From Amoebophrya sp. A120 (taxonomy: Eukaryota; Protista; Dinoflagellata): a DNA stretch of 64,000 nucleotides. The position numbers were made by a program, and so were the translations under genes. Under the pieces are notes generated by a model. The model was not told the DNA's origin. It saw nothing but the letters and a program-made list of their open reading frames with translations, and searched no databases. The stretch lies in assembly GCA_905178155.1 (NCBI GenBank), contig CAJINV010000018.1, positions 600,609-664,608 on the forward strand. The letters run 5' to 3'. Shown here in pieces: positions 1-64,000 of this stretch; within the stretch, counting starts at the first letter, position 1; every line of letters begins with the position of its first letter.

Positions 1-716
1 GCCTGCTTGGCGCGACGAGCCTCTTCATCCGGCAGCTGCACGGCTGAGAGTTTTTCCCGTTTGGCTTGTAACTCGCGCGGGGGCATGATCCGCTTGTAGA
101 CGGGGGAAAACACGAGAAGTTCGAACTCCCGCTCCAATGCTGCTCTGGTCTTCGGCGTAATCGTATCAGACTCGTGCTGTGCCGCGACGTACCATTCCTT
201 CAGTGCTCTCAACTCAATGTCCTGCAGGAGGGCAACATCTCCATTTTTATCGTCCAGGTCGTATTGGTTTTTCATCTTCTGCGCAGGTGGAGATGAGGCT
301 GTGGCGGGAACGAGTGTACGTGTACGTGTTGCCGACGCCGACTTAGAAGTCCGCCCAGAATTTGTCCCATTGGGACGACGATCCGAACCTGAGCTGCCAG
401 CGGAGGTAGATCTAGATCCCAAGCTATTGGCAGACGGGGTCCTTGTCGAGGAGTTTTTAGAAGTTGTTCCGTGGTCCTCACGACCACGACGCCCATTGCT
501 TATGCTTCCCTTTTTTGTGCGACCAGTAGATGTAGCTAACGCCGAGAGCGGCGGCCTGTGCGGTGAAGAACGTCGACCACCAGGCACTACGCCCGTCCCG
601 GAGACTTTGTTCCCGCTGGGCAAAAACCCGCCCACCAGGAGCGCCGTTGTGCGCAGCAACAGCGCAAGGGGACGAGTGCAGCAGCTTGGAGCAGTCCACA
701 TGTAGTTCTTGGTCAT
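1..716 (-). CDS. Hypothetical protein, 5' part (runs off the window start)
   Basis: ATG at 716 opens a stop-free minus frame to base 1 (MTKNYMWTAPSCCTRPLALLLRTTALLVGG...DIELRALKEWYVAAQHE...). It is absent from the ORF track because no stop lies in the window. No homology recognised. Confidence 0.55.
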   Translation of the reverse strand, partial: MTKNYMWTAPSCCTRPLALLLRTTALLVGGFLPSGNKVSGTGVVPGGRRSSPHRPPLSALATSTGRTKKGSISNGRRGREDHGTTSKNSSTRTPSANSLGSRSTSAGSSGSDRRPNGTNSGRTSKSASATRTRTLVPATASSPPAQKMKNQYDLDDKNGDVALLQDIELRALKEWYVAAQHESDTITPKTRAALEREFELLVFSPVYKRIMPPRELQAKREKLSAVQLPDEEARRAKQ

Positions 717-1518
717 GATTGTGAAGTTTTGATCTTTGTTTAATTTCAGTGTACTTGTTCTAGTACTTCTCTAGTACGGTAAATAAAATTTAGTAAGTGT
801 CGCTCTGCTGTGAACTTATGTTCCTACCAACTCCAATCGCTTCTGTTTAGTAATGTTTTCGGTCTATTTGTAGAAGTAACAACTTCTTTTTGCAAGAACA
901 GAGTCACAAGGTCAAACGTCGTCGGGTCTTAGCTATTATACATGTCAGAAAACTATCTTTATTGTAAAACAATCGCTTCTGGATCTGGTACACTTTTTTC
1001 AAGTCGTAAGCCGCTCTAACTACATCTACACTTTTTTCAAGTCGTGAAACAAATATTACTGTCTGTACTTACATACATACACGATTCACTTTGCCCTGTG
1101 TCTGGGGTTCGTGACGCTCGATTTTTGATCGTGACACCTGGAAAGCGATCCACTCAAACGATTGTACGGACGAGCAAGTGTGTGGAGTAACCCTCTGTGA
1201 ACTTTCTGGTCTAGCAAGACCTGCGGATCATCTCAAGAGGTGAACATCGGAGCCAGGAGGAGCCTGTGCTGCCCCAAGGGGGGCGGGCGTCTGTGTGCGC
1301 TCCGGCAATCTCTATTCCTTGTTCCTGATGGCCACATCAATGCGGTTCGCGCTACAAGCGCCTTGTCGATCGATTTTGCCACGGTTTTTAGACGGCAGCA
1401 GCTTCAGCTGCGAGCTGACTGCGCTGCACATCTTGCATCTCGCCCTCGAGCAGATGTTGATGCGTGCCTACAAGGTGCAATGTCATACAAAATTCACTGC
1501 GACTGCCCCCGCGGGGCA

Positions 1519-2544
1519 TCACAGTTCTTCGTCGGTGCTGGAATCATCGGGCGGCACGTGTGCCACGTAAGCGAAGACCTTAGCTAGGCGCTCCGGGCAG
1601 GAGAGCGCGTGGAGGTTTCCTATCCCGTAGCACTCGAGGAAGTGCGCGGGGCTGTCCTCTACCCGACGACATTTCGGACAGGGGACCCGTTCTAGCCCTG
1701 TTGCGGCGATTCTCTTGAACCTTGTGGCACCGAGGAATGCCGCCGCCGTCGTCTGGACGTGCCGGGACTCCCCCTGATTTGCAAGGACACGATAAAGCGA
1801 CTTGGCGCCGGCCCTGCCGCTGACGAAAGCAGTCGCGATCTCTCCGCTGACCGAGACCTCTGCCGCACCAAGGTCCTGCAGGAGCTTTGCCTCTTGCTCC
1901 GCCAGACGCTCCTTGACGTGTGCTTTTAAGTCCTCGACAGACAGAGGCGCGCCCCAAGCTGCACCAGCGTCGCCGTGGCGCAGCGCGGTCTCTGCCGCCT
2001 GGTCAACCAGTTCATTGACTCCCACGCCGGTGTGGGAGTAAATGTGGGCCAGTTCCACACAATGGAATTTGGAGCAGAGGTCCTCAAGGACGTCGAGGAG
2101 GGTGCACTCCGCCTGCGTTGCGAGGCCACCGCAGATGGTGAGGGTCGACAGACGTGCCAGTAGCGATTGGCTGTCTACGACTAGCAGCAGGTGTGCGGCT
2201 GCAGCCTCCGCCGGTTCTTGTTGTGCGGCGGTGCGCGCCTGCCCCAGGAGTTCTGTAAGACCGGCGCGCTCAGCCTGGTATGCGGATTTGTTGCCTGTCC
2301 AGCGCCCTGTTGTCAGTCGGGCTCCGGTTTTTGCGTGGAAGTAGGCGGCCATGGAGCCTCGTCCTGTGCTCTGTTGGTGCGCCCCGTCTGACGCACCGAA
2401 AAACGCACGGCGCTCACGTAGTCTGCTTCGCAGTTCTGGCGCCTCTTGGGTTGCGATTTTGAGACCCGGGAAGCGGCCTCGCGGGACCGGAATCGCCTTG
2501 AGATACTCGACCTCATCTCGCCGCCACCCGCAGCTCTCGAGCAC
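1519..2544 (-). mobile_element. 5'-truncated non-LTR retrotransposon fragment (RNase H + C-terminal zinc finger)
   Basis: RNase H motifs SDGA, AYQAERAG, VVDSQS and HIYSHTGVGVNELVDQAA, followed by CPKC...HFLEC. Same domain order as the 3' half of the LINE ORF at 53185-59610. No RT upstream. Confidence 0.8.
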
Positions 2545-3915
2545 GAGGGCCGCTTCGATCGCCCACGGTGGGCAATGCCCATCACTCCCGGCGAATTTTC
2601 TGTCTTTGTCTGTACTTCACAGACAAAACTAGTATCGCTACAGGAAGTAGGTTTTTACGATAATAAAAACTACAGGACAACTTTTGCAGTTCGTCTTGTT
2701 CTTCCAGTGAAGTAAGTAAATGTAAACAACTACAACGCATGACACAAAGTTGCACGATAGTGCAATTGCTTGCTTCGCGAAACTCGTGTATCAAGGTTGT
2801 TACTTGTCAACGGAAACTGTTTTTGATGTGGAATTTCAATTTTTTTCATTTCGTAAAATCGCTTTCTCACTCGCGCAGCAGGTGAGAGCTGCGCGTTGTA
2901 TGAATTGTTATGCAATGCACGAAGTGGTGGAAGATGAGGATCGTAGGAGCTGTTCATAGCTCCTTTTCATGATCCCGCAGGTCTTTACATGAGCTCCTTT
3001 TCATGATTCTTCCAACAACCGGACCACTTGCGATACCGATACCTCTTGATCTTCTGCTTAATTTTTGGAGAGAATGTTGAGAATGCACGCCCGCGCGTTC
3101 TGGCTGGATACGGATGTTCAGATCCGTTTTTCCTTCTAGACACATGTGCAGTACACGAGAGGCTTGAAGGTGTAACCCTAACCGAGAATCAATTTATTTG
3201 AAAAAGAAGTCGAGGTGTGTGCCGAAATAGTATTAGTTTTCAGTGACAATCGTATGTAACGGATCTTGCTGAATATTGACCATGATGCAGGTGTGCATTC
3301 TCTATTACTTCTCGTCGGTCGACGATCTTCGACATGCTTCTTGGGAGCTGATCCCCATCGTCCTCCAATCGTGTTTACTACAACAAGGAGCGCAATATGA
3401 ATAATATGATCAACATCTTGATCTTAGCTCGTGGACGTGATTTACTTTGTCGTCGCATGAAATTCTACTTTTATCTCAGCTCCAGCCCAGCCGGCGGGGA
3501 TCGTGTTTTGCGCGTGTCAATGAATAATGTAGTCGATGAGGCAGGGACTGTTTCTCATCGGTAGAATTCTTTTGATTTACAATTCAGGGATGAAGATGAC
3601 CGCCACAAAGCTGTCGTGGAAAGGAAATTCAACTCATGATCGAGTTCGAACTGGTTGACCAGAATTAGGAGCAGAAGAGCAACTCTAAAAAGAACTCGCG
3701 ACAAGAATTATACAGGAAACACTGCATGTCACCGTCGACGTGGGCCGTGGTCGAAAAGCTTCTTCTACGCGTAATTATTCAAGAACAAGATGCGACACAA
3801 ATAAGGACAGTACTGAGGCTGCAAGGCATCCGCATCACCCGACGTGTTGAATGACGGTGGTGGAACAAGAACAGCTAGACATCAAGTAAGAACCTAGCAG
3901 CACGGGGACAAGATG

Positions 3916-4063
3916 TATCCAGGAAAAAACACCCATCCCCATCCATTTTTTGCATGACAAACACTGCAGATTATGCATGTTTTGCATGACAAACACAGGA
4001 TTTGATGCATGTTTCACATGACAACTTGAATGGGGATGCTGGGTCCTCTTTTTTTTGTGGATA
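3916..4063. mobile_element. Introner family D (degenerate; context unresolved)
   Basis: TATCCAGGAAAAAACACCCATCCCC...TTTTGTGGATA; no clear 5-bp duplication. Confidence 0.6.
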
Positions 4064-4064
4064 G

Positions 4065-7000
4065 AGAAACATCAACACGTATGAGGACGACGGGTACGGG
4101 CAGCGACCCCCGGAAAACGTAACGCGTAGTGATGACTACCTGGTGCACAAGGTACTGCGAATAAACCACGCAACTGCGCCGGGAAGCGAAGATCATCATG
4201 GGCGGGGAGATGCCCTACATCACAACAATGAGCCGCGTCTGAACGATGAGGAGCGGGTGCAGCGGGAAATCAACGACATTGTGCTGAAAAAGGTGAACGA
4301 GGACGAGTCCAGCCCGCTATGCATTGCAAAAGAATCGCATTTAGTAAAAATTGCATCACAAATTTTATCAGCAAAGAAAAATGAAATTTGTAATGCTATT
4401 AACGGTAAAAAGGTAGGTTTGTCATGCAAGATTGCACTTAGTACGAGTGCGATACTTTTGCACAGGATACTCGCTGAAGGATGCGGATTTCGAAGATTTC
4501 CGGCGGTCCCTCGCCAACCGCGACCAGCTACGGATCAAGCAGGAGATATGGAACTGTCAGGATCGAAATTGACAAAATCGAAAAATTTGTGGTGCATAAA
4601 ATGCATGACGCAAAATACATGCGTTGCAGAGCAGGCAAGTGAGGCCGATTGTAAACCTGTTTGGGGTTATAGCTCGAGCTGCTAAAGCAGCATGAGAGGA
4701 TCAGTCTTTTTTGCCTAAACAGCATTACAAACTGGATTTAGGCACCGCCAGAATTTGTCATGCGCCGCTTCGAAACTGGGTTCGAACCGGAATCCATTTT
4801 ATGCATGACAAATGATTTCGATTTTGTCGCTTTCGATCCTGACACACCCATAGGAGAAAAAACGGGAACAGAAAATTGACAAGGCCGAGGAAAGCGGAAC
4901 AGTGATATTACAATGAAAAATGCCCCCACGACCCCAAACTTGGCAGCATTTGCATTGCAAACCTTTCCAATAGAAACATTCACCGTCTTGCATATCTCAG
5001 CATCACAAATTTTCCATGCTGAATAGCTCAAATTTGTGTTGCGAAGGAGCCCAACAGCAGCCGGATCTGTCGCGCAGAAGGCACCTTGCGGCTGCGCAGT
5101 CTAGGTTCTGCATCAGGAAGGCTCGCAATCCTTTCATGCAAGACAAAAAGCTTTCATTTGGAAACTTTGCATGACAAACTTCTGGAAATTCTGTTTTGGG
5201 GGCATTTTTCATTGCAGTAAGTGAATGTCTTTCTCTACGCCAGCGACAAGGGCGACACGAGGACTTCCACGTATGAACTGCAAAAGTATCGTACTCGTAT
5301 TGCAATCATGCATTACATATGGTAAATCCGCATTACAAATTTTATTTCTCATGCTGATGAAATTTGTAATGCATTTATACGAGTGCGATACTTTTGCAGT
5401 TCATACCACGGCGAGAGGAACGACCTTTCTGCGGGTTGGCGGCGGTGATGGTTCATTTTCTTCAAGTGGTGTGAATATCAATAAGGTAAGAACAAACTCC
5501 ACCGCTTCAGCCCTCCGTGCGGAAAAGCGGAGAGAAGCGTACGAAAGGGAGAAGGAGAAGAGGGAAATGCAGGAGTGCACCTTTCGGCCGCAGTCGCGCA
5601 CAACTGCTAAAGGTGTGAGAACATCATCAGTGGGACGAGCAGGAGCCGTGTCGTCTTCTCGACCCGTAGTGCGAGAGCCACCTGCTAGTGCAGCTGGTGC
5701 AGCGGTAGGACAGAAAACCGAAAAATCATCTCCGATTTCTTCTACTTCCGGTTCTTTCGTCTCCGCATCAGCCACGACCCCCGCAGCCGCGCCATCTAGA
5801 ACAAATATGAAACAAGTTCAGCTTGCCCCCTCCGCGTCTGTGAAATTAATTTCCGTGCCCGGCTTATGGAAGTGTCAAAATCGAAACTCGCAAAATCGAA
5901 AAAATTGTATATGCATCAAATGTAGTGGGGCACGTATGGCCTGTGTAGTTGGGGTGCTTGCAGGCAAATGAGACCGATTGCAGGCCTGTTTAGGGGAAGG
6001 CGATGCGCTGCCAGAGTAGCATGACAGGAGCAGTCTTCCTTGCCCAAACAGCATGACAGGTTGGATTTTGTTGCTTCCGAAATTTGTCATGCCCCACTTG
6101 GAAACTGAGGCTCCAACTGGTATCGAGTTTATGCATCACAAAAAATTATTAATTTCGATTTTGTTGATTTCGATTCTGACGCTTCCATACGGCTTTGAGA
6201 AATCCGCCATTCGGATGCGGCTCGGGCGGCTGCAAACGGAGTATGAAGAGAAGAAACGGCAGCTCTTGTGCGGAATATCCACTGCAAATCAAGTATCGTA
6301 CTAATATAAATCGCATGACAAATTTCCACAGCATGAGAAATGAAATTTGTAATGCGGATTTAACTTAACTACAGAAGAACTTGTAGTGCATAAAAAATGC
6401 GATTAGTACGAGTACGAACTTTTGCAGTGCATACGGAAATCTGAACGCCAAAATCACGTCTAGTTTTTCATCATCCGCCCAAACCCTCGACCGTGCGAGC
6501 TGGCGGGACAGACGGCTGGTATCCTGTGCAAAAGTATCGTACTCGTATAAATGCAAGTCTTGCATTACAAATCTTGTTCCCAAGGCAAATCCGCACTACA
6601 AATTTTATTTCTCATGCTGAGGAAATGCATTTATACGAGTGCGATACTTGTACTTCTGCAATTCATAGCTGGCGCCGCCCGACCACGCGACCGCGATCCG
6701 GGACATTGTCCTGCGGGCGGTGGAGGAGAAGGAAGGTGAAAAGAGTTATTTTCGCGAAGGCTGGAAAGGACGAGGGGCAGGGGCCGCAAGCACCTCCTGG
6801 AACAATAAGCAGTCGAGCCCCACGACCGGCGATGAAAACAGTCCACCTCAAGGTCGTGCCAGAAACAAGCAGACCGGGCTTGCTGTTGACATCAGCAGGA
6901 GTGGAAACAAGAACAGAAGCAATACAGGCAGCACGACAAAGAGGGGCAAGAATCAAAAGATAAAGACCACAACCGACGTCGTCGAGGATATTCTGCAACA

Positions 7001-7577
7001 AGTGCGGAAAATGCAGCGACGAGACGCTGCAGAGAAAGAACACAAGATAGACGAGGAGACGAAGAACAAAGACAATCTTCATACTCATCAAACGTCCAAG
7101 GCGGTGGATCATAAAAATGCTGTCAAAGGCAACCATGTGAGGACGTCGCAAGGCTCGATATTTTCCCCGCCAGGGACTACGTCTGCTCCTGATGTAGAAC
7201 AAGTGCTGGCCTTGACTCGTCAACAGACCATGGCTGTTGATGATGAGCCACAGAGTGAAGAAGAAGAGCATGAGCAAGTGGCATCAACTACAACCAAACA
7301 CCCACTCCCGCTCGCAGCCCTGCTTCACACGGACCGTAGCGCCCTGCGGAGCCGAATCCTTGCGAGGAACACGGCAGATGTTGTGGGTCACCAGCAGGAA
7401 AAAGATCCACCGCTGCGGCAGTCGCATGGCCATTGTTCGCCCGAAGTAGAGAAGATCCTTGAGCAGGAAGAACGTGTGCCCGACCGCCACCAGTTGGCAG
7501 CTGTAGTAAAGCCACCCGCCCCCGCCGCGGATGTCGATTTTGAAGTCGATATGGGCTATGTTGATGAGGACGAGTAA
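4065..7577 (+). CDS. Hypothetical protein with a coiled-coil/ECTFRP motif, interrupted by 7 introners; 5' end unresolved
   Basis: Removing the elements at 4318, 4547, 4906, 5272, 5865, 6276 and 6520 (each plus 5 bp) gives one 647-codon frame (...DESSPLKDADFEDF...QEKKREQ...EKEKREMQECTFRPQ...PGFEKSAIRMRLGR...) ending at TAA 7577. Start codon not found. Confidence 0.7.
4318..4469. mobile_element. Introner family A
   Basis: TA..TA ends, TIR TGCAAAAG.ATCGCA; DR CCCGC/CTCGC; frame restored. Confidence 0.85.
4547..4852. mobile_element. Introner family C
   Basis: TIR TATGG..TGTCAGGATCGAAA; DR GGAGA. Confidence 0.9.
4906..5219. mobile_element. Introner family L
   Basis: TIR TA.T.CAATGAAAAATGCCCCCA; DR AGTGA. 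Confidence 0.85.
5272..5405. mobile_element. Introner family A
   Basis: TIR TATGAACTGCAAAAGTATCG.ACTCGTAT; DR CCACG. Confidence 0.9.
5865..6189. mobile_element. Introner family C
   Basis: DR CGGCT; family C TIR. Confidence 0.9.
6276..6433. mobile_element. Introner family A
   Basis: DR CGGAA. Confidence 0.85.
6520..6667. mobile_element. Introner family A
   Basis: DR GCTGG. Confidence 0.9.
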
Positions 7578-7706
7578 GCAGTGGGGATGGAATTAGAAGG
7601 TGTACTCGCACTTCTAGTTCTATACGCTTTGAGTTCCTGTCGTTTTTCCGAACTTCGTTCTTCCCTTGCACGCACGGCTGGATACAGATTATCACGCCGT
7701 GCTGCA

Positions 7707-10700
7707 TCAGGAGGATTTTTGTTCTTCGAGCGGTTTTGAACAAAAGGCAGGGCGGTCGCGGTTTCATTATCCAGGAAAAAACACCCATCCCCATCCAATT
7801 TGTCATGCAAAACATGCATAATCTGCAGTGTTTGTCATGCAAAACTAACATGCTGATGGAGATGGGTGTTTTTTTTTTTCCCTCGATATTCGCTCCTTTC
7901 GCACGGCCTCCTCGAAGTCCAGCAGCCATTTTCTGGTTGTCGGACTGACGTCTTTTTCCCAGTCCGTCCCATAGTAAAAGTCCTGTTCGTACGACCAGTC
8001 TACCTTGTCGTTCTCCTCGCTGTCTCTCAGGATTCGTTTCCGATCCTCCTCACTCTGGCGAAGAAACTTTTTCCGCTGCTCCATCTGCGCGGGCGTGAGC
8101 AGTTTCAGTCGTTCTTTCCGAATCTCCTGCGTCCGCCGGAGTTCGTCCCGGCCCCGCATGAAATCCTGGATAAACTCCTTCTTCTCCATGATCTTCCGAC
8201 TTTTCTCTTTTTCGCTTTTGAAGTCCCGCGCCCACTCGGCATCCCGCTGCATTTCCTCGCGAATCTTCTTGGCTCGGAACCTTTCTTCCTTGTCGTCGAT
8301 CGCTTTCTGTTATCCCATGCGCAAACAAAGCATCGCACTTTAGTATTCGTAGTCAGTGATTGCAAGACTTTGCATGACAAGTAGAAATCGCTTTCCTAAA
8401 AAATATTCCTGAGCTCATGCTGAGACAGCAGTACAGGCTCGATTTCTTCCTCTTCGTCTGAAAAAAATTGCCGACGATCCTTTCACTGAATAGTTGTGCG
8501 ATACAACTTTTGCTAAATGCATATCTGTGCCGCGACGGCAGCGGCGTAATCGCCTTTGCGATCGATCCGCATCACGGCGCGCTGACGCAACTTGTCACGC
8601 GTGAGGTTGCGGTCCTCTCGGTAAAGGGGGTGGTCGTCACCATAAAAGGCTTTTTCCTCATTTAGCAACCGCTGCTTGACACCTGTTTTCGAGAATGGAG
8701 TGGTCGTCTTTCATTCAGATGTACAAAGTGCAGAGTGCACAAGGAAAAACGAAAAGTTGCAAATTTTCGTGGCTGAGATGAACATTTGTTAGTTTGATCA
8801 GGGGGGCAAGACGGAAAAGTTGAAACGTTCGTGCGCGGATGAAATATCGAATAAACATTGCTGCTATCGGAGCTGAGGACCGGCGGGCGCCTGGATCTTG
8901 CGGCAAAGACGAAACAAGCTTTTTGGCTCATTTTGGAACATTGAGCACCGTCCCATCTTTGCAAAATGCATGGAAAAGTCCAAAAATTGCTGCTTTCGTG
9001 GCTGAGGACGGGTGCGTGCCTGACTTATGCAAGCAAGACAAAACAATCTTCTTTTGCGCTTATTTTGCAAAATGGAAGAAAAAAGCAAAACTTTACTGTT
9101 ATCGAGGCTGAGGACGGGCGGGTGGGTGGCTCATGTAAGCAAGATGAGCTAAGCTTTTAAATTATTTTTTTTGGAGGACAGCTCGCCATCATCTACAATG
9201 AATCACGAGGGCGTAGTGAAAAAGTTCTGCATAAAGCATTTTCTTGATGTAAAAACATACTTTGAAACGCATCACGATGGCACGATGAAAAAACATCGTA
9301 TAATTTAGGTTAAGAAGTGCGATTTTGCGTGACTGTTGGACAAGCTAGACCTTTCGCGGTCATACCGTCGTGTTTCTGTTTTTTTCTTCGAAATAAAATG
9401 CTTTTCATTTCATTTTCATTTCAAAATGATTTCGCATTGCCGAAAACAAAATCTGAAACATAAAAAAAAGCCTGCGGCTGCTTGCGCATTCCGATACAGA
9501 GAGAAGACAGAGTAGGAAAAGTTAAAATAGCACTACTACAAGCGAGTGGAACAAGTTGTTGTTCGAGTATAATTCGGTTAGTACCAAGAAATCAATCATA
9601 CCAGCTGCAGACTGGTGCCACTTTTCTCGTTCGCGTCGTCTTTCTTCTTTTTTGATTTTCAGCTCCTTCACCCTTTCGTCCAGAAGTTTTGCCTCCCCGC
9701 TGGCCCACACTTCGCGCACCAGCGTTTTTTCGTTGTGGTTGATCGATTCTCTGGCGCCGACGGGCTGGTCGTGCAGTGTCGTTGGCGGAAGAAAATCGTC
9801 GGAAAACTGACTCCCGGCTTCCCACTCGAGTTGCTGGTAAGCAGGGGAAGCAGCAAGTGGTTCATAGTGGTGCACCAGCGGCGGCTCTTGTATTTTTTCG
9901 TTGTAGGTGCGATCGAAAGTACTTGTACTAGAAGTAGCAGTAGTATGCATGGGTCAGCAGAATCGAAATCGACAAAGTTGAAATGATTTGCCATGCATAA
10001 AATGCAGCCCACAAAGTGCTTGTCTTGCAGAGTAGGCAAGTGAGACAGATTGTAAGCCTGTTCTGGGGTAGAAATAGCGCTGCCAAAGCAGCATGAGAAA
10101 AGGGGCCTTCCTTACCCAAACAGCATGACAAACTGGATTTCGGCTTTACCCAAATTTGTCATGCGCCACTTGGAAACTGGGTTACAACTGGCAGCAATTT
10201 TATGCATGAGAAATTATCTCAACTTTGCCGATTTCGATCCTGACAGTTCCATAAGTAGCCCCAGGAGTCGTCCTACTTCTGGCGTAGTAGTTGTCCCTTT
10301 CGCAGTACGCTTCATCCTCACCATTCCAGCGACTTGTAGTTTCATCCTCGTCGTTATCTGCGGAAAAGTCGTGCGCCGCTGCTGTCGCTCTGACCACAGT
10401 GGTTTCTCCTGTTGGAGCAGGAGCACCACCACCCTTGCCGGTGTTTTTACTAGCAGGCCTTACAACTGTCGTCGAACTCGAAGCACCGTCTTGATACGGT
10501 GGCATACTTCTACTTTGTCCCGCGCCGTCCTCTTCGTCAACAGCACCTCCACCATCCAGTCCCGTCTGAGCGTCTTCGTCAAAAAAGTGCTGAACGTAGA
10601 CCGCTCGATCGTATTCCGCCTCTTTGCCGTCGGAAGAGAGTCTGGCGTGGTTGTTGTTCTGGCCTTATGAGCTGCAAAAGTATTGTATCGTACTCGTATA

Positions 10701-12854
10701 AATGCATTACAAATTTTTCCAGCATGAGAAAGAAAATTTGTCATGCGGATTTACCTCAAGAAAAAAATTTGTAATGCATAACTGCAATTACTACGAGTGC
10801 GATACTTTTGCAAAGCATAGGCCTCGGATGTAGCGCGACCGTTCCTGGACTCCCGAACTGTCAACTGTAAAAATGTCTGGGTCTGGAAGATTCTGCGACT
10901 TGTGATGCACGTCTTGTATGAGCCATGATGTCTGTGATGCACGCCCTAGTAGCACCACCACATATTTTTTGAGGGCATCATCTCGATGCCTATTCCGCAT
11001 GACAAATGCCCTATCCTTGTAGCAAAAATTATACTCCTTTTGCTACTCATGCAATACAGATTTTTTTGGAATCCAAATGCAGCATCACAAGTTGCATTCT
11101 TCCAGACCCAGACACTTTTACAATCCATACGGACTGTCTTCCAGCAGTTTGCTGAGACTCACATCCGTCTTCGGCCGCACCGGGCTGTATCAAGTGCAAA
11201 AGTGTCTGGGTCTGGAAGAATGCAAGATTTGTCATGCATATTTCTCATGACCCATGATAGTCTGTGATGTATGCGCTAGCATTACAGATTTTTAGAACCC
11301 TTCCTGATGCACATTCCGCATGAGAAATGCCCTGTACGTGTAGCACAAACTGTACTCCTCATCTTGCTGGTCATGCAATACAAATTTTTTTTAGAGTCCA
11401 AAAACAGCATGACAAGTTGCAATCTTCCAGACCCAGACACTTTTACATTGGATAGGCTGTTTTCCAAAACCACGTTCTCCGTCCACGGGGACTGATACGA
11501 CAGCTGTGCCGCCGGTAGTGCTCCTCTTCGCTCGCCTGGGTTGAAATAACCAAGTCGCGGCCTCTCTTCAGAAGCGCTCGCGGTGTTGACGCCTCTTTTG
11601 CAGTAGTTACCACTGCTTGCTGGTGTGCTGTCATTTCTACCTGCGTTCGGCGCGGCTCCGGTCCTTGCTTTGCTCGAAGAAGACGTCGTCGGTCGCGAAT
11701 AGTTCTGATTTCGCTTCTGTTGACCGCTCGAACTCGATGCTGAAGTAGCCGAAGCACGGCCCCCACCGCCCGCAGCGCTACCGACGTGAAAATCGCTACC
11801 CAAGCCGTCGTACCTTCCGTACGGATATCCAGAAAAAAAAAACCCATCCCCATCCATTTTTTGCATGACAAACACTGCAGCTTATGCATGTTTTGGATCA
11901 CAAAGTGGATGGAGATGGGTGTTTTTTCCTTGGTAACGGAAAGCTGTCCACTACGCTCCGGCTGTTCGGGTCCCGCAACTCGCGGTCGGCGGAATTCCGG
12001 GGCTGCGACGCCGTCAGCCGCAAGGACCATTTTTCGTTCTTCCCCCCGTCTTCCGGCGGTCGGACGACGACTTTTCTCCATCGATGTTGCTGCTGAAGCT
12101 CCAAGCACCGTTTTTCCAGGCGGCGCAGCTCCTGCTTCTCGTCATCGGAATCGTTGTCCAGTTCCTCCGGCCAAAAATGAAATTTCTTCGAGCAGGAGGC
12201 GGAGGAGGAGGATGATTTCATTTCATCCGTTCTTGCTACGGCCGCGTTCTCGCAATTGGCGACATCTACTTCATCACGAGAAACTGCAACAGATTCGTCC
12301 GGTGGCGGTGGTGCGGCAGTTCTTGCTTTATTTGTTCCTCGGCCTTCGTCCTCACCATCCGTGGCTTTGACTTTGTGTTGATCGTGTGCTTCTTGTTCAT
12401 CTTGAAAAATATTCTTAGCCAGGGACGAGAAGGTCGAGCTGGGCTGCGGTGCCAGATCTATTCAAGAAAAAAACTGTGTTAGTGTAAGTCTTTTGGGAAA
12501 ACAGCATCACAAGTTTGTCTGCCATGACAGGAAATAAAAGTTGTTATGCGCAGATAGGAACGGAAAACACACAGGATGAAGCGAGCCGAAGATCATGCAT
12601 GGCGAGCAGCATGACAAGTGTATACTGTTTTGCATTTTCTGCATCACAGATTTACACTTACATACAAAGCTTTTTTCTTGCATAAGATCAGGGACGAAAA
12701 CATTATCCTCCTCTTCGCTACGAATGCTGGAGAGGGGAAGAGAGCAGTTCTGCGGCTCGAGTGCCATCGTTCTGTGAGTGGTATCAGATATCTTTTCATT
12801 CAAAAAGGCACCATGATCGATCAAGGCCATCGGTGATGCCATTTCCATTTGCAT
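7707..12854 (-). CDS. Hypothetical low-complexity/charged protein (about 838 aa), with 8 introners and 1 GT-AG intron
   Basis: ATG 12854. Removing the elements at 12459, 11826, 11188, 10859, 10666, 9944, 8311 and 7768 plus GT-AG intron 8683-9601 gives a continuous 2517-nt frame to TGA 7707. Confidence 0.65.
7768..7888. mobile_element. Introner family D
   Basis: TIR GAAAAAA..ACACCCATC; DR TTCAT/TTCGC. Confidence 0.8.
8311..8523. mobile_element. Introner family A (degenerate)
   Basis: DR TCTGT; frame restored. Confidence 0.75.
8683..9601 (-). other. Canonical GT-AG intron (919 bp)
   Basis: GCTG|GTATG...AAACAG|GTGTC; the phase-1 join keeps the frame. Confidence 0.6.
9944..10253. mobile_element. 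Introner family C
   Basis: DR AGTAG. Confidence 0.9.
10666..10819. mobile_element. Introner family A
   Basis: DR GGCCT. Confidence 0.9.
10859..11129. mobile_element. Introner family B
   Basis: TIR TGTAAAA.TGTCTGGGTCTGGAAGA; DR CGAAC/CGGAC; left end TG. Confidence 0.9.
11188..11454. mobile_element. Introner family B
   Basis: DR GGCTG. Confidence 0.9.
11826..11935. mobile_element. Introner family D
   Basis: DR ACGGA. Confidence 0.9.
12459..12684. mobile_element. Introner family G
   Basis: TIR TAT.CAAGAAAAAA; DR AGATC; similar to 28084. Confidence 0.85.
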
Positions 12855-13590
12855 TTTCTCCTGTCACTCCAAAATAAACATGCAATGCCGCTCAGTAGTT
12901 CACTCAATCTCACCAGTGCACTTCATATTCCTTAGTGTGCAGCGCCAGCGGGCGCAAAGCGCGACATCGCTTGTGCGCCAGGAGCTAAGGTAAATGTAGC
13001 ATCTCTTGGTGGCTTCGGTCACCTTGAAGATGAATAATGCGAAAATTATTGCTTAGTAGACGTCGAGAACAAACCCGGTTTTCTTTTAGTACTCAGTACA
13101 GTTACGGCGCAACTGCATCTGCAACGCGGCGTCTTTCGCAGGCGTGTTTTTTTGATTTTTTTTCAGTTCTCAACTTGCAAATAAAAGAAATTTAGTTGCA
13201 ATCATTTTTGATCTGTACTGTAACTCGTCCCTGAAAAGATTCTAATGAAGTGCTGGCTTTCGCTTTCGTATTTGCTCTTCTACCAGTCATACGCGGCATA
13301 GTTTTGTAGCGTAGCAGCGACGACCACGACGACGTCTCGAGCCGACTACGAATCTGTGATGGACTTGACCACAACAGAAAATTACTGCAGCTGCGTTGTT
13401 TTCTAGTATGCTGGAGCCTTTTGTTGTGGTGCCGACTTCTACAACATCGCGTGTTCAAATTCTTAGTTGGTGCTGTGCAATAGATGTAGTAGCTTGGAGT
13501 TACTTTGGTTCTCGTGCGTTCCAAATTGCTTAGAATCTTGTCTGAAACCTGTAAAAATAGTTTATGTCCTTGAAACTTTAGTGTTCATAA

Positions 13591-15699
13591 GAGTGGGGTA
13601 ACAATGAAATCCTTATCCGCCCCCGCGGCGGATAAGCCGGGGGGGGGCCCCCCCCCCCGGCTTATCCGCCGGCGGGCTGTCCGGGAATAGGCCCTATGAA
13701 TTGGCCCGGCCCCGGCGCCGCTGGGGTGAGCCCGAGGGACCCCGGGCCGGCACAGACACAGCACGCCGTTGGTGCTTACGGTTTAAGTAATACGCAGGGG
13801 GCTGCCAAACGTCGGCGACGTTTTTTTTGTTGCTCTACCAATCCCGGTGGTGCGACGGTCGCACCACCGGGATTGGTAGAGCAACAAAACAAAGAGACAC
13901 GGCAGGCCAATTGTTATCACGCAAGCAAAACAAGGCGGAAAGGCGTGGCTTTGGGAATTCACACAAAGAAAATAAAGAGCCAGGTCAGCACTTGCAGAAG
14001 CAGAAGGCGTATAAAAGCCCTGAAAACGATAAAAGACTGGCTCTGGATGTTGTTGCCCTTCCTCTTGTTTTCGTTTAGCATGCGCCCGCTGGATTCGAAT
14101 CCTCGGGAACGAGGTTGGTCAACAGAGGCCCGGGCTTTGCATGTCGGGGCCTCTCTGGGGGGGGTTTGTCAATAGAAGCCCGGGCTTCATCACGTTGCAG
14201 ACAATAGATACATACACACAGACCGAGTCCGACAGCGTGCCATGCAAACAAGGCAGGGCGCCAAGCCTCACGCGTACAGGCTGGGGTTGGTTGCAGGTGT
14301 AAGCGCCTTGCTGGTTTTGGGAGCTACGTACCCACAAGCCCCGACAGCTACCAATGCGCACCTAAAACACGTCTCGCGTGAAATCAGTACCAAGCCCGCA
14401 GCCGCGTGGCGTGGCGGCCGGGGTGTCGAGAGTGAGCCAGCGCGGGGGCGGTAGCTGGTAGCAGGCCGCGACCTGCCTAGAGCCACAGTCAACCCGTCGC
14501 GCAGGGCCCCGGAGCCTGTGCGGTGGGGAGACCTCACTGGGGCCCGAGACGGGAACGGGAAAACCTGTAATGGGAACCGAGACAATCTCATTGGGCCCCG
14601 GGGCCTGTCTCGCATCACTTCGGTCGCCCGGGCGGGAATTTGTGCCGCGCCGGAAATCCAGAGTGAGCGCATTGGCCGGCGGCGGGCGGCACGAAAAAAA
14701 AGCCGGGGAACAAAAGTAGAGCCTGCGATGCTGTCGCCCACGTCGCAGCGCAGCTGCTTAAATTAATACTGCCGCGGCGGAAGCCGAAGCTATTCGCGCT
14801 GCGGCAAGCATGTCTGTGCGTCACCAGCACGGCCCGGCCCGAAGCCCAGGAAATGGCTGCCCAACCTCGGACCTGTCGCGAGGGAATATAAGTCGAGCAC
14901 ACCGCCGGGGGTAATTTTACCACCGATGGCGCCCCACATTTATAAGACGCGGGGCCTGGGTCAGCAGCAATGGGCGCGGTTGCGGCCTGTTTCGGTGCGT
15001 GGGCCCATTACAAAAAGAACGCAGGGGAACCCATGGCGAGCGGCGGGCTTGTGTCTGCACAGGCGCACGCCACCCACACCCTTCGAAGGCGGGCGCGCGC
15101 GAGATAAAACCCTCGGCCCACTGTGTTTCTCGCTTCGGACCCTAAGCCGCTACCCGCGGGCATGCCCAAGCAAGAGCAGGGCGGCATGGCCTGGCAAGTA
15201 AGTACACAGCCCGAAGGAAGTAGGCGAGGAAGCTCGGCGGCCCCCGCGCTGCACATGGAAGGAGTTTACTTCTGTGAGGCAGGTTCTGGGCCTGGTCTTG
15301 TGTGCCCGTTGCTTGCTATCTGCTGGGCCGTTTCTTGCGCGGCGAATTTCCCAAGCTTTTTCCCTTTTTGCGTGGCAATTGAGTCAATATCTGCTGGCGA
15401 GTTTTTGAAAGTCCAAAGCAGCCCCGCCAGTGTGGAGGCTTCAATTGCTGCGCCTGCTACTTTCAAAGAAACATCACAAAGACCGGCGGCGTCATGCCGT
15501 CAGTCTTTGTGGTGTTTCAAAATCTGCCCACAACATGCCGGGTGCTGTCGGCATATCCGGGTCCTCCACACGATGGTGGCGCCCGGCCACTTTGTTGTGG
15601 CAATGCCGGCACGGCCCGCCGGCGGATAAGGCGGGGGGGGGGGCCCCCCCCGGCTTATCCGCCGCGGGGGCGGATAAGGATTTCATTGTTACCCCACTC
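13591..15699. mobile_element. Non-autonomous PIF/Harbinger-like TIR transposon (2109 bp)
   Basis: Near-perfect TIRs of about 85 bp starting GAGTGGGGTAACAATGAAATCCTTATCCGCC, flanked by TAA at 13588-13590 and 15700-15702. A 3-bp TAA/TWA TSD is typical of PIF/Harbinger. No transposase ORF recognised. Confidence 0.8.
13825..13889. repeat. Perfect 65-bp palindrome (32-bp arms, 1-nt spacer)
   Basis: TTTTGTTGCTCTACCAATCCCGGTGGTGCGAC-G-GTCGCACCACCGGGATTGGTAGAGCAACAAAA. Confidence 0.95.
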
Positions 15700-16824
15700 T
15701 AACCAGGGACATGATCAAAGAAAGCTGTACAAAGATAATTTTTTTCATAACAAAACGAAACTCGAGCAAGAAAAGAAATTTTCATCCCCGCCGAAAAAGC
15801 TCCAACTACCTCTTCAGCCGCAGCTTAGAATACCAGTCCTACAAGCCGGGCAAGACAGGCAAAAGCTACAAGCTGTCGCGACACGTTGAAAGCCTTCTGA
15901 CAGTGAAGAAAGGATTTGTTGTTGATTACTGCGAAACTGATTTTGAAAAGTGGTGCTGCCGATTCTAGGGAGGCGAAAAGGCAGCTAGAATTATTTTCAT
16001 AGTGTAGTTCTCGAAAACAAAGCAAGTCTGATTCACCGCATAGAATAAATTATGTAGAAAGATAGCCATTAACAATTCTTACTGTACTTTTTTCGTACCA
16101 CTTGTTTTACTGCAAGGTCATCAACACTGAAGTCGAGAGGTGCTGATCACGACCATGCGTAAAAATAATTACACAGAAATAGACGGAGTTCTGAATTGAT
16201 GTCTGATTCTGAATAATTGCCGTGCTGGTCGTGTGAGAGAGACTGGGTCGTAGTAGTGCAAACCAGGCTCAAACACACGAGTGTAATAGATTGTAACTCG
16301 AATATAAGAATAGAATTCGGAAATAATTTACCTGTAAGAATAGAATGGAAACAAACATAAAAGCTCAAATATGTGTAAAATTTAACTCCACCGATAGTAA
16401 AAATTAGCAGTTGCTTGTCAAGGCGTCTGATATTTGATTTTTTACTATAAATAGCTGTGTGCAACTGCGATCTAGATACTGAAACTTTTTCCAACTGCTC
16501 AAACCTTTTAGTTTTACTCCTCAAGCACTATAAATTTTTTTTCCAGAGTAGAAATGAATTTGAGGTCTTCATAACAAAATCGGATTAGCAGCACCGTGGC
16601 TTGTAGTTTGACGCTGTTCAGTTGAGTTCTGATGTGCTAAATCCTGTCTCTTTTAACAAGAGCTTGTCACGTTTCGACAAAGACGGAACCACGAAAAGTG
16701 AAAGTCGTCTTCATCTCCTTGTGATTTACCTTGTGGAAGTAATCTTTTTCATGATCTGCTGTTAGATTTTTTTGCTCTTCTCCTTCCCCGCTGGCAAAAT
16801 CGTGATCTCTCACTCTCTCTACTT

Positions 16825-19800
16825 CTACATCGAGATACCGATATCCAGAATCATCGCGACCCCGCCCAGGATCCACTTCTGCGGCGGCTGCTTGGTGCGC
16901 AACTGGGCCAAGAAGACGAAATCCGGGCGGCGGCCGGGCGTGCAGTAGGTCGGGCACATGTAGACGTTCTTTTCCTCGCGGTCCAGCGCCAGGCCCGCCT
17001 TACAGATGATGACCGGCATCTTGCAGAACATCTCCTTCGGCTTTGACTCCTCCATGGAGTTGGTGTTCGTATCCCACCTCGCTTATCAACTGTAAAAATG
17101 TCTGGGTCTGAAAGATTGCAACTTGTCATGCTGCTTTTGGACTCTAAAAAAATTTGTATTGCACCATGACCAGCAAGAGGGGTGCACTTTGTGCCACACG
17201 ACGGATAGGGCTGCATTTCTCATGCGGTAGAGGTATCATAAAGCGGTCTAAAAATCTGTGATGCTGCGGCATGCATATTACAGACATCACGGCTCATGGA
17301 AAATATGCATGACGAATCTAAGAAATCTTCCAGACCCAGACACTTTTGCAATCCATAGCGCTCCCTCCAGGAACAGCCCGCACACGTAGCACCCGTCGCG
17401 CGCGTGGGCGTCCACTTGGCCCTTCTCGCGCTTGGTGACTTCCGTGAACGTGTATCCACAGTAAATTTCCTGTACACGTACAAATGCTGTCTCTGCATGA
17501 CAAAATTTGCCTTCAGTCCTAGTCTAGCATGACAAGTTGGACACTTCTGCAAGTTAGCAAAATTTGTCATGCGTTTTGTACATGTACGGGAAATTTACAT
17601 TGCATAACATGTCCAGTTTGTCCAGCTCCAGCTGCTGCTGCTGACAGCACAGCTGCTTGATCGTATGAACTGCAAAAGTATCGTACTCGTATAAATGCAA
17701 GTCTTGCATTACAAATCTTGTCCCCAAGGCAAATCTGCATTACAAATTTTATTTCTGATGCTAAGGAAATTTGTAATGCTAATGCATTCATACGAGTACG
17801 ATACTTTTGCAATGCATAGATCGCGGTCAGGAAGGATCTCGGGTTGAAGAACTTCGCAATGTCGACGACCTGTTTGTTGTGGGTGAGGCCGGAAGATGGA
17901 GATGGAAGTATCAGCACTGCACCCTTTTGGCATCACAAATATTTTCCGCGCAAATCGTCATACAATAATTACAAACATATTACACGACGAGGAGTTTCTT
18001 TATGCATCACAAACTCCTATTTCACCTTCAGCTTCTTCACTACTTCAATCAAACATTACTCTTATTTGAAGCAATCAATCTGTACCTTCGGAATCGTGAG
18101 CGGGTCGCCAATCCAGTCGTTCAGCTGTTCGCAACGCTCCTTCAAGTTGGACAGCCAGTTTGCCAAGTTTCGCGTGGTCGGGAACCCGAGTTTCTGCCAC
18201 CGCGGCGCGATCTTCTCCTTGAACAGGGAATCCGCTAGCGCTTCCATCTGTTCGGACATCTGCAGCTCACCCTTGAAACCCAACTGCAGTTCGCCCAAGC
18301 CGCGGACCATCTCGCCGATCAGGTTGTTCATGTTCTGACACTCCTGCAGGAAGACGAACTGGTAGGGCCCCTTCTCCTCCTCGCTCATGCCCTTGCTCGT
18401 GTCCTCCACCGCGAACCGGATCTCCTTGATCTCCTCGAAGATCTCGTTGCACAGCTGCTCCGCGATCTGCATGGGAGACGCGGTGGCGCCGTCGCCATCA
18501 CCCGCAGCTTCTTTGGGTCGGAGATTTTGCAGCGTGTCGAACATGAGATTACATTGCGTCGTGCGGAATCCGATCTCGGCGTTCGGGTGCATCCCGTAGA
18601 AGAGCGGGGATTCTGCTGGCATGGTTTCCAAGTGTTCCACCACTTTCTCGTGCGGAGAACCAGACGCAGGGGTGAACCAGACCAGCTTGTTATCGCAGTA
18701 GGGAACAAGTTGGAGCTCATCGAGAATGTCATCGCGCATGAAGTAGGCGAGATACGTTGCACACAGCCGGCGATCGTAATCATCGACGATATGTCCACCG
18801 TACATAATCTCGCCGAAGATGTATCGGAGATCATCCCACGGGATTTTCGCGGAAGAGGAGCCCTCGAGGTAGTTGTACAGGACAGAAGCGGAATCGCGCA
18901 AGTCACCGTTCGAGAACGGGTACATCATGTTGTAGCCCATGGGCCCGAACTTCTTCCGCTCCAACATGATCGCATGGAAGTGGCACAGACCGAACAGAAT
19001 CGCCTTGACCTTCGCGTCGCGGTCGTCGAAGTCCTCCTTTGTAAATAAAGCGAACGCGCGGCGGAGATTCGCTTGCAGGCCCTGCGGTGGTTCGTTGGTC
19101 AGTTTGATAGACCGCTCGAGAATACCCGGTGGAATACCGTTCGACGGATCGGCGGAGAGGAACAAGCGGAAGTTCGGGTGCGAACCCTCGATGGCCATGT
19201 TATCGAGGGTCTTCTCCAGAACTTTACACCACGACGGCATCAAGTGCACGTTCTGCAACATAACCCAATGTCCCTCCTTGTGGCCCATGTCCAGCTTCGC
19301 CATGGCGACCACGTCCTGCCCCTGTCCCATCGCGACATTGTGGTAATTCACGTTGGGCTGCAAGCCGATCATTTTGCGACCCATCGCCTCGACCTCCTTC
19401 ACCGGATCCGCACCTTGCGACAGAATGAAGAAGATCGGCACCGTGTTGGTAGAATCCTCGAAGGAATTGGATAACACCGTGAAAAAGGAGCTGGACCCGT
19501 CGCAGAAGACGTACTCCTTTCCGTTCGGCAAAGCGTTCACGATCCATTCGGTCAAAGCAATCGTCATCCGGTCAGGACGAAGGCAGCGCAAGACGAGCAA
19601 TTTCTGGAACGGAACCTGCTCGAGCTTCTTCCAGTCCAGCGGTAACTTCACATCTTCTGGCGCGAGCTCGTTGCACCACTCGCGAAACCGATTCGGGGCG
19701 TCCTTCTCCATGTTCTGCGCAAAAGAATCGAATCCCTCCAGGTCCACGAGCTTGTTGACAGCGAACCATGCAGTGTTCGGCAACCATTCGGCAATTGGGT

Positions 19801-22800
19801 TTTCGATGCCCGGCTTGACAGGACCCTTCAGCAAAAAGTCCATGTAGGTGGCGTTGTAATCCTCATTCAGAGCACCCTTCTGAAACAATTGGAAGGTCAA
19901 TAACGCACAGAAAATCAGCTTGTGCCTCTCGAAGAGCCCTCGATTCACCCACCGGAACACGACCATGCGGATGGTGTCGATCAAGTGCAGCGCACGGACC
20001 CGAGTATCCTCGTCCTGTGGCGCTTTGTCGATTGCTTTTTCCAAGAAGCCACGGAACGCGTCAAGACTGTACTGGTACATGTGCTCGACGAAGCACAGTT
20101 GGATGATCAAAAAGAACAACATGGAGCCCTCGGCCGCGGCCGGACGGTACATTTCGCGGGACTCATTGATCTTGATCTCGGTCGCAACCGCGATTTTCAC
20201 CTGAGATAATTTCATTGAAGAGGTGGAAGGAGAGCTGTTTGATTGTAACTTACACTTGCTATGGAACGGACTCTCAATGCATGAGTGTGCGAGGTTTGCG
20301 ATTTTTTTAAGTAAATGCAAAAAGAATGACCACCACACAAAAAAAAAACACTGAAGTACCTGCTCGTTGATCTCGGCCGAGGTGGCTTTCGTCACTTCCA
20401 GACCTTCAATCAGTGGCATGTTTTCCAAAATCGTGGCCGGATCCGCCGCGGACAGCTGAGCGAGAAGGTCGTCCTCCAATTGGGACAGGGTCACCTTGAA
20501 TTCGTTTTGCTTCCTGACCAGTTCCTGTTTCTTTTGTTCCAGCTCCGGCTTCTCGATGTTGACGACAATAGCCAAAATCTGGTCCTCGAGACCGGACGGC
20601 GTTACGATGAAGTTGATGATGGTACACTGGGCCGCGATCTCCGGGCGGTAGTGCGGGTTGGCCAGTTTGGACTGCAAAAACAGCTTGAACTTCGGGTCGT
20701 ACTCGACCTCTTCACCACCGAGCTTGATGATAAACTGCGAGCGGCCGCGCTTGATGACCGCACGCCCGAGCAGCGGCTCGAGGATCGCGTCGATTTCGGA
20801 CCCGACGGCTTCGATCAGCAGGGTGAGACCCATAGAAATCGTGTACACCACCTTGTTCAGCCAGTTGTTCTGGGTCAGTTGAATCGTGGTCAAGTCCTCG
20901 CCGAACCGCTGCTTAATCCACTTCACCCCCTGCAGCTGCGGATCGATCATCAACGGCCAACGGGCACAAGACACGATCACGGAGGCGTTCTCCAGCGAGA
21001 CTCGGTCGGCGGGGAGCCCCTCGTTAGCCCAGCCAGCCATCTCGGCCTCATTGGTCAAGACCTGTGTGGACAAATTGCGGCGTATGCAAAAAATTTATGA
21101 AGTATTTCTCCTTTACTCGCGCATAGGGCGCCGTAACTTTACTGCGTACTAAGACAGATCATCTGCATCTCATGGACAACGTCCAACTAGTCTGTCAGTT
21201 TTGAATTCCAAATCTTTATTGCGGTAGATACCTTCAACGGATCCACCCCCTTCGAAATCGGGATCTTTCGCCCTTCGATATCGGGAATCCATTGGTTCTT
21301 CCACAGGTCCAAACGGAAATTGGACGAAAATGGCGAAATGTAACCGACAAACTCGGAAGCGAGTAAACAATCGCCGATCAACAGAAGGCCTAACTCCTTC
21401 AAGTCCTTCACCGTGTTGGTCCAACGCTTGTACTCATCCGCCAACCCGTTCACCAAGCGTTCCGCCAGACCGAGCTTCTCCAAACAAGCCGCCGCTTGCG
21501 CCTCGACCGCTTCTTTCTCGGACACGGCGTTGCTCAACGTTTCGTTCAAGCTTGCGACTTTCTCTTCCACCTCTTTGACCCGCGCCATGACAATCGCTAG
21601 ACTCGCTTCGGCCTTCTCTTTCGTTTCCGTTGCGATGCGGACCTTCTCCATCAACGGCGCCACCTTCTTGTAGATCTTATTGTACCCGACAATGTTGATC
21701 ACCCAGTTGGTCAAGTAAGCCGCGGCGGTGGACTTCCCCTTCATGATGTCGTAGGTGAAGAATGGCTGCGCAAGCACCGGCTCAACATTCTTCAGTGCCT
21801 CGTCCGGAATGTTGTTGGCATCGAACGCGAAGATCTCATCCAAAAACGCCCCAGGATTGTTCATCATCTTCTGCGCGCCCTTCCAGTCGAGCTTCTTCTT
21901 CTCGTTCTTCAGCAAAAACGCGCACGCTGCACACACGTCGATACACTCGACCGGCGGCTTACCGAGCGACTTCAACTCCTGGATGGCCGGCTTGGTCAGG
22001 CAGTTCACCGCTTCCTTGGCAGCCTCCATCGCGGGCATAGCCTCGGACAATTCCCCATCCGCCTGCGCTTTCACCGCCGCTGCGTCCGCGGCCAGAGCGT
22101 TCGTCTTCTCAGCTTCTTCGTTCGCTGCGGCCTTCTCGATGTTTGCCTTATCCGTGGCCTCGGTGACCTGTGCGATCAGCGCATCAGTGGCGGTTTTATT
22201 TTCCTCGACTTGCACCATGGTCACCTTTAGATCCTCTTTCAAACCCTCGACTTTCTCCTGCACCTGTTCCATAATAGTCAGACCTTTCTCCAACCGCTCG
22301 AAATTGACCGTCACCTTGGCCTGACGGTCTTTCAACATGACCATGTAGAACGCAATGAGCTCCAAAAAAGACTTGGGTGTCGTGTAATTGTAGCGACGCT
22401 CCTGCGCAAGGTAGCGCGCATTCGCCACATCAATCGACAAGTGCACCTCCGCCATGTTATCACACACCGCGGACATCATCTCATCCGTGGGAAAGTTGCC
22501 ACTGTCGATCATCGGTTCTAAGAACCGGGCAGCGACACCCTGCAATGCGTCCCGCGGCCACGCCATGAACTCGTCAACTACCATGCACGAGATCAACGCC
22601 GGGAATTTGCGCCCACGAATTCGGAAGTCGTCACCGACCGGCGAATGGCACAAAATCATGTGCAGGTTCTTCCTGACCCGATCTAGGAAGTATTGAAACA
22701 GTGCGTCGCGGTCGTCGGGTACGCCGGCGGCCTTCGCGAGGTTGCGGATCGCGCCCAGGTGGGCGTCGTACTCCTCGCGGGTGAACAGATCCGGAATGTT

Positions 22801-25800
22801 ACCGGAGGAAAGCATGTCGTTCAAGTAAACGAGAAATCGCTCGTCCGCGATCTGCCCATCCGTCATCAGGAACGCGTGCGGCGTCCCAGGCTTCACCGCG
22901 GCCTTCTTGTAGAACTCCTGCAGGTCGAGCTTCAACTCCGCCATCCCGTAGGATTGATTGACCAAAATACGAACCACAGTGATTTGCATGATGAAGCAGG
23001 ACAGGTACGAGAGCGACTGCTTACCTGAACCACCGACACCAACGAGAAGCGCGTGGCCGCATGGGAAGTCGATGATGCGACAAATACGGGAAATGTGCTT
23101 CATGGCGTCCTCGAAGAGCACCAGGTTCATGGCGGCGTTGGCCTCATTGTACTGGCGCAGCTGGTCTTCCAACGTCGTGCGTAGAGCCGCCATGTCCTTG
23201 ATCGGCAAGTAGACCTTATCATTCCCGCCCGCCACCGCCATGAACGTGGTCCAGATCAACGGCTCTTGGAACATTTCGTCCTTGGGCACGATCGCAGCGA
23301 TGTGCTTTCCATGGACTTTCTCCAGAATCGCCTGCAACTCCGCAACGTCGGAGTGCGAGACAAGTCGATCCCCGAACACCCGGTTTGCTTCGTGGAGCCA
23401 GCAGCGCGCCATCTTCGCCGGCCCATCTTTGAACATGGCCGGGTTCGTGAATACGATTCCCTGAAAGATGTTGGCCGCGTCCTTTAAGTTGAACTGGTAG
23501 TGGAACTTAGCAGCAGAGGGCAAGAAGCACGGGGTATTCAAAATGTTCTGCAGCACATCAACTGTCGCCTGCACCAGCACTGGCCCAAGGTCTTGAATGT
23601 TTTTCGGGAAGCCCTGCTTAAAGTGATTATCCACAATCGGCCCGTAAACGCCCTTGATGGACTCCGCGGTGGGTAGGAAGGTCGTCACCACAGTGAAGTG
23701 CCTTTGGAGCCTGTCGTTGATCATGAAAGAACCGGCCTTGGGGTTCATGCAGCACACGAACTGAATATCCTGCAGGTCCTTTTTGATGGAAAAATCATCA
23801 CGGTCGTAGATCTGCATGTAGGAGAGCATTTGCAGCAGCAACATGGCACCGGATTGCGTGTCGTACTTGTCCATCGCCGGCATGTTCAAGTCATCGACGA
23901 AGAAGATGCATTTTTTGTTGCTCGGCGGACCATAGGTTCGGCCCGTCCGCTTGTCCAAAGATCCGACCAAAATCGACTGGAAGGCGTACGAAGATGTGTA
24001 ACTGTTGTTGCAAATCGTGGAGGACATCATGTCGTCGCGGCGGATCTTCACTTCTGTCAAGTAGTCCTTGACGATCGTGGTCTTCCCCGTACCGGGCACA
24101 CCCACGTACAAAACTGGTTTATACCGGCTGATGTGCAAGTCGAGCACGTACTTGTACTTCTCGATGTCGACGCCGGACACCACGATGTTCTGGTACATCA
24201 CTTCGATGCCCGGAATCGGCTCATAGGGCTTGACAAAGTTCTCCCAGTGCACCCACTCCTTGTTCACCGTGTCGAACCGGTAGTCTTCGGGATTCCCAGC
24301 CTCGGGGTACTTTACTTTGGCGATGCCCTTGTAGAAGGAGCCCCAGGCCTTACGATAGTTAGTCACTTTGTCATCCGCGACGGATGCGCCGATGGCCCAG
24401 TTCATGGCGTAGATGAAGTAGGCCTCGTACACAAGCTTCTGATCGTCGACAGACATCTGCTTCAAAGCTTCCATGTTTTCCTTTGAGTTGTTGTTCAATA
24501 GAGCGTCAATCATGCACGTGATGGACTGGATGAAGCCCATGTCGAGCAGCGGGCACGAGAAGGCGAACATTTTACGGATGGAGTCGATGTTCGCCTCGAA
24601 GTAATTCGCGAACAACAGGTAAAACGTCGACTGCGCAACCTGATCTAGGTTTTCACGCCACGACTCCATAAAAGGCTTCCAGCCCACATCGGTCTCGTTG
24701 ATGAACAGCACACCACCGCGGGAAACGGTTGCGGGAGACGCGTGCTTCATGTTCTCGATCTCGAGCAACATTCGCATGGTGGGCGCGAACGCGATACGTT
24801 CGTTGGAGACCAGCGTGAGCACCTTGTTGTCATCCATCACCGTGTTCATCGACTCGATCCACTCCGCATCAATGTCGCCATCAAGGATGACCCAGCGGTG
24901 GAGATGGATTGGTTTGTACCTGATAAGGGTTTGCTATATTTCATAACTGTAGCATTTTTGCAATAAACAGAATTATCGTTTGCCCTTGAAAAAGAACGTG
25001 CCTAAGCATGTTTTGGTTTTGCATGATTGGTTCAAATCATGATCAAAAAAATTTATAATCATCTGGAAAAATGCTATACCCGTTCATCTCCTTGCTCATG
25101 TTCCGCATCACAACCGCGATGGCACCATCCTTCCACTCCTTGGTCTTCGACATGGAGCCGTACAACTCGGAGTGCGTAATCGCCTTCGGGTTAATCTGTT
25201 CCCACAAACCCTCCTGGCCGATTTCCTTGACCGAAGCCATCAACGACTTCCACACCTCCGTCTTGGAGCAGCCACCGGGACCAATAATGAAGCAGCAGTG
25301 ACGCACAAACAGGATATCAAGCAGGCCGACCACCTTGACGACGAAGGAGGAGTCCGTTTGCAAACCGCGTTTCTTGATCACGCCCGCGCACACCTTGGTG
25401 AATTCGACATCCACGAAGGGGTCCGGCCACACGCCGGTGAACAGATCCTTGATCAAGCGCAGGAAGATCGGCATGTCCATGGTCGTAATCTTCGGAGTGT
25501 TGAAGTCACGCAGCGCACGGCACAGCACCGGGTTTTCATCCGCATCGGGTTCCTTCCGCTTGAGCTTCCCCGCCTGACGCAGCAGCGATTTGACCGCACG
25601 CAGACCCCAATCGTAGTGCATCTGCTTGGACAGCAGTGCCGCGGACAGACCATACAAAGTCACGAATTTACGCGACAGCGGACGGGCAATCACGAATCCC
25701 TCACTCATCAACATGTTCTCGCAGATGAAGGTCAAGTCCGGCACGATCATGGCGCAGGAGCGGAACAACGCCTTCAGGTTCTCCGGTAGTTCCGTCCGCC

Positions 25801-28800
25801 CCGCGTAACCCGGGTTCATGGTGATAAATGCACCAATCGTCGCGATCAGCTTGATCTCCTCGTCCATGAACAGAAACGTCTTCGCGTTCTCACGAATCGC
25901 ATCGAGAATAGCTTTGTATTGCGTGGATACCACGGACAACACCTCGATCGAGATCCGGTTAAACTCGTCGAAACAACCCCAAGCACCGACCTGCGCCAGC
26001 CCCATAAAAATGTTGGCAGTCGTCAAGTACGACATCTGATCGGAACAGTTGAACACCACGATCGGCAAAGCCAGTGCGCGGCATAAATCTTTGGTGGTTT
26101 CGGTCTTTCCGGTTCCGGCCGGGCCGGCCGGCGCGCCGCCGAGAGTCAAGTTCAAGGCCTGCGACAGCGTGATGTAGCACCTATCCGTCAGCGGGGTAAT
26201 CACCAACCGACCGCAGTTTCCAACGTATTCGTAGAGGTAGACGGTGACCCAATCGCAGATCTTCACAAAGCACGTCTTTAGCTCGTCCGGAGTGAGACTG
26301 ACCAGAGTCGGCGGGTTCTGCGGTTTTGGTCCGATGTAGAACTTCAACTGCGACTGCCACGCGAAGGCCGCGGCGTCCATGATCTTCTTGTTTACGAAGC
26401 CCTCGACGACATCCCGGCCGTGCACATCGATGGTAATCACAGTGATGATCTTCACGCGGAGTTCGGGAGACAAGTCGGTCTGCACACGAATAATAAACTT
26501 CTCAATCCGGTCGTCGCAAACGCGTTTGTAATCCTTCATCGCGGTCTCACTTCCCGCTTCGATCTCCTCAAACGCGCGACCGGTCTCCTCCGTCCACACC
26601 ATCATGGTGATCAGGAGCGCAATCTGCATTGCAAATATGTCTGGGTGTGGAAGCTTGCAACTTCTCATGCTGACTTTGGACTCTAAAAAAATTTGTATTG
26701 CATGACCAGCAAGAGGAGCCCAGTTTGGGACTACTAGTGAGGAGGGCGCTTCTCATGCGGAATAGGCATCAGGAAGGGTTCTAAAAACCTGTAATGCTAG
26801 GGCATACATCACAAACTATCATGGGTCATGCGAAATATGCATGACAAACCTTGCACTCTTCCAGACCCAGACATATTTGCAGTTGATACGCAATCTGCGC
26901 GCAGTACGGTTCCAGCCAGAATTCTCGGGGATTGTCGATCTCCCAGTTCTCCGCGGTGCCGCGGGCAACCTCCATCTGGTCGCGCAACACTAATCTCACA
27001 TGACCTTCCAGGTTGTAGAGGTACGTCTCCACGGCACCGGCAAGGGTGAAATCTTCATGGAACGCCACATACTCACCATCCTTCGCGACCATACCACAAC
27101 CGATCTTCCCGTCGTCCGGAGACTTGGAGAAGTCCAACGTTTTCGTTGCGTCGAACACGTCCCCCAAGTACGCCGCGACCTTCAATGGGCGGTTACCATT
27201 GGAGAGGATATCCAGAAGCGCCTGATTATGGAAGCGTCAGGTTTGAAATCGTCAAAGTTGACATAATTTGTAATGCATAAAATGCATGACCCGAGGTACG
27301 TGTGTTGCAGAGCAGGCAAGTGAGGCCGATTGTAAGCCTGTTTGGGGTTACAGCTCGAGCTGCTAAAGTAGCATGATAAAATCGCTCTTCTTTGCCTAAA
27401 CAGCATGACAAACTGGATTTAAGGGCCGCCAAGATTTGTCATGCGCCACTTGGAAACTGGGTTCCAACTGGCATCCATTTTATGCATGACAAATTATTTC
27501 AACTTTGTCGATTTCAACTCTGACACATCCATACTGATTCGCCACGAAGTAGAACCGCGGGAACGCTTTTTTCTTCTGCTCTAAATAGTCGTTCAGTGCC
27601 TTCTCACACGTCTCGATGGTTTCGTGGATCTCGCGCAGCGCATCCAGCCGGCCCTCGGCGCAGCAGATTTCGACCAGCATGGTGGACTGCGAGGCGTCGA
27701 GCATCAGCTCCTTCCACTTGCCGTCCACCGCCTCAAATATCCTGAGTAAAAACGTACCCACACCAGAGTCAAGATGGGGAATCGGCTAGACAAATCCACA
27801 AGTTTTGGCTGTTTTGCATGACAAATTTGGATTCGTAGTATAGTGCTGTTTCAGCTAGCTCAGCAGCATCACAGATCTAGCATACCATGCTGATTGGAGC
27901 ATGACAAATTGCAAAACACGACTAGAAAATGCTTCTCATGGAGCTCCGCATGAGAAACATTTTCAGCATGCAGATTTGCATTACAACTCTGGTGTGGGTA
28001 CGTTTTTACTCAGGATATCAAACCTTTTCGATTCATCCGGCAGCTGCGACCGGATATCGTCGGACTGCATGAAGATGGGCTCCTATCCAGGAAAAAAAGT
28101 GTGTAAGTGTAGCTTTCATCTTTGAGAAACAGCATCACAAATTTGCTCTACATGACAGAGAAAACCTGTCATGCATGATTTGTAAGGGAAAACACACATG
28201 AAAATAGGACTTCATGGCTGTCTGGCATGACAGGTGTAACTCTGTTGCATCTTCTGCAACACAAATTTACACTTACACAGTTTTTTTCTTGCATAGCTCC
28301 AATCGCGACCAGTTCAGCTGCACCTTCTGCCAGATGTCGACGACCGCGTCGATGGTTCTCAATTTCGCGGACCACTCGTCCACCACCGCCTGACAGAACT
28401 CGATGAACCGGCCCTGCGAGGTCATACCGACCATTTCTAAACTGTGCGCTTCCAGAATCTCGACAGTCTCACCTAATTCCTCCAGCAGCGGCACGCTATC
28501 AAATGCAAAATTGTCTGGGTCTGGAAGGATCCACCAAGGTTTGTCATGCACATTTTGCATGGCTCCTATGTCTGTGATGCATGCCCTAGCATCACAGATT
28601 TTGTGACGGCTTCCTGATGCCTATAGCTATACCGCATGACAAATGCTCTTTCCGTGTAGCAAAACTTGTACTCTCTTTGCTGCTCATGCAATACAGATTA
28701 TTTTAGAATCGAAATGCAGCATCACAAGTTCCAATTTTCCAGATCCAGATCCAGACATTTTTGCAATCCATACACGTCCGGGTTTGACATGTTGAACCGC

Positions 28801-31800
28801 ATCTCCATCTTCGACCACGTGTTCCGGATGATGGTCAGCTATCAGGTGCAAAAGTGTCTGGGTCTGGAAGAGTGTAGACTTGTCATGCAGATTTTCCATG
28901 ACCCATGAGGACTGCCATCCAGGACTTAGCATGACAGACTCTCCGAGGTCTCTGCCATGCCTATTCTGCATGAGCAACTCAGTTCCAACTTGGTCAAAAG
29001 TGGACAGCTTTTCGCACTCATGCAACACAGACTCTTGCATGCTTCAGATTTACCATGACAAGTTGCAGTCTTCCAGACCCAGACATTTTTGCAATGCATA
29101 TCAGCTTCTTGTCGATCTTCGCTTCCTTTGCAGATTGGTCCACGATTTCGGACACATCGTCCGCGTAGTGGTGGAGGTTCAACACCAACAAATCTTTAAA
29201 GCAGAAGTTCGGGCCCTTCTCGAAGTGCTTCCCGGTGACCGTCATGATCATGGTCCAGTGGCGGTCGCGCATGGTGTCGGACCGCAGGTCGTTGATCAGG
29301 GGGAGCACTGTCGCCATGTTCTTCACCTGGTCGATCAGCCAGTTGTACAGCGGCCAGGTGCGCATGCCCTTCGGCATCACCTTCATTTGCATCTGGAACT
29401 CCTTCACCCGCTGCATCAGATCGTCGGTGTTGATCTTGTCCCACAGTGTGGTGTTCCAGTCTTTAAACGTGGTCTTGATCATGGAGATGGTGTCCCACAA
29501 GTTCTTCAACAGGCCCAGATCGTCCAGCGACTCCTTCAGACTGCGATAGTTGGACACCGAGATGTCGAACAAAATCTCGAGATTGTTGTACTCCTTGGCC
29601 TTCTTCTGGATCTCGTGCGTCTTCACGTAGTAGTCATCCAGCGTCTGGTAGGCGCGGTCGTAGCCCTCCGCCTCGAACGCGTCGATCAGTTTCTGCGCGT
29701 CCTGCGAGTTGGCCGCCTCGTCGATCTGCGCCTGCAGCTCCTCCGGAATCGGGAGGTCCAAGAACCGGCTGTGGTCGAAGGGACACTCCGCGCGGAACTG
29801 CGCGCGGAAGTCGCCGACGGTGGACCCGAAGGAGTCGATGGTGTGACGGATCTTCAACATCTCGACGTTCTGCAGCGGCAAAATCCTCTCACGCTCGTCG
29901 AACGCGGCCCGAATCACCTCCTCCCACCGGGCCGGCGCCGCCTCGAGCTCGATCAGGTGCTCCTCCGCGACCGGGACGCCGTGCTTGCGCAGCAGGTTGC
30001 AGCCCTGGCGGATGGTATGCTGTGCAAAAGTATCGCACTCGTATCGTATAAATGCAGGTCTTGCATTACAAATTTCTTTGTCAAGGCAAATCAGCATTAC
30101 AAATTTTATTTCTCATGCTGAGCAAATCTGTAATGCATTTATACGAGTATGATACTTTTGCAGTTCATAGATGGGCTCGAACAGCGTTTTCAACGGTCCC
30201 TGCAGGAACTTCACGTCGCGGATGTGCGTCATGGTCTGGTACAACAGCGCGGAGTTTTCCGGATCGTCCGCCGGGGAGATCTCGGTCAAGCCCTTCTGCA
30301 CGTTGTTGATGAAGCCCATCAACTGCACAATGCGCTCCTCGACGTAGCTGTGCAGGTACATCGAGTACTTCTCCTCCCACTTCGCGACGTACTGCACCAG
30401 GTTGATCTATGGATGTGTCAGGTTTGAAATCGACAAAGGTGAAATAACTTGTAATGCAAAAAATGTATGAACGTTGTGACCCAGTTTCCAAGTCGCGCAT
30501 GACAAATTTGGGTAGAGCCGGAATCCGGTTTGTCATGCTGTTTGGGTAAGAAAGACGCCTTTTGTCATGCTACTTTAGCAGCTCAGTTTCTACTCCTCAA
30601 CAGGCTTACAATCTGCCTCACTTACCTACTCTGCAAGACAGGCACTTTGAGGGTTGCATTTTATGCATGACAAACTATTTCAACTTTGACGCTTTCAAAC
30701 CTGACGCTTCCATATGATCTTCACGGGCTGCGAGTTATCAAAAGGAAAAATCCCCCCTCCCCATATCAAAACGGAATTCTGTGATGCAGATTTGTTGTCA
30801 CAAATCAGCTTTGTCATGCTACACGGGAAAAGATGCGGACTGTAGTGCTGGGTGGCGTGGGGGAGCCTTGCATCTTCAGCATGATAGGAGGCAGCTGCGA
30901 GCGGGAAACAGCATGACAAATTGCCTGCAAACGAGACCACGACTGCGGCTCTTGGCCTTCTAGCATGACAAGTCGATTTGGTACCTCAAATCCTGCATCA
31001 CAGATTTCCATTTCGATATGGGGAGGGGGGATTTTTCCGTTTGATACGAGTTGATGCGCAGCCAGTGGATGTCCACCGGGGTTTTCGTCCCCGCAATTTC
31101 CTCCTTCAACCGCTTGAACCGCGTGATCTGCTCGTCGAACCGCTCGAACGGCGGGATCTTGGGTCCCATGTCGATGCCGGCCGTGTCCATCAGCGTGTGG
31201 AAATCCATGCCGTCCTCCACTTCCGGGTTGACCAAGTCCTTCGCGCCGTCCAGCAAAAAGTCGGCGAAGGTCTCTTCGAGGGATTCCTTCCACAAAAAGC
31301 TGTGCTGCATGAACGTCTGTCGGTAGTCGATGCACTTCATCTCCGTGTTGTCGATCAGTTCGAACACGAGAGACAACAAGCATTGCATCTGGAAGTGCTC
31401 CTTCATCTCGTTCAGGTAATCCCCGGTACCGGTGTCCAACCGTGGCATCGTCACCGCCGCCATGGCGAAGAAGTCGCGGAGCCAGCCGTTGATCGTCCCG
31501 CGGAGCGCGACGCCGTCCTTTTCCTTCGGCGCGAACGGCGGGTCGAACACGATTTCCCCGCTTTCCGGGTCGAGTTCGATTTTGATGTCGAACAGCGGCT
31601 GTACGTCGTGTCTTGAGATGATCAGCGGGTCCAGAATCTCGCACAGGTACTGCAGCGAGACCGCGATCACGGACACGAAACCCTCGATCATGATGTTGTT
31701 CACGAAGTCCACGTAGTTTTTCCAGATGTTCGAGGACTTCGCGACCTTCAGGGCCTCGTTGGAATCCTTCAGGAACTTGTGGATCTCCTTGCCCGCCTCG

Positions 31801-34800
31801 CCCATCATGTGCAACCGCGTGCCGACGTTGGCCTTGTGCGCCAGGTCGAACTCGTCCACGGCCATCGGTTTGGCTTTTCGTTCCAACAACGGACTCTGGC
31901 ATATGGCGCTCTCAAGCGTTACATTCTCAACTCTTACATGAATTTGTCATGCAAAAGCACCTTAAGCCGGCAGATGATCGAGCTGCGTCGCATGACAAAT
32001 TTCGCGAGGGCTACAAAGCATCTAAATCTGCGCCAAACTTGTAATGCAAAAGGCGCAATCTTCCTCCTTCCAATTTTGCCAGTCTTGCATTAGAAATCCA
32101 TGTAACAGTTCAGAATGTAACATTTGAGAACTCCATATGGCACCACTGCTCGATGATGGCGGAGATCTTTTTCAAATTTCCCTTGATTGCGTCCACCACA
32201 TCGGACTATCAAATGCAACAATGTCTGGGTCTGAACATGCTAAACTTGTAATGCTGTCTCTGGATTCTGAAAAAAATTGTATTGCATGTTGACCAGCAAG
32301 GGGATTCCAGTTTTATCTACGCGGAGAGGGCGTTTCTCAAGCGGTAAAGGTATCGCAAAGCGCTCTAAAAATCTCTGATGCTACGGCATGCATCACAGAC
32401 ATCACGGGTCATGGAAAAGATGCATGACAAATCTAGAAATCTTCCAGACCCAGACATTTTTGCATTTGCTACGGACACTTCACCGACCACGTCTGTGACA
32501 AATTTGATCAAAGCGGGGATCTTGTCCTGTGTAAAAACGTCCCCACCCCGCCAGAGTTGTCATGCAAACGTGCAATGACAGGAACATTTGTAATGCGCTT
32601 TTCCTTGAGAGGTATTTCCAGTCGTGTTTTGGAATTTGTAATGCTGTAAACACGATGAGTAAATGGCTTTCTCTTGTTACGGCTTTCCTTGCCAACCAGC
32701 ACTACACTGCAGATGGAAACTTGTCATGCAGAACTCTCAAAAGTTGGAGATTTGTGTTGCAGATTTCCCATGTTGACTATGGTGTGGGGACGTTTTTCCG
32801 TAGGATAGATTTTATCCTCGGTCTTCCACCGGAGGTCCGTCAACCCCGGACTCAGCGCGCTGTCCATGCGGACGATCTTGTCCTCTAACAGCGGCTCTTC
32901 CACAGGTAATAGCTCTGTTAACACTGCTATCCACAGTAAATTTCCCGCACACGTACAGATGCGGTCTCTGCATGACAAAACTTGGTTTCGATCCTAGTTT
33001 AGCATGACAAGTTTTACGCTCCAAATTGGTGAAATTTGTGATGCATGTTGTACATGTACGGAAAATTTGTATTGCATAACTGCGTTGTATTTTCCGACCA
33101 CGATATCCAGCTGGCCGCACCAGGTGCGGTACACGTCGGCGCGCGAGAAAATGTTCAGTGCGGTTTCGTATCAACTGCAAAAGTGTCTGGGGTTGGAAAA
33201 CTAAAGTGTAAACTTGTCATGCAGATTTTCCATGACCCATGAGGTCTGGAATGCGGGACTTAGCACGACAGACTTTACTGCGAGGTCTGTGCAATGCTTA
33301 ACTCCAAAGAGGGCGTGCGCTAATTCATATCTACACACAATTCAAATGAATTTCAAAAGTTTGAAGTTTTGAACTTTCGAGGGCGATCTGGCATTGGGGC
33401 ATGAATGTTCCAAATCAAGTCGAAATGAATGAAAACAAATATACAACGAATTCCGCCCGGCAGAGCTACGCCGGGCACATCGCCCTGCACACACCGCCAT
33501 GCAGCTGCCCAGCCGGGACGGACAAGCAGGGCAACAGAGCAGGAAATAAAACCAGGAAAGGTGCACGCGCGCCACCACGAACGGACAGAGCGGGGCCCGC
33601 CATAAAGCATGGCCCGGCCCCATGAGCCGACACGCCCCGCCCCCTGCGGAATGGCGCGGCACACTGCAGGAAAAAAATAGCTAGCAAGCCGGAACGGGCG
33701 AAGGCCAATCGGGGGGCTTGTGTCATGTACCTGGCTTTCGTTTGCAGGACCACCGGGGGGGGGGTACGGGATTCCCGGCAGGGCCAGACGAGAAGACAAC
33801 AAAAAGATCGCGCGCGCGCAGCGCGCGCGCGTTTTTTTTTTTCCCCAAAGAAAAAAAGCAACGCGGGGCAGACTGGTTTTCGGAAAGAAGTGGCGCAACC
33901 AGCAGGCCTCCGCGCGAAAAGAAACACAGAGGGGGCGAGCAAGCCAGACAGACCAAGCCAGAGGACGCGCCCGCTCGGCGGGGTATAGGAATATCGCGCC
34001 ACGAGGAAAAAGCTGAGGATGCGCGGGGCCAGATTTCGAAAGGAAATCACGCCCCCATCTACATTCTTAGCGGCAATCGAGCACTTCTAGCGGCAATCAT
34101 GGATTTCTAGCGGCAATCAAGGAATTCTAGCGGCAATCAAGGAATTCTAGCGGCAATCAAGCAATTTCAGCGGAAATCAAGGACCCGCCAAACAGGTCAC
34201 AGGTCGGTCATAAATCGGTCAGAATTCGGTCCCTATCTTAGAAATCAGGACATGACCGATTTTTTTTGGGTCTGTGATTTTTTTTGATTGAAGTCCGGGA
34301 CCAGAACGAAAGCGCTCTTTTTTATTTTTAATAATTTTTAGTCTTAGAAAATAAATCCTGGCAGCTCCGTCTCGATGGCGCCGGCGTTCCATTGACGAAA
34401 ACCTGAGCGGCCGCCGCTGTCGCTGTGCTACCAAGAAAAGGCACTGCCTCTGCAGGTAGAGGACCCGCTCCTAAGACATATCCAAAGCAAATGAATCACC
34501 GCTGCAGGCGGCGGAAGTTTGTCTGTCTTCCTTGCAGTGAAACTGGTACGCACTGACTTTCAAGCAGAGAAGAACATCTGTCCAAGACATGAAAAAAGTC
34601 AGAAGCCGGCATATAGCCGCCCAGATATTGCGTATCGCTATCAGATGAGGGAAGAAGAGGTCTTTCCTCTGTGGGGCTGTTCACTGCAAGGTCGCCTCTT
34701 GCTCGCCCACAGTGGCGAAGCAATGCGCAAATACCGCTACCATATCAAGATGCGCAAATGCCGAAGCTCGTCCTCCTGCACAAATGCCGAGAGGGTAAAG

Positions 34801-37800
34801 AACTACAATAAAGAGGCGCGCTCAGAACTAGGTAGGCAAGAGGAAGGACGAACCCTAACTAAAAGACCATCAAAGAAGGAAGGCCGGCCTTGTTGCCGAT
34901 GGTCAAAGAAATAAAGCCATGAGGGTGTCAATAAGCGATCTAGCTAGAAGGCGAAAACTCAACACAACGGCATGACTGGAGTATTCGAAAAGAAGCACGC
35001 TCGAAAGGAGCACGAAAATCGCTTGCGAATCTAGTATGGAAGGGCTGGGGCTACTGATGCGCCGCATTATACATGCCAACCTAGAACTAGCACTCTACTA
35101 CTCGAAAAACTGAAATTGCTGAACTTTTGAATTTCATTTGAATTGCGTTGCGATTCAATTTAGCGCCGGGTGCTTCTGCGTTAATGCAATGCCTATCCTG
35201 CATGAGAAATAACTCCATCCTAACTTGATCAAAAGTGGACAGCTTTTCGAGGTAATCGCGCAACGCAGATTTTTACATGATTCAGATTTACCATGACAAG
35301 TTGCATCAACCTTCCAGACCCAGAAATTTTTGCAATTCATATTTCCGGGACCTCTAAGCCGAACAGCAGGAAATATCGCACTTCCCGGAGCAACCGGACC
35401 AGAGCCGGGTCGATATCCACAGGAAATTTCCCGTACACGTACAGATGCGGTGTCGGCATGACAAAACTTGGCTTCGATCCTAGTTTAGCATGACAAGTTT
35501 TACGCTCCAAATTGGTGAAATTTGTGATGCATGCTGTACATGTACGGGAAATTTGTGTTGCATAGTCGAAGTTCACCTTCAACAAACCGGTTTTCTCCAA
35601 CCTTCGCAACAACCGCATCTTCAGCTTCTCCTTCGTCGGTTCGACCTGCGTTGCCTTCCACTCCTTGTACTTTTTACCCTCGTACTCGTCAAAGAGTTCG
35701 GATAACTGGTTGTACAACTTTTCCACTTCCCGGTACTCCTCGGGTTTTTCCCTTATGGAAGCGTCAGATTTGAAATCGACAAAGTTGAAATAACTTGTAT
35801 TAATGCTGCATAAAATGGATGAAAGTTGTAACCCAGGTTCCAAGTGGCGCATGACAAATTTGGGTAGAGCCGAAATCCACTTTGCCATGCTGTTTGGGTA
35901 AGGAAGATGCCTTTTGTCATGCTACTTTACCAGCTCTATTACTACCCCTCAACAGGCTTACAATCTGCCTCCGATGCCTACTCTGCAACACAGGCACTTT
36001 GTGGGTTGCATTTTATGCATCGCAAACTATTTCAACTTTGACGATTTCAATCCTGACAGATCCATATCCCTGACCAACTTGTTAAACACCAGCAGCTTGC
36101 TCATGGGCATGTCGATGCGCTGCTTCAGTGCGCGCACCCAGTAGATGGCGCCGGCGACGGGTGGGAAGTTCAGGAACAAGGGCGCAATGTCGGACACCAG
36201 GTCGATCTGCGCTTTGTTCTGGCTGAACAGCGTCTTGCACACCTTCAAATCCGCGCGGACGTTGGTGAGCAGAACCGTGTACTTCTTTTCCAACTCGTCC
36301 TCCAGAATCGGGCGCTCCAGCAAGCCCTCGAACCCGTCGAAGAGCTTCGCCCGGCCCGCCACGGAGTCCAGGTCGTCGAACCCGAGCCCGAGCACGGTGG
36401 CCATTCGCCGGTCCAGCTCCCGGATGGACATGCGGAAGGCGAAGAAATCGTCGTCGAACCGCATCTCGTTGATGTCCATAATGTCGTACTCGACCGCTTG
36501 AAAGTATGCAAGCGCCAGGATCGAAATCAACAAAATCGAAATAATTTGTGATGCATAAAATCGATACCAGTTGGAGCCTTAGTTTCCAAGTAGTGCATGA
36601 CAAATTTTGGGAGCAACAAAATCCAGCCCGTCATGCTGTTTTGGCAAAGAAGACTGCTCCTGTCATGCTACTCCGGCAGCGCATCGTCTTCCCTAAACAG
36701 GCTTGTAATCGGTCTCATTTGCCTGCTCCCCAATACAGGCCATATGTGCCCTACATTTTATGCATTACAAATTTTGCGATTTTGCAGATTTCGATCCTGA
36801 CACTCCCATAGAAAGGTGGCGACCGCGCGCTGGAACTCCTCGTAGATGTTCACAATCGTATCAAATGCAAAAGTGTCTGGGTCTGGAAGAATGCGCGACT
36901 TGTCATGCAGCTTTTCCATGACCCATGAGGTCTGGAATGCAGGACCTAGCATCACAGATTTTGCGCGATCTCTCTCATGCCTATCCTGCATGAGCAACTC
37001 CCTCCCGACTTGGTCAAAACTGGACGACTTTCGGTAATCATGCAACACAGATTTTTGCATGCTTCAGATTTAGCATGACAAGTTGCATTTTCCAGACCCA
37101 GACATTTTTACATTTGATAAATCGCCTGGGTGAGCAACTTTCCCTTCGTGCCGCCGATGTCGATCCGCTCCAACTTGATGAACTGCACGATCGTCTTGGT
37201 GAAGTCCAAAATGTCGCGGCACCGCTCGCGGAACGCGTCCAACCGCACGAACAAGGCGTTGGACTGGATCTTCCACCCGCCGTTCGGCTGCTGCTCCGCG
37301 ATGTCCTTGTACATGGCGTACCGGTCCTTAAACTCCGTGCAAATCGCGAGGGTCCTTTCCAATTTGTCCACCGCTTCCTTCGCCTCCTCGTTCTGGATCA
37401 ACGTGAAGATTTGCGGCCCGTTGATGTACTTCAGTGACTGGTTGATGATCACATTGCACACTTCGCGGATCAACACGACCAGTCTCCCCGGGGTGTTGTA
37501 GTACTTGCTGTACTTCCAGATCAGCAGAATGGTGTGCAGCAGCCCGTCGAAGCAGTTCGGGAGCTTCTCGTAGTCCGCCCCATCGTTGGTCAAAACGTCG
37601 AAGAAGGGAACCAGCGTCTTCAAAAAGTGATCGTTGTCGATCGCCTCGTCCCGCGCCTGCTCGACCTCCTTCTGCAGTCGGGAGCAGGTATCACACAGAA
37701 AAAAGCTGGCGGGTCATATTTGTATATGCAAAAATAAATAGACAAAAAAAATTTGTATTGCATATCCTAAATAGCATGCTATGAGGCCGCCCATGACAGA

Positions 37801-39015
37801 TTTTTCTGTGTCTTTATTTTTGCATTACAAATATGCCCTGCCAGCTTTTTTCTGTGGGATAGAAGGGTTGCGTGTAGGTGGACTTGTTCTGTTCCAGAAA
37901 TTTCAACACCTTCTTCAGCTGCTCGGACTGCAGCTGTGCGTGGATCACGTTCAGGTTGGTCGCTTTATTTCTCCAGAACTCCAGCTCCACCATCGGGCCC
38001 GGGTTGCCCTGCTTCAGCAGCGCCTCGGGGTCCTGTTTCAACACGTGGGAAATTTGCTTTGTCCAGGTAATCACGGCGGACTCCAGGATGTGCACCCGGT
38101 CCTTGTTGGTGGAGGACGCCCGCTCGCTGGTCGCCTCCTTCGGCGGCAGGGGGAGGAGGGTTTTGCCCATCATCAGCCCGCAGGTGACGTGGAGGTTGGC
38201 CAGAAAGACGTGGTACTTGTCCATCAGGTCCTTGCTGATCAGGTCGCTCCAGCCGGTCTGGTTCGCCGGGTTGGACAGCGTGGACAGGTAAATGTGGTGG
38301 CAGTAGTTGTTCAACATAGACATCAAGTCCTTCGTGGCCTCCATAAACAAAACCCGGTCGTACAGGTTCTCCTTCGTTATCTTGCCGGACCCGCACTGAT
38401 GTAGAGATAGAGATTTTATTTATTCATACTGGATATTACCATGCGAACGAAGAACGATCAGAAATCATGAATGCAGAGGAACAAGCGCGTCGAAGAAAAA
38501 AGAGCGACATAATATGTAGACTTTTTTCCGATTCCGAAACTCAAAAACATCAGCTCGTCAAAAAACAATTAAAGCAAACACCTTGTGCACGAAGAGGATT
38601 TTCTTTTTCAGCTTGGTGATGTCCGGCAGGTCGCTGGTGGCCGTCCAGTATCCTGTGCAAAAGTACCGCACTCGTACTAATTGCACATATGCATGACGAA
38701 TCTTCTTCCTAAGGTAAAACAGCATTGCAAATTGCGTTTGTCATGCTGAGGAAATTTGTAATGCAATTTATACTACTAGTACGATGCTTTTGCATTGCAT
38801 ATCCAGACGCCCTCCGCTGCGGAGGAAAAGACCAGGAAGTTGACCTCCTCCTTGTCACAGAACGACTTGACCTCGGTTTTCGTGTCATCATCGATGGTCT
38901 GCATTGCCTTGTCCTTCTTGGCCTTCGGAAAGCCGAAGATGTTGTACACCTTGTCGTGCACCCAAGCATCGGGCTTGAAGGCGTCCGCCGCCGGCTTCTT
39001 CTCCTCGTCCGGCAT
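16825..39015 (-). CDS. Axonemal outer-arm dynein heavy chain, beta type (DNAH9/11/17, ODA4-like); 29 exons, about 4,586 aa
   Basis: Tail motifs GKTLLPLP, VNFDPALVRLLREV, LEPIF and FPRFYFVANQALLDILSNG. AAA1 GPAGTGKTET and CFDEFNR; AAA3 GVPGTGKT; AAA4 GVGGSGKQS; stalk; WPLMIDPQLQG; GEIMYGGHIVD; C-terminus KWILGGVAMIL. Removing 23 introners and 5 GT-AG introns leaves a 13,761-nt frame. Confidence 0.95.
17084..17357. mobile_element. Introner family B (dynein)
   Basis: DR TCGCT/GCGCT; restores LFLEGARWD. Confidence 0.92.
17453..17606. mobile_element. Introner family E (dynein)
   Basis: TIR GTAAATTTCC.GTACA.GTACAAA; DR ACGTG/ACATG. Confidence 0.9.
17664..17818. mobile_element. Introner family A (dynein)
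   Basis: DR GATCG; restores SFLTAIKQ. Confidence 0.92.
17870..18085 (-). other. Canonical GT-AG intron of dynein
   Basis: CCGAAG|GTACAG...AAACAG|GTCGTC. Confidence 0.85.
20201..20359 (-). other. Canonical GT-AG intron of dynein (159 bp, in frame, no stop)
   Basis: GAGCAG|GTACTT...TCTCAG|GTGAAA; explains the non-dynein 53-aa insert in ORF 18062..21073. Confidence 0.85.
21062..21231 (-). other. Canonical GT-AG intron of dynein
   Basis: TTGAAG|GTATCT...ACACAG|GTCTTG gives GVDPLKVLTNE. Confidence 0.85.
24920..25079 (-). other. Canonical GT-AG intron of dynein
   Basis: AACGG|GTATAG...TATCAG|GTAC gives NGYKPIHLHRWVILDGD. Confidence 0.85.
26623..26888. mobile_element. Introner family B (dynein)
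   Basis: DR CGCAA; left end TC; restores CAQIALL. Confidence 0.9.
27227..27533. mobile_element. Introner family C (dynein)
   Basis: DR CTGAT; restores FYFVANQALLDILS. Confidence 0.92.
27738..28017. mobile_element. Introner family F (dynein)
   Basis: Perfect 32-bp TIR TATCCTGAGTAAAAACGTACCCACACCAGAGT; DR TCAAA. Confidence 0.95.
28084..28295. mobile_element. Introner family G (dynein)
   Basis: DR GCTCC; restores LEPIF. Confidence 0.92.
28497..28772. mobile_element. Introner family B (dynein)
   Basis: DR CACGC/CACGT. Confidence 0.9.
28840..29100. mobile_element. Introner family B (dynein)
   Basis: DR TCAGC. Confidence 0.92.
30016..30169. mobile_element. Introner family A (dynein)
   Basis: DR GATGG. 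Confidence 0.92.
30408..30714. mobile_element. Introner family C (dynein)
   Basis: DR TGATC; opposite orientation to the copy at 27227. Confidence 0.92.
30736..31046. mobile_element. Introner family H (dynein)
   Basis: TIR TATCAAA.GGAAAAATCCCCCCTCCCCATATC; DR CGAGT. Confidence 0.92.
31902..32137. mobile_element. Introner family I (dynein)
   Basis: TIR TATGG.G.TCTCAA..GTTACATTCT.AACT; DR TGGCA. Confidence 0.92.
32207..32471. mobile_element. Introner family B (dynein)
   Basis: DR CGGAC. Confidence 0.9.
32523..32807. mobile_element. Introner family F (dynein)
   Basis: DR GATCT/GATTT; left end TG. Confidence 0.88.
32928..33078. mobile_element. Introner family E (dynein)
   Basis: DR ACTGC; nearly identical to 35414-35564. 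Confidence 0.92.
33298..35184. mobile_element. 1887-bp non-autonomous TIR transposon with an 8-bp TSD, nested in an introner
   Basis: TGCAATGC duplicated at 33290-33297 and 35185-35192. Imperfect TIRs of about 84 bp (TTAAC...GCGCTAA...CAATTCAAATGAA.TTCAAAAGTT...TTTCGAG). No transposase ORF seen. Confidence 0.85.
34064..34183. repeat. 20-bp tandem repeat, about 6 copies (TTCTAGCGGCAATCAAGGAA)
   Basis: Directly visible inside the nested transposon. Confidence 0.9.
35414..35564. mobile_element. Introner family E (dynein)
   Basis: DR GTCGA; restores VNFDP. Confidence 0.92.
35754..36066. mobile_element. Introner family C (dynein)
   Basis: DR TCCCT. Confidence 0.92.
36505..36810. mobile_element. 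Introner family C (dynein)
   Basis: DR GAAAG. Confidence 0.92.
36859..37119. mobile_element. Introner family B (dynein)
   Basis: DR AATCG. Confidence 0.92.
37689..37861. mobile_element. Introner family J (dynein)
   Basis: TIR TATC.CACAGAAAAAAGCTGGC...CATATTTGTA; DR GCAGG/GAAGG. Confidence 0.9.
38396..38581 (-). other. Canonical GT-AG intron of dynein
   Basis: CACAAG|GTGTTT...CATCAG|TGCGGG. Confidence 0.8.
38649..38801. mobile_element. Introner family A (dynein)
   Basis: DR TCCAG. Confidence 0.9.
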
Positions 39016-40748
39016 GATGCTAACGACTATGTATCAATGATCAACGAAGAAAAATCCTTTATTTGACAAGTCGATCTCGATTCCTTATCGTGGATTTGAG
39101 CTTATATTACCTCAAGTGTGGCGCAGCTTTCCCGCCCAGGGGAAAAAAACACCGCTCTACTCTCTGCCTAATTTTTTTTTGGGTTTGAAATTTGTTTGAG
39201 AAGATTGATTTTGAAAGAAAAAAATCGTCTTGCTATGATTTGTGATTGTGTTGCTTCTAGAAATGCAAAAAATACTTCTGCTGCAATGCTATATTTATAG
39301 GATAGGCGTACTTCTAGTTCTGTCGAAAAAAATAACTTTTTTGGTTTTGAAATATCACGTAGGAGATGCTGAAGGTGATGTTCTGCGAACTTCTAAACCA
39401 GTGCACAAATTAGAAATAGACGCTTTGGTTCTTTGGAGATTAGGATTAAGTACTTGTAATAGAAAAAATCCTGCCCTTTTTTGGTGAGAAAAGATGAAGA
39501 TTCCAGCACATTCTTTGGGACGGGGTCGAGGTCGTAAACGCACTTACTACGACGAGGGGAGCAAGTTTTTACCAGGTTCAGAGGACGACGACGAGACGTA
39601 GGGTTGTACGGTTATGTTGACATTATTGATACAACATAGAAATCTCGTCACCCTTGTTTTGCTACTTTTGTGGGACATCAAAGCGCCGTACGAAGAAGGA
39701 ATGCAAAACTTCTTTTCGAACGTCTTCTTCAGATACTCAGGCTGGACGGGGACGTGATGTTGAACGGAAGTCTTTTTTGTACGAAGAAGAAGAATTGCAG
39801 ATCAGCATAATACCTACGTCAGTACAAGAGCTAATATTACACTTTTTGAAGGACAAGCTGACATACGATACCCACAGAAGATTCATATTCATTTCTATTT
39901 CATAAGTTCTAAAAAAAGAAGGCAACTTTATGTATGAGCGTGCTTCCATCTAGCATGTTCGAGAGCGGGGTTGCCGTTGTATGAGTATGTATAGCACGGT
40001 ATCTATCATCTTCATGTTTGTACGTACAACTGCATTCTAATGCTTTATTGATCTTGTGCTTCATCTAGGGTGGGCAGGTGACGTTAATATCCTTACAGCT
40101 CACAGATTGATACGTCCTCGACGAGACGACCCAAAAACGCAAATATTTACATTCCCTCTCGCTCGATGTCGATCTTGTTGGTTGTGACAACTGGACAGTT
40201 GGTTTTTCTGCAACGAACAACTTCTTGTACGAACACTTGCACTTCCTATGTGCTTCTTGATGAGAGCTGTCTCTGTCACTCTTTTTATTCTTACAGTCCA
40301 ACACAGTTCTTGTGCTGTCGAGTGAAACCCATAGCTACAGCTAGTACAACTTGCGTCATGTAATCACTAAAAATCTTCAGGCACAGCTTGTCACTAAAAT
40401 GTCTCGCTCCTTGATGCAGCTGTCGTGGGCACGAGCGCTGCGGCAGCGACATGCCTAAAAAATCGCCAATGCTGTATAATCTGGCGTGACGCAAATGCAG
40501 CTTTGCGGAGGAAATAGTCCCTTGTCCCTATGTATGATTCTGCCCGAGGTTGAGGCTTGTGGTTGCTGCAGCTGTGTTTCTTGCTACTGAAGATGGACTC
40601 AACATCAAGGTCAACAACTACAGGCCCACTAAAAAAGCAGCGGTGCGCATCAATGTGCTCGTCCAGACCAGGAGCTTATTTTTTGCTCAGGAGTATGATC
40701 GCAACCTCCACACGGAGAACTTCTACTGTCTGATAAAGAAGACGCTTC

Positions 40749-43700
40749 TCACAGCTCCTCCCTCCTCGCCCTTTTCCTCAGCGCCTTCTCTGGCGGTCGA
40801 AAGCCCTGCGTTAGTTCGTAGGTTCCTTTCCCAGGGATGTATTTTTCCGTGGGCAGCGAGTCCACCATTTTGTAGTAGTATTTCGTTGCCAGGCCGGAGT
40901 GTTTCCCGACTTTGGACAGCGAATTCATAGCCACGTCCATTGCGGCGTAAATTTCGTGCAAAATGATTGCCTGTTTGATCAGCTTTTCCCGGCGCCGCTT
41001 CAGCAGCTCCACGATCTCGCGCTCAGACGTGGCTGAGGATGACGAGGCTTCTAGTTCTACTTGTACTCTTTCATCTTCTTTCAGATGCACATCACTTTCA
41101 CGACCTGCTTTCTTCACCACCGGCGCGCCGTCCTCTGCTCCCATGATCGCAGTTGTCCTTCTCCTCCATGCGTGTCTGAGTTCTTTTTCGCACGCCACAG
41201 CCCCCGTTGCACTTGCAGCTGGTCCGCTGTCAACTACCTCGTCCACAGGAGGGTCCGCATCCGTCTCGGAAGGCGGAAAAGATCTCCTCCTCGTGGAGGT
41301 CCTTTCAGCTGTCATCAGCTTGACGCATTCGTTGTACTTGGAAGCCAATCGAAAAATTTCGTTTTCGTCGACCATCGGGTTCACTTCTACTTCAGTTCCA
41401 GCGGGATCATGCTTATGCTGAGGCGCAGCTTCGGCTTGGGCTATTTGTCGACCTTCGGCCTTTTCCTTTTCCTCATTTTCTTGGGCTGAATTTATTCCTG
41501 CGTCTGTATGATCTGCACTCGCCACACGAACTAAATCATGATCTGCAGTGCCGCGGCTCCGATGTCCTGCTTTCTGCAATAATTTCCGGTACTGGGTGTC
41601 GATGTCTTTGATGTAAATGGCGTTGCCCCAGAGAGAGCTGGAACTCAATCGGGTGGGCTTCATGCCGCGCCCGGTCAGGTCGCTGAGCCGGTGGAAAACG
41701 AAGTCTCGGTTGCGTTGTCAAATGCAAATGTGTCTGGGTTCTCTGGATCAGGATCAGTCGCGCAACCGACGTTTGTCATGCTGTTCTTGCATGACCGAGG
41801 AGGTCTGGCATGCAAGCCCTAGCATCACACGTGGTCTTGAGAAGGTCTCCCAATGCCGAACCCGCATGACAAATCTCCTCTTTCGGAGTCATCAAATTGA
41901 AATATTGCCCGCGTTTATTGGTGTTCATGCATGACAGATCTTTGGGTTGTCTGAAGTTTGCATCACAACCTGCATCCTTCCAGACCCAGACACATTTGCA
42001 ATGCATATGCGCAGGAAGATGTCGATGTCCGCAAACAGAGGCATGTCCTTGTACAATTTCTGAAAATGCTATCCCCAGTAGAAAACAACCCATGAAGATC
42101 CGGATCCATTTTTTGCATGACAAACACTGGACTTGATGCATGTTTTGCATCACAAATTGGATCATGGGTAAGATGGGTGGTCTTTTTTCATGGATAAATG
42201 CACCTCCACGTCGATGACCACTACCTCCTCCAATGATTCCTTATCAAATGCAAATATGTCTGGGTCTGGAACAAGGTTGCAACTTGTCATGCTAATTCTG
42301 GATCATGCAAAAATCTGTGTTGCATGCGTGCCAAAAGCTGCTCACTTTCGACCAAGTTGGCAGGGAGTTTCTCATGCAGGACAGGCATGGTAGGAATCGC
42401 ACAGAATCTGTCATGCTATGTGCTGCATTCCAGACGACATGGACCTTGGAAAATCTGCATGACAAGTCTCGGAATCTCCCAGACCCAGACATTTTTGCAT
42501 TTGATATTCCTCCGCCCCCTGAAAAACCAGCATCTCCGCTCCCTGCACATCGACCTTCAAAATATCACAGGAAAAAACTGTTTCACTGTGATGACAACTT
42601 TGCAAGATCTGCATCACAAGCTTGCTACACATGACACTGAAAATTTGTCATGCGCGCTTCCTAAGGGAAATAAAACACGCTTGCAAATCCAATGTCTTGC
42701 AGGTGTAGCAAGACAAAGAGTTCTGTGTCCCATTTTCTGCATCACAAGTTCACAGTGAAACAGGTTTTTCTTGCGATACAAAAAATCGATGTCGTAGTTG
42801 TTCGGCCGCAAAGTGTATGAACTGCAAAACTGTATCGCACTCGTACTAAAAATTGCAGATTTGCATGACAAATCTTCTTCCTACGCTAGAAGAGCATTAC
42901 AGATAAATTCTATTTCTTGTCATAATTTGTGATGCAATTCTTACTAAGTACGATACTTTTGCAATGCATAAAATGTAGTCCAGTTTTACCGTCGGCACCG
43001 ACTGTTCCAGTACGACCTTGTAGGCTTCCTCTAGTTGGTCGTATTTGGACACCACATCCACGTTGGGCTCGAGTAGGGAGGACGACAACTCTATCCACAG
43101 GGAATTTCAACAACATCCCGCCTCACACGTAGAAGTTGCAAATACGGTAGTTTATGCAGCATGTCATGTCAAAACTTGTTTGCAATCCTATTCTTTCAGC
43201 ATGACAAGTGGCACTTTTTCAGTAGGCCGCGATTACATTTGTCGTTATGCATGTTGTGCGTGTAGTGCGGCTTCTACGGGACGTCATCAAAATTCGCATT
43301 CTATAAGCCCATTCTGGGTGACGAAAAATGTCCGGCGGCTCCCGTCACCGACGTAGTGGGGAAACAGAAGCATGTTCGGGTAGGATTTCCGGTACTTTTC
43401 GTTGGGGTCAAACCCGATCACCTGGCAGAGATCTTGCATCAGCAGCCGATGGTAAACGTGGGGCTTCCCGCGGACCTGAAGGCATCCTGGGGGAAAAATA
43501 TCGCTTTCGTAGGTCGTCCTTCTAGTAGTTGTTCTTTCTTCAGAACGAGCTGAATTCAATCACAGAATGCATATACGACGACCATACTTCCATGTTTGCA
43601 ATCCCTCAACATACTAACTGACTATCTAGAACGGGCGCGCGCGGCGGTCCGGGCGCCGGCCCACTGAAGTGGCCCTGTAAGGAGGAACGCCCGGACGGGG

Positions 43701-46700
43701 AGCGGCGGAACGTATCGAGGTGGAAAGTGTAAGGACCAGGAGAGACGTATGGATGACCAGACGGACGCAGTCAATCCGCGAAATTTCAAAATTTTATCTT
43801 TATTGTGCGAGCAACAGCTAAAGAGTATGTAGAAGAAGAGTTCTGACGCAGAGCCACACAGAGGCGTCGTGGCACGCTGACAAAAAGCAATGAGGTTGAA
43901 AGGTTTTTAATTAATGTTGACGCAATAACCAAGCAATCCGCGAAATTTCAAAATTTAATTTTAATGAAGACAACAAATCCGCGAAATTTCAAAATTTTAT
44001 TCTTATCACTGGGAGGAGACTTACAAGAATCGTCTGGGTTTCGAGCATCATCGCTACACTGAAGTTGCGAGTCGGCTGGCGGCTACTGCGACCAGTAGTG
44101 CGTAGTATTCAACAAAATGTTGCACTTCGTAGTAGCGTATTAGAAAAGTCTCAGTTTTCGTACGCGGAAATTTCCTCCGATCTGTGGTTCCTCCACGACC
44201 CACCTGAGTGCCGTGCAGGAACGTCCGAGGCAGAGTGAAATTTCACAACACGAGTTCGACGTGCGCAAGTAAAGGCAAGGTGCTCAGTGGCCCATCGGTG
44301 TTCAGGTGAAGTCGCCACCGTGGAAGAAGGAGGTGCAGGTGCCTAGTACTACTTACGACTACGATAACGATAGCTCCTGTAGAAGTTTCGATGCATAAAA
44401 TAGCGCCAACGTCGACGATCTGGATTTTTGGGAAGTTGTGCGACTGAAGCAGAAGCTATTCCGTGAGAATTCACCATCCCAATTTATTTTTTGCATGTGA
44501 AATTTGAACTTCAACAACTTCCTACATTTTTTGCATGACAAATTTCTCTGATGGACGTGATGGACGTGGTTAATTTTCAGGGAATAAAAGCTGCAGGTCA
44601 GGCACACGAGAGTTGCCGGCTGTCGTGCTCGCCGTACTTCCAGCAGCAGGCGGCGGTGGCGCGGATGAAGTGGTTCGCGATCCTCCTCCCGCTGCACTTC
44701 TAGAGGTGGCACTGTCGGTTCTACTTAAGGCCACCGAGCCGGCTGCTGCTCCAACATCCGACGAGGAAGAGGACGACGATCCTAAGACCTCTCGGATATC
44801 AAACTGGCTCCAATTCTCCAGCATCCACGCATGCCTGCCGTCTGCAACACCGGAGTCGAACACCACACTGCTGAGCCCCTGCATCTCCTTGTCCAGGTGC
44901 TTTTTCGCGTTTTCTTCGTCACTCTGCACCTGGATACTGAGACCCTGGAAAAAATCCATCTTTGCAAGCAGCTCCCAAATGGGGAACTGCATGCCGTAAA
45001 ATTTTCGCAGGTCCAAATCGTGTGGAAAGGTGATTTATGAATTGCAAAAGTATTGTACTCGTATAAATGCATTACAAATTTCCTCAGCAAGAAAAATGAA
45101 ATTTGTAATGCTGATTTACCTTAAGAAAAAGATTTGTGATGCATGATTGCAATACGAGTACGATACTTTTGCACAGGATATGATTTTGCGTTCGTAAATC
45201 TCCGCCACAAGATTTTCGTTCTCCTCCTCCGTTTGCGACTGCGCATTCGGGTTATGCATTTTTGCAGAATCATCAAACAACTAGCGCATGCATCTTCATG
45301 TTCATGCTCGGCCGAGTGACAAGTTTGCTCAAGATAAACTTATTTTTTGTTTATGCATCATTCAGGCAACATCAAACGTAACAAGAACTGCAAGGCAAAT
45401 CTGTCATGCAGTGTGGTCGCAATTCGTGCTACTACCACGCTAGCAATTTTTCTGCACTGGATACAGATTCTGGAAGAGCAACAGGGGCTCGGCGGTCGTC
45501 GCGTTCGCTTGCTGGTCCTCCTCCACCTGAACACGCGATCCTGCCTTGCTGTCCGTGCCACTCGAGCCACTTGCCGTTGAACTCGGTACAGCTGGCAAGC
45601 TAGCGCTGCTCGCACCGCTAGACTTCGTCGTCGGAGAGGACGATGCATCTCGATCTCCTGCTTCGATGGCAATGGCAGCGCCGTCTACTTCTGCACCACT
45701 GCTCCCGCCCCTTCCGGGTTTCTTATAGGCTTTCAAGTATTTCACGCGGGTAAGAAACGCCTGCGCCTGGTTATAACCCGCTCAGCTGTTACAATCTCAA
45801 ACGTTACGGTTGTACAATAGAATATGGAAATCTGTGATGCAAAATGTGCATGACCTAGCCTACTCCCACAGCATTGCGCATGACAAGTTCTGGACTCCAA
45901 AACCGCAATTGAATCTGGCGAAATTTGTATTGCAGAAAGTGAAACGCTGTGCGGGTCTGTCATGCTCATCATACACCACAAAATCCAGATTCTTTTGTAA
46001 CGGTTGGGATTGTAACGCTTAGGCGGGTCATACTGGTGCACATACTCGAACGCCTGTACGCGGTCTTGGGCTGCGACGTTGATGAAAGCCAGGTTGATGG
46101 TATCCACAGGAATATTAATCTCCCGGACACGACGTACGAATCGGAATCATGTGGCTCCTTGTTCCGCATGACTACAAACCTTTTGCAGCATGACAAGTGA
46201 GTTGCTTCTTGTTCCAAGTTCGTGAAATGTGTGATGCACTTTGGACAATGTACAGGGAAATTTGTGTTGCATACAGCGCTAGCCACGCCATCGCGACCGG
46301 GCACTTGTTCAAGTGCTCCCGTTGCAGCACTCCCTCGGTCAGGAAGTGGCACCACGATTCGTGCAGGTCCAAGTCTAGGTCATCAAGCTTTTGCGGAAGC
46401 TGCAGGTCGAAGTGGTTTTCCCAGCCCTGGCTGCAAGGGTCCTGTAGGAGAACGCTGTCTTCATTTTGCTCACCGTCTCGCCCGCTGATGCCCTCAGCAG
46501 GAGCTGCGCCATGCTTGATCCTGATACTGTCGGAAATCACGTAGAGGCATCCACAAAAAAGGACCCAGCACCATCCCCATCCTTTTTTTGGATAGTAAAC
46601 TACACAGGGTCTGATCTTGCATGTTTTGCATGACAAATTGGATGCTGGAGATGGGTCTCATTTTTTGTGGATCATAAGAGCAGCGGGAAGATCACGCGCG

Positions 46701-47914
46701 AGAAGTCGTAGAGGAAAAATAGTTTCCCTATCCACAAAAAAACAACCATGATCCCCATCCATTTTTTGCATGACAAATACTCAAAATTATGCGTGTTTTG
46801 CATGACAAAGTGCATGGCTATGGTTGTTTTTTCTTGGATATTCCAGTTGATCAGATCGATGAGCAAACTCCACTCCACAAGCCAGTGTGCCCCCGCCAGT
46901 TCGTTGCTAATGTTATCTTCGGTGTTGGTGGCGAGCCAGGCCAGGCGGACGGAGAGAACGCCGAGCAATTCCTCCGTAGTCAACTGGCGGACGTTTTCCT
47001 GGTCGACGTTGACGTCGAGAAAACATTTGAACTTCACAATCGTCGGCCACAACAAAGTATGCATTGCAAAACCAAAAGTAACGCACTCGTACTGATACGG
47101 ATCGCAATCACGCATGACAAATCTCCTACCTTAGGTAAAGCAGCATCACAAGTTCCACTTTTCTTCTTGCCAAAATTTGTGATGCAATTCCTACTAGTAC
47201 GACTACGATACTTTTGCATTGCATACAAAGTGTTCACCAGTTGCTTGATCCCTTCGCCCGAAAGTTTGTTCCGGCCCCCCGCCTGCAAAATTTCCGTGCC
47301 GAACTCGGCCAAGGGCGTGCGCACCTGCTCCCAGTCGATCTGCAACTCCCGGATCTGCTGGTAATTGGGGTCTTCGTACGGATATGCATTGCAAAATTAT
47401 CGTACTAGTAGACTACTAGTACAAAAAAAAATTACTACTGTAGTAAAGATATGCATTGCAAAATTACTACTGTAGTAATTGCATTGCTTAGCATATACAA
47501 CTGAAATTTGTAATGCTGTTTTACCTTAGAAAGGAGATTTGTCATGCATAGCAGCATTTACTACGAGTACGATAGTTTTGCAGAGCATAACGGATTCGGG
47601 TGGTGCGCGTTGCAACGAGTGATTTGTTCGAGTTGCGGCTGTTGTAAAGGCAGCTCCCCCTCCTGCGGGTTTAATATTTCTCGTTCCACTTCTTGCGCTG
47701 TTACAGGAGCGAGGAGGTTCAGGTTGTGGGGATCACCAGGCAGGAAAAACAACCAGGGCGCAGACAACCAAAATGGTGAGCGTGCATAAGTCGTCGCGTG
47801 GGTCCGGGTCGTGGAGCAAATTATCAGCTGAAAGCCGAGAAGAAAACTTAAGAGCGGCTTGAACTTGGAGGTCAAGAACGACGTCAGGGGGCTAGTTGTA
47901 CTTGTCGCCCCCAT
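40749..47914 (-). CDS. FkbM-family (Methyltransf_21) SAM-dependent methyltransferase with long N- and C-terminal extensions (about 1,134 aa); 15 introners and 1 GT-AG intron
   Basis: The spliced frame contains IQIVDVGA, VIGFDP, VGDGSRRTF, SSLLEPN, TVKLD, IDFLKVDVQGAEMLVFQGA, EVHFQKLYKDMPLFADIDIFLR and WGNAIY. Hydrophobic N-terminus. CDS 3405 nt. The join of the N-terminal half depends on intron 43476-44356. Confidence 0.75.
41716..42007. mobile_element. Introner family B
   Basis: DR TGCGT/TGCGC; left end TG. Confidence 0.85.
42070..42196. mobile_element. Introner family D
   Basis: DR AATGC. Confidence 0.85.
42242..42506. mobile_element. Introner family B
   Basis: DR TTCCT. Confidence 0.9.
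42563..42778. mobile_element. Introner family K
   Basis: TIR TATC.CA.GAAAAA.CTGTTTCACTGTGA; DR CAAAA; restores IDFLKVDVQG. Confidence 0.9.
42816..42970. mobile_element. Introner family A
   Basis: DR AAGTG/AAATG. Confidence 0.88.
43092..43305. mobile_element. Introner family E (degenerate)
   Basis: DR AACTC/AGCCC; frame restored (QNGLSSSLLEPN). Confidence 0.7.
43476..44356 (-). other. Canonical GT-AG intron (881 bp)
   Basis: GTC|GTAAGT...CTTCAG|GTC; phase 0, links the DVGA motif to the rest of the FkbM domain. Confidence 0.65.
44457..44586. mobile_element. Introner family D-like
   Basis: DR GAAGC/AAAGC. Confidence 0.78.
45036..45180. mobile_element. Introner family A
   Basis: DR TGATT. 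Confidence 0.9.
45253..45463. mobile_element. Introner, unclassified/degenerate
   Basis: TA ends; DR CGGGT/CAGAT; frame restored. Confidence 0.65.
45772..46032. mobile_element. Introner family I
   Basis: TIR TAT.ACCCGC...GTTACAATC.CAA.CGTTAC; DR CTGGT. Confidence 0.88.
46101..46273. mobile_element. Introner family E
   Basis: DR eroded (GATGG/CAGCG); element+5 restores the frame. Confidence 0.75.
46548..46676. mobile_element. Introner family D
   Basis: DR AGAGG/AGAGC; left end CA. Confidence 0.8.
46729..46840. mobile_element. Introner family D
   Basis: DR TTCCC/TTCCA. Confidence 0.85.
47058..47225. mobile_element. Introner family A
   Basis: DR CAAAG. Confidence 0.88.
47383..47589. mobile_element. 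Introner family A with a duplicated left end
   Basis: DR ACGGA; GATATGCATTGCAAAATTA repeated at about 47448. Confidence 0.82.
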
Positions 47915-49307
47915 TTTCTTGGACAAGTGTTGGATGCCAGCACGACCACGTGGGTGTGGAGCTCCAGCTGGGTTATTTCAGCGGTAGAAACGTCGTAATT
48001 TGCAGCTCATAGCAAATTTTTTGTTCATCTTTGTTTGACTTTCCTTCAAACGAAACTAAGCATAAGCAGCACGACGACAACTTTATTTTTCAGAACTTAC
48101 AACTACTGGGTGCAGCGGCCTGTTTCATCTACAAGTAGATCTTCTAGTACCGACAAACTCGATGTAAAAAATTGTTGATCTTGAAGATTCGTGATGTAGA
48201 TGTTTATTAATACAATAGTTGTACAGGAGAAACCTGTTTACTGACAGACGAATTGTACGAGCCTCAGCACCACGCACAGTATCAGACAAAAATCATGGAA
48301 CTGCCTGGGAGCAGAGGGCGAAAAAAAGAAAAGAAGAGCCTTCACTTCAGCGGTCAGTCGGTTGCGGTTCATACACATTGAAAAACAATAAAGAGCAGAT
48401 CCTCATGATTGGTACTGGAATCAAAGGAGATCAGCAGGTTGATCACAAGGAAAATTGCGTCTCCACGATGTCCAACACATATGTAAATTGAACAGGATGT
48501 AGTTGGCGAAGATCGTACTTCTTGTGGATATGGATCCCAGCACTCCGCAATAGAAACTGCTCTGCACGACCGCTACATGGGTGAGTGAAAGAAAAAAAAA
48601 CGAACTACGGCAAGAACAGGCCTTCAAGCTGTAAACTAGACGTCCTCTTCAGGTGTGACACGAGCATGTTGAGTTCTATGTGATTGTTTCCTTTTGTGGA
48701 GCGCAATTGTTGTTCACGTTTATTACCAAGCCAAAATTTCAGTTCGTATTGTACAAAGTTCAGCGACAAGTTCTTTACTTTTTTCCCGGAGCAGACGAAT
48801 TATTCCAAAAAGCGCCAACGGTGATGCGAGCTGCGAGTCCTCCATTGTTCGTCGTGATGATGTGCTTTTCTGTACAGAGGACCACTCGTCTACTTCACTA
48901 CTGGCGATCCGTTAGCCAGCACTAACAATGAAGTAGCTCCTCACAGCACAACAAGATCATGCAGCGACTCATCTACTACAGGAAAGGCAAAGGCATGGGC
49001 TTTTCCTTTTCTCCTCCTGTTTTCGTGACTGTGAGAGCCACGCGTGCCTGCGAAACGAGCCTTACAACTGTAGTACATTGTCTGCTCGCAACACGCTGCG
49101 CCACGCCTGCATCAAACAAACTGGTATAAAAATGTAAATGAGATTAAGACTTCTATCGGCATCGACATGAAATGACGCGAAACGCAAACTGGTAGAAAAA
49201 TTATGAACGAACTAGTGCAAGTTCTTTCGATAACGATATCTGGATCATCTGAAATAGACGCAAACTGGTAATAGTAAATAAGCAGGAAATTGATCATATT
49301 GATCAAG

Positions 49308-49559
49308 TATCAAATGTAAAAGTGTCTGGGTCTGGAAGAAAGCATGTTTGTCATGCTTGTCTGGCATGACTCTTAAATCTGTCATGCACGTTGCCCAAGA
49401 GCCGCTTTTTTCTTTCATGCGGAGACGCAATTTGTCATGCAGAATAGGCAACACCTACAAGCTCAGAAGTTTGTCATGCTGAGCCAGCACTTGTGGCCTC
49501 CTCATGCTACGCCACTCAGCATCAGAAGTTTCCAGACCCAGACATTTTTACATTTGATA
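49308..49559. mobile_element. Introner family B outside the CDS (probable 3' UTR)
   Basis: DR TCAAG; about 20 bp downstream of the stop at 49581. Confidence 0.88.
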
Positions 49560-49580
49560 TCAAGACGACTATGTTGACTA

Positions 49581-50960
49581 TCACGCCACGGACGCTGACT
49601 TCGCTAGCCGCTTCTTCTTCTCGGCATTCCGCTTTTCGAGTGCCCTTTTGGCGTCTGGGAGCTAGTATCCTGTGTAAAAACCAACGCACCCACCTCCCCA
49701 GAGTCAAGATGGGGATTTTTTTTTGCTACCCAAACCAACGGCTGTTGCGCATGACAAGTTCTAGTCTTGTTGGCTCGCAGTGTCATCCTGCTATGCTAGC
49801 AGGGCAGCAGCTGCAGCACATCAAATCGGCCATCTCAGCCTGATTCTAGCATGACGAGCTCCTAGATAGCAATAGAAAATCGTCCTCATACTAGGCGGCC
49901 TGCGCATGATGAGAAACGTTTGAGGCTTGCGCTTGCGCATGGAGATTTTGATTTGCGTGACAGGTCTGGGGCGGGGACGTTTTTACATCGGATAAGTAGT
50001 CTTGCTTCATCACGCGGAGCTCTTCGAAGAGGTCGGGCGGATACTTCAGGTTATGCATTGCAAATGCGTCTGGGTCTGAGAATAAAGTCACGACTTGGAT
50101 TGCTAGACTTGCATTCCCGTACAAAAAATTTGTATATTGCAGCATGACCGACAACACGCGACTTATATGATTGTCATGCAACATTGCGGTTTGTAAAAAT
50201 GCGCGTTACAACGCTTGACCATGACGACCTGGAGACAGTAGCAGCGCCAAAAAACTTTGCCATGCTTGACTGCATGAAGTAGAAGCGTCTTGGTCATGCC
50301 GAACTCAGCAACACAACTTTGCAGACCTAGACATAGGTCATGCCGAACTCAGCAACACAACTTTGCAGACCCAGACATTACATTTGCAAGGGATATAAGT
50401 ACAGGGCACGCGACGCCTTTTCTGTGTGCTTGAAGAGCGGCGGATTGATGTTGATGGGCGGGGGTCCGATTGCAGGCGGCAATGGTTCGGGGCCCATCGG
50501 CTTCGCCGTGTCCGGGGGTGCACTATGCATTGCAAAAGTTCATCTCCCGTCGCACAACGTAGTTTTTTTTCATGGCCACGGATAAGAAAATCGCATCGGA
50601 CCCGGCTTCCAGCACAGATTCAAATACTTAAAATGCGCTGCATTTATTTTGGAAATTTCGACGTGCGGGAACAAAGAAGCTACGAACAGCACGAAACCTA
50701 AACTTTTGCAGAGGATAGGGATCCTTGCCGTCCAATTTGGCCAATGCCTCCACTTCCGCACGGTCTGCAGCTCGGTTCTCCTTGGTTTTGTGGTAGTGCT
50801 TGATCTTTTGCCGGTGAAAGTAGATGGGGTAGAGGTGCTTCTCCCGTTGTATGTTGTGGCCGACCATCCAATCCTTGTGCTGCTGGCCCATTTTCTCCGG
50901 ATCCGGTGGGGCGACGTCTGTGGTGGTCGTGTTGATTTTTATCTTGGTTTTCTTCTTCAT
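49581..50960 (-). CDS. Hypothetical basic/proline-rich protein (at least 165 aa), 3 introners
   Basis: MKKKTKIK...LDGKDP|PPDTAKP...ALYL|KYPPDLFEELRVMKQDY|FPDAKRALEKR...SVA* after removing 50524, 50052 and 49666. The start may lie further upstream. Confidence 0.55.
49666..49994. mobile_element. Introner family F
   Basis: DR GCTAG/AGTAG. Confidence 0.8.
50052..50395. mobile_element. Introner family B with an internal tandem duplication of about 44 bp
   Basis: DR CAGGT/TAAGT. Confidence 0.78.
50524..50717. mobile_element. Introner, unclassified
   Basis: TATGCATTGCAAAAGTT...AACTTTTGCAGAGGATA; DR eroded; element+5 restores the frame. Confidence 0.7.
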
Positions 50961-52320
50961 CTCGAAAACGTACCTTCCTAGGAGGTAGAGGACTATCCCT
51001 ATCCTTAAACATTGATCACGTCTTCTGATAGGATCTTTTTCACACTACAAGGGTTAAGTAAGAGTCAGGAGTCTCAGTTGCGCAATCATATACAGCTGTT
51101 GAGCGACTACATTACTTCTACACGTACCCTCTGGCTGTGCGTGCCACCTGTACAACTCCCTGCCGCGGTATCCCATTGCAAACGGTTTGCCGCCCGCGCT
51201 TGATGTGGTCTTGTTCTTCGCATTTTCAAGAAAACACGAACATTACACGAGTTCACTTCAAGTCGATTTTGAGAACGGCAACATAGAACATCTGCAAAAG
51301 ACAGAGTTGTGCAGGCAGAGTTATTTCAGATTCAGGCTCCTGGTCCTCTTGAAAAAAATGCAAATGGCATGCATTATAAGTAGCAACAATCATGACATTC
51401 ATCAAAAACGACAACGAGACTTGGAAAACGCCCAAACTGTACATTGATGAACAACAACTTCAAAATTGGAGATCGCCTCCCCGTGAAGCTGCGAAGAAAC
51501 AACAACCACATCAGCACGGTGACATACTTTATTGTACTGTGATAAATCTTGAACCGGTCCTCTCCAGGTCTTGTAGCTCCTTGGTGGCATAAGGGCCCGC
51601 GCTTGCTGCCACGCGTTCAGCGTGGCTGGCTTGAGGTACCTCATAGATTTACAACGGGGGTGGGTTGTATGTTCGCTTCATCATCACATCAACACAGAAA
51701 CGACGGCGCGGTCACCAGATCGTAGTACTAGAAGCGATTTGATGCCGCGTTCGTATAGATGACAGTATTTCACTGTATCTGATAATCTAGCATGCATGGT
51801 TTATCTTGTAGAGATGATGCTGCATTAGCATCAGCGGGTGCTCCACCTCCTGCTCAGCTTGCTCATGCTCACGCAACTTGTCATGCTCATCTTGCTTCAC
51901 CACGACCCGCACGAGCTTCTTACATAGCAGAAAAATAGCGGTCGTAGTGGACTTCTGACAAGGAAGTGATGCAAGAATTTTCGTGTAGTTCAACAACTGA
52001 AACCAAATGCAAAAAAGCAACATTTCATCAACATTTCAGTACTGGTTTTGCATGAACGCCCTTCCTCCCGGATCCGCGACGAGGCCGCGCTTCCCGCCTT
52101 GCGACTCCTTAACAACAGGAATGCACGGGAAATCTTTCATCTTCACGACAGAAACACCAACATGATTTCCATGCTACAGCACGACGCTAACGCTAAGGTT
52201 GTCTTGGTAGTGATTTGGACCAACTTTTTATCGGCCAAGAAAATCGAAAAAAAATCCGGTGGCGCGGCGAAACTGTAGAGGCCAGAGCCAACCAACCTAA
52301 GGGGGGCGATTCCCGATTCC

Positions 52321-52846
52321 CGAATTTTGCATTGCTCAAAATCGATTTTGCATTCCCGCAGACGCGGATTGCACAAAATCGATTTTGCATGATTGCACGA
52401 AACCGAATCCCGCAAAATCGATTTTGCATTGCACAAAATCGATTTTGCGTTGCACAAAACCGAAGCCCGATTTTGCATTGCACAAAATCGATTTTGCATT
52501 GCACAAAACCGAATGCCGCAAAATCGATCTTGCATTGCACAAAATCGATTTTGCATTGCACAAAACCGAATGCCGCAAAATCGATCTTGCATTGCACAAA
52601 ATCGATTTTGCATTGGACAAGATCGATTTTGCATTGCACAAAACCTAGTCCCGATTTTGCATTGCACAAAATAGATTTTGCATTCCCTCAGACGCGGATT
52701 GCACAAAATCGATTTTGCATATGCACAAAACCGAATCCCGCAAAATCGATTTCGCATTGCACAAAATCGATTTTGCATTGCACAAAACCGAATCCCGCAA
52801 AATCGATTTTGCATTGCACAAAATCGATTTTGCATTGCACAAAACC
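52321..52846. repeat. Tandem array of about 21-bp self-complementary units TGCACAAAATCGATTTTGCAT with AACCGAAT(C/G)CCGC variants
   Basis: Directly visible. It continues at 60056-60220 and as dispersed copies to about 62420. Confidence 0.9.
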
Positions 52847-55800
52847 ACATCACGGTCTGCTGAGCGCGGCGGCGGACGTCGCGGCAGCGGTGCACACGGT
52901 GACAGAAGCGGTAGACAGCGTGTCCACCCGGTTCAGTGACCTCGTCAACCCTCCGGCAAGGCTAAAGGGAAAAGGGACAAAAGCCACAGGCCGGGCGGCG
53001 GCACAAGGAGCCGGCGGCCGCGAGACAGAACGACAGGCGTCGCAAAGAAGAGCAGGCCAAAGAGAGGAGCAGAGGCACGAGCCGCCCGCGAGGCCGGCGC
53101 AGGAGGGGGAAAAAAAAGAGAAACAAAACGCCGAGGCTTCACCCCAGCAACACACTGAGGGGCGTAAGCACCGCCTTCGTACAGGTGGAGGACGAGGACG
53201 ACATCATGTGGACACGCACCCACAGGAACGGCGCCGTCGACCTGATGCCGGGGGAGAGCAAGCGGAGCCTCGTCAACAGAGGCGTCTTGACAGAGCAACA
53301 GGTCCGTGAGCGCTTCTACGGCGAAGACAGCCCGGAAGCAATTGCGGGGAGGCAAAGGCTCGCGCAGCGGGAACAGAGGCAACAGCAGCCGAACGCGGGG
53401 GCAACGAGCAGCAGCAGCAGCAGCAGCAGCAGGAAGGCACGCCCAGCGCCGTCCCAGGACGAACAGGCGAAGGAAGACAGCACGGACGCGTGGGGCAGGC
53501 CACTAACAGTGCCCTGCAGCCATCGCTTCGACAAGACGACGGAACTTCTCTGCCACGACATCACGCCGGAGAAAGGGACACCGGACAAGCGATACGAGTG
53601 CACGATCTGCCGGGAAGATCCAAACGCAAACGCCAACAGGGTCTACCAGGTCGGGCGGGTCAACGCTCTGAAGGGCATGCTGAGCCATGCCGCAGAAGAG
53701 CACCCGGAAGTCACGCGCGTGATGTTGCCAGCGTACCCGCGGGGGGTACACACCGGCGGGGGCCCGGCGCAGATGTCCCACTACAAGGTGGGCTACGTCC
53801 AGGAGGCGCCACGAGAGGTGGCGTTAGACTTCGCCATTCCGGACCTCCCACCCCGAACCGACTGGGCCGGAGAGGTAGGAGTGCAGTGGAACTGCCAGAG
53901 CGTCCGTTCAGAAAAAGCAAAAGCAGCAAAAGCGCCAGGCCTGCGGAGGTTGGTCCGGGGAGTAGACAGCTCCCTCATCTTCCTGCAGGAGCACTGGTGC
54001 GAAACGGAAGAAGAGTTTGGCGAGTTCGTGCGCTTGTTGGGGGACGAGTTCGTGTTGGTATCGTTCTCCCCCGCAACGTCAGGCAGCGGCGGAAACGCGA
54101 CATACGGGGGCGCCGCCGTCGTAGCGCACAAAAACGTAAAGGCAGAAGACGCGAAGGACGGCTTTCAGTGGAACACGAAAGAAGGAGGCCGGCACAACCT
54201 AGCAGCCGCACACGTCTACAGTGGCACAGCGAAGAACGCAGCACTCACAGGCGCAGCAGTGTACACCGCCCCCGGGGCGAAGGGACTGCCACTGCCGAAG
54301 GGCAAGAACGGGGACGAAGTCTTTCTCAGCTGGGACGTCAACGGCCACAGAACAGCTGTTTTTCCACCGGCGGAGCGGGACGACCAAAGAGGTAGCGACG
54401 TGGAACAGTTCGCATTAGACCAAGGCCTCGCGACATTCGCGAACCGGGAGACGCCAACGCGACCCAGCTCGGAAACCAGTCCCGACTGGCTTTTGATGTC
54501 TGACTCACTAGCAGCGCGGGCATATGCAGTGCAGCCAAACGGACCGGCAGTAGTACCACTAGCGAGCGACCACAGCGCGCTGGTGTTCTGCATCCCGCAA
54601 CCGGCGGCGAGGACAGGAGCCCAGGGGGCAACAAGCAGCAGCACGAGCAGCGCCGCGGGCAGCGGCTCCGCACACCAGGCAGGGAAAGCAGAAGGAGTGG
54701 CAGACGCGGGACACAGCAGTGCAACAGGCAGAAAAGGGCCAGGCGGTTTCCTCTTCGGAGGGGGCGGCATAGCAGGCGCGCAAGGCCGGAAGCAAGGCGC
54801 AGCTCCGTCGAAAACGAGCGGAGCGGCACGCAGGAGGCAGAGAAAGGAAAAGAGGGCGCAAGCACGCAAGGCGTCCGAGCCCCGGGGTTTTCGGCTAGGG
54901 AAGTGGGTCACCAGCTGGGCCGCCGCAGTTCCGCTGGTTCAGTCGTTCTTCGCGGGCCCGCAACCACCAACACCGGCCCACCTTCAGTCCCTTTCGGAGG
55001 AAAAGGAGACAGTGGCAAAGCGAAAGCAGACGAAGCTGGTGTTCGAGCGAGCCGATTGGGACCTGTACCGCGAGGAGTTCACGAATTTCCTAACCGCCAA
55101 CGCGCCGACAGAGGAGACGCCGCTGACCAAGCAGGCCGAGTTCTTTCGCAAAGCAGTAGTAACGGCGACCGCCAAGGCCGTTCCGAGGGTCTCGGTGAAC
55201 CCCAAGAAAGTGAGGCCACGGAGGAAGCACCACGAGCCCACGGAACTCGAGGCCGCAATCGTTCGCCGAAACGAATGCGCCCGTCGGGCCCACGCAGCAC
55301 AGACCGGGGACGAGCGAGCCCGCTGGCAGAAGGAGACGAAGCTAGCAACCAGGGCCGTGCGGGCAGCAGAGAACGAGAGGCGGCGCAAACAGTTCCGGGA
55401 GAAAGCAGAGAAGGCGCAGGCAACAACGAGCGGCGCTTTCCAGCTGTTGCGGGAACTCGAAGCGGGCGGCAGACCGGTCACGGGGGCGGCCAAAGTGCTA
55501 AAGTTCGAGGGCGAGTCCCATGCCACAGGGCTGCCGACGGTCTTCGCAAAACACTACGCCTCCTTGCCGACGTTGGACGAAGCAGAGGAGCAGACCGCGA
55601 AAAGAGAAGCCGAGAAAATCTTCAGCACGGAGATAAAGCCAAGCACACGGATCGAGTTCACGCTCGACGAGGTAGAAGCAGCACTGGTCTCGCAGTCGTC
55701 AACGTCGGCGGGGGGCCCAGACGGGCTGAAGGGGCCACAGTTTAAGAACTTGCCCACAGCAGGAAAAAAGTTTCTTCGCGGTTTTTTCTCCGACTGTGTG

Positions 55801-58800
55801 AACACAGGAGGAACGCCGCAAACGTTGAAACGGGAGCTGCTGAAGCCACTGCTGAAACCATCGAAGCCGGTCGACAAACCGAGTTCCTACCGACCAGTAG
55901 CCTTGACGCCAATCTTGGCCAAGTTGTTAGAGCGTTGCGTGCAAAGCCGCACCCGGCTCCTGTTTGCACAAGCAGGAACCCCCGCGCGCTCCCACCTGCA
56001 GTACGGCGATTGCAAGCACCGAGGGGCGGCGGAACATGTCGCTACGCTCTCCGCGAGGGCACAGAAGACATTCCGCGCCGGCAAGCGTAGGGCCTTGGTG
56101 CTGATCGACCTAGAAACCGCTTTCGACCGGGTGAACCGGCACAAGTACGCGCGGCACGCGCTAAAGAACGGCGCGCGCCTCCCGGAGGACAAACGAGCAG
56201 AGCACGCGTTGTTAGTCAGGTGGACGCGGAACTTTTGCGGCGACCGCACCAGGGTCGTCGAATACGCAGGAGGGCGAAGCCAGGTGCACAAAATCCCGCA
56301 AGGAGTTCCACAGGGGACGGTCATCGGGCCCACAGTCTTCTGCGACTTTTTCGAGCTCGCGGAAGTATTGGAGGGCACGGGGTGTGAGGTCTTCTTGTAC
56401 ATGGACGACCTCGCAATCTCGGTCGAGTACGATGATCCCGAAGAAGCAGAGAGAAAGCTACAGGCGGCGCTGGACCGGTTACACGACTGGCGCCGGCGGA
56501 ACAACATGTCGCTTTCGCCCACGAAGTGCACGCTCACGGTGCTCCAGCGGGTTTTCCAACAAGAGGAGAAGGAGCTGAAGCTGTACACGCACAGCGAAGT
56601 AGGCACCGAGCTGCCGTATGAGTCGCATCCAAAATTCCTAGGCATCACGCTAGACCGCGAAATGAGATTTCGCAAGCACACCGAGAAAATGCTAGGAAAG
56701 TTGCGGCGCCGCATGGTAGCGGTGCGGGCACTCGCGCGGCTCCCGTGGACACGCACAGCAGATGTGCGAGTCTTCTACCGTTTATTCTGTGAGAGCTTAT
56801 TTCGGTATGGCCTCGGCTCGTACTACTTCGCACTGCCACAAAAGTGCAAACAGGAGCTCGACAGGTTCCACAAGCAGGCGGCCAGGAGCATACTAGGGCT
56901 CCCGAGGACAACGAACGGCGACTGTGCATTGCATGAGGCAGGTCTCCAACCACTCGAAAACCTGGCAAAAGAAGAAGCTGCCGCGCTGCTAGCGCGTGGC
57001 ATGTCGAGGGAGAAAACGGACCCGCTGCGAGAGCAGGTTGAAGCGGCAGCGGGGCAGGTCGACTGGGTGACGGCGGCAGCCGACGCGCTACGGGCTTCGG
57101 CGCTACCGGAGGGGTGTGAGGTTCTAGCGGAACCCGGGGCACTCCCGCAGAACGGCCTGAGCACAGTACACGCCGCAAAAGAAGCCGGGAGGCTAACGGT
57201 CCGCACAACCGGAACGACGGACGAGGAGTTGCGACAACTCACCACAGCGGCAGACGTCTCGCTGTACACAGACGGTTCGGCCAAGGACTTCCAATGTGCC
57301 GCGGCCGTAGTCGAAGACGCGCGGGACAGGTACAAGGAGTACGGCTGGGCAACAACGTCCTACGGGGACTCGTTCGATGCGGAGCGCGCAGCCCTGCTGG
57401 GGGCCCTGGCCACCGTAGCAGAGAGACCCGCAGGGGAAGTCCGCACGGCGGTCGTGGTCACGGACTCGCAGTCCAATCTCGAGGCGCTCCAAAACCCAAG
57501 AATTCGCGACGGCAGTGACCTGCTGCTCTACGAAACGTTGCGGGACGCACTTGAGAAACTAGGACCGACGGGACACCTGTCGCTGGTGTTCACAAAGTCG
57601 CACAGGAAGGTCGTGGACGGCAACGAGGTCGCGGACAAGCTCGCGACCATGGCCAGGGAGCAAACCGACTTCACCGGAGTCGGTGCAAGGGTCACGCACA
57701 GGCAGGCCAAGCGGGAGGTCGCGAGGTCCCTGCGGCAACAGAAAAAGAAGGAGCTGCAGGACAAGGGAAAACAGCCAGGAGGGTCGAAAACCTGCATGAC
57801 ACTCCGCCAGGTGTCCAACTTCGCGGCCAACCCGGTCGACAGCGTGGCGCACGCGACGAGAGCGGACGAAGTCGCCTACAACGCGGCAAGGATGGGCCTG
57901 CTGGTTTCGGACATAACCGGAAGAGACTACGCGTGCCCGTTTTGTCAGGGGAGAACACAGAACCCACCGGCAGCAACGACGGCGCACTTAGTGCAGGAGT
58001 GTCCGGCCCTGCAACACCTCCGGGTGGCAGACCCGTCCAACCCGGGCGCATTCCGGTCCGCGGCGTTGCAGGAGGACCCGTGTTGGGGCATCGAGTTCAT
58101 CAGGTTGCTGCGGCGCGCGCTACAACCGGGCGGGGAGCTCGATGACGATGCAGACTGGGACAGCGACACCGAGGGCGAAGAGCAGCGGCACAGTATCGGG
58201 GGGAGCGGTGCGGGCGAGTTTTTCAGCGCAAACAAAGCGCCACCAGGACTCCGCCCACTGCTTCCTCCCTCCCAAACATACTACCGCGGGCGCGGGGTTG
58301 TCGAGGAGGCGTGGGGGGGTCCTGACCGGTATTCTTATAGTGATTGTTGCTTGCCTACCATGACTACGAGTAGGAATGAAGGCTGTCATGAGTTCACCCC
58401 AGATCTGCAGGATCCTTTCCTCCCCGCTCAACATGTCACTGCACAGAGCCGGCACCACCAGTCCTGTTCCCCGCCCCGAACCTCATCTGCAGAAAACTCA
58501 TCGCAAGCTGACTCGCGACCAAGATCCCCCTCCACGGTCCAGCCGGAGGCCGCGCCCAACCTTCACCGCCAAGAGGTTTATCCAGCCACCAGCTGGGTGT
58601 GTGGACGCTCGGTACCGCCGGAGCAACGAACCCCTACGAACCTACGCGAGACACCGACCCGGGCACCTCCAGGTGGGGGGTGCCCGAACAGGTATAGTCA
58701 TAGTTCCTGTGTCGCGCATGGCTTGTTCGAGTTTCACACACCACAGTGCTCCCGTTTGGCTGTCGTTGCTTCCCCACCGACCACACAGGTCTACCACCAG

Positions 58801-60055
58801 CCGCCTCGAAATAAACACCTGCTGCATCACCCTCCCAGAGTGCAAGTTGACCACTGCCCCCCGGCTACCGACAAATGCCGGGACCCGCCCCCACATCATC
58901 TGCCATCCGACCTTGACCTGCATTTGTACTACACCCTGCCCGCCCGACCTCGAGCTGCCGAAGTCAACCACACTTGGACGGCCACCACGGACAACCGACT
59001 GCACGCTGCGGCGGGGCAAAACGGTCGACACCTTCGCGAGATATGGGCGGGGGCGCCCCAAGGCGGGGGCCGCCCCCCGAACAGGTATAATTCCACTTCT
59101 AATTGTTGTGGTTCTGAGCTGCATGGAATGCAATACTTTCATGCCCCCGGCGTCGGTGTTTGCTCGTCCCCCACACAGCCACCAGGTCATTCGATACGTT
59201 GGGAACCATACAACACGTTCGGGAAGATCTGGAACTACCGAGGAGGTAGCAGGAGGCTTCCTGGGGCGAAGCAACATGGCAATGACCTCTGGTGGCGCAA
59301 CCACGACAACCAGGGCAACACCCCTACGGCGTGGACATGGGGGCCGCACGCTAGGACGGCGGGCATTTGCGGCTGGCACCAAGGCACGACACCAGAGCGG
59401 GTGCCCCGGGACGGGGGGCACCCGAACAGGTATAATTCCACTTCATACACCTGTTGTTCTTTGTGGAGTGTTGAGGTCCACGACTCTCATGCTGGCGCGT
59501 TTGCTTCCCTCCCCTACAACACCCAGGTCCACTACCACCATGCGGGGCGGTCCAAATTCGGGCGGTGGAGCGCGACCACGGAACCACACCAGGCGGCGAC
59601 GTGGCGGTGACCGAGCGGCGAAAACTGGACACGGCTTGAAGAGTCAGAAAATGAAAGAGATGAACTAGGAGTTTGCATTTTGCTGGCTCCAGCTGCTGCT
59701 AGAAATCTTGAAAGCTAGACTTCTAAGCGAAAAGACAAATTATTTATTTTTTAAGACGATCAAACTCGAAGTTGATAATTGCAAACTAATACAAACAGAG
59801 CTTTATTTTATAGGGGAAAGCTTTTTGGTATTTACTTTACAGGAGAGTGCTTTTTTCAGAACTTGTTGTTGTACTTGAGCAAAAGTTTTATCTTCAACTT
59901 CCTAGATCTTAGAATTCAAAAAATATTCGGGTTCAGCAGTGGTCTTATTGCGAGATCAAATCGAGAAAGAAGAAATTGGGATTGCAACGGAACTTTTAGG
60001 GCCTTGAACATTTGAAGCCATGCCCAGGCATGGAAAGACAGACAGACAGACACGG
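52847..60055 (+). mobile_element. Non-LTR retrotransposon (LINE; Ingi/I-group-like), about 7.2 kb
   Basis: Intact polyprotein ORF, (AGAC)4 tail at 60036-60051 and a candidate 19-bp TSD TTTTGCATTGCACAAAACC (52828-52846 / 60056-60074). TSD length is ambiguous because the target is repetitive. Confidence 0.85.
53185..59610 (+). CDS. LINE polyprotein: zinc finger, APE endonuclease, reverse transcriptase, RNase H, zinc finger, repetitive tail
   Basis: APE: QWNCQS, FLQEHW, WDVNGH, PTR...PDW, SDH. RT: GPDG, SYRPVALT, DLETAFDRV, GVPQGTVIGP, YMDDL, KFLGITLD. RNase H: YTDGS, AERAA, TDSQS, GNEVADKLA. CPFC...HLVQEC. Confidence 0.95.
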   Translation: MEDEDDIMWTRTHRNGAVDLMPGESKRSLVNRGVLTEQQVRERFYGEDSPEAIAGRQRLAQREQRQQQPNAGATSSSSSSSSRKARPAPSQDEQAKEDSTDAWGRPLTVPCSHRFDKTTELLCHDITPEKGTPDKRYECTICREDPNANANRVYQVGRVNALKGMLSHAAEEHPEVTRVMLPAYPRGVHTGGGPAQMSHYKVGYVQEAPREVALDFAIPDLPPRTDWAGEVGVQWNCQSVRSEKAKAAKAPGLRRLVRGVDSSLIFLQEHWCETEEEFGEFVRLLGDEFVLVSFSPATSGSGGNATYGGAAVVAHKNVKAEDAKDGFQWNTKEGGRHNLAAAHVYSGTAKNAALTGAAVYTAPGAKGLPLPKGKNGDEVFLSWDVNGHRTAVFPPAERDDQRGSDVEQFALDQGLATFANRETPTRPSSETSPDWLLMSDSLAARAYAVQPNGPAVVPLASDHSALVFCIPQPAARTGAQGATSSSTSSAAGSGSAHQAGKAEGVADAGHSSATGRKGPGGFLFGGGGIAGAQGRKQGAAPSKTSGAARRRQRKEKRAQARKASEPRGFRLGKWVTSWAAAVPLVQSFFAGPQPPTPAHLQSLSEEKETVAKRKQTKLVFERADWDLYREEFTNFLTANAPTEETPLTKQAEFFRKAVVTATAKAVPRVSVNPKKVRPRRKHHEPTELEAAIVRRNECARRAHAAQTGDERARWQKETKLATRAVRAAENERRRKQFREKAEKAQATTSGAFQLLRELEAGGRPVTGAAKVLKFEGESHATGLPTVFAKHYASLPTLDEAEEQTAKREAEKIFSTEIKPSTRIEFTLDEVEAALVSQSSTSAGGPDGLKGPQFKNLPTAGKKFLRGFFSDCVNTGGTPQTLKRELLKPLLKPSKPVDKPSSYRPVALTPILAKLLERCVQSRTRLLFAQAGTPARSHLQYGDCKHRGAAEHVATLSARAQKTFRAGKRRALVLIDLETAFDRVNRHKYARHALKNGARLPEDKRAEHALLVRWTRNFCGDRTRVVEYAGGRSQVHKIPQGVPQGTVIGPTVFCDFFELAEVLEGTGCEVFLYMDDLAISVEYDDPEEAERKLQAALDRLHDWRRRNNMSLSPTKCTLTVLQRVFQQEEKELKLYTHSEVGTELPYESHPKFLGITLDREMRFRKHTEKMLGKLRRRMVAVRALARLPWTRTADVRVFYRLFCESLFRYGLGSYYFALPQKCKQELDRFHKQAARSILGLPRTTNGDCALHEAGLQPLENLAKEEAAALLARGMSREKTDPLREQVEAAAGQVDWVTAAADALRASALPEGCEVLAEPGALPQNGLSTVHAAKEAGRLTVRTTGTTDEELRQLTTAADVSLYTDGSAKDFQCAAAVVEDARDRYKEYGWATTSYGDSFDAERAALLGALATVAERPAGEVRTAVVVTDSQSNLEALQNPRIRDGSDLLLYETLRDALEKLGPTGHLSLVFTKSHRKVVDGNEVADKLATMAREQTDFTGVGARVTHRQAKREVARSLRQQKKKELQDKGKQPGGSKTCMTLRQVSNFAANPVDSVAHATRADEVAYNAARMGLLVSDITGRDYACPFCQGRTQNPPAATTAHLVQECPALQHLRVADPSNPGAFRSAALQEDPCWGIEFIRLLRRALQPGGELDDDADWDSDTEGEEQRHSIGGSGAGEFFSANKAPPGLRPLLPPSQTYYRGRGVVEEAWGGPDRYSYSDCCLPTMTTSRNEGCHEFTPDLQDPFLPAQHVTAQSRHHQSCSPPRTSSAENSSQADSRPRSPSTVQPEAAPNLHRQEVYPATSWVCGRSVPPEQRTPTNLRETPTRAPPGGGCPNRYSHSSCVAHGLFEFHTPQCSRLAVVASPPTTQVYHQPPRNKHLLHHPPRVQVDHCPPATDKCRDPPPHHLPSDLDLHLYYTLPARPRAAEVNHTWTATTDNRLHAAAGQNGRHLREIWAGAPQGGGRPPNRYNSTSNCCGSELHGMQYFHAPGVGVCSSPTQPPGHSIRWEPYNTFGKIWNYRGGSRRLPGAKQHGNDLWWRNHDNQGNTPTAWTWGPHARTAGICGWHQGTTPERVPRDGGHPNRYNSTSYTCCSLWSVEVHDSHAGAFASLPYNTQVHYHHAGRSKFGRWSATTEPHQAATWR

Positions 60056-63000
60056 TTTTGCATTGCACAAAACCGAATCCCGCAAAATCGACTTTGCATT
60101 CCACAAAATCGATTTTGCATTGCACAGAACGCAGATTGCACAAAATCGAATCCCGCAGGCGCGGATTGCACAAAACCCCTCCTCCAGACGCGCAATCCCG
60201 CAGATTGCACAAAATCGATTCTCCATTCCCCCAGAACGCAGCGCCGACCAAAAGGTCGGCTTTGTGCTGGCCACAGGTTCGCCGTTGTGGGTCGCGCAAT
60301 CGCTGTTGAAGGCCACACAATCGCCCGACCACACAAAATCGATTTCGCAGCTTCCCAGGTCCGACCGAATCGAGCGGCTGCGTGGCTCAATATCGAGGCG
60401 GTGCGCCACGCAATCCGCCGGGCCGACGGACTAGGGGGGAGAGCTTCCATCCCGCTATGCGCCTTAGCGGATCTCCCACAAAATCAATTTTGTGCGTCCG
60501 CCCTTTCTTCGCGGATGCAGTCTCCCACGCCAATGCCTTACCAACCCCCGTCCCAGCCCGCGCCCTATGAGGTACGGGCAACGAGCCCTACCGGCCACAA
60601 AATCGATTCTGCAGCCCCTCAACCCTATGGACAACGTCGGCACCTTGCCGGACATTCGATTTTCCGAAGAGATCTGGACTTCCGGAAAGATCTCGGGAGA
60701 TCGCTGCGGTCCGGATTTTCCGACTTCCGGAAAATAAAGCTTCCTAGAAAATAGCAGAAAATCGATTTCGTGCCTCCATTACTATTCAATAGTAGCGAGA
60801 TCGGACCAAACCTGGTCCATATCATCGGCGGAGGCAGTTGCTTACTATCCAGTTGGTAATCTGCTGCCAAAAATCCAAAAAAAATCCGAAGGCAGTCGCA
60901 CTCGAGGTGTCGCACGCAAAAATACGATTTGTTTTGTGTTGCGTCCCGAGCAAAATAGTAATTACTATTGAATAGTAACCAACTGCCTCCGCCCATGGTA
61001 TGGACCAGGTTTGGTCCGTCTTCGTTACTATTGAATAGTAACATCTGCGCACTTTTGGCGCACACTTGGGCGCACTTTTGGCACACAGAAAATCGACTTT
61101 GGTGCGCCTCCGAATCTCTTGAAAATGCAAGCGCTCGGATTTTTGGCAGCAGATTACCAACTGGATAGTAAGCAACTGCCTCCGCCGATGGTATGGGCCA
61201 GGTTTGGTCCGTTCTCCGTAGCAATGAAGCAGAAAAGCGATTTTCCGCCTCGGTTTTCGATTTCGAGGACTTGCGGATGTCCCGATCTCGATTTTCGATT
61301 TCGGAAAATTCCGGATTTTTCGCAAACATCGGAGTTTTTAGAATTTCCGGAATTTCCGGAACCCGGAAAATCGATTTTTCGGCAGTCCCGGAAAGTCCAA
61401 CACGCGGATTTCCGGAACACTTGCTCCTCTGGATTTTCAGGAAGTTGGAAAATCGATTTTGCCAAGCAGCCGGACTGCCACCTACCTTGCCCACATAGCA
61501 GGCCCACCACCTCTTGTGCCCGCGCCACCACTCACGCAGACACCGCACAAGGAGCGGGCCAGCAAAATCGATTTTGCGCGCCTCGGGTGATTGAACCCAC
61601 AGACGATTCTGCGAGCCTGAAGTGACTAAAGTCCCCGACTCTTCGCCCCAAGCGCCCAGCGGCTGTCGAGGACTGAGCCGCGGCACCCACCGAGGGCTGC
61701 CTGTTCACAAAATCGATTTTGCGACCCCCGCGCCAGCCGAGAGCCTGTTCCTGGCGCCTCTACGGAGCTCAGAACACGCAGACGGGGCCCATGCCACTCC
61801 CGCGGCTTTTCAGAACTAGGGCCCGGATGTAAATCCACAATCTCGGGAATTCCCATTGGTTTTTACGCTGGGCCAACACGGTGAATGCGCGGAACTTCAT
61901 CGGGGCGCAAGTTCTGGAATTCGCGATCATCCCTGAGCCTGTAGCGTGCGACCGAAACATCGATCCAAGGCGGGCAGAGGCCCGTCCTCTGCGACTTCGC
62001 CCCACGCAATCAATTTTGCAGCTTTTGCCGGATTTTCCGGCATTTGTGTTGGTAAAATCGATTTGCGACCACGCGCGGATTGTGTGGCCCCGCCCGAGGA
62101 TAGGGCATCTTTGAGAAGCGTACCGGAAGGGTGCGCACAAAATCGAATCTGTCCGCGAGTACTCACAAAAGCGATTTTGTGAGCACCGCCCGCCGGGCGG
62201 AATATGACAACCCGGCGTCCCCAACCCGGCTGCGGGAATCTTTCTGACAGCCCGGATGCTCCAGGGTGGGGCCTAACGCCTCAGGACACCGGCAAAAACT
62301 GCCGCGAGACCGAGTTGGCGCATTCTCGAGCTTCGAGAACGCGGGCAACCGACTTCGTTTCGCGCTACTTTGCTTCGCTTGTGGACGTTAGCAGCCGCGG
62401 CACAAAGTCGATTTTTTGCGGCGTGCCTGGATTTTTTGCGGATTTTTTTCCGATTTTCTTAACATTTTTGAAGTCGGTCCAAATCAGTACTAAGTTGTCA
62501 GAACAAAACATCAATTGACATCATCAACCCCCCAGCAAGAAGCATGACACATTCTCATTCAACTTCGTCTTCAGCATTCAGCTTCATATAAAAAATGCGT
62601 GGAGATGGAGAAAAATTTGCAATGCGTAGGTTGCTCCACTCTTCTTCTGTCGACCTCCACATACCTCATTTGTGATGTGTAAAGATTAGTACGCTAGAAG
62701 AGGACAACAGCGTGAATGGAGACTCAATGTCAATAGCAATATTGTCGAGTTCTCCAAAAAATCGTCACATGACATAGATGTTGTAGCATCACAGATGAAA
62801 CGCACACAAACGAACGTATAACATACTTTGGCAATTGGAAGTCTTCTGATTTCGGCAATCCCTCTACTCCCCTGCAGCTAGCTGACCGAGCGAGTTGTCT
62901 TCGGAGTGGGACGGAGGCAGTATGACGTGCGACAACCTCCTGCTCCTGTTGTACGACTAGTGCCCCCCTCGTCCCTCGCATTCGTGATTTGATCTTTATG

Positions 63001-64000
63001 TCTCGATCATGAACGTGTGAGCGGGGAGAGGCTGTTGGACGCCCTTCTGCACCCCATGCAAAAAAGCAACACAGCAGCCAATGTTGGCCCGCCGTGGTGG
63101 AGGTCAACACCTGAGTGATGCAAAAGCAAGAAGCTGCGGCACCCTTTATTTTCGACGCAGCACGACTACTTCTCGTTAGAGTTAGTAGTACTAGTACAAA
63201 GAATGAAGCTACATCTACTTCATGAAACATCTCATCCGCGGCAGGAGAGGGGCGCTCTACTTACAACAAGCAGGAGGATTCTTCTGATGTCACGTTTGAT
63301 ATTCCAGCGTGGCGTTAGTTTTATCGATGCCCGCTAGTAGCACATCCATGTGCGGGTTGCCGCTCAGATCCTTCTTCGGCGGCATTTTGGCGGATGGTGA
63401 CGGCGGATGTGCTCGTAGAAGACGGACGAGATGTGGCTGTCGCTGCTATTTTGTGGTGCAGAAAGTAGTAGATGCAGCACAAGGCGCCTCTGTGGAGAAG
63501 TCAATTCACCTTGTCCTCCTGATCCGCGTCGACGTCGCGCTGTGGTGCGCCGTCGTGGTCGTGTGGTGGAGGTTGTAGTACGCAGATTTTTTCTTTCTTG
63601 ATTTTATGTCTTGTACCTACTTCTTTCTGGTTGTGATCTCCTCTGTTTCGTACATCAAGCTTCGACACACCAATATAAATATTTCGTCGTGCTGACCAGC
63701 CTTACGTTGAAGCTGAGTGACCCTTGACCAAATTAATACAACATGAGCATCATCCCGCGGCCCAATTCGTGCACGAAAAAAAAACTAGTTTTATTTTTTG
63801 CCAGCACAGAAATCATCTATATCTTTCATCCTGTGCGGTCCCCTAAACTGGAATAGCATGCGAAGAATCTCGCTGCACAAGACCCAAAGTCGTAGCTGTT
63901 GAAACAACACGAGCTGGTAGAAGTCTCCTCGTAGTTACGTCAGTTTTTAGTTCCGTCTTCAAGACAATACGAACTTCACATCTTCGACAACGATTACGAT

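What the first reader, a model, noticed from the sequence alone, without database searches (positions are those of the whole stretch)
3916..50717. Genes riddled with 58 TIR transposon-introns (introners) that lack GT-AG and follow one rule: remove the element plus one 5-bp target copy
Seen: 58 elements with the structure [5-bp DR]-TA...TIR...TA-[5-bp DR]. For all 56 inside coding sequence, deleting element+5 bp restores the frame whatever the element length. In dynein this rebuilds conserved motifs (VNFDP, LEPIF, FYFVANQALLDILS, LFLEGARWD). At the junctions I examined, no register within the repeat gives GT-AG; at 36505-36810 the transcript-strand repeat CTTTC contains no G at all. Ordinary GT-AG introns coexist in the same genes. 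Known: IR/DR-flanked non-canonical introner elements were described in Amoebophrya spp. (Farhat et al. 2021, BMC Biology; recalled, not checked), and to my knowledge their removal mechanism is unresolved. Inference: a second precise excision pathway (structure-guided spliceosome, non-spliceosomal endonuclease/ligase, or DNA-level excision) works alongside canonical splicing.
Basis: partly seen in the sequence, partly recalled or inferred. Interest (0 to 1): 0.92.

Follow-up and report, generated by a model that had tools for sequence, protein, structure and literature searches.

The report
Hairpin-measured transposon introns in Amoebophrya
Genes of the algal parasite Amoebophrya A120 are packed with hairpin-shaped transposon insertions lacking normal splice signals, a class already published for this strain, and transcript assemblies of its dynein gene lack them cleanly, likely cut one base before and four bases after the hairpin by a probably altered spliceosome.

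Summary
Observation confirmed: 58 TA...TA inverted-repeat elements, 37 with a perfect 5-bp direct repeat, none GT-AG in any register. Removing element+5 gives a 4,586-aa dynein identical to annotated Amoebrophrya sp. A120 protein CAD7970852.1, so these are the introner elements of Farhat et al. 2021: known class, known genome. Transcript-type contigs lack 22 of 23 dynein elements at exactly +5. New here: imperfect repeats fix the cut. Three RNA junctions and one protein comparison fit only one shared register: 4 nt of the upstream repeat and 1 nt of the downstream stay in the exon, so the intron reads N-UAU...AUA-NNNN. An in-frame AG 3 nt away is skipped at two sites. Position 2-3 (UA) matches local canonical donors; the geometry resembles Euglena's nonconventional code. 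Best reading: hairpin-ruler splicing by a relaxed spliceosome (0.5) versus a dedicated nuclease-ligase (0.35). An intact ~98% paralog exists, but this copy is transcribed. The scan noted similar introns before in other genomes.

The parts
16825..39015 (-). Axonemal-type dynein heavy chain gene, 4,586 aa, with 23 elements: 17084-17357, 17453-17606, 17664-17818, 26623-26888, 27227-27533, 27738-28017, 28084-28295, 28497-28772, 28840-29100, 30016-30169, 30408-30714, 30736-31046, 31902-32137, 32207-32471, 32523-32807, 32928-33078, 33169-35341, 35414-35564, 35754-36066, 36505-36810, 36859-37119, 37689-37861, 38649-38801
   Evidence: Model; 0 differences from P0121 = CAD7970852.1; Pfam dynein domains; RNA contigs
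17870..38581 (-). Five canonical GT-AG introns of the dynein gene: 38396-38581, 24920-25079, 21062-21231, 20201-20359, 17870-18085; they start GTGT, GTAT, GTAT, GTAC, GTAC
   Evidence: three shown as CT..AC joints
17084..17357 (-). Element whose repeat copies differ at transcript position 5; RNA takes that base from the downstream copy (removed span 17080-17358), so at most 4 upstream repeat bases stay in the exon
   Evidence: Joint 17079|17359 in X3 and X5, absent from X1
17453..17606 (-). Element with repeat mismatch at position 3; RNA takes the upstream copy's base (at least 3 bases kept)
   Evidence: Joint 17446|17606; paralog has the same Met
37689..37861 (-). Element with repeat mismatch at position 4; RNA takes the upstream copy's base (at least 4 bases kept), giving the conserved Phe
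   Evidence: X3 record 8 pieces ending 37682 and 37861 with no other letters; Phe in 7 of 7 homologs shown
49666..49994 (-). Element with mismatches at positions 4 and 5; keeping 3 or fewer bases gives a stop, keeping 5 gives Phe where the AT5 ortholog has Leu, so only 4 fits
   Evidence: protein evidence only
28497..28772 (-). Element that offers an in-frame GT...AG pair (element+2) which is not used; 32207-32471 likewise
   Evidence: Alternatives listed; RNA contig lengths fit +5; gap-free alignments
33169..35341 (-). 2,173-nt compound intron: a ~265-nt family member with a second inverted-repeat element of about 1.85 kb (about 33317-35165) nested inside, removed as one unit
   Evidence: Family assignment; inner ends; summed RNA skip fits
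3879..7577 (+). Low-complexity open frame (657 aa stop to stop) with 8 elements: 3916-4063 (no repeat; also has an in-frame GT-AG option 3915-4064), 4318-4469, 4547-4852, 4906-5219, 5272-5405, 5865-6189, 6276-6433, 6520-6667
   Evidence: no RNA laid here
7710..8710 (-). Open frame (219 aa) with elements 7768-7888 and 8311-8523
   Evidence: no RNA laid here
9522..12863 (-). Open frame (657 aa) with elements 9944-10253, 10666-10819, 10859-11129, 11188-11454, 11826-11935, 12459-12684
   Evidence: no RNA laid here
40749..43559 (-). Open frame (503 aa) with elements 41716-42007, 42070-42196, 42242-42506, 42563-42778, 42816-42970, 43092-43305
   Evidence: junctions not shown in the listed RNA rows
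44243..47977 (-). Open frame (717 aa) with elements 44457-44586, 45036-45180, 45253-45463, 45772-46032, 46101-46273, 46548-46676, 46729-46840, 47058-47225, 47383-47589
   Evidence: junctions not shown in the listed RNA rows
49581..51044 (-). Small gene with elements 49666-49994, 50052-50395, 50524-50717; ortholog g2005.t1 of Amoebophrya AT5
   Evidence: one-residue gap next to the 50524 junction, so that boundary is not fixed
49308..49559 (.). Element with perfect repeat outside any long open frame

Best explanation
These are short inverted-repeat transposon copies with a 5-bp target duplication that transcript contigs of the dynein gene lack exactly (element plus 5 bases), and they are likely cut one base before and four bases after the hairpin formed by their ends, probably by a spliceosome that no longer needs the first G or the final AG. 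Shown: structure, families, both orientations, removal length in dynein RNA contigs, and the base choices at three junctions. Inferred: insertion by an unidentified cut-and-paste transposase made the duplication; the predicted end stem brings the exons together and acts as a ruler; the intron reads N-UAU...AUA-NNNN, which keeps U at +2 and A at +3 as in the canonical donors of the same gene; the spliceosome core does the chemistry without a recognisable U1.
For: Removal: 7 junctions seen directly and 15 more by exact summed length; model and RNA contig agree at 11 of 12 points, the twelfth lying inside a removed repeat copy. Register: at most 4 at 17084, at least 3 at 17453, at least 4 at 37689, exactly 4 at 49666 by stop avoidance and ortholog residue. 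Ruler: end-closing stem predicted in 56 of 57 short elements, median z -7.3; repeat sequence is free and an in-frame AG 3 nt away is skipped at 28497 and 32207. Spliceosome: 5' U-A is intact in 58 of 58 elements, while the matching 3' pair is mutated in 5 (p=0.06); 4 of 5 canonical introns here start GTA; in Farhat's Table S4 all nine listed top A120 sites have T second and all nine A25 sites start TT, and A25 repeats start TTA; U1 snRNA was not detected in A25 or A120 but was in the canonical-intron strain Kv (PMC12005148); Fritillaria shows a spliceosome can adapt this way (PMC11282704, PMC13326754).
Against: Only one RNA junction bounds the register from above, from two contig runs of one study; no raw reads covered the exons. 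The last two intron bases are random under this register (AG in 5 of 58) and +1 is random. No branch-like motif sits at a steady distance: the last sense GCATNACA lies 40-220 nt from the 3' cut and is absent in 12 of 58. Five of six families are inserted in both orientations. The 0 versus 5 asymmetry is not significant, TA ends are also what a transposase would need, and Table S4 comes from HISAT2 alignments that may favour donor-like positions (my inference). Position-5 mismatches are synonymous in 5 of 6 cases (p=0.007 post hoc), which would fit a cut wobbling between 4 and 5.
Confidence: 0.5

Rival explanations
1. Same hairpin ruler, but the cut and join are made by a dedicated non-spliceosomal machine (structure-specific endonuclease plus RNA ligase, possibly transposase-derived), convergent with Euglena nonconventional introns.
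For: Geometry N1-stem-N4 parallels Euglena's genetically defined N3-CDG...CH'G-N5-6 (PMC12501133); Euglena's are excised as circles by an unknown route (review PMC11282704). Nearby AG skipped, no steady branch motif, both orientations removed, shared subterminal motif in 57 of 58 elements at 11.9 per kb inside versus 0.19 outside with no orientation bias.
Against: No such enzyme was looked for or found; U1 is undetected just in the two strains with these introns, which a separate machine would not explain; U+2/A+3 coincide with canonical donors in two strains with unrelated element families.
Confidence: 0.35
2. The joined forms are reverse-transcriptase template switches across hairpins flanked by repeats, and this locus is a dead copy covered by its paralog.
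For: Strong hairpins with short repeats are the usual substrate of such artefacts (recalled); evidence is cDNA contigs only; an intact paralog exists; at 17084 the switch falls in the longest match.
Against: One 13.4-kb contig lacks all elements it spans with one other letter in the pieces listed; at 37689 the join uses the 2-nt match and gives the conserved Phe rather than the 3-nt match; 21 of 23 elements carry a stop if kept, yet exons are intact and 97-99% identical to the paralog; six other genes stay open, and one matches its ortholog across 3/5 repeats.
Confidence: 0.05
3. Elements are excised from DNA in an expressing life stage.
For: The DNA-type run X1 holds element-free joins at 26617|26889 and 30408|31047.
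Against: The 26617|26889 contig carries about 1% other letters and the second join goes with two shared substitutions, as expected of the paralog; X1 has no joint at the three 3' elements where RNA contigs do and holds exon-element junctions unchanged. Contigs drop rare variants and the stage of X1 is unknown.
Confidence: 0.03

Closest known systems
Introner elements among the non-canonical introns of Amoebophrya sp. A120 (Farhat et al. 2021, PMC7789003; read: abstract, sections 10-12, 16, 32, passages, supplement part 3 and figure legends)
   Same: Same organism and gene model; repeats starting TAT, seven variable bases, then As; 3-5-nt direct repeats over the borders; RNA-seq-supported; mixed with GT-AG introns in one gene.
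   Different: The paper calls splice positions relative to the hairpin variable and borders unknown (Fig. 3 legend) and found no clear dinucleotide signature; here four imperfect repeats fit one 1/4 register. Its 40-1000-bp filter would omit the 2.2-kb nested intron. Supplementary figures S19-S25 were seen as legends only and may already show this offset.
Euglena nonconventional introns (PMC12501133, passages; PMC11282704 section 6)
   Same: Transposon-like, ends paired, cuts set by spacers from the paired motif with a longer 3' spacer, repeats make borders slidable, mechanism unknown.
   Different: Motif CDG/CH'G with spacers 3 and 5-6 and a purine starting the 3' exon, against TAT/ATA with spacers 1 and 4 and no purine rule (33 of 58); unrelated lineage.
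Fritillaria borealis non-canonical introns (PMC13326754 abstract and part 1 of discussion; PMC11282704 section 6)
   Same: TIR/TSD-derived introns handled by an adapted U2 spliceosome.
   Different: They keep preferred termini (AG-AC, AG-AT) and U1 snRNA; here both terminal positions are free.
Non-autonomous TIR DNA transposons (MITEs)
   Same: Short, non-coding, terminal inverted repeats, fixed-length target duplication, families of copies, nesting.
   Different: Removed from transcripts; cognate transposase unidentified (Farhat reported none in A120).

Membership tests
Amoebophrya A120 introner elements | Inverted repeat of 8-20 nt joining intron ends | tested here: met
   end-closing stem in 56 of 57 short elements
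Amoebophrya A120 introner elements | 3-5-nt direct repeat over the exon/intron borders | tested here: met
   37 of 58 perfect 5-mers, 13 at 4/5
Amoebophrya A120 introner elements | Repeat starts TAT, seven variable bases, then a run of A | tested here: met
   5' end T 58, A 58, T 56 of 58; positions 11-14 A in 47, 47, 58, 42
Amoebophrya A120 introner elements | Non-GT-AG and absent from transcripts | tested here: met
   0 of 58 GT-AG within the repeat; 22 of 23 dynein elements absent from RNA-type contigs; the 35 others not shown by RNA
Amoebophrya A120 introner elements | Repeated, in families; host is A120 | tested here: met
   46 of 58 in six families; protein identical to CAD7970852.1
U2 spliceosomal intron | GT/GC-AG termini | tested here: not met
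   in-frame AG skipped at two sites
U2 spliceosomal intron | Branch point near the 3' end | tested here: inconclusive
   Only one candidate motif examined; 40-220 nt away, absent in 12 of 58
U2 spliceosomal intron | Lariat product, dependence on U2/U6/Prp8 | not testable with these tools
   No raw reads covered the locus
Euglena nonconventional intron | N3-CDG...CH'G-N5-6 followed by a purine | tested here: not met
   Ends are TAT/ATA, spacers 1 and 4, purine in 33 of 58
Euglena nonconventional intron | Paired ends with spacer-set cuts | tested here: met
   register rests on four junctions
Euglena nonconventional intron | Excised as full-length circle | not testable with these tools
   No raw reads on the locus
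MITE / TIR DNA transposon | Target duplication made at insertion | tested here: met
   Element-free DNA contig with one copy of the 5-mer at 26617|26889, about 1% diverged
MITE / TIR DNA transposon | Cognate autonomous transposase | tested here: inconclusive
   ORF lists of 33200-35300 and 51000-64000; only the LINE ORF was scanned (RT, RNase H); no whole genome held

The most novel reading that the evidence does not exclude
Amoebophrya A120 removes tens of thousands of introns with a non-spliceosomal machine that reads a fixed code, N-UAU...AUA-NNNN, measuring both cuts from the transposon's own terminal stem and ignoring nearby AG: a second, independent origin of Euglena-like structure-measured splicing that makes any insertion of these transposons harmless.
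Probability: 0.3. Interest if true: 0.85.

Novelty: already known. Interest (0 to 1): 0.45.

Why it matters
The elements are published, but how they leave the RNA is not. A fixed 1/4 register turns 'borders unknown' into a concrete splice code. It predicts the exact lariat or circle junction to search for, lets annotators place about 30,000 A120 introner borders, and links the 5' end to the U+2/A+3 of ordinary donors. I did not find this register in print, but most subscription papers are outside the library and the supplementary figures were not visible. If the machine is not the spliceosome, it would be a new RNA-processing activity; if it is, it shows how far terminal-base rules can be relaxed.

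Tried and rejected
No whole genome is held, so no genome-wide junction count or transposase search. No RNA holder was listed on record; 4 of 12 runs were laid. Raw-read run X10 placed 167 reads, almost all on one element fragment and none on dynein exons, so lariats, circles and retention could not be examined. A metagenome scan with a dynein exon found no related locus. Rules element+0,1,3,4,6,7 give early stops; +2 and +8 stay open but fail the RNA coordinates. Nearby GT-AG use: 18 of 58 have an in-frame pair within 10 nt; for the dynein ones RNA lengths exclude it, for the others (including 3916) it is untested. Base composition of the repeat shows no AG or G bias. GCATNACA as a branch point: no steady distance or orientation. 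A processed retrocopy as source of the empty sites: X1 shows no joint at three canonical introns. Earlier-findings look-ups for this genome and for an element sequence were empty.
Full report
Observation. The elements are real. A strict scan finds 26 at high stringency against none in five shuffles. A profile scan gave 48 clear elements, and 10 were added by hand, for 58 between 3916 and 50717. The direct repeat is 5 nt: 37 perfect, 13 at 4/5, 5 at 3/5, 2 at 2/5, one with none, and no perfect repeat at 3, 4 or 6-9 nt. No register within the repeat yields GT-AG (0 of 58). 57 lie in seven frames that stay open after removing element+5. 46 fall into six families, five of which occur in both orientations. 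56 of 57 short elements are predicted to close their ends in a stem.

Identity. Removing 23 elements and 5 GT-AG introns gives a 4,586-aa dynein heavy chain with no difference from CAD7970852.1, labelled Amoebophrya sp. A120 by its source. Farhat et al. 2021 (PMC7789003; abstract, sections 10, 11, 12, 16, 32, passages, supplement part 3 and legends) report that over 60% of introns in A25 and A120 are non-canonical and that 29,850 A120 introns are repeated elements with inverted repeats starting TAT and 3-5-nt direct repeats. The window's elements fit this signature. The class, the strain and this gene model are therefore known.

Removal from RNA. Four of twelve listed runs were laid. X3 and X5 are labelled RNA by guess; they skip canonical introns, so I treat them as transcripts. 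X1 covers intergenic DNA and introns, so I treat it as DNA. A 13,412-nt X3 contig matches the model at 11 of 12 points, the twelfth lying inside a removed repeat copy. Seven junctions are seen directly (30016, 30408, 30736, 37689; 17084, 17453, 17664). Fifteen more are fixed by exact summed lengths, including the 2,173-nt nested element. 38649 and the 35 elements outside dynein were not shown by RNA. Alignments are gap-free at 23 of 23 junctions against the paralog, 20 of 20 against the AT5 fragment and 22 of 23 against Polarella. If kept, 21 of 23 elements carry a stop, one shifts the frame and one (35414) reads through.

The paralog. CAD7941439.1 is about 98% identical and lies on another scaffold. 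X1 has contigs with other letters across 18390-26600 at depth 38-61 against about 30 elsewhere, and element-free joins at three sites. X3 and X5 carry the window's letters at the listed positions, apart from 22198; X5 also has one contig with the other letters at 30322/30332, so the paralog is probably expressed too. The contig with the 17084 join has no other letters across two codons where the paralog protein differs. So this locus is transcribed, and the empty site with a single 5-mer supports a true target duplication.

The cut position. Where the two repeat copies differ, the mRNA shows which copy it kept. At 17084 position 5 comes from the downstream copy (joint 17079|17359, X3 and X5). 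At 17453 position 3 and at 37689 position 4 come from the upstream copy. At 49666, keeping 3 or fewer bases makes a stop and keeping 5 gives Phe where the AT5 ortholog has Leu. One register fits all four: exon-NNNN | N-UAU...AUA-NNNN | N-exon. At 28497 and 32207 an in-frame GT...AG pair exists with the same 5' position and an AG 3 nt earlier, and it is not used. Against a rigid register: only one RNA junction bounds it from above, both runs are of one study, and position-5 mismatches are synonymous in 5 of 6 cases after leaving out 3916, which would also fit wobble between 4 and 5. Farhat's Fig. 3 legend calls the position variable and unknown, though its Table S4 lists only sites with T second for A120 and TT for A25.

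Mechanism. Shown: structure and removal length. Inferred: the stem serves as a ruler. For the spliceosome: the register puts U at +2 and A at +3, as in 4 of 5 canonical donors here; the 5' UA is intact in 58 of 58 while the 3' counterpart is changed in 5 (p=0.06); A25 repeats start TTA; U1 is undetected in A25 and A120 but found in strain Kv, which has canonical introns (PMC12005148, passages); Fritillaria is a precedent. That U+2 and A+3 contact U6 is recalled, not from a call. For a separate machine: free terminal bases, skipped AG, no steady branch motif, both orientations, and the likeness to Euglena's N3...N5-6 spacer code (PMC12501133, passages), whose introns leave as circles (PMC11282704 section 6). 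I put these at 0.5 and 0.35. Template switching (0.05) and DNA excision (0.03) are argued against in the rival entries.

Comparison and novelty. Member of the A120 introner elements on every feature tested. Not a GT-AG intron and not a Euglena-type intron by motif, though it works like the latter in geometry. Gozashti et al. 2025 (PMC12130899, passages) also note tens of introner insertions per gene in A120. PMC12621601 (one passage) does not mention Amoebophrya. Six searches on Amoebophrya introns showed no paper giving the register; supplementary figures S19-S25 of Farhat were seen as legends only and could bear on it. Earlier notes of this scan describe similar introns in other genomes; I did not check their data.

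Verdict. Observation confirmed, phenomenon already known, one useful and testable addition (the 1/4 register with a skipped AG). Interest 0.45.

Noticed in passing
window 17819-26617: 8,094 nt of dynein coding sequence (59% of the CDS) hold no element while 23 crowd the rest (about 1e-9 under uniform insertion, post hoc). The same stretch is 99.3% identical in protein to the paralog against 97.1% in the tail (Fisher p 8e-9) and shows raised DNA depth. Gene conversion between the paralogs may be erasing insertions.
   Followed up: partly
window 33169-35341: An introner with a ~1.85-kb unrelated inverted-repeat element nested in it is still removed as one intron; no target duplication was found for the inner element and no long ORF.
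   Followed up: partly
all elements: Shared subterminal motif GCAT[GCT]ACA in 57 of 58 elements across unrelated families, 11.9 per kb inside against 0.19 outside, both orientations; candidate transposase or splicing-factor site. Two copies also sit in canonical intron 17870-18085, which may be an old element.
   Followed up: partly
57 elements in open frames: Strong phase bias under the 1/4 register: 29, 7, 21 for phases 0, 1, 2 (p=0.0015); removed length is a multiple of three in 27 of 57. Unexplained.
   Followed up: no
window 30715-30730: 16-nt micro-exon between two elements is kept in the RNA contig; several other exons are 43-67 nt.
   Followed up: yes
window 3916-4063: The only element with no repeat also offers an in-frame GT-AG intron 3915-4064; it may have become canonical. 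No RNA laid.
   Followed up: no
window 13591-15699: 2.1-kb intergenic element with long inverted ends and a TAA target duplication; PIF/Harbinger-like by recalled target rule.
   Followed up: partly
window 52203-62494: About 10-kb region with imperfect inverted ends and degenerate tandem repeats, holding a 2,214-aa open frame (52966-59610) with RT and RNase H domains, a nested non-LTR retrotransposon.
   Followed up: partly
window 22198: Window has A, both RNA-type runs C, the DNA-type run T: possible assembly error or paralog mixing.
   Followed up: no
window 37034-37119: Raw-read run X10 has 167 reads with an 86-nt end fragment of the ~265-nt family in other flanks: a truncated copy kept in an RNA elsewhere.
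   Followed up: no
window 16825-51044: AT5 orthologs of the dynein and of the small gene at 49581-51044 are numbered g2002 and g2005, hinting at kept gene order.
   Followed up: no

What the first reader, a model, noticed from the sequence alone, without database searches (positions are those of the whole stretch)
4318..50395. A shared GCAT(G/C/T)ACAA motif is scattered through otherwise unrelated introner families
Seen: families A-L have different TIRs and lengths, yet nearly every copy carries several GCATGACAA/GCATCACAA/GCATTACAA words or their reverse complements (TTGTCATGC etc.), e.g. 17664-17818, 27738-28017, 30736-31046, 31902-32137 and 42563-42778. By eye the word is rare in exons, in the LINE and in the larger transposons. 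Inference: it is a common cis-code, either the binding site of one trans-acting transposase that mobilises all families or the site of an RNA-binding factor that marks these introns for removal.
Basis: partly seen in the sequence, partly recalled or inferred. Interest (0 to 1): 0.78.

Follow-up and report, generated by a model that had tools for sequence, protein, structure and literature searches.

The report
Helically phased DNA code in introners

Summary
In detail: 121 of 125 exact words lie in TAT...ATA inverted-repeat elements with 5-bp target duplications (9.4 vs 0.08 per kb). These match the published Amoebophrya A120 introners; RNA-type contigs lack them exactly. The word is part of a looser site, GCAWNACARR, and is not scattered. 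Same-direction pairs sit 31-33 bp apart in 11 of 12 family consensuses (chance mean 2). The remaining site pairs peak at 10.4-10.5 bp, the B-DNA turn, with nothing at 11 (0 of 300 nulls). Element direction on the mRNA is random (71:68). Elements without close relatives carry far fewer sites, and some without sites still split long reading frames. So the code is read on DNA; an RNA splicing mark is unlikely. Most likely it binds the mobilising machinery, but no transposase was found, a direct decay test was inconclusive, and a host chromatin protein remains possible. Families share ends and some are related, so 'unrelated' is too strong. Neither my literature searches nor the scan's earlier notes showed this motif.

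The parts
3916..4063 (.). element, family-7-like ends, no 5-bp duplication left; tandem sites 32 bp apart
4318..4469 (.). introner, family 1A; skipped in RNA-type contigs (157 nt)
4547..4852 (.). introner, family 6; skipped (311 nt)
4906..5219 (.). introner, family 9; skipped (319 nt)
5272..5405 (.). introner, family 1A; skipped (139 nt)
5865..6189 (.). introner, family 6; skipped (330 nt)
6276..6433 (.). introner, family 1A; skipped (163 nt)
6520..6667 (.). introner, family 1A; skipped (153 nt)
7768..7888 (.). element, family 7 (all sites one direction); removal not shown
8311..8523 (.). degenerate introner with a single site; skipped (218 nt)
9944..10253 (.). element, family 6
10666..10819 (.). 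element, family 1A
10859..11129 (.). element, family 0
11188..11454 (.). element, family 0
11826..11935 (.). element, family 7
12459..12684 (.). element, family 2
16800..39015 (-). host dynein heavy chain gene holding 23 elements; removing 19 of them (each plus 5 nt) from 25090-38395 gives 2174 codons without a stop
17084..17357 (.). introner, family 0; skipped (279 nt)
17453..17606 (.). introner, family 1E; skipped (159 nt)
26623..26888 (.). introner, family 0; skipped (271 nt)
27227..27533 (.). introner, family 6; removal shown by contig arithmetic
28084..28295 (.). introner, family 2
28497..28772 (.). introner, family 0
28840..29100 (.). introner, family 0
30016..30169 (.). introner, family 1A
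30408..30714 (.). introner, family 6
32207..32471 (.). introner, family 0
32523..32807 (.). introner, family 4 (sites sense on the mRNA here, opposite to 27738)
32928..33078 (.). introner, family 1E
33169..35341 (.). family-0-type introner stretched to 2173 bp by a nested 1.9-kb insert without the exact word; still removed whole
35414..35564 (.). introner, family 1E
35754..36066 (.). introner, family 6
36505..36810 (.). introner, family 6
36859..37119 (.). introner, family 0
37689..37861 (.). introner, family 11
38649..38801 (.). element, family 1A
41716..42007 (.). element, family 0
42070..42196 (.). element, family 7
42242..42506 (.). element, family 0
42816..42970 (.). element, family 1A
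43092..43305 (.). degenerate element, one site
44457..44586 (.). short element, one exact word
45036..45180 (.). element, family 1A
45253..45463 (.). degenerate element, no exact word, two looser sites
45772..46032 (.). element, family 10
46101..46273 (.). element, family 1E
46548..46673 (.). element, family 7
46729..46840 (.). element, family 7; tandem sites 32 bp apart
47058..47225 (.). element, family 1A
47450..47589 (.). element, family 1A, with a duplicated left end from 47383
49308..49559 (.). element, family 0
49666..49994 (.). diverged family-4-like element
50052..50395 (.). diverged element with family-0-type ends
50524..50717 (.). old element with terminal cap but no site at all

Best explanation
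The word is the core of a site, GCAWNACARR, repeated 2-9 times per family consensus on a 10.4-10.5 bp lattice inside non-autonomous inverted-repeat transposons that are removed from the mRNA as introns, and it likely binds, on double-stranded DNA, the protein that mobilises all the families. Shown: enrichment, conservation against spacers, 31-33 bp tandem pairs, the helical lattice, the outermost site 36-59 bp from each end in the family consensuses, random direction on the mRNA, a shared TAT cap and 5-bp duplication, and exact removal from RNA-type contigs. Inferred: one transposase, or a transposase plus one DNA-bending partner, loads on these sites along one face of the helix. It would wrap an element of only 110-320 bp so that the two TAT ends meet for cutting. 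An integrase-like DDE enzyme (IS3EU/GingerRoot or Ginger2 type) is the best guess. Splicing would be guided by the terminal hairpin, and the sites would decay once a copy is fixed.
For: Core mismatch to consensus is 0.04-0.09 against 0.14-0.29 in spacers in 7 of the 8 families with 10 or more copies. There are 19 same-direction pairs at 31-33 bp in 11 of 12 consensuses; random placement gives means of 2.4 pairs and 2.1 families, maxima 8 and 7 in 3000 runs. With those pairs left out, the other 145 pairs score 0.43-0.45 at 10.4-10.5 bp and -0.11 at 11.0; 0 of 300 jittered nulls reach it, and 3 and 2 of 300 with one family per related group. The same peak appears per copy (3384 pairs) and in window copies alone (268 pairs). 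Direction to the host frame is 71:68 in 139 elements, 8:4 for one-direction family 4. Family 4 copies in opposite orientations are both absent from one 13.4-kb dynein contig: the gaps of 518 and 1037 nt match exactly. Strong-site density falls from 1.77 to 0.49 per 100 bp as nearest-neighbour identity falls and duplications decay. 8 of 17 elements without a strong site split frames open for 97 codons or more on both sides. Duplication length is 5 bp in all families, 0.93 identity per position. Precedent: hAT subterminal repeats bound by the transposase BED domain (PMC10368747, passages).
Against: No autonomous element or transposase was found in the window or in 742 kb of partly overlapping loci; Farhat et al. 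found none in A120 and took that to rule out general transposase mobilisation (PMC7789003, section 16). The direct decay test was inconclusive: in copies with mutated duplications, motif cores diverge +0.007+/-0.006 and spacers +0.012+/-0.008. In family 0 the core mismatch is 0.15. At the stricter site threshold the reduced family sets give only 7 and 14 of 300. Overall element length is not in helical phase across families (R<=0.21). The age series is ascertained on intact ends, and low-identity elements may be other, motif-poor families or false calls (at least one is a tandem repeat). The site-free introns have no RNA support here. Nothing here separates a transposase from a host DNA-binding protein.
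Confidence: 0.6

Rival explanations
1. The sites are read on DNA, but by a host architectural or chromatin protein (nucleosome, DVNP or a sequence-specific factor) that the elements have hijacked; the phased array favours copying or escape from silencing only indirectly.
For: A 10.4-10.5 bp lattice over 100-300 bp fits any surface that wraps DNA. The fitted common face lies about 2.2 bp from the middle base, near the CA steps, which are flexible steps (recalled knowledge). No transposase was seen.
Against: The exact word is almost absent outside elements, including the intergenic and upstream DNA (4 of 125). The outermost outward-pointing sites cluster at 36-37, 45-48 and 57-59 bp from the element end (descriptive only, the period is not resolved over this range). 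AA/TT autocorrelation in interiors is weak (0.07 or less).
Confidence: 0.18
2. Shared ancestry only: all families descend from one element whose 40-bp module was duplicated and shuffled, and the motif is a relic without present function.
For: Spacers inside the 31-33 bp pairs are 38% alike across families against 31% for shuffles (sd 0.8 points), and 12 of 66 family pairs show extra similarity, 5/10 and 3/6 strongly. All share the terminal cap.
Against: Cores are conserved islands among variable spacers within families. The lattice persists when the tandem modules are locked in the null. Cross-family hits are short, except 2/8, 5/10 and 3/6.
Confidence: 0.08
3. A DNA-bound mark for splicing: a protein bound to the phased sites on DNA flags the element to the splicing machinery during transcription, which would explain orientation independence in an organism reported to lack U1 snRNA.
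For: DNA-level, orientation-free code; 55 of 57 window elements carry a word; post-insertion conservation is not excluded; U1 was not detected in A25 or A120 (PMC7789003, passages).
Against: Sites thin out in elements without close relatives, and 3 frame-splitting elements have no site even at the lowest threshold while keeping paired ends. The element at 8311-8523 has one site and is removed.
Confidence: 0.08
4. One reading: an RNA-binding factor recognises the word in the pre-mRNA and marks the intron for removal.
For: The elements are removed without GT-AG, so an unusual signal is needed. The word resembles Rbfox and PUF-type RNA motifs (recalled, not tested).
Against: Random direction on the mRNA (71:68; in dynein 26 sense and 33 antisense words). 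One-direction family 4 is removed in both orientations. The period is 10.4-10.5 and negative at 11, the A-form RNA value. Sites in families 4 and 7 cannot pair across the ends.
Confidence: 0.04

Closest known systems
Amoebophrya A120 introner elements (Farhat et al. 2021, PMC7789003: abstract, passages, section 16, supplement legends; Gozashti et al. 2025, PMC12130899: passages and 19 of 58 A120 rows of supplement file 8)
   Same: Non-canonical introns with inverted repeats starting TAT, then about seven variable bases, then three or more A; short direct repeats; splice sites 1-5 nt from the inverted repeat; family lengths (106, 148, 208-227, 252-261, 278, 305, 319-340 bp in the table rows seen) like those here; classed as 'TIR DNA, unknown'.
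   Different: The parts of these papers that I saw describe no internal motif, no 31-33 bp pairs and no helical lattice (text searches; figures not seen). Farhat et al. group by inverted repeat into 1954 families and argue against a general transposase; the shared sites argue for one system.
hAT subterminal repeats, e.g. Hermes bound by BED domains (Lannes et al. 2023, PMC10368747, passages)
   Same: Short repeated sites inside the TIRs, in both orientations, bound by the transposase and needed beyond the tips.
   Different: Hermes sites are 4 bp and asymmetric between ends; hAT duplications are usually 8 bp (hAT5: 5 bp, PMC12730594 passage). Here the site is 9-12 bp, fills the whole element and is phased at 10.5 bp.
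IS3EU/GingerRoot and Ginger2 integrase-like DNA transposons (PMC10045372 and PMC12730594, passages)
   Same: IS3EU/GingerRoot end TA..TA (fungal IS3EU: TAYGG..CCRTA, TIRs over 30 bp), like the TAT(C/G) ends here; Ginger2 makes 4-5 bp duplications; Gozashti et al. report an A120 TIR family with Copia/Gypsy-like homology.
   Different: IS3EU/GingerRoot duplications are usually 6 bp, here strictly 5; no transposase sequence is in hand, so kinship is a lead only.
Paramecium IESs (PMC3408717, one passage)
   Same: Short transposon-derived inserts in coding DNA with a 10-bp helical signature attributed to end-to-end looping.
   Different: IESs are cut from DNA and their length is periodic; here internal sites are periodic, overall length is not, and removal is seen in RNA-type contigs.

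Membership tests
Amoebophrya A120-type introner elements | Inverted repeats beginning TAT, about 7 variable nt, then 3 or more A | tested here: met
   Cap profile from 114 window ends; 895, 895 and 890 of 906 ends have T, A, T (partly ascertained by the search). Family 6 has the A-run weaker.
Amoebophrya A120-type introner elements | Short direct repeat at the exon-intron border | tested here: met
   5-bp register 0.93 identity per position; registers 3, 4, 6, 7, 8 at 0.2-0.33 (451 elements; the 5-bp register was part of the element score).
Amoebophrya A120-type introner elements | Removed from mRNA without GT-AG | tested here: met
   Element plus 5 nt is missing in contigs of runs X3-X6, which also skip GT-AG introns; these runs are RNA by guess, 2 samples of 1 study.
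Amoebophrya A120-type introner elements | The host is that organism | not tested
   Inferred from element anatomy only; the runs' organism is coded and no genome is held.
MITE-like non-autonomous TIR transposon with subterminal transposase sites | TIRs, target duplication, many copies, no coding capacity | tested here: met
   494 elements, 14 clusters and 49 singletons; family medians 112-322 bp.
MITE-like non-autonomous TIR transposon with subterminal transposase sites | An autonomous partner with the same ends | tested here: inconclusive
   None in the window and 742 kb of partly overlapping loci, a small part of a genome.
MITE-like non-autonomous TIR transposon with subterminal transposase sites | The transposase binds the internal repeats | not testable with these tools
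   Needs a binding assay; only the spacing pattern is shown.
IS3EU/GingerRoot | TA..TA termini | tested here: met
   definition from PMC10045372
IS3EU/GingerRoot | 6-bp target duplication (usual) | tested here: not met
   5 bp; the 6-bp register is at background. Not filed as a member.
IS3EU/GingerRoot | Integrase-like DDE transposase | not testable with these tools
   No coding element found; the search by handle was not available.
RNA-binding-protein splicing enhancer | Motif on the sense strand of the pre-mRNA | tested here: not met
   71:68 orientation; family 4 removed in both orientations.

The most novel reading that the evidence does not exclude
All of these introner families, tens of thousands of introns in the published A120 genome, are cargo of one undescribed transposition system with TAT ends and 5-bp duplications. 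Its protein polymerises on or wraps the whole 110-320 bp element through a helically phased site array, while the terminal hairpin alone lets the host splice the element out in either orientation. Mobility and splicing would be two separate codes, one on DNA and one on RNA, and the motif would be the bait to catch the missing enzyme.
Probability: 0.3. Interest if true: 0.82.

Novelty: new variant of a known kind. Interest (0 to 1): 0.64.

Why it matters
How Amoebophrya introners move and how they are spliced are both stated as open in the paper that described them, which found no transposase in A120. A site shared by all families and phased to the DNA helix says that the families answer to one DNA-binding protein. 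It gives a defined 40-bp bait for pull-down, a probe for finding the autonomous element in a whole genome, and a way to separate mobility signals from splicing signals in a system that has created more than half of a genome's introns.

Tried and rejected
No whole genome is held; search by locus handle was not possible. A scan of viral contigs for the family-0 end found 0. No listed holder is on record as RNA. Element lengths in steps of about 52 bp looked real in the window but fail with more families (171, 240, 281, 322 bp) and show no 10.5-bp phase: rejected. A palindromic reading of the motif (TGY-N3-RCA) was replaced by the directional profile. Long TAT...ATA pairs were all nested insertions, opposite-facing copies or an inverted duplication (L063). 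Pfam found no transposase in 93 of 104 unspliced ORFs of 280 aa or more from the loci (11 overlapping or duplicate frames left out), nor in 12 window ORFs; interrupted or short transposases would be missed. Rfam: 0 matches. The decay test by target-duplication age was inconclusive. No target-site preference beyond mild GC. One search crashed after printing the pairs and was rerun. Dropped rows: 20 of 457 locus elements with fewer than 3 of 5 duplication matches before clustering; 1 of 18 site-free elements (L072). Literature searches: searches gave the papers cited or unrelated ones; searches gave none. Figures of the supplements, supplement files 13-14 of PMC12130899, and Roy et al. 2023 and Huff et al. 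2016 (titles seen in reference lists only) were not seen and could bear on novelty.

Full report
Observation. The window holds 125 exact words. A search for inverted ends with flanking duplications, completed by hand, gave 57 elements of 110-344 bp plus one interrupted copy. 121 of the 125 words lie in them, 9.43 per kb against 0.08 per kb elsewhere; the LINE, the 2.1-kb element and the nested insert hold none. Markov models give means of 1.2 (elements) and 2.1 (window). The five quoted elements hold three words each; 55 of 57 elements hold at least one and 40 of 57 at least two.

What the elements are. They begin TAT(C/G), carry an A-run at positions 11-14 and a family-specific inner repeat at about 15-30, and are flanked by 5-bp duplications. 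This is the anatomy published for Amoebophrya A120 introners (PMC7789003); the organism is inferred from this, not tested. Twenty-three elements interrupt a dynein heavy chain gene. Removing 19 of them, each with 5 nt, from 25090-38395 leaves 2174 codons without a stop. Contigs of runs X3-X6 (RNA by guess; they also skip GT-AG introns) lack element plus 5 nt at ten listed element joints. One 13.4-kb contig shows the listed gaps, and its unlisted stretches of 518 and 1037 nt equal the window minus 14 more elements exactly. One contig of run X1 (kind unknown) also lacks the element at 26623 and differs at 7 bases; it may be a second allele or paralog with an empty site.

More copies. A pattern scan of metagenome contigs with the family-0 end gave 148 loci from one assembly, so family 0 is over-sampled. 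I called 457 elements there (the caller found 49 of the 57 curated window elements and 1 in a shuffled window). With the window's 57 and after dropping 20 with poor duplications, 494 elements form 14 clusters and 49 singletons. Twelve family consensuses were built. The word is enriched in this assembly too: 7.7 against 0.44 per kb.

The site. A family-weighted profile gives (T/A/C)GCA(T/A)NACA(A/G)(A/G)T, about 4 sites per copy. Core bases differ from the consensus at 0.04-0.09 in seven families and 0.15 in family 0, spacers at 0.14-0.29. Direction relative to the ends differs by family: inward in 1A and 1E, outward in 0, 3, 5, 6, 9, 10, all one way in 4 and 7. So the sites are not a by-product of the terminal hairpin.

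The grammar. Same-direction sites are 31-33 bp apart in 11 of 12 consensuses (19 pairs); random placement gives 2.1 families and 2.4 pairs on average, at most 7 and 8 in 3000 runs. Opposite-direction sites fall at about 16, 34, 47-49, 58-59, 65-69, 90 and 100-103 bp. With the 31-33 pairs left out and one offset fitted, the other 145 pairs peak at 10.4-10.5 bp (0.45, 0.43) and give 0.03 at 10.0 and -0.11 at 11.0. None of 300 nulls that jitter the gaps but keep the tandem modules reaches this; with one family per related group 3 and 2 of 300 do; with stricter sites 1, 7 and 14 of 300. Per-copy data and window copies alone peak at the same place. A period of 10.5 is B-form DNA and 11 is A-form RNA (established knowledge). 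Two families have length modes one turn apart (251-252 and 262; 311 and 321-322), but length is not phased across families.

DNA or RNA. In 139 locus elements whose host frame could be oriented, element and frame agree 71 times and disagree 68 times; family 4 gives 8:4 and family 7 2:1. The two family-4 copies in dynein face opposite ways and both are missing from the same contig. Both fold with paired ends (z -10.3 and -3.0). Among 488 elements, strong sites per 100 bp fall 1.77, 1.54, 1.16, 0.96, 0.49 from the highest to the lowest nearest-neighbour identity class, while duplication matches fall 4.88 to 3.65 and TAT ends 1.91 to 1.73 of 2. The ends were used to find the elements, so their retention is biased upward. 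Of 17 elements without a strong site, 8 split frames that are open for at least 97 codons on both sides after removal of element plus 5 nt. None of the 8 has an exact word, 5 have no relaxed word, and 3 have no site at the lowest threshold; no RNA covers them. Against a clean story, the family-stratified test using mutated duplications as a clock could not tell motif from spacer decay (+0.007+/-0.006 vs +0.012+/-0.008; 91 of 442 copies).

Are the families unrelated? Not fully. Spacers within tandem pairs are 38% alike across families against 31% in shuffles, and 12 of 66 consensus pairs exceed motif- and cap-preserving shuffles at z>3, most clearly 5/10 and 3/6. Most cross-family matches are short. 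The best picture is one superfamily built from rearranged 40-bp modules, with spacing held more tightly than spacer sequence.

Mechanism. Most likely (0.6) the sites are subterminal and internal binding sites for the mobilising machinery, arranged on one helical face so that a short, stiff element can bend and bring its ends together. Binding, bending and the enzyme's identity are inferred. Precedents: hAT subterminal repeats (PMC10368747) and helical phasing in Paramecium IES excision (PMC3408717). TA..TA ends recall IS3EU/GingerRoot, but those usually make 6-bp duplications (PMC10045372; PMC12730594), so I do not file the elements there. Gozashti et al. note an A120 TIR family with Copia/Gypsy-like homology. 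No coding element was found here. A host chromatin protein (0.18), mere ancestry (0.08), a DNA-bound splicing mark (0.08) and an RNA-binding factor (0.04) are the rivals.

Novelty. The introners are known. The internal site and its phasing were not in the passages, sections and supplement text that I saw of PMC7789003, PMC12130899 and PMC9860276. Ten library searches listed no paper whose title or abstract start points to it; subscription papers and figures were not seen. The scan's earlier notes hold nothing on this genome or sequence and three odd introns in other genomes (unchecked notes). Verdict: a real and better-organised feature than first described, a new variant of a known kind, interest 0.64.

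Noticed in passing
window 4318-4469, 17084-17357, 17453-17606, 37689-37861: Where the two 5-bp duplications differ, the RNA-type contigs show which copy is kept. If one register applies, all four cases agree only with 4 nt from the upstream copy and 1 nt from the downstream copy: the cuts lie 1 nt before and 4 nt after the hairpin. Only one case fixes the upper bound.
   Followed up: partly
window 13593-15692: A 2.1-kb element with long GC-rich inverted ends and no exact motif, in what looks like the dynein 3' UTR, is skipped exactly (2100 nt, ends GT..AC) in contigs of X4 and X6; spliced or polymorphic is not known.
   Followed up: no
window 33306-35180: A 1.9-kb insert nested in an introner, with its own short tandem repeats near 34070-34180; the whole 2173-bp element is still removed from the dynein contig.
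   Followed up: partly
window 30715-30735: A micro-exon between two introners; run X5 shows 10 letters retained between the flanking exons.
   Followed up: partly
window 26500-27095 and 30249-31440: Runs X1 and X5 show a second dynein haplotype or paralog with scattered base differences; in X1 it lacks the element at 26623.
   Followed up: no
window 17868-18083: A canonical GT-AG intron holds two exact words in the same direction 74 bp (7 turns) apart; possibly a relic of an element that gained normal splice sites.
   Followed up: no
element ends, positions 15-30 (e.g. window 36859, 17664, 11826): Each family has its own inner-TIR signature, often a 6-mer repeated twice; it could be a second, family-specific code or only hairpin pairing.
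   Followed up: no
window 52966-59610: LINE-like ORF of 2214 aa with reverse transcriptase and RNase H matches, flanked by a short-unit satellite at about 52320-52850 and 60030-60200.
   Followed up: partly
window 60846-61167: A TAT...ATA pair with an 18/18 inverted repeat but no 5-bp duplication and no strong site.
   Followed up: no
L063 3276-5434 and 14921-17079: A 2159-bp perfect inverted duplication running to the locus end; gene duplicate or assembly artefact, not a transposon.
   Followed up: partly
L015 2628-6083: Two adjacent ORFs carry the two halves of a C5 cytosine methyltransferase domain.
   Followed up: no
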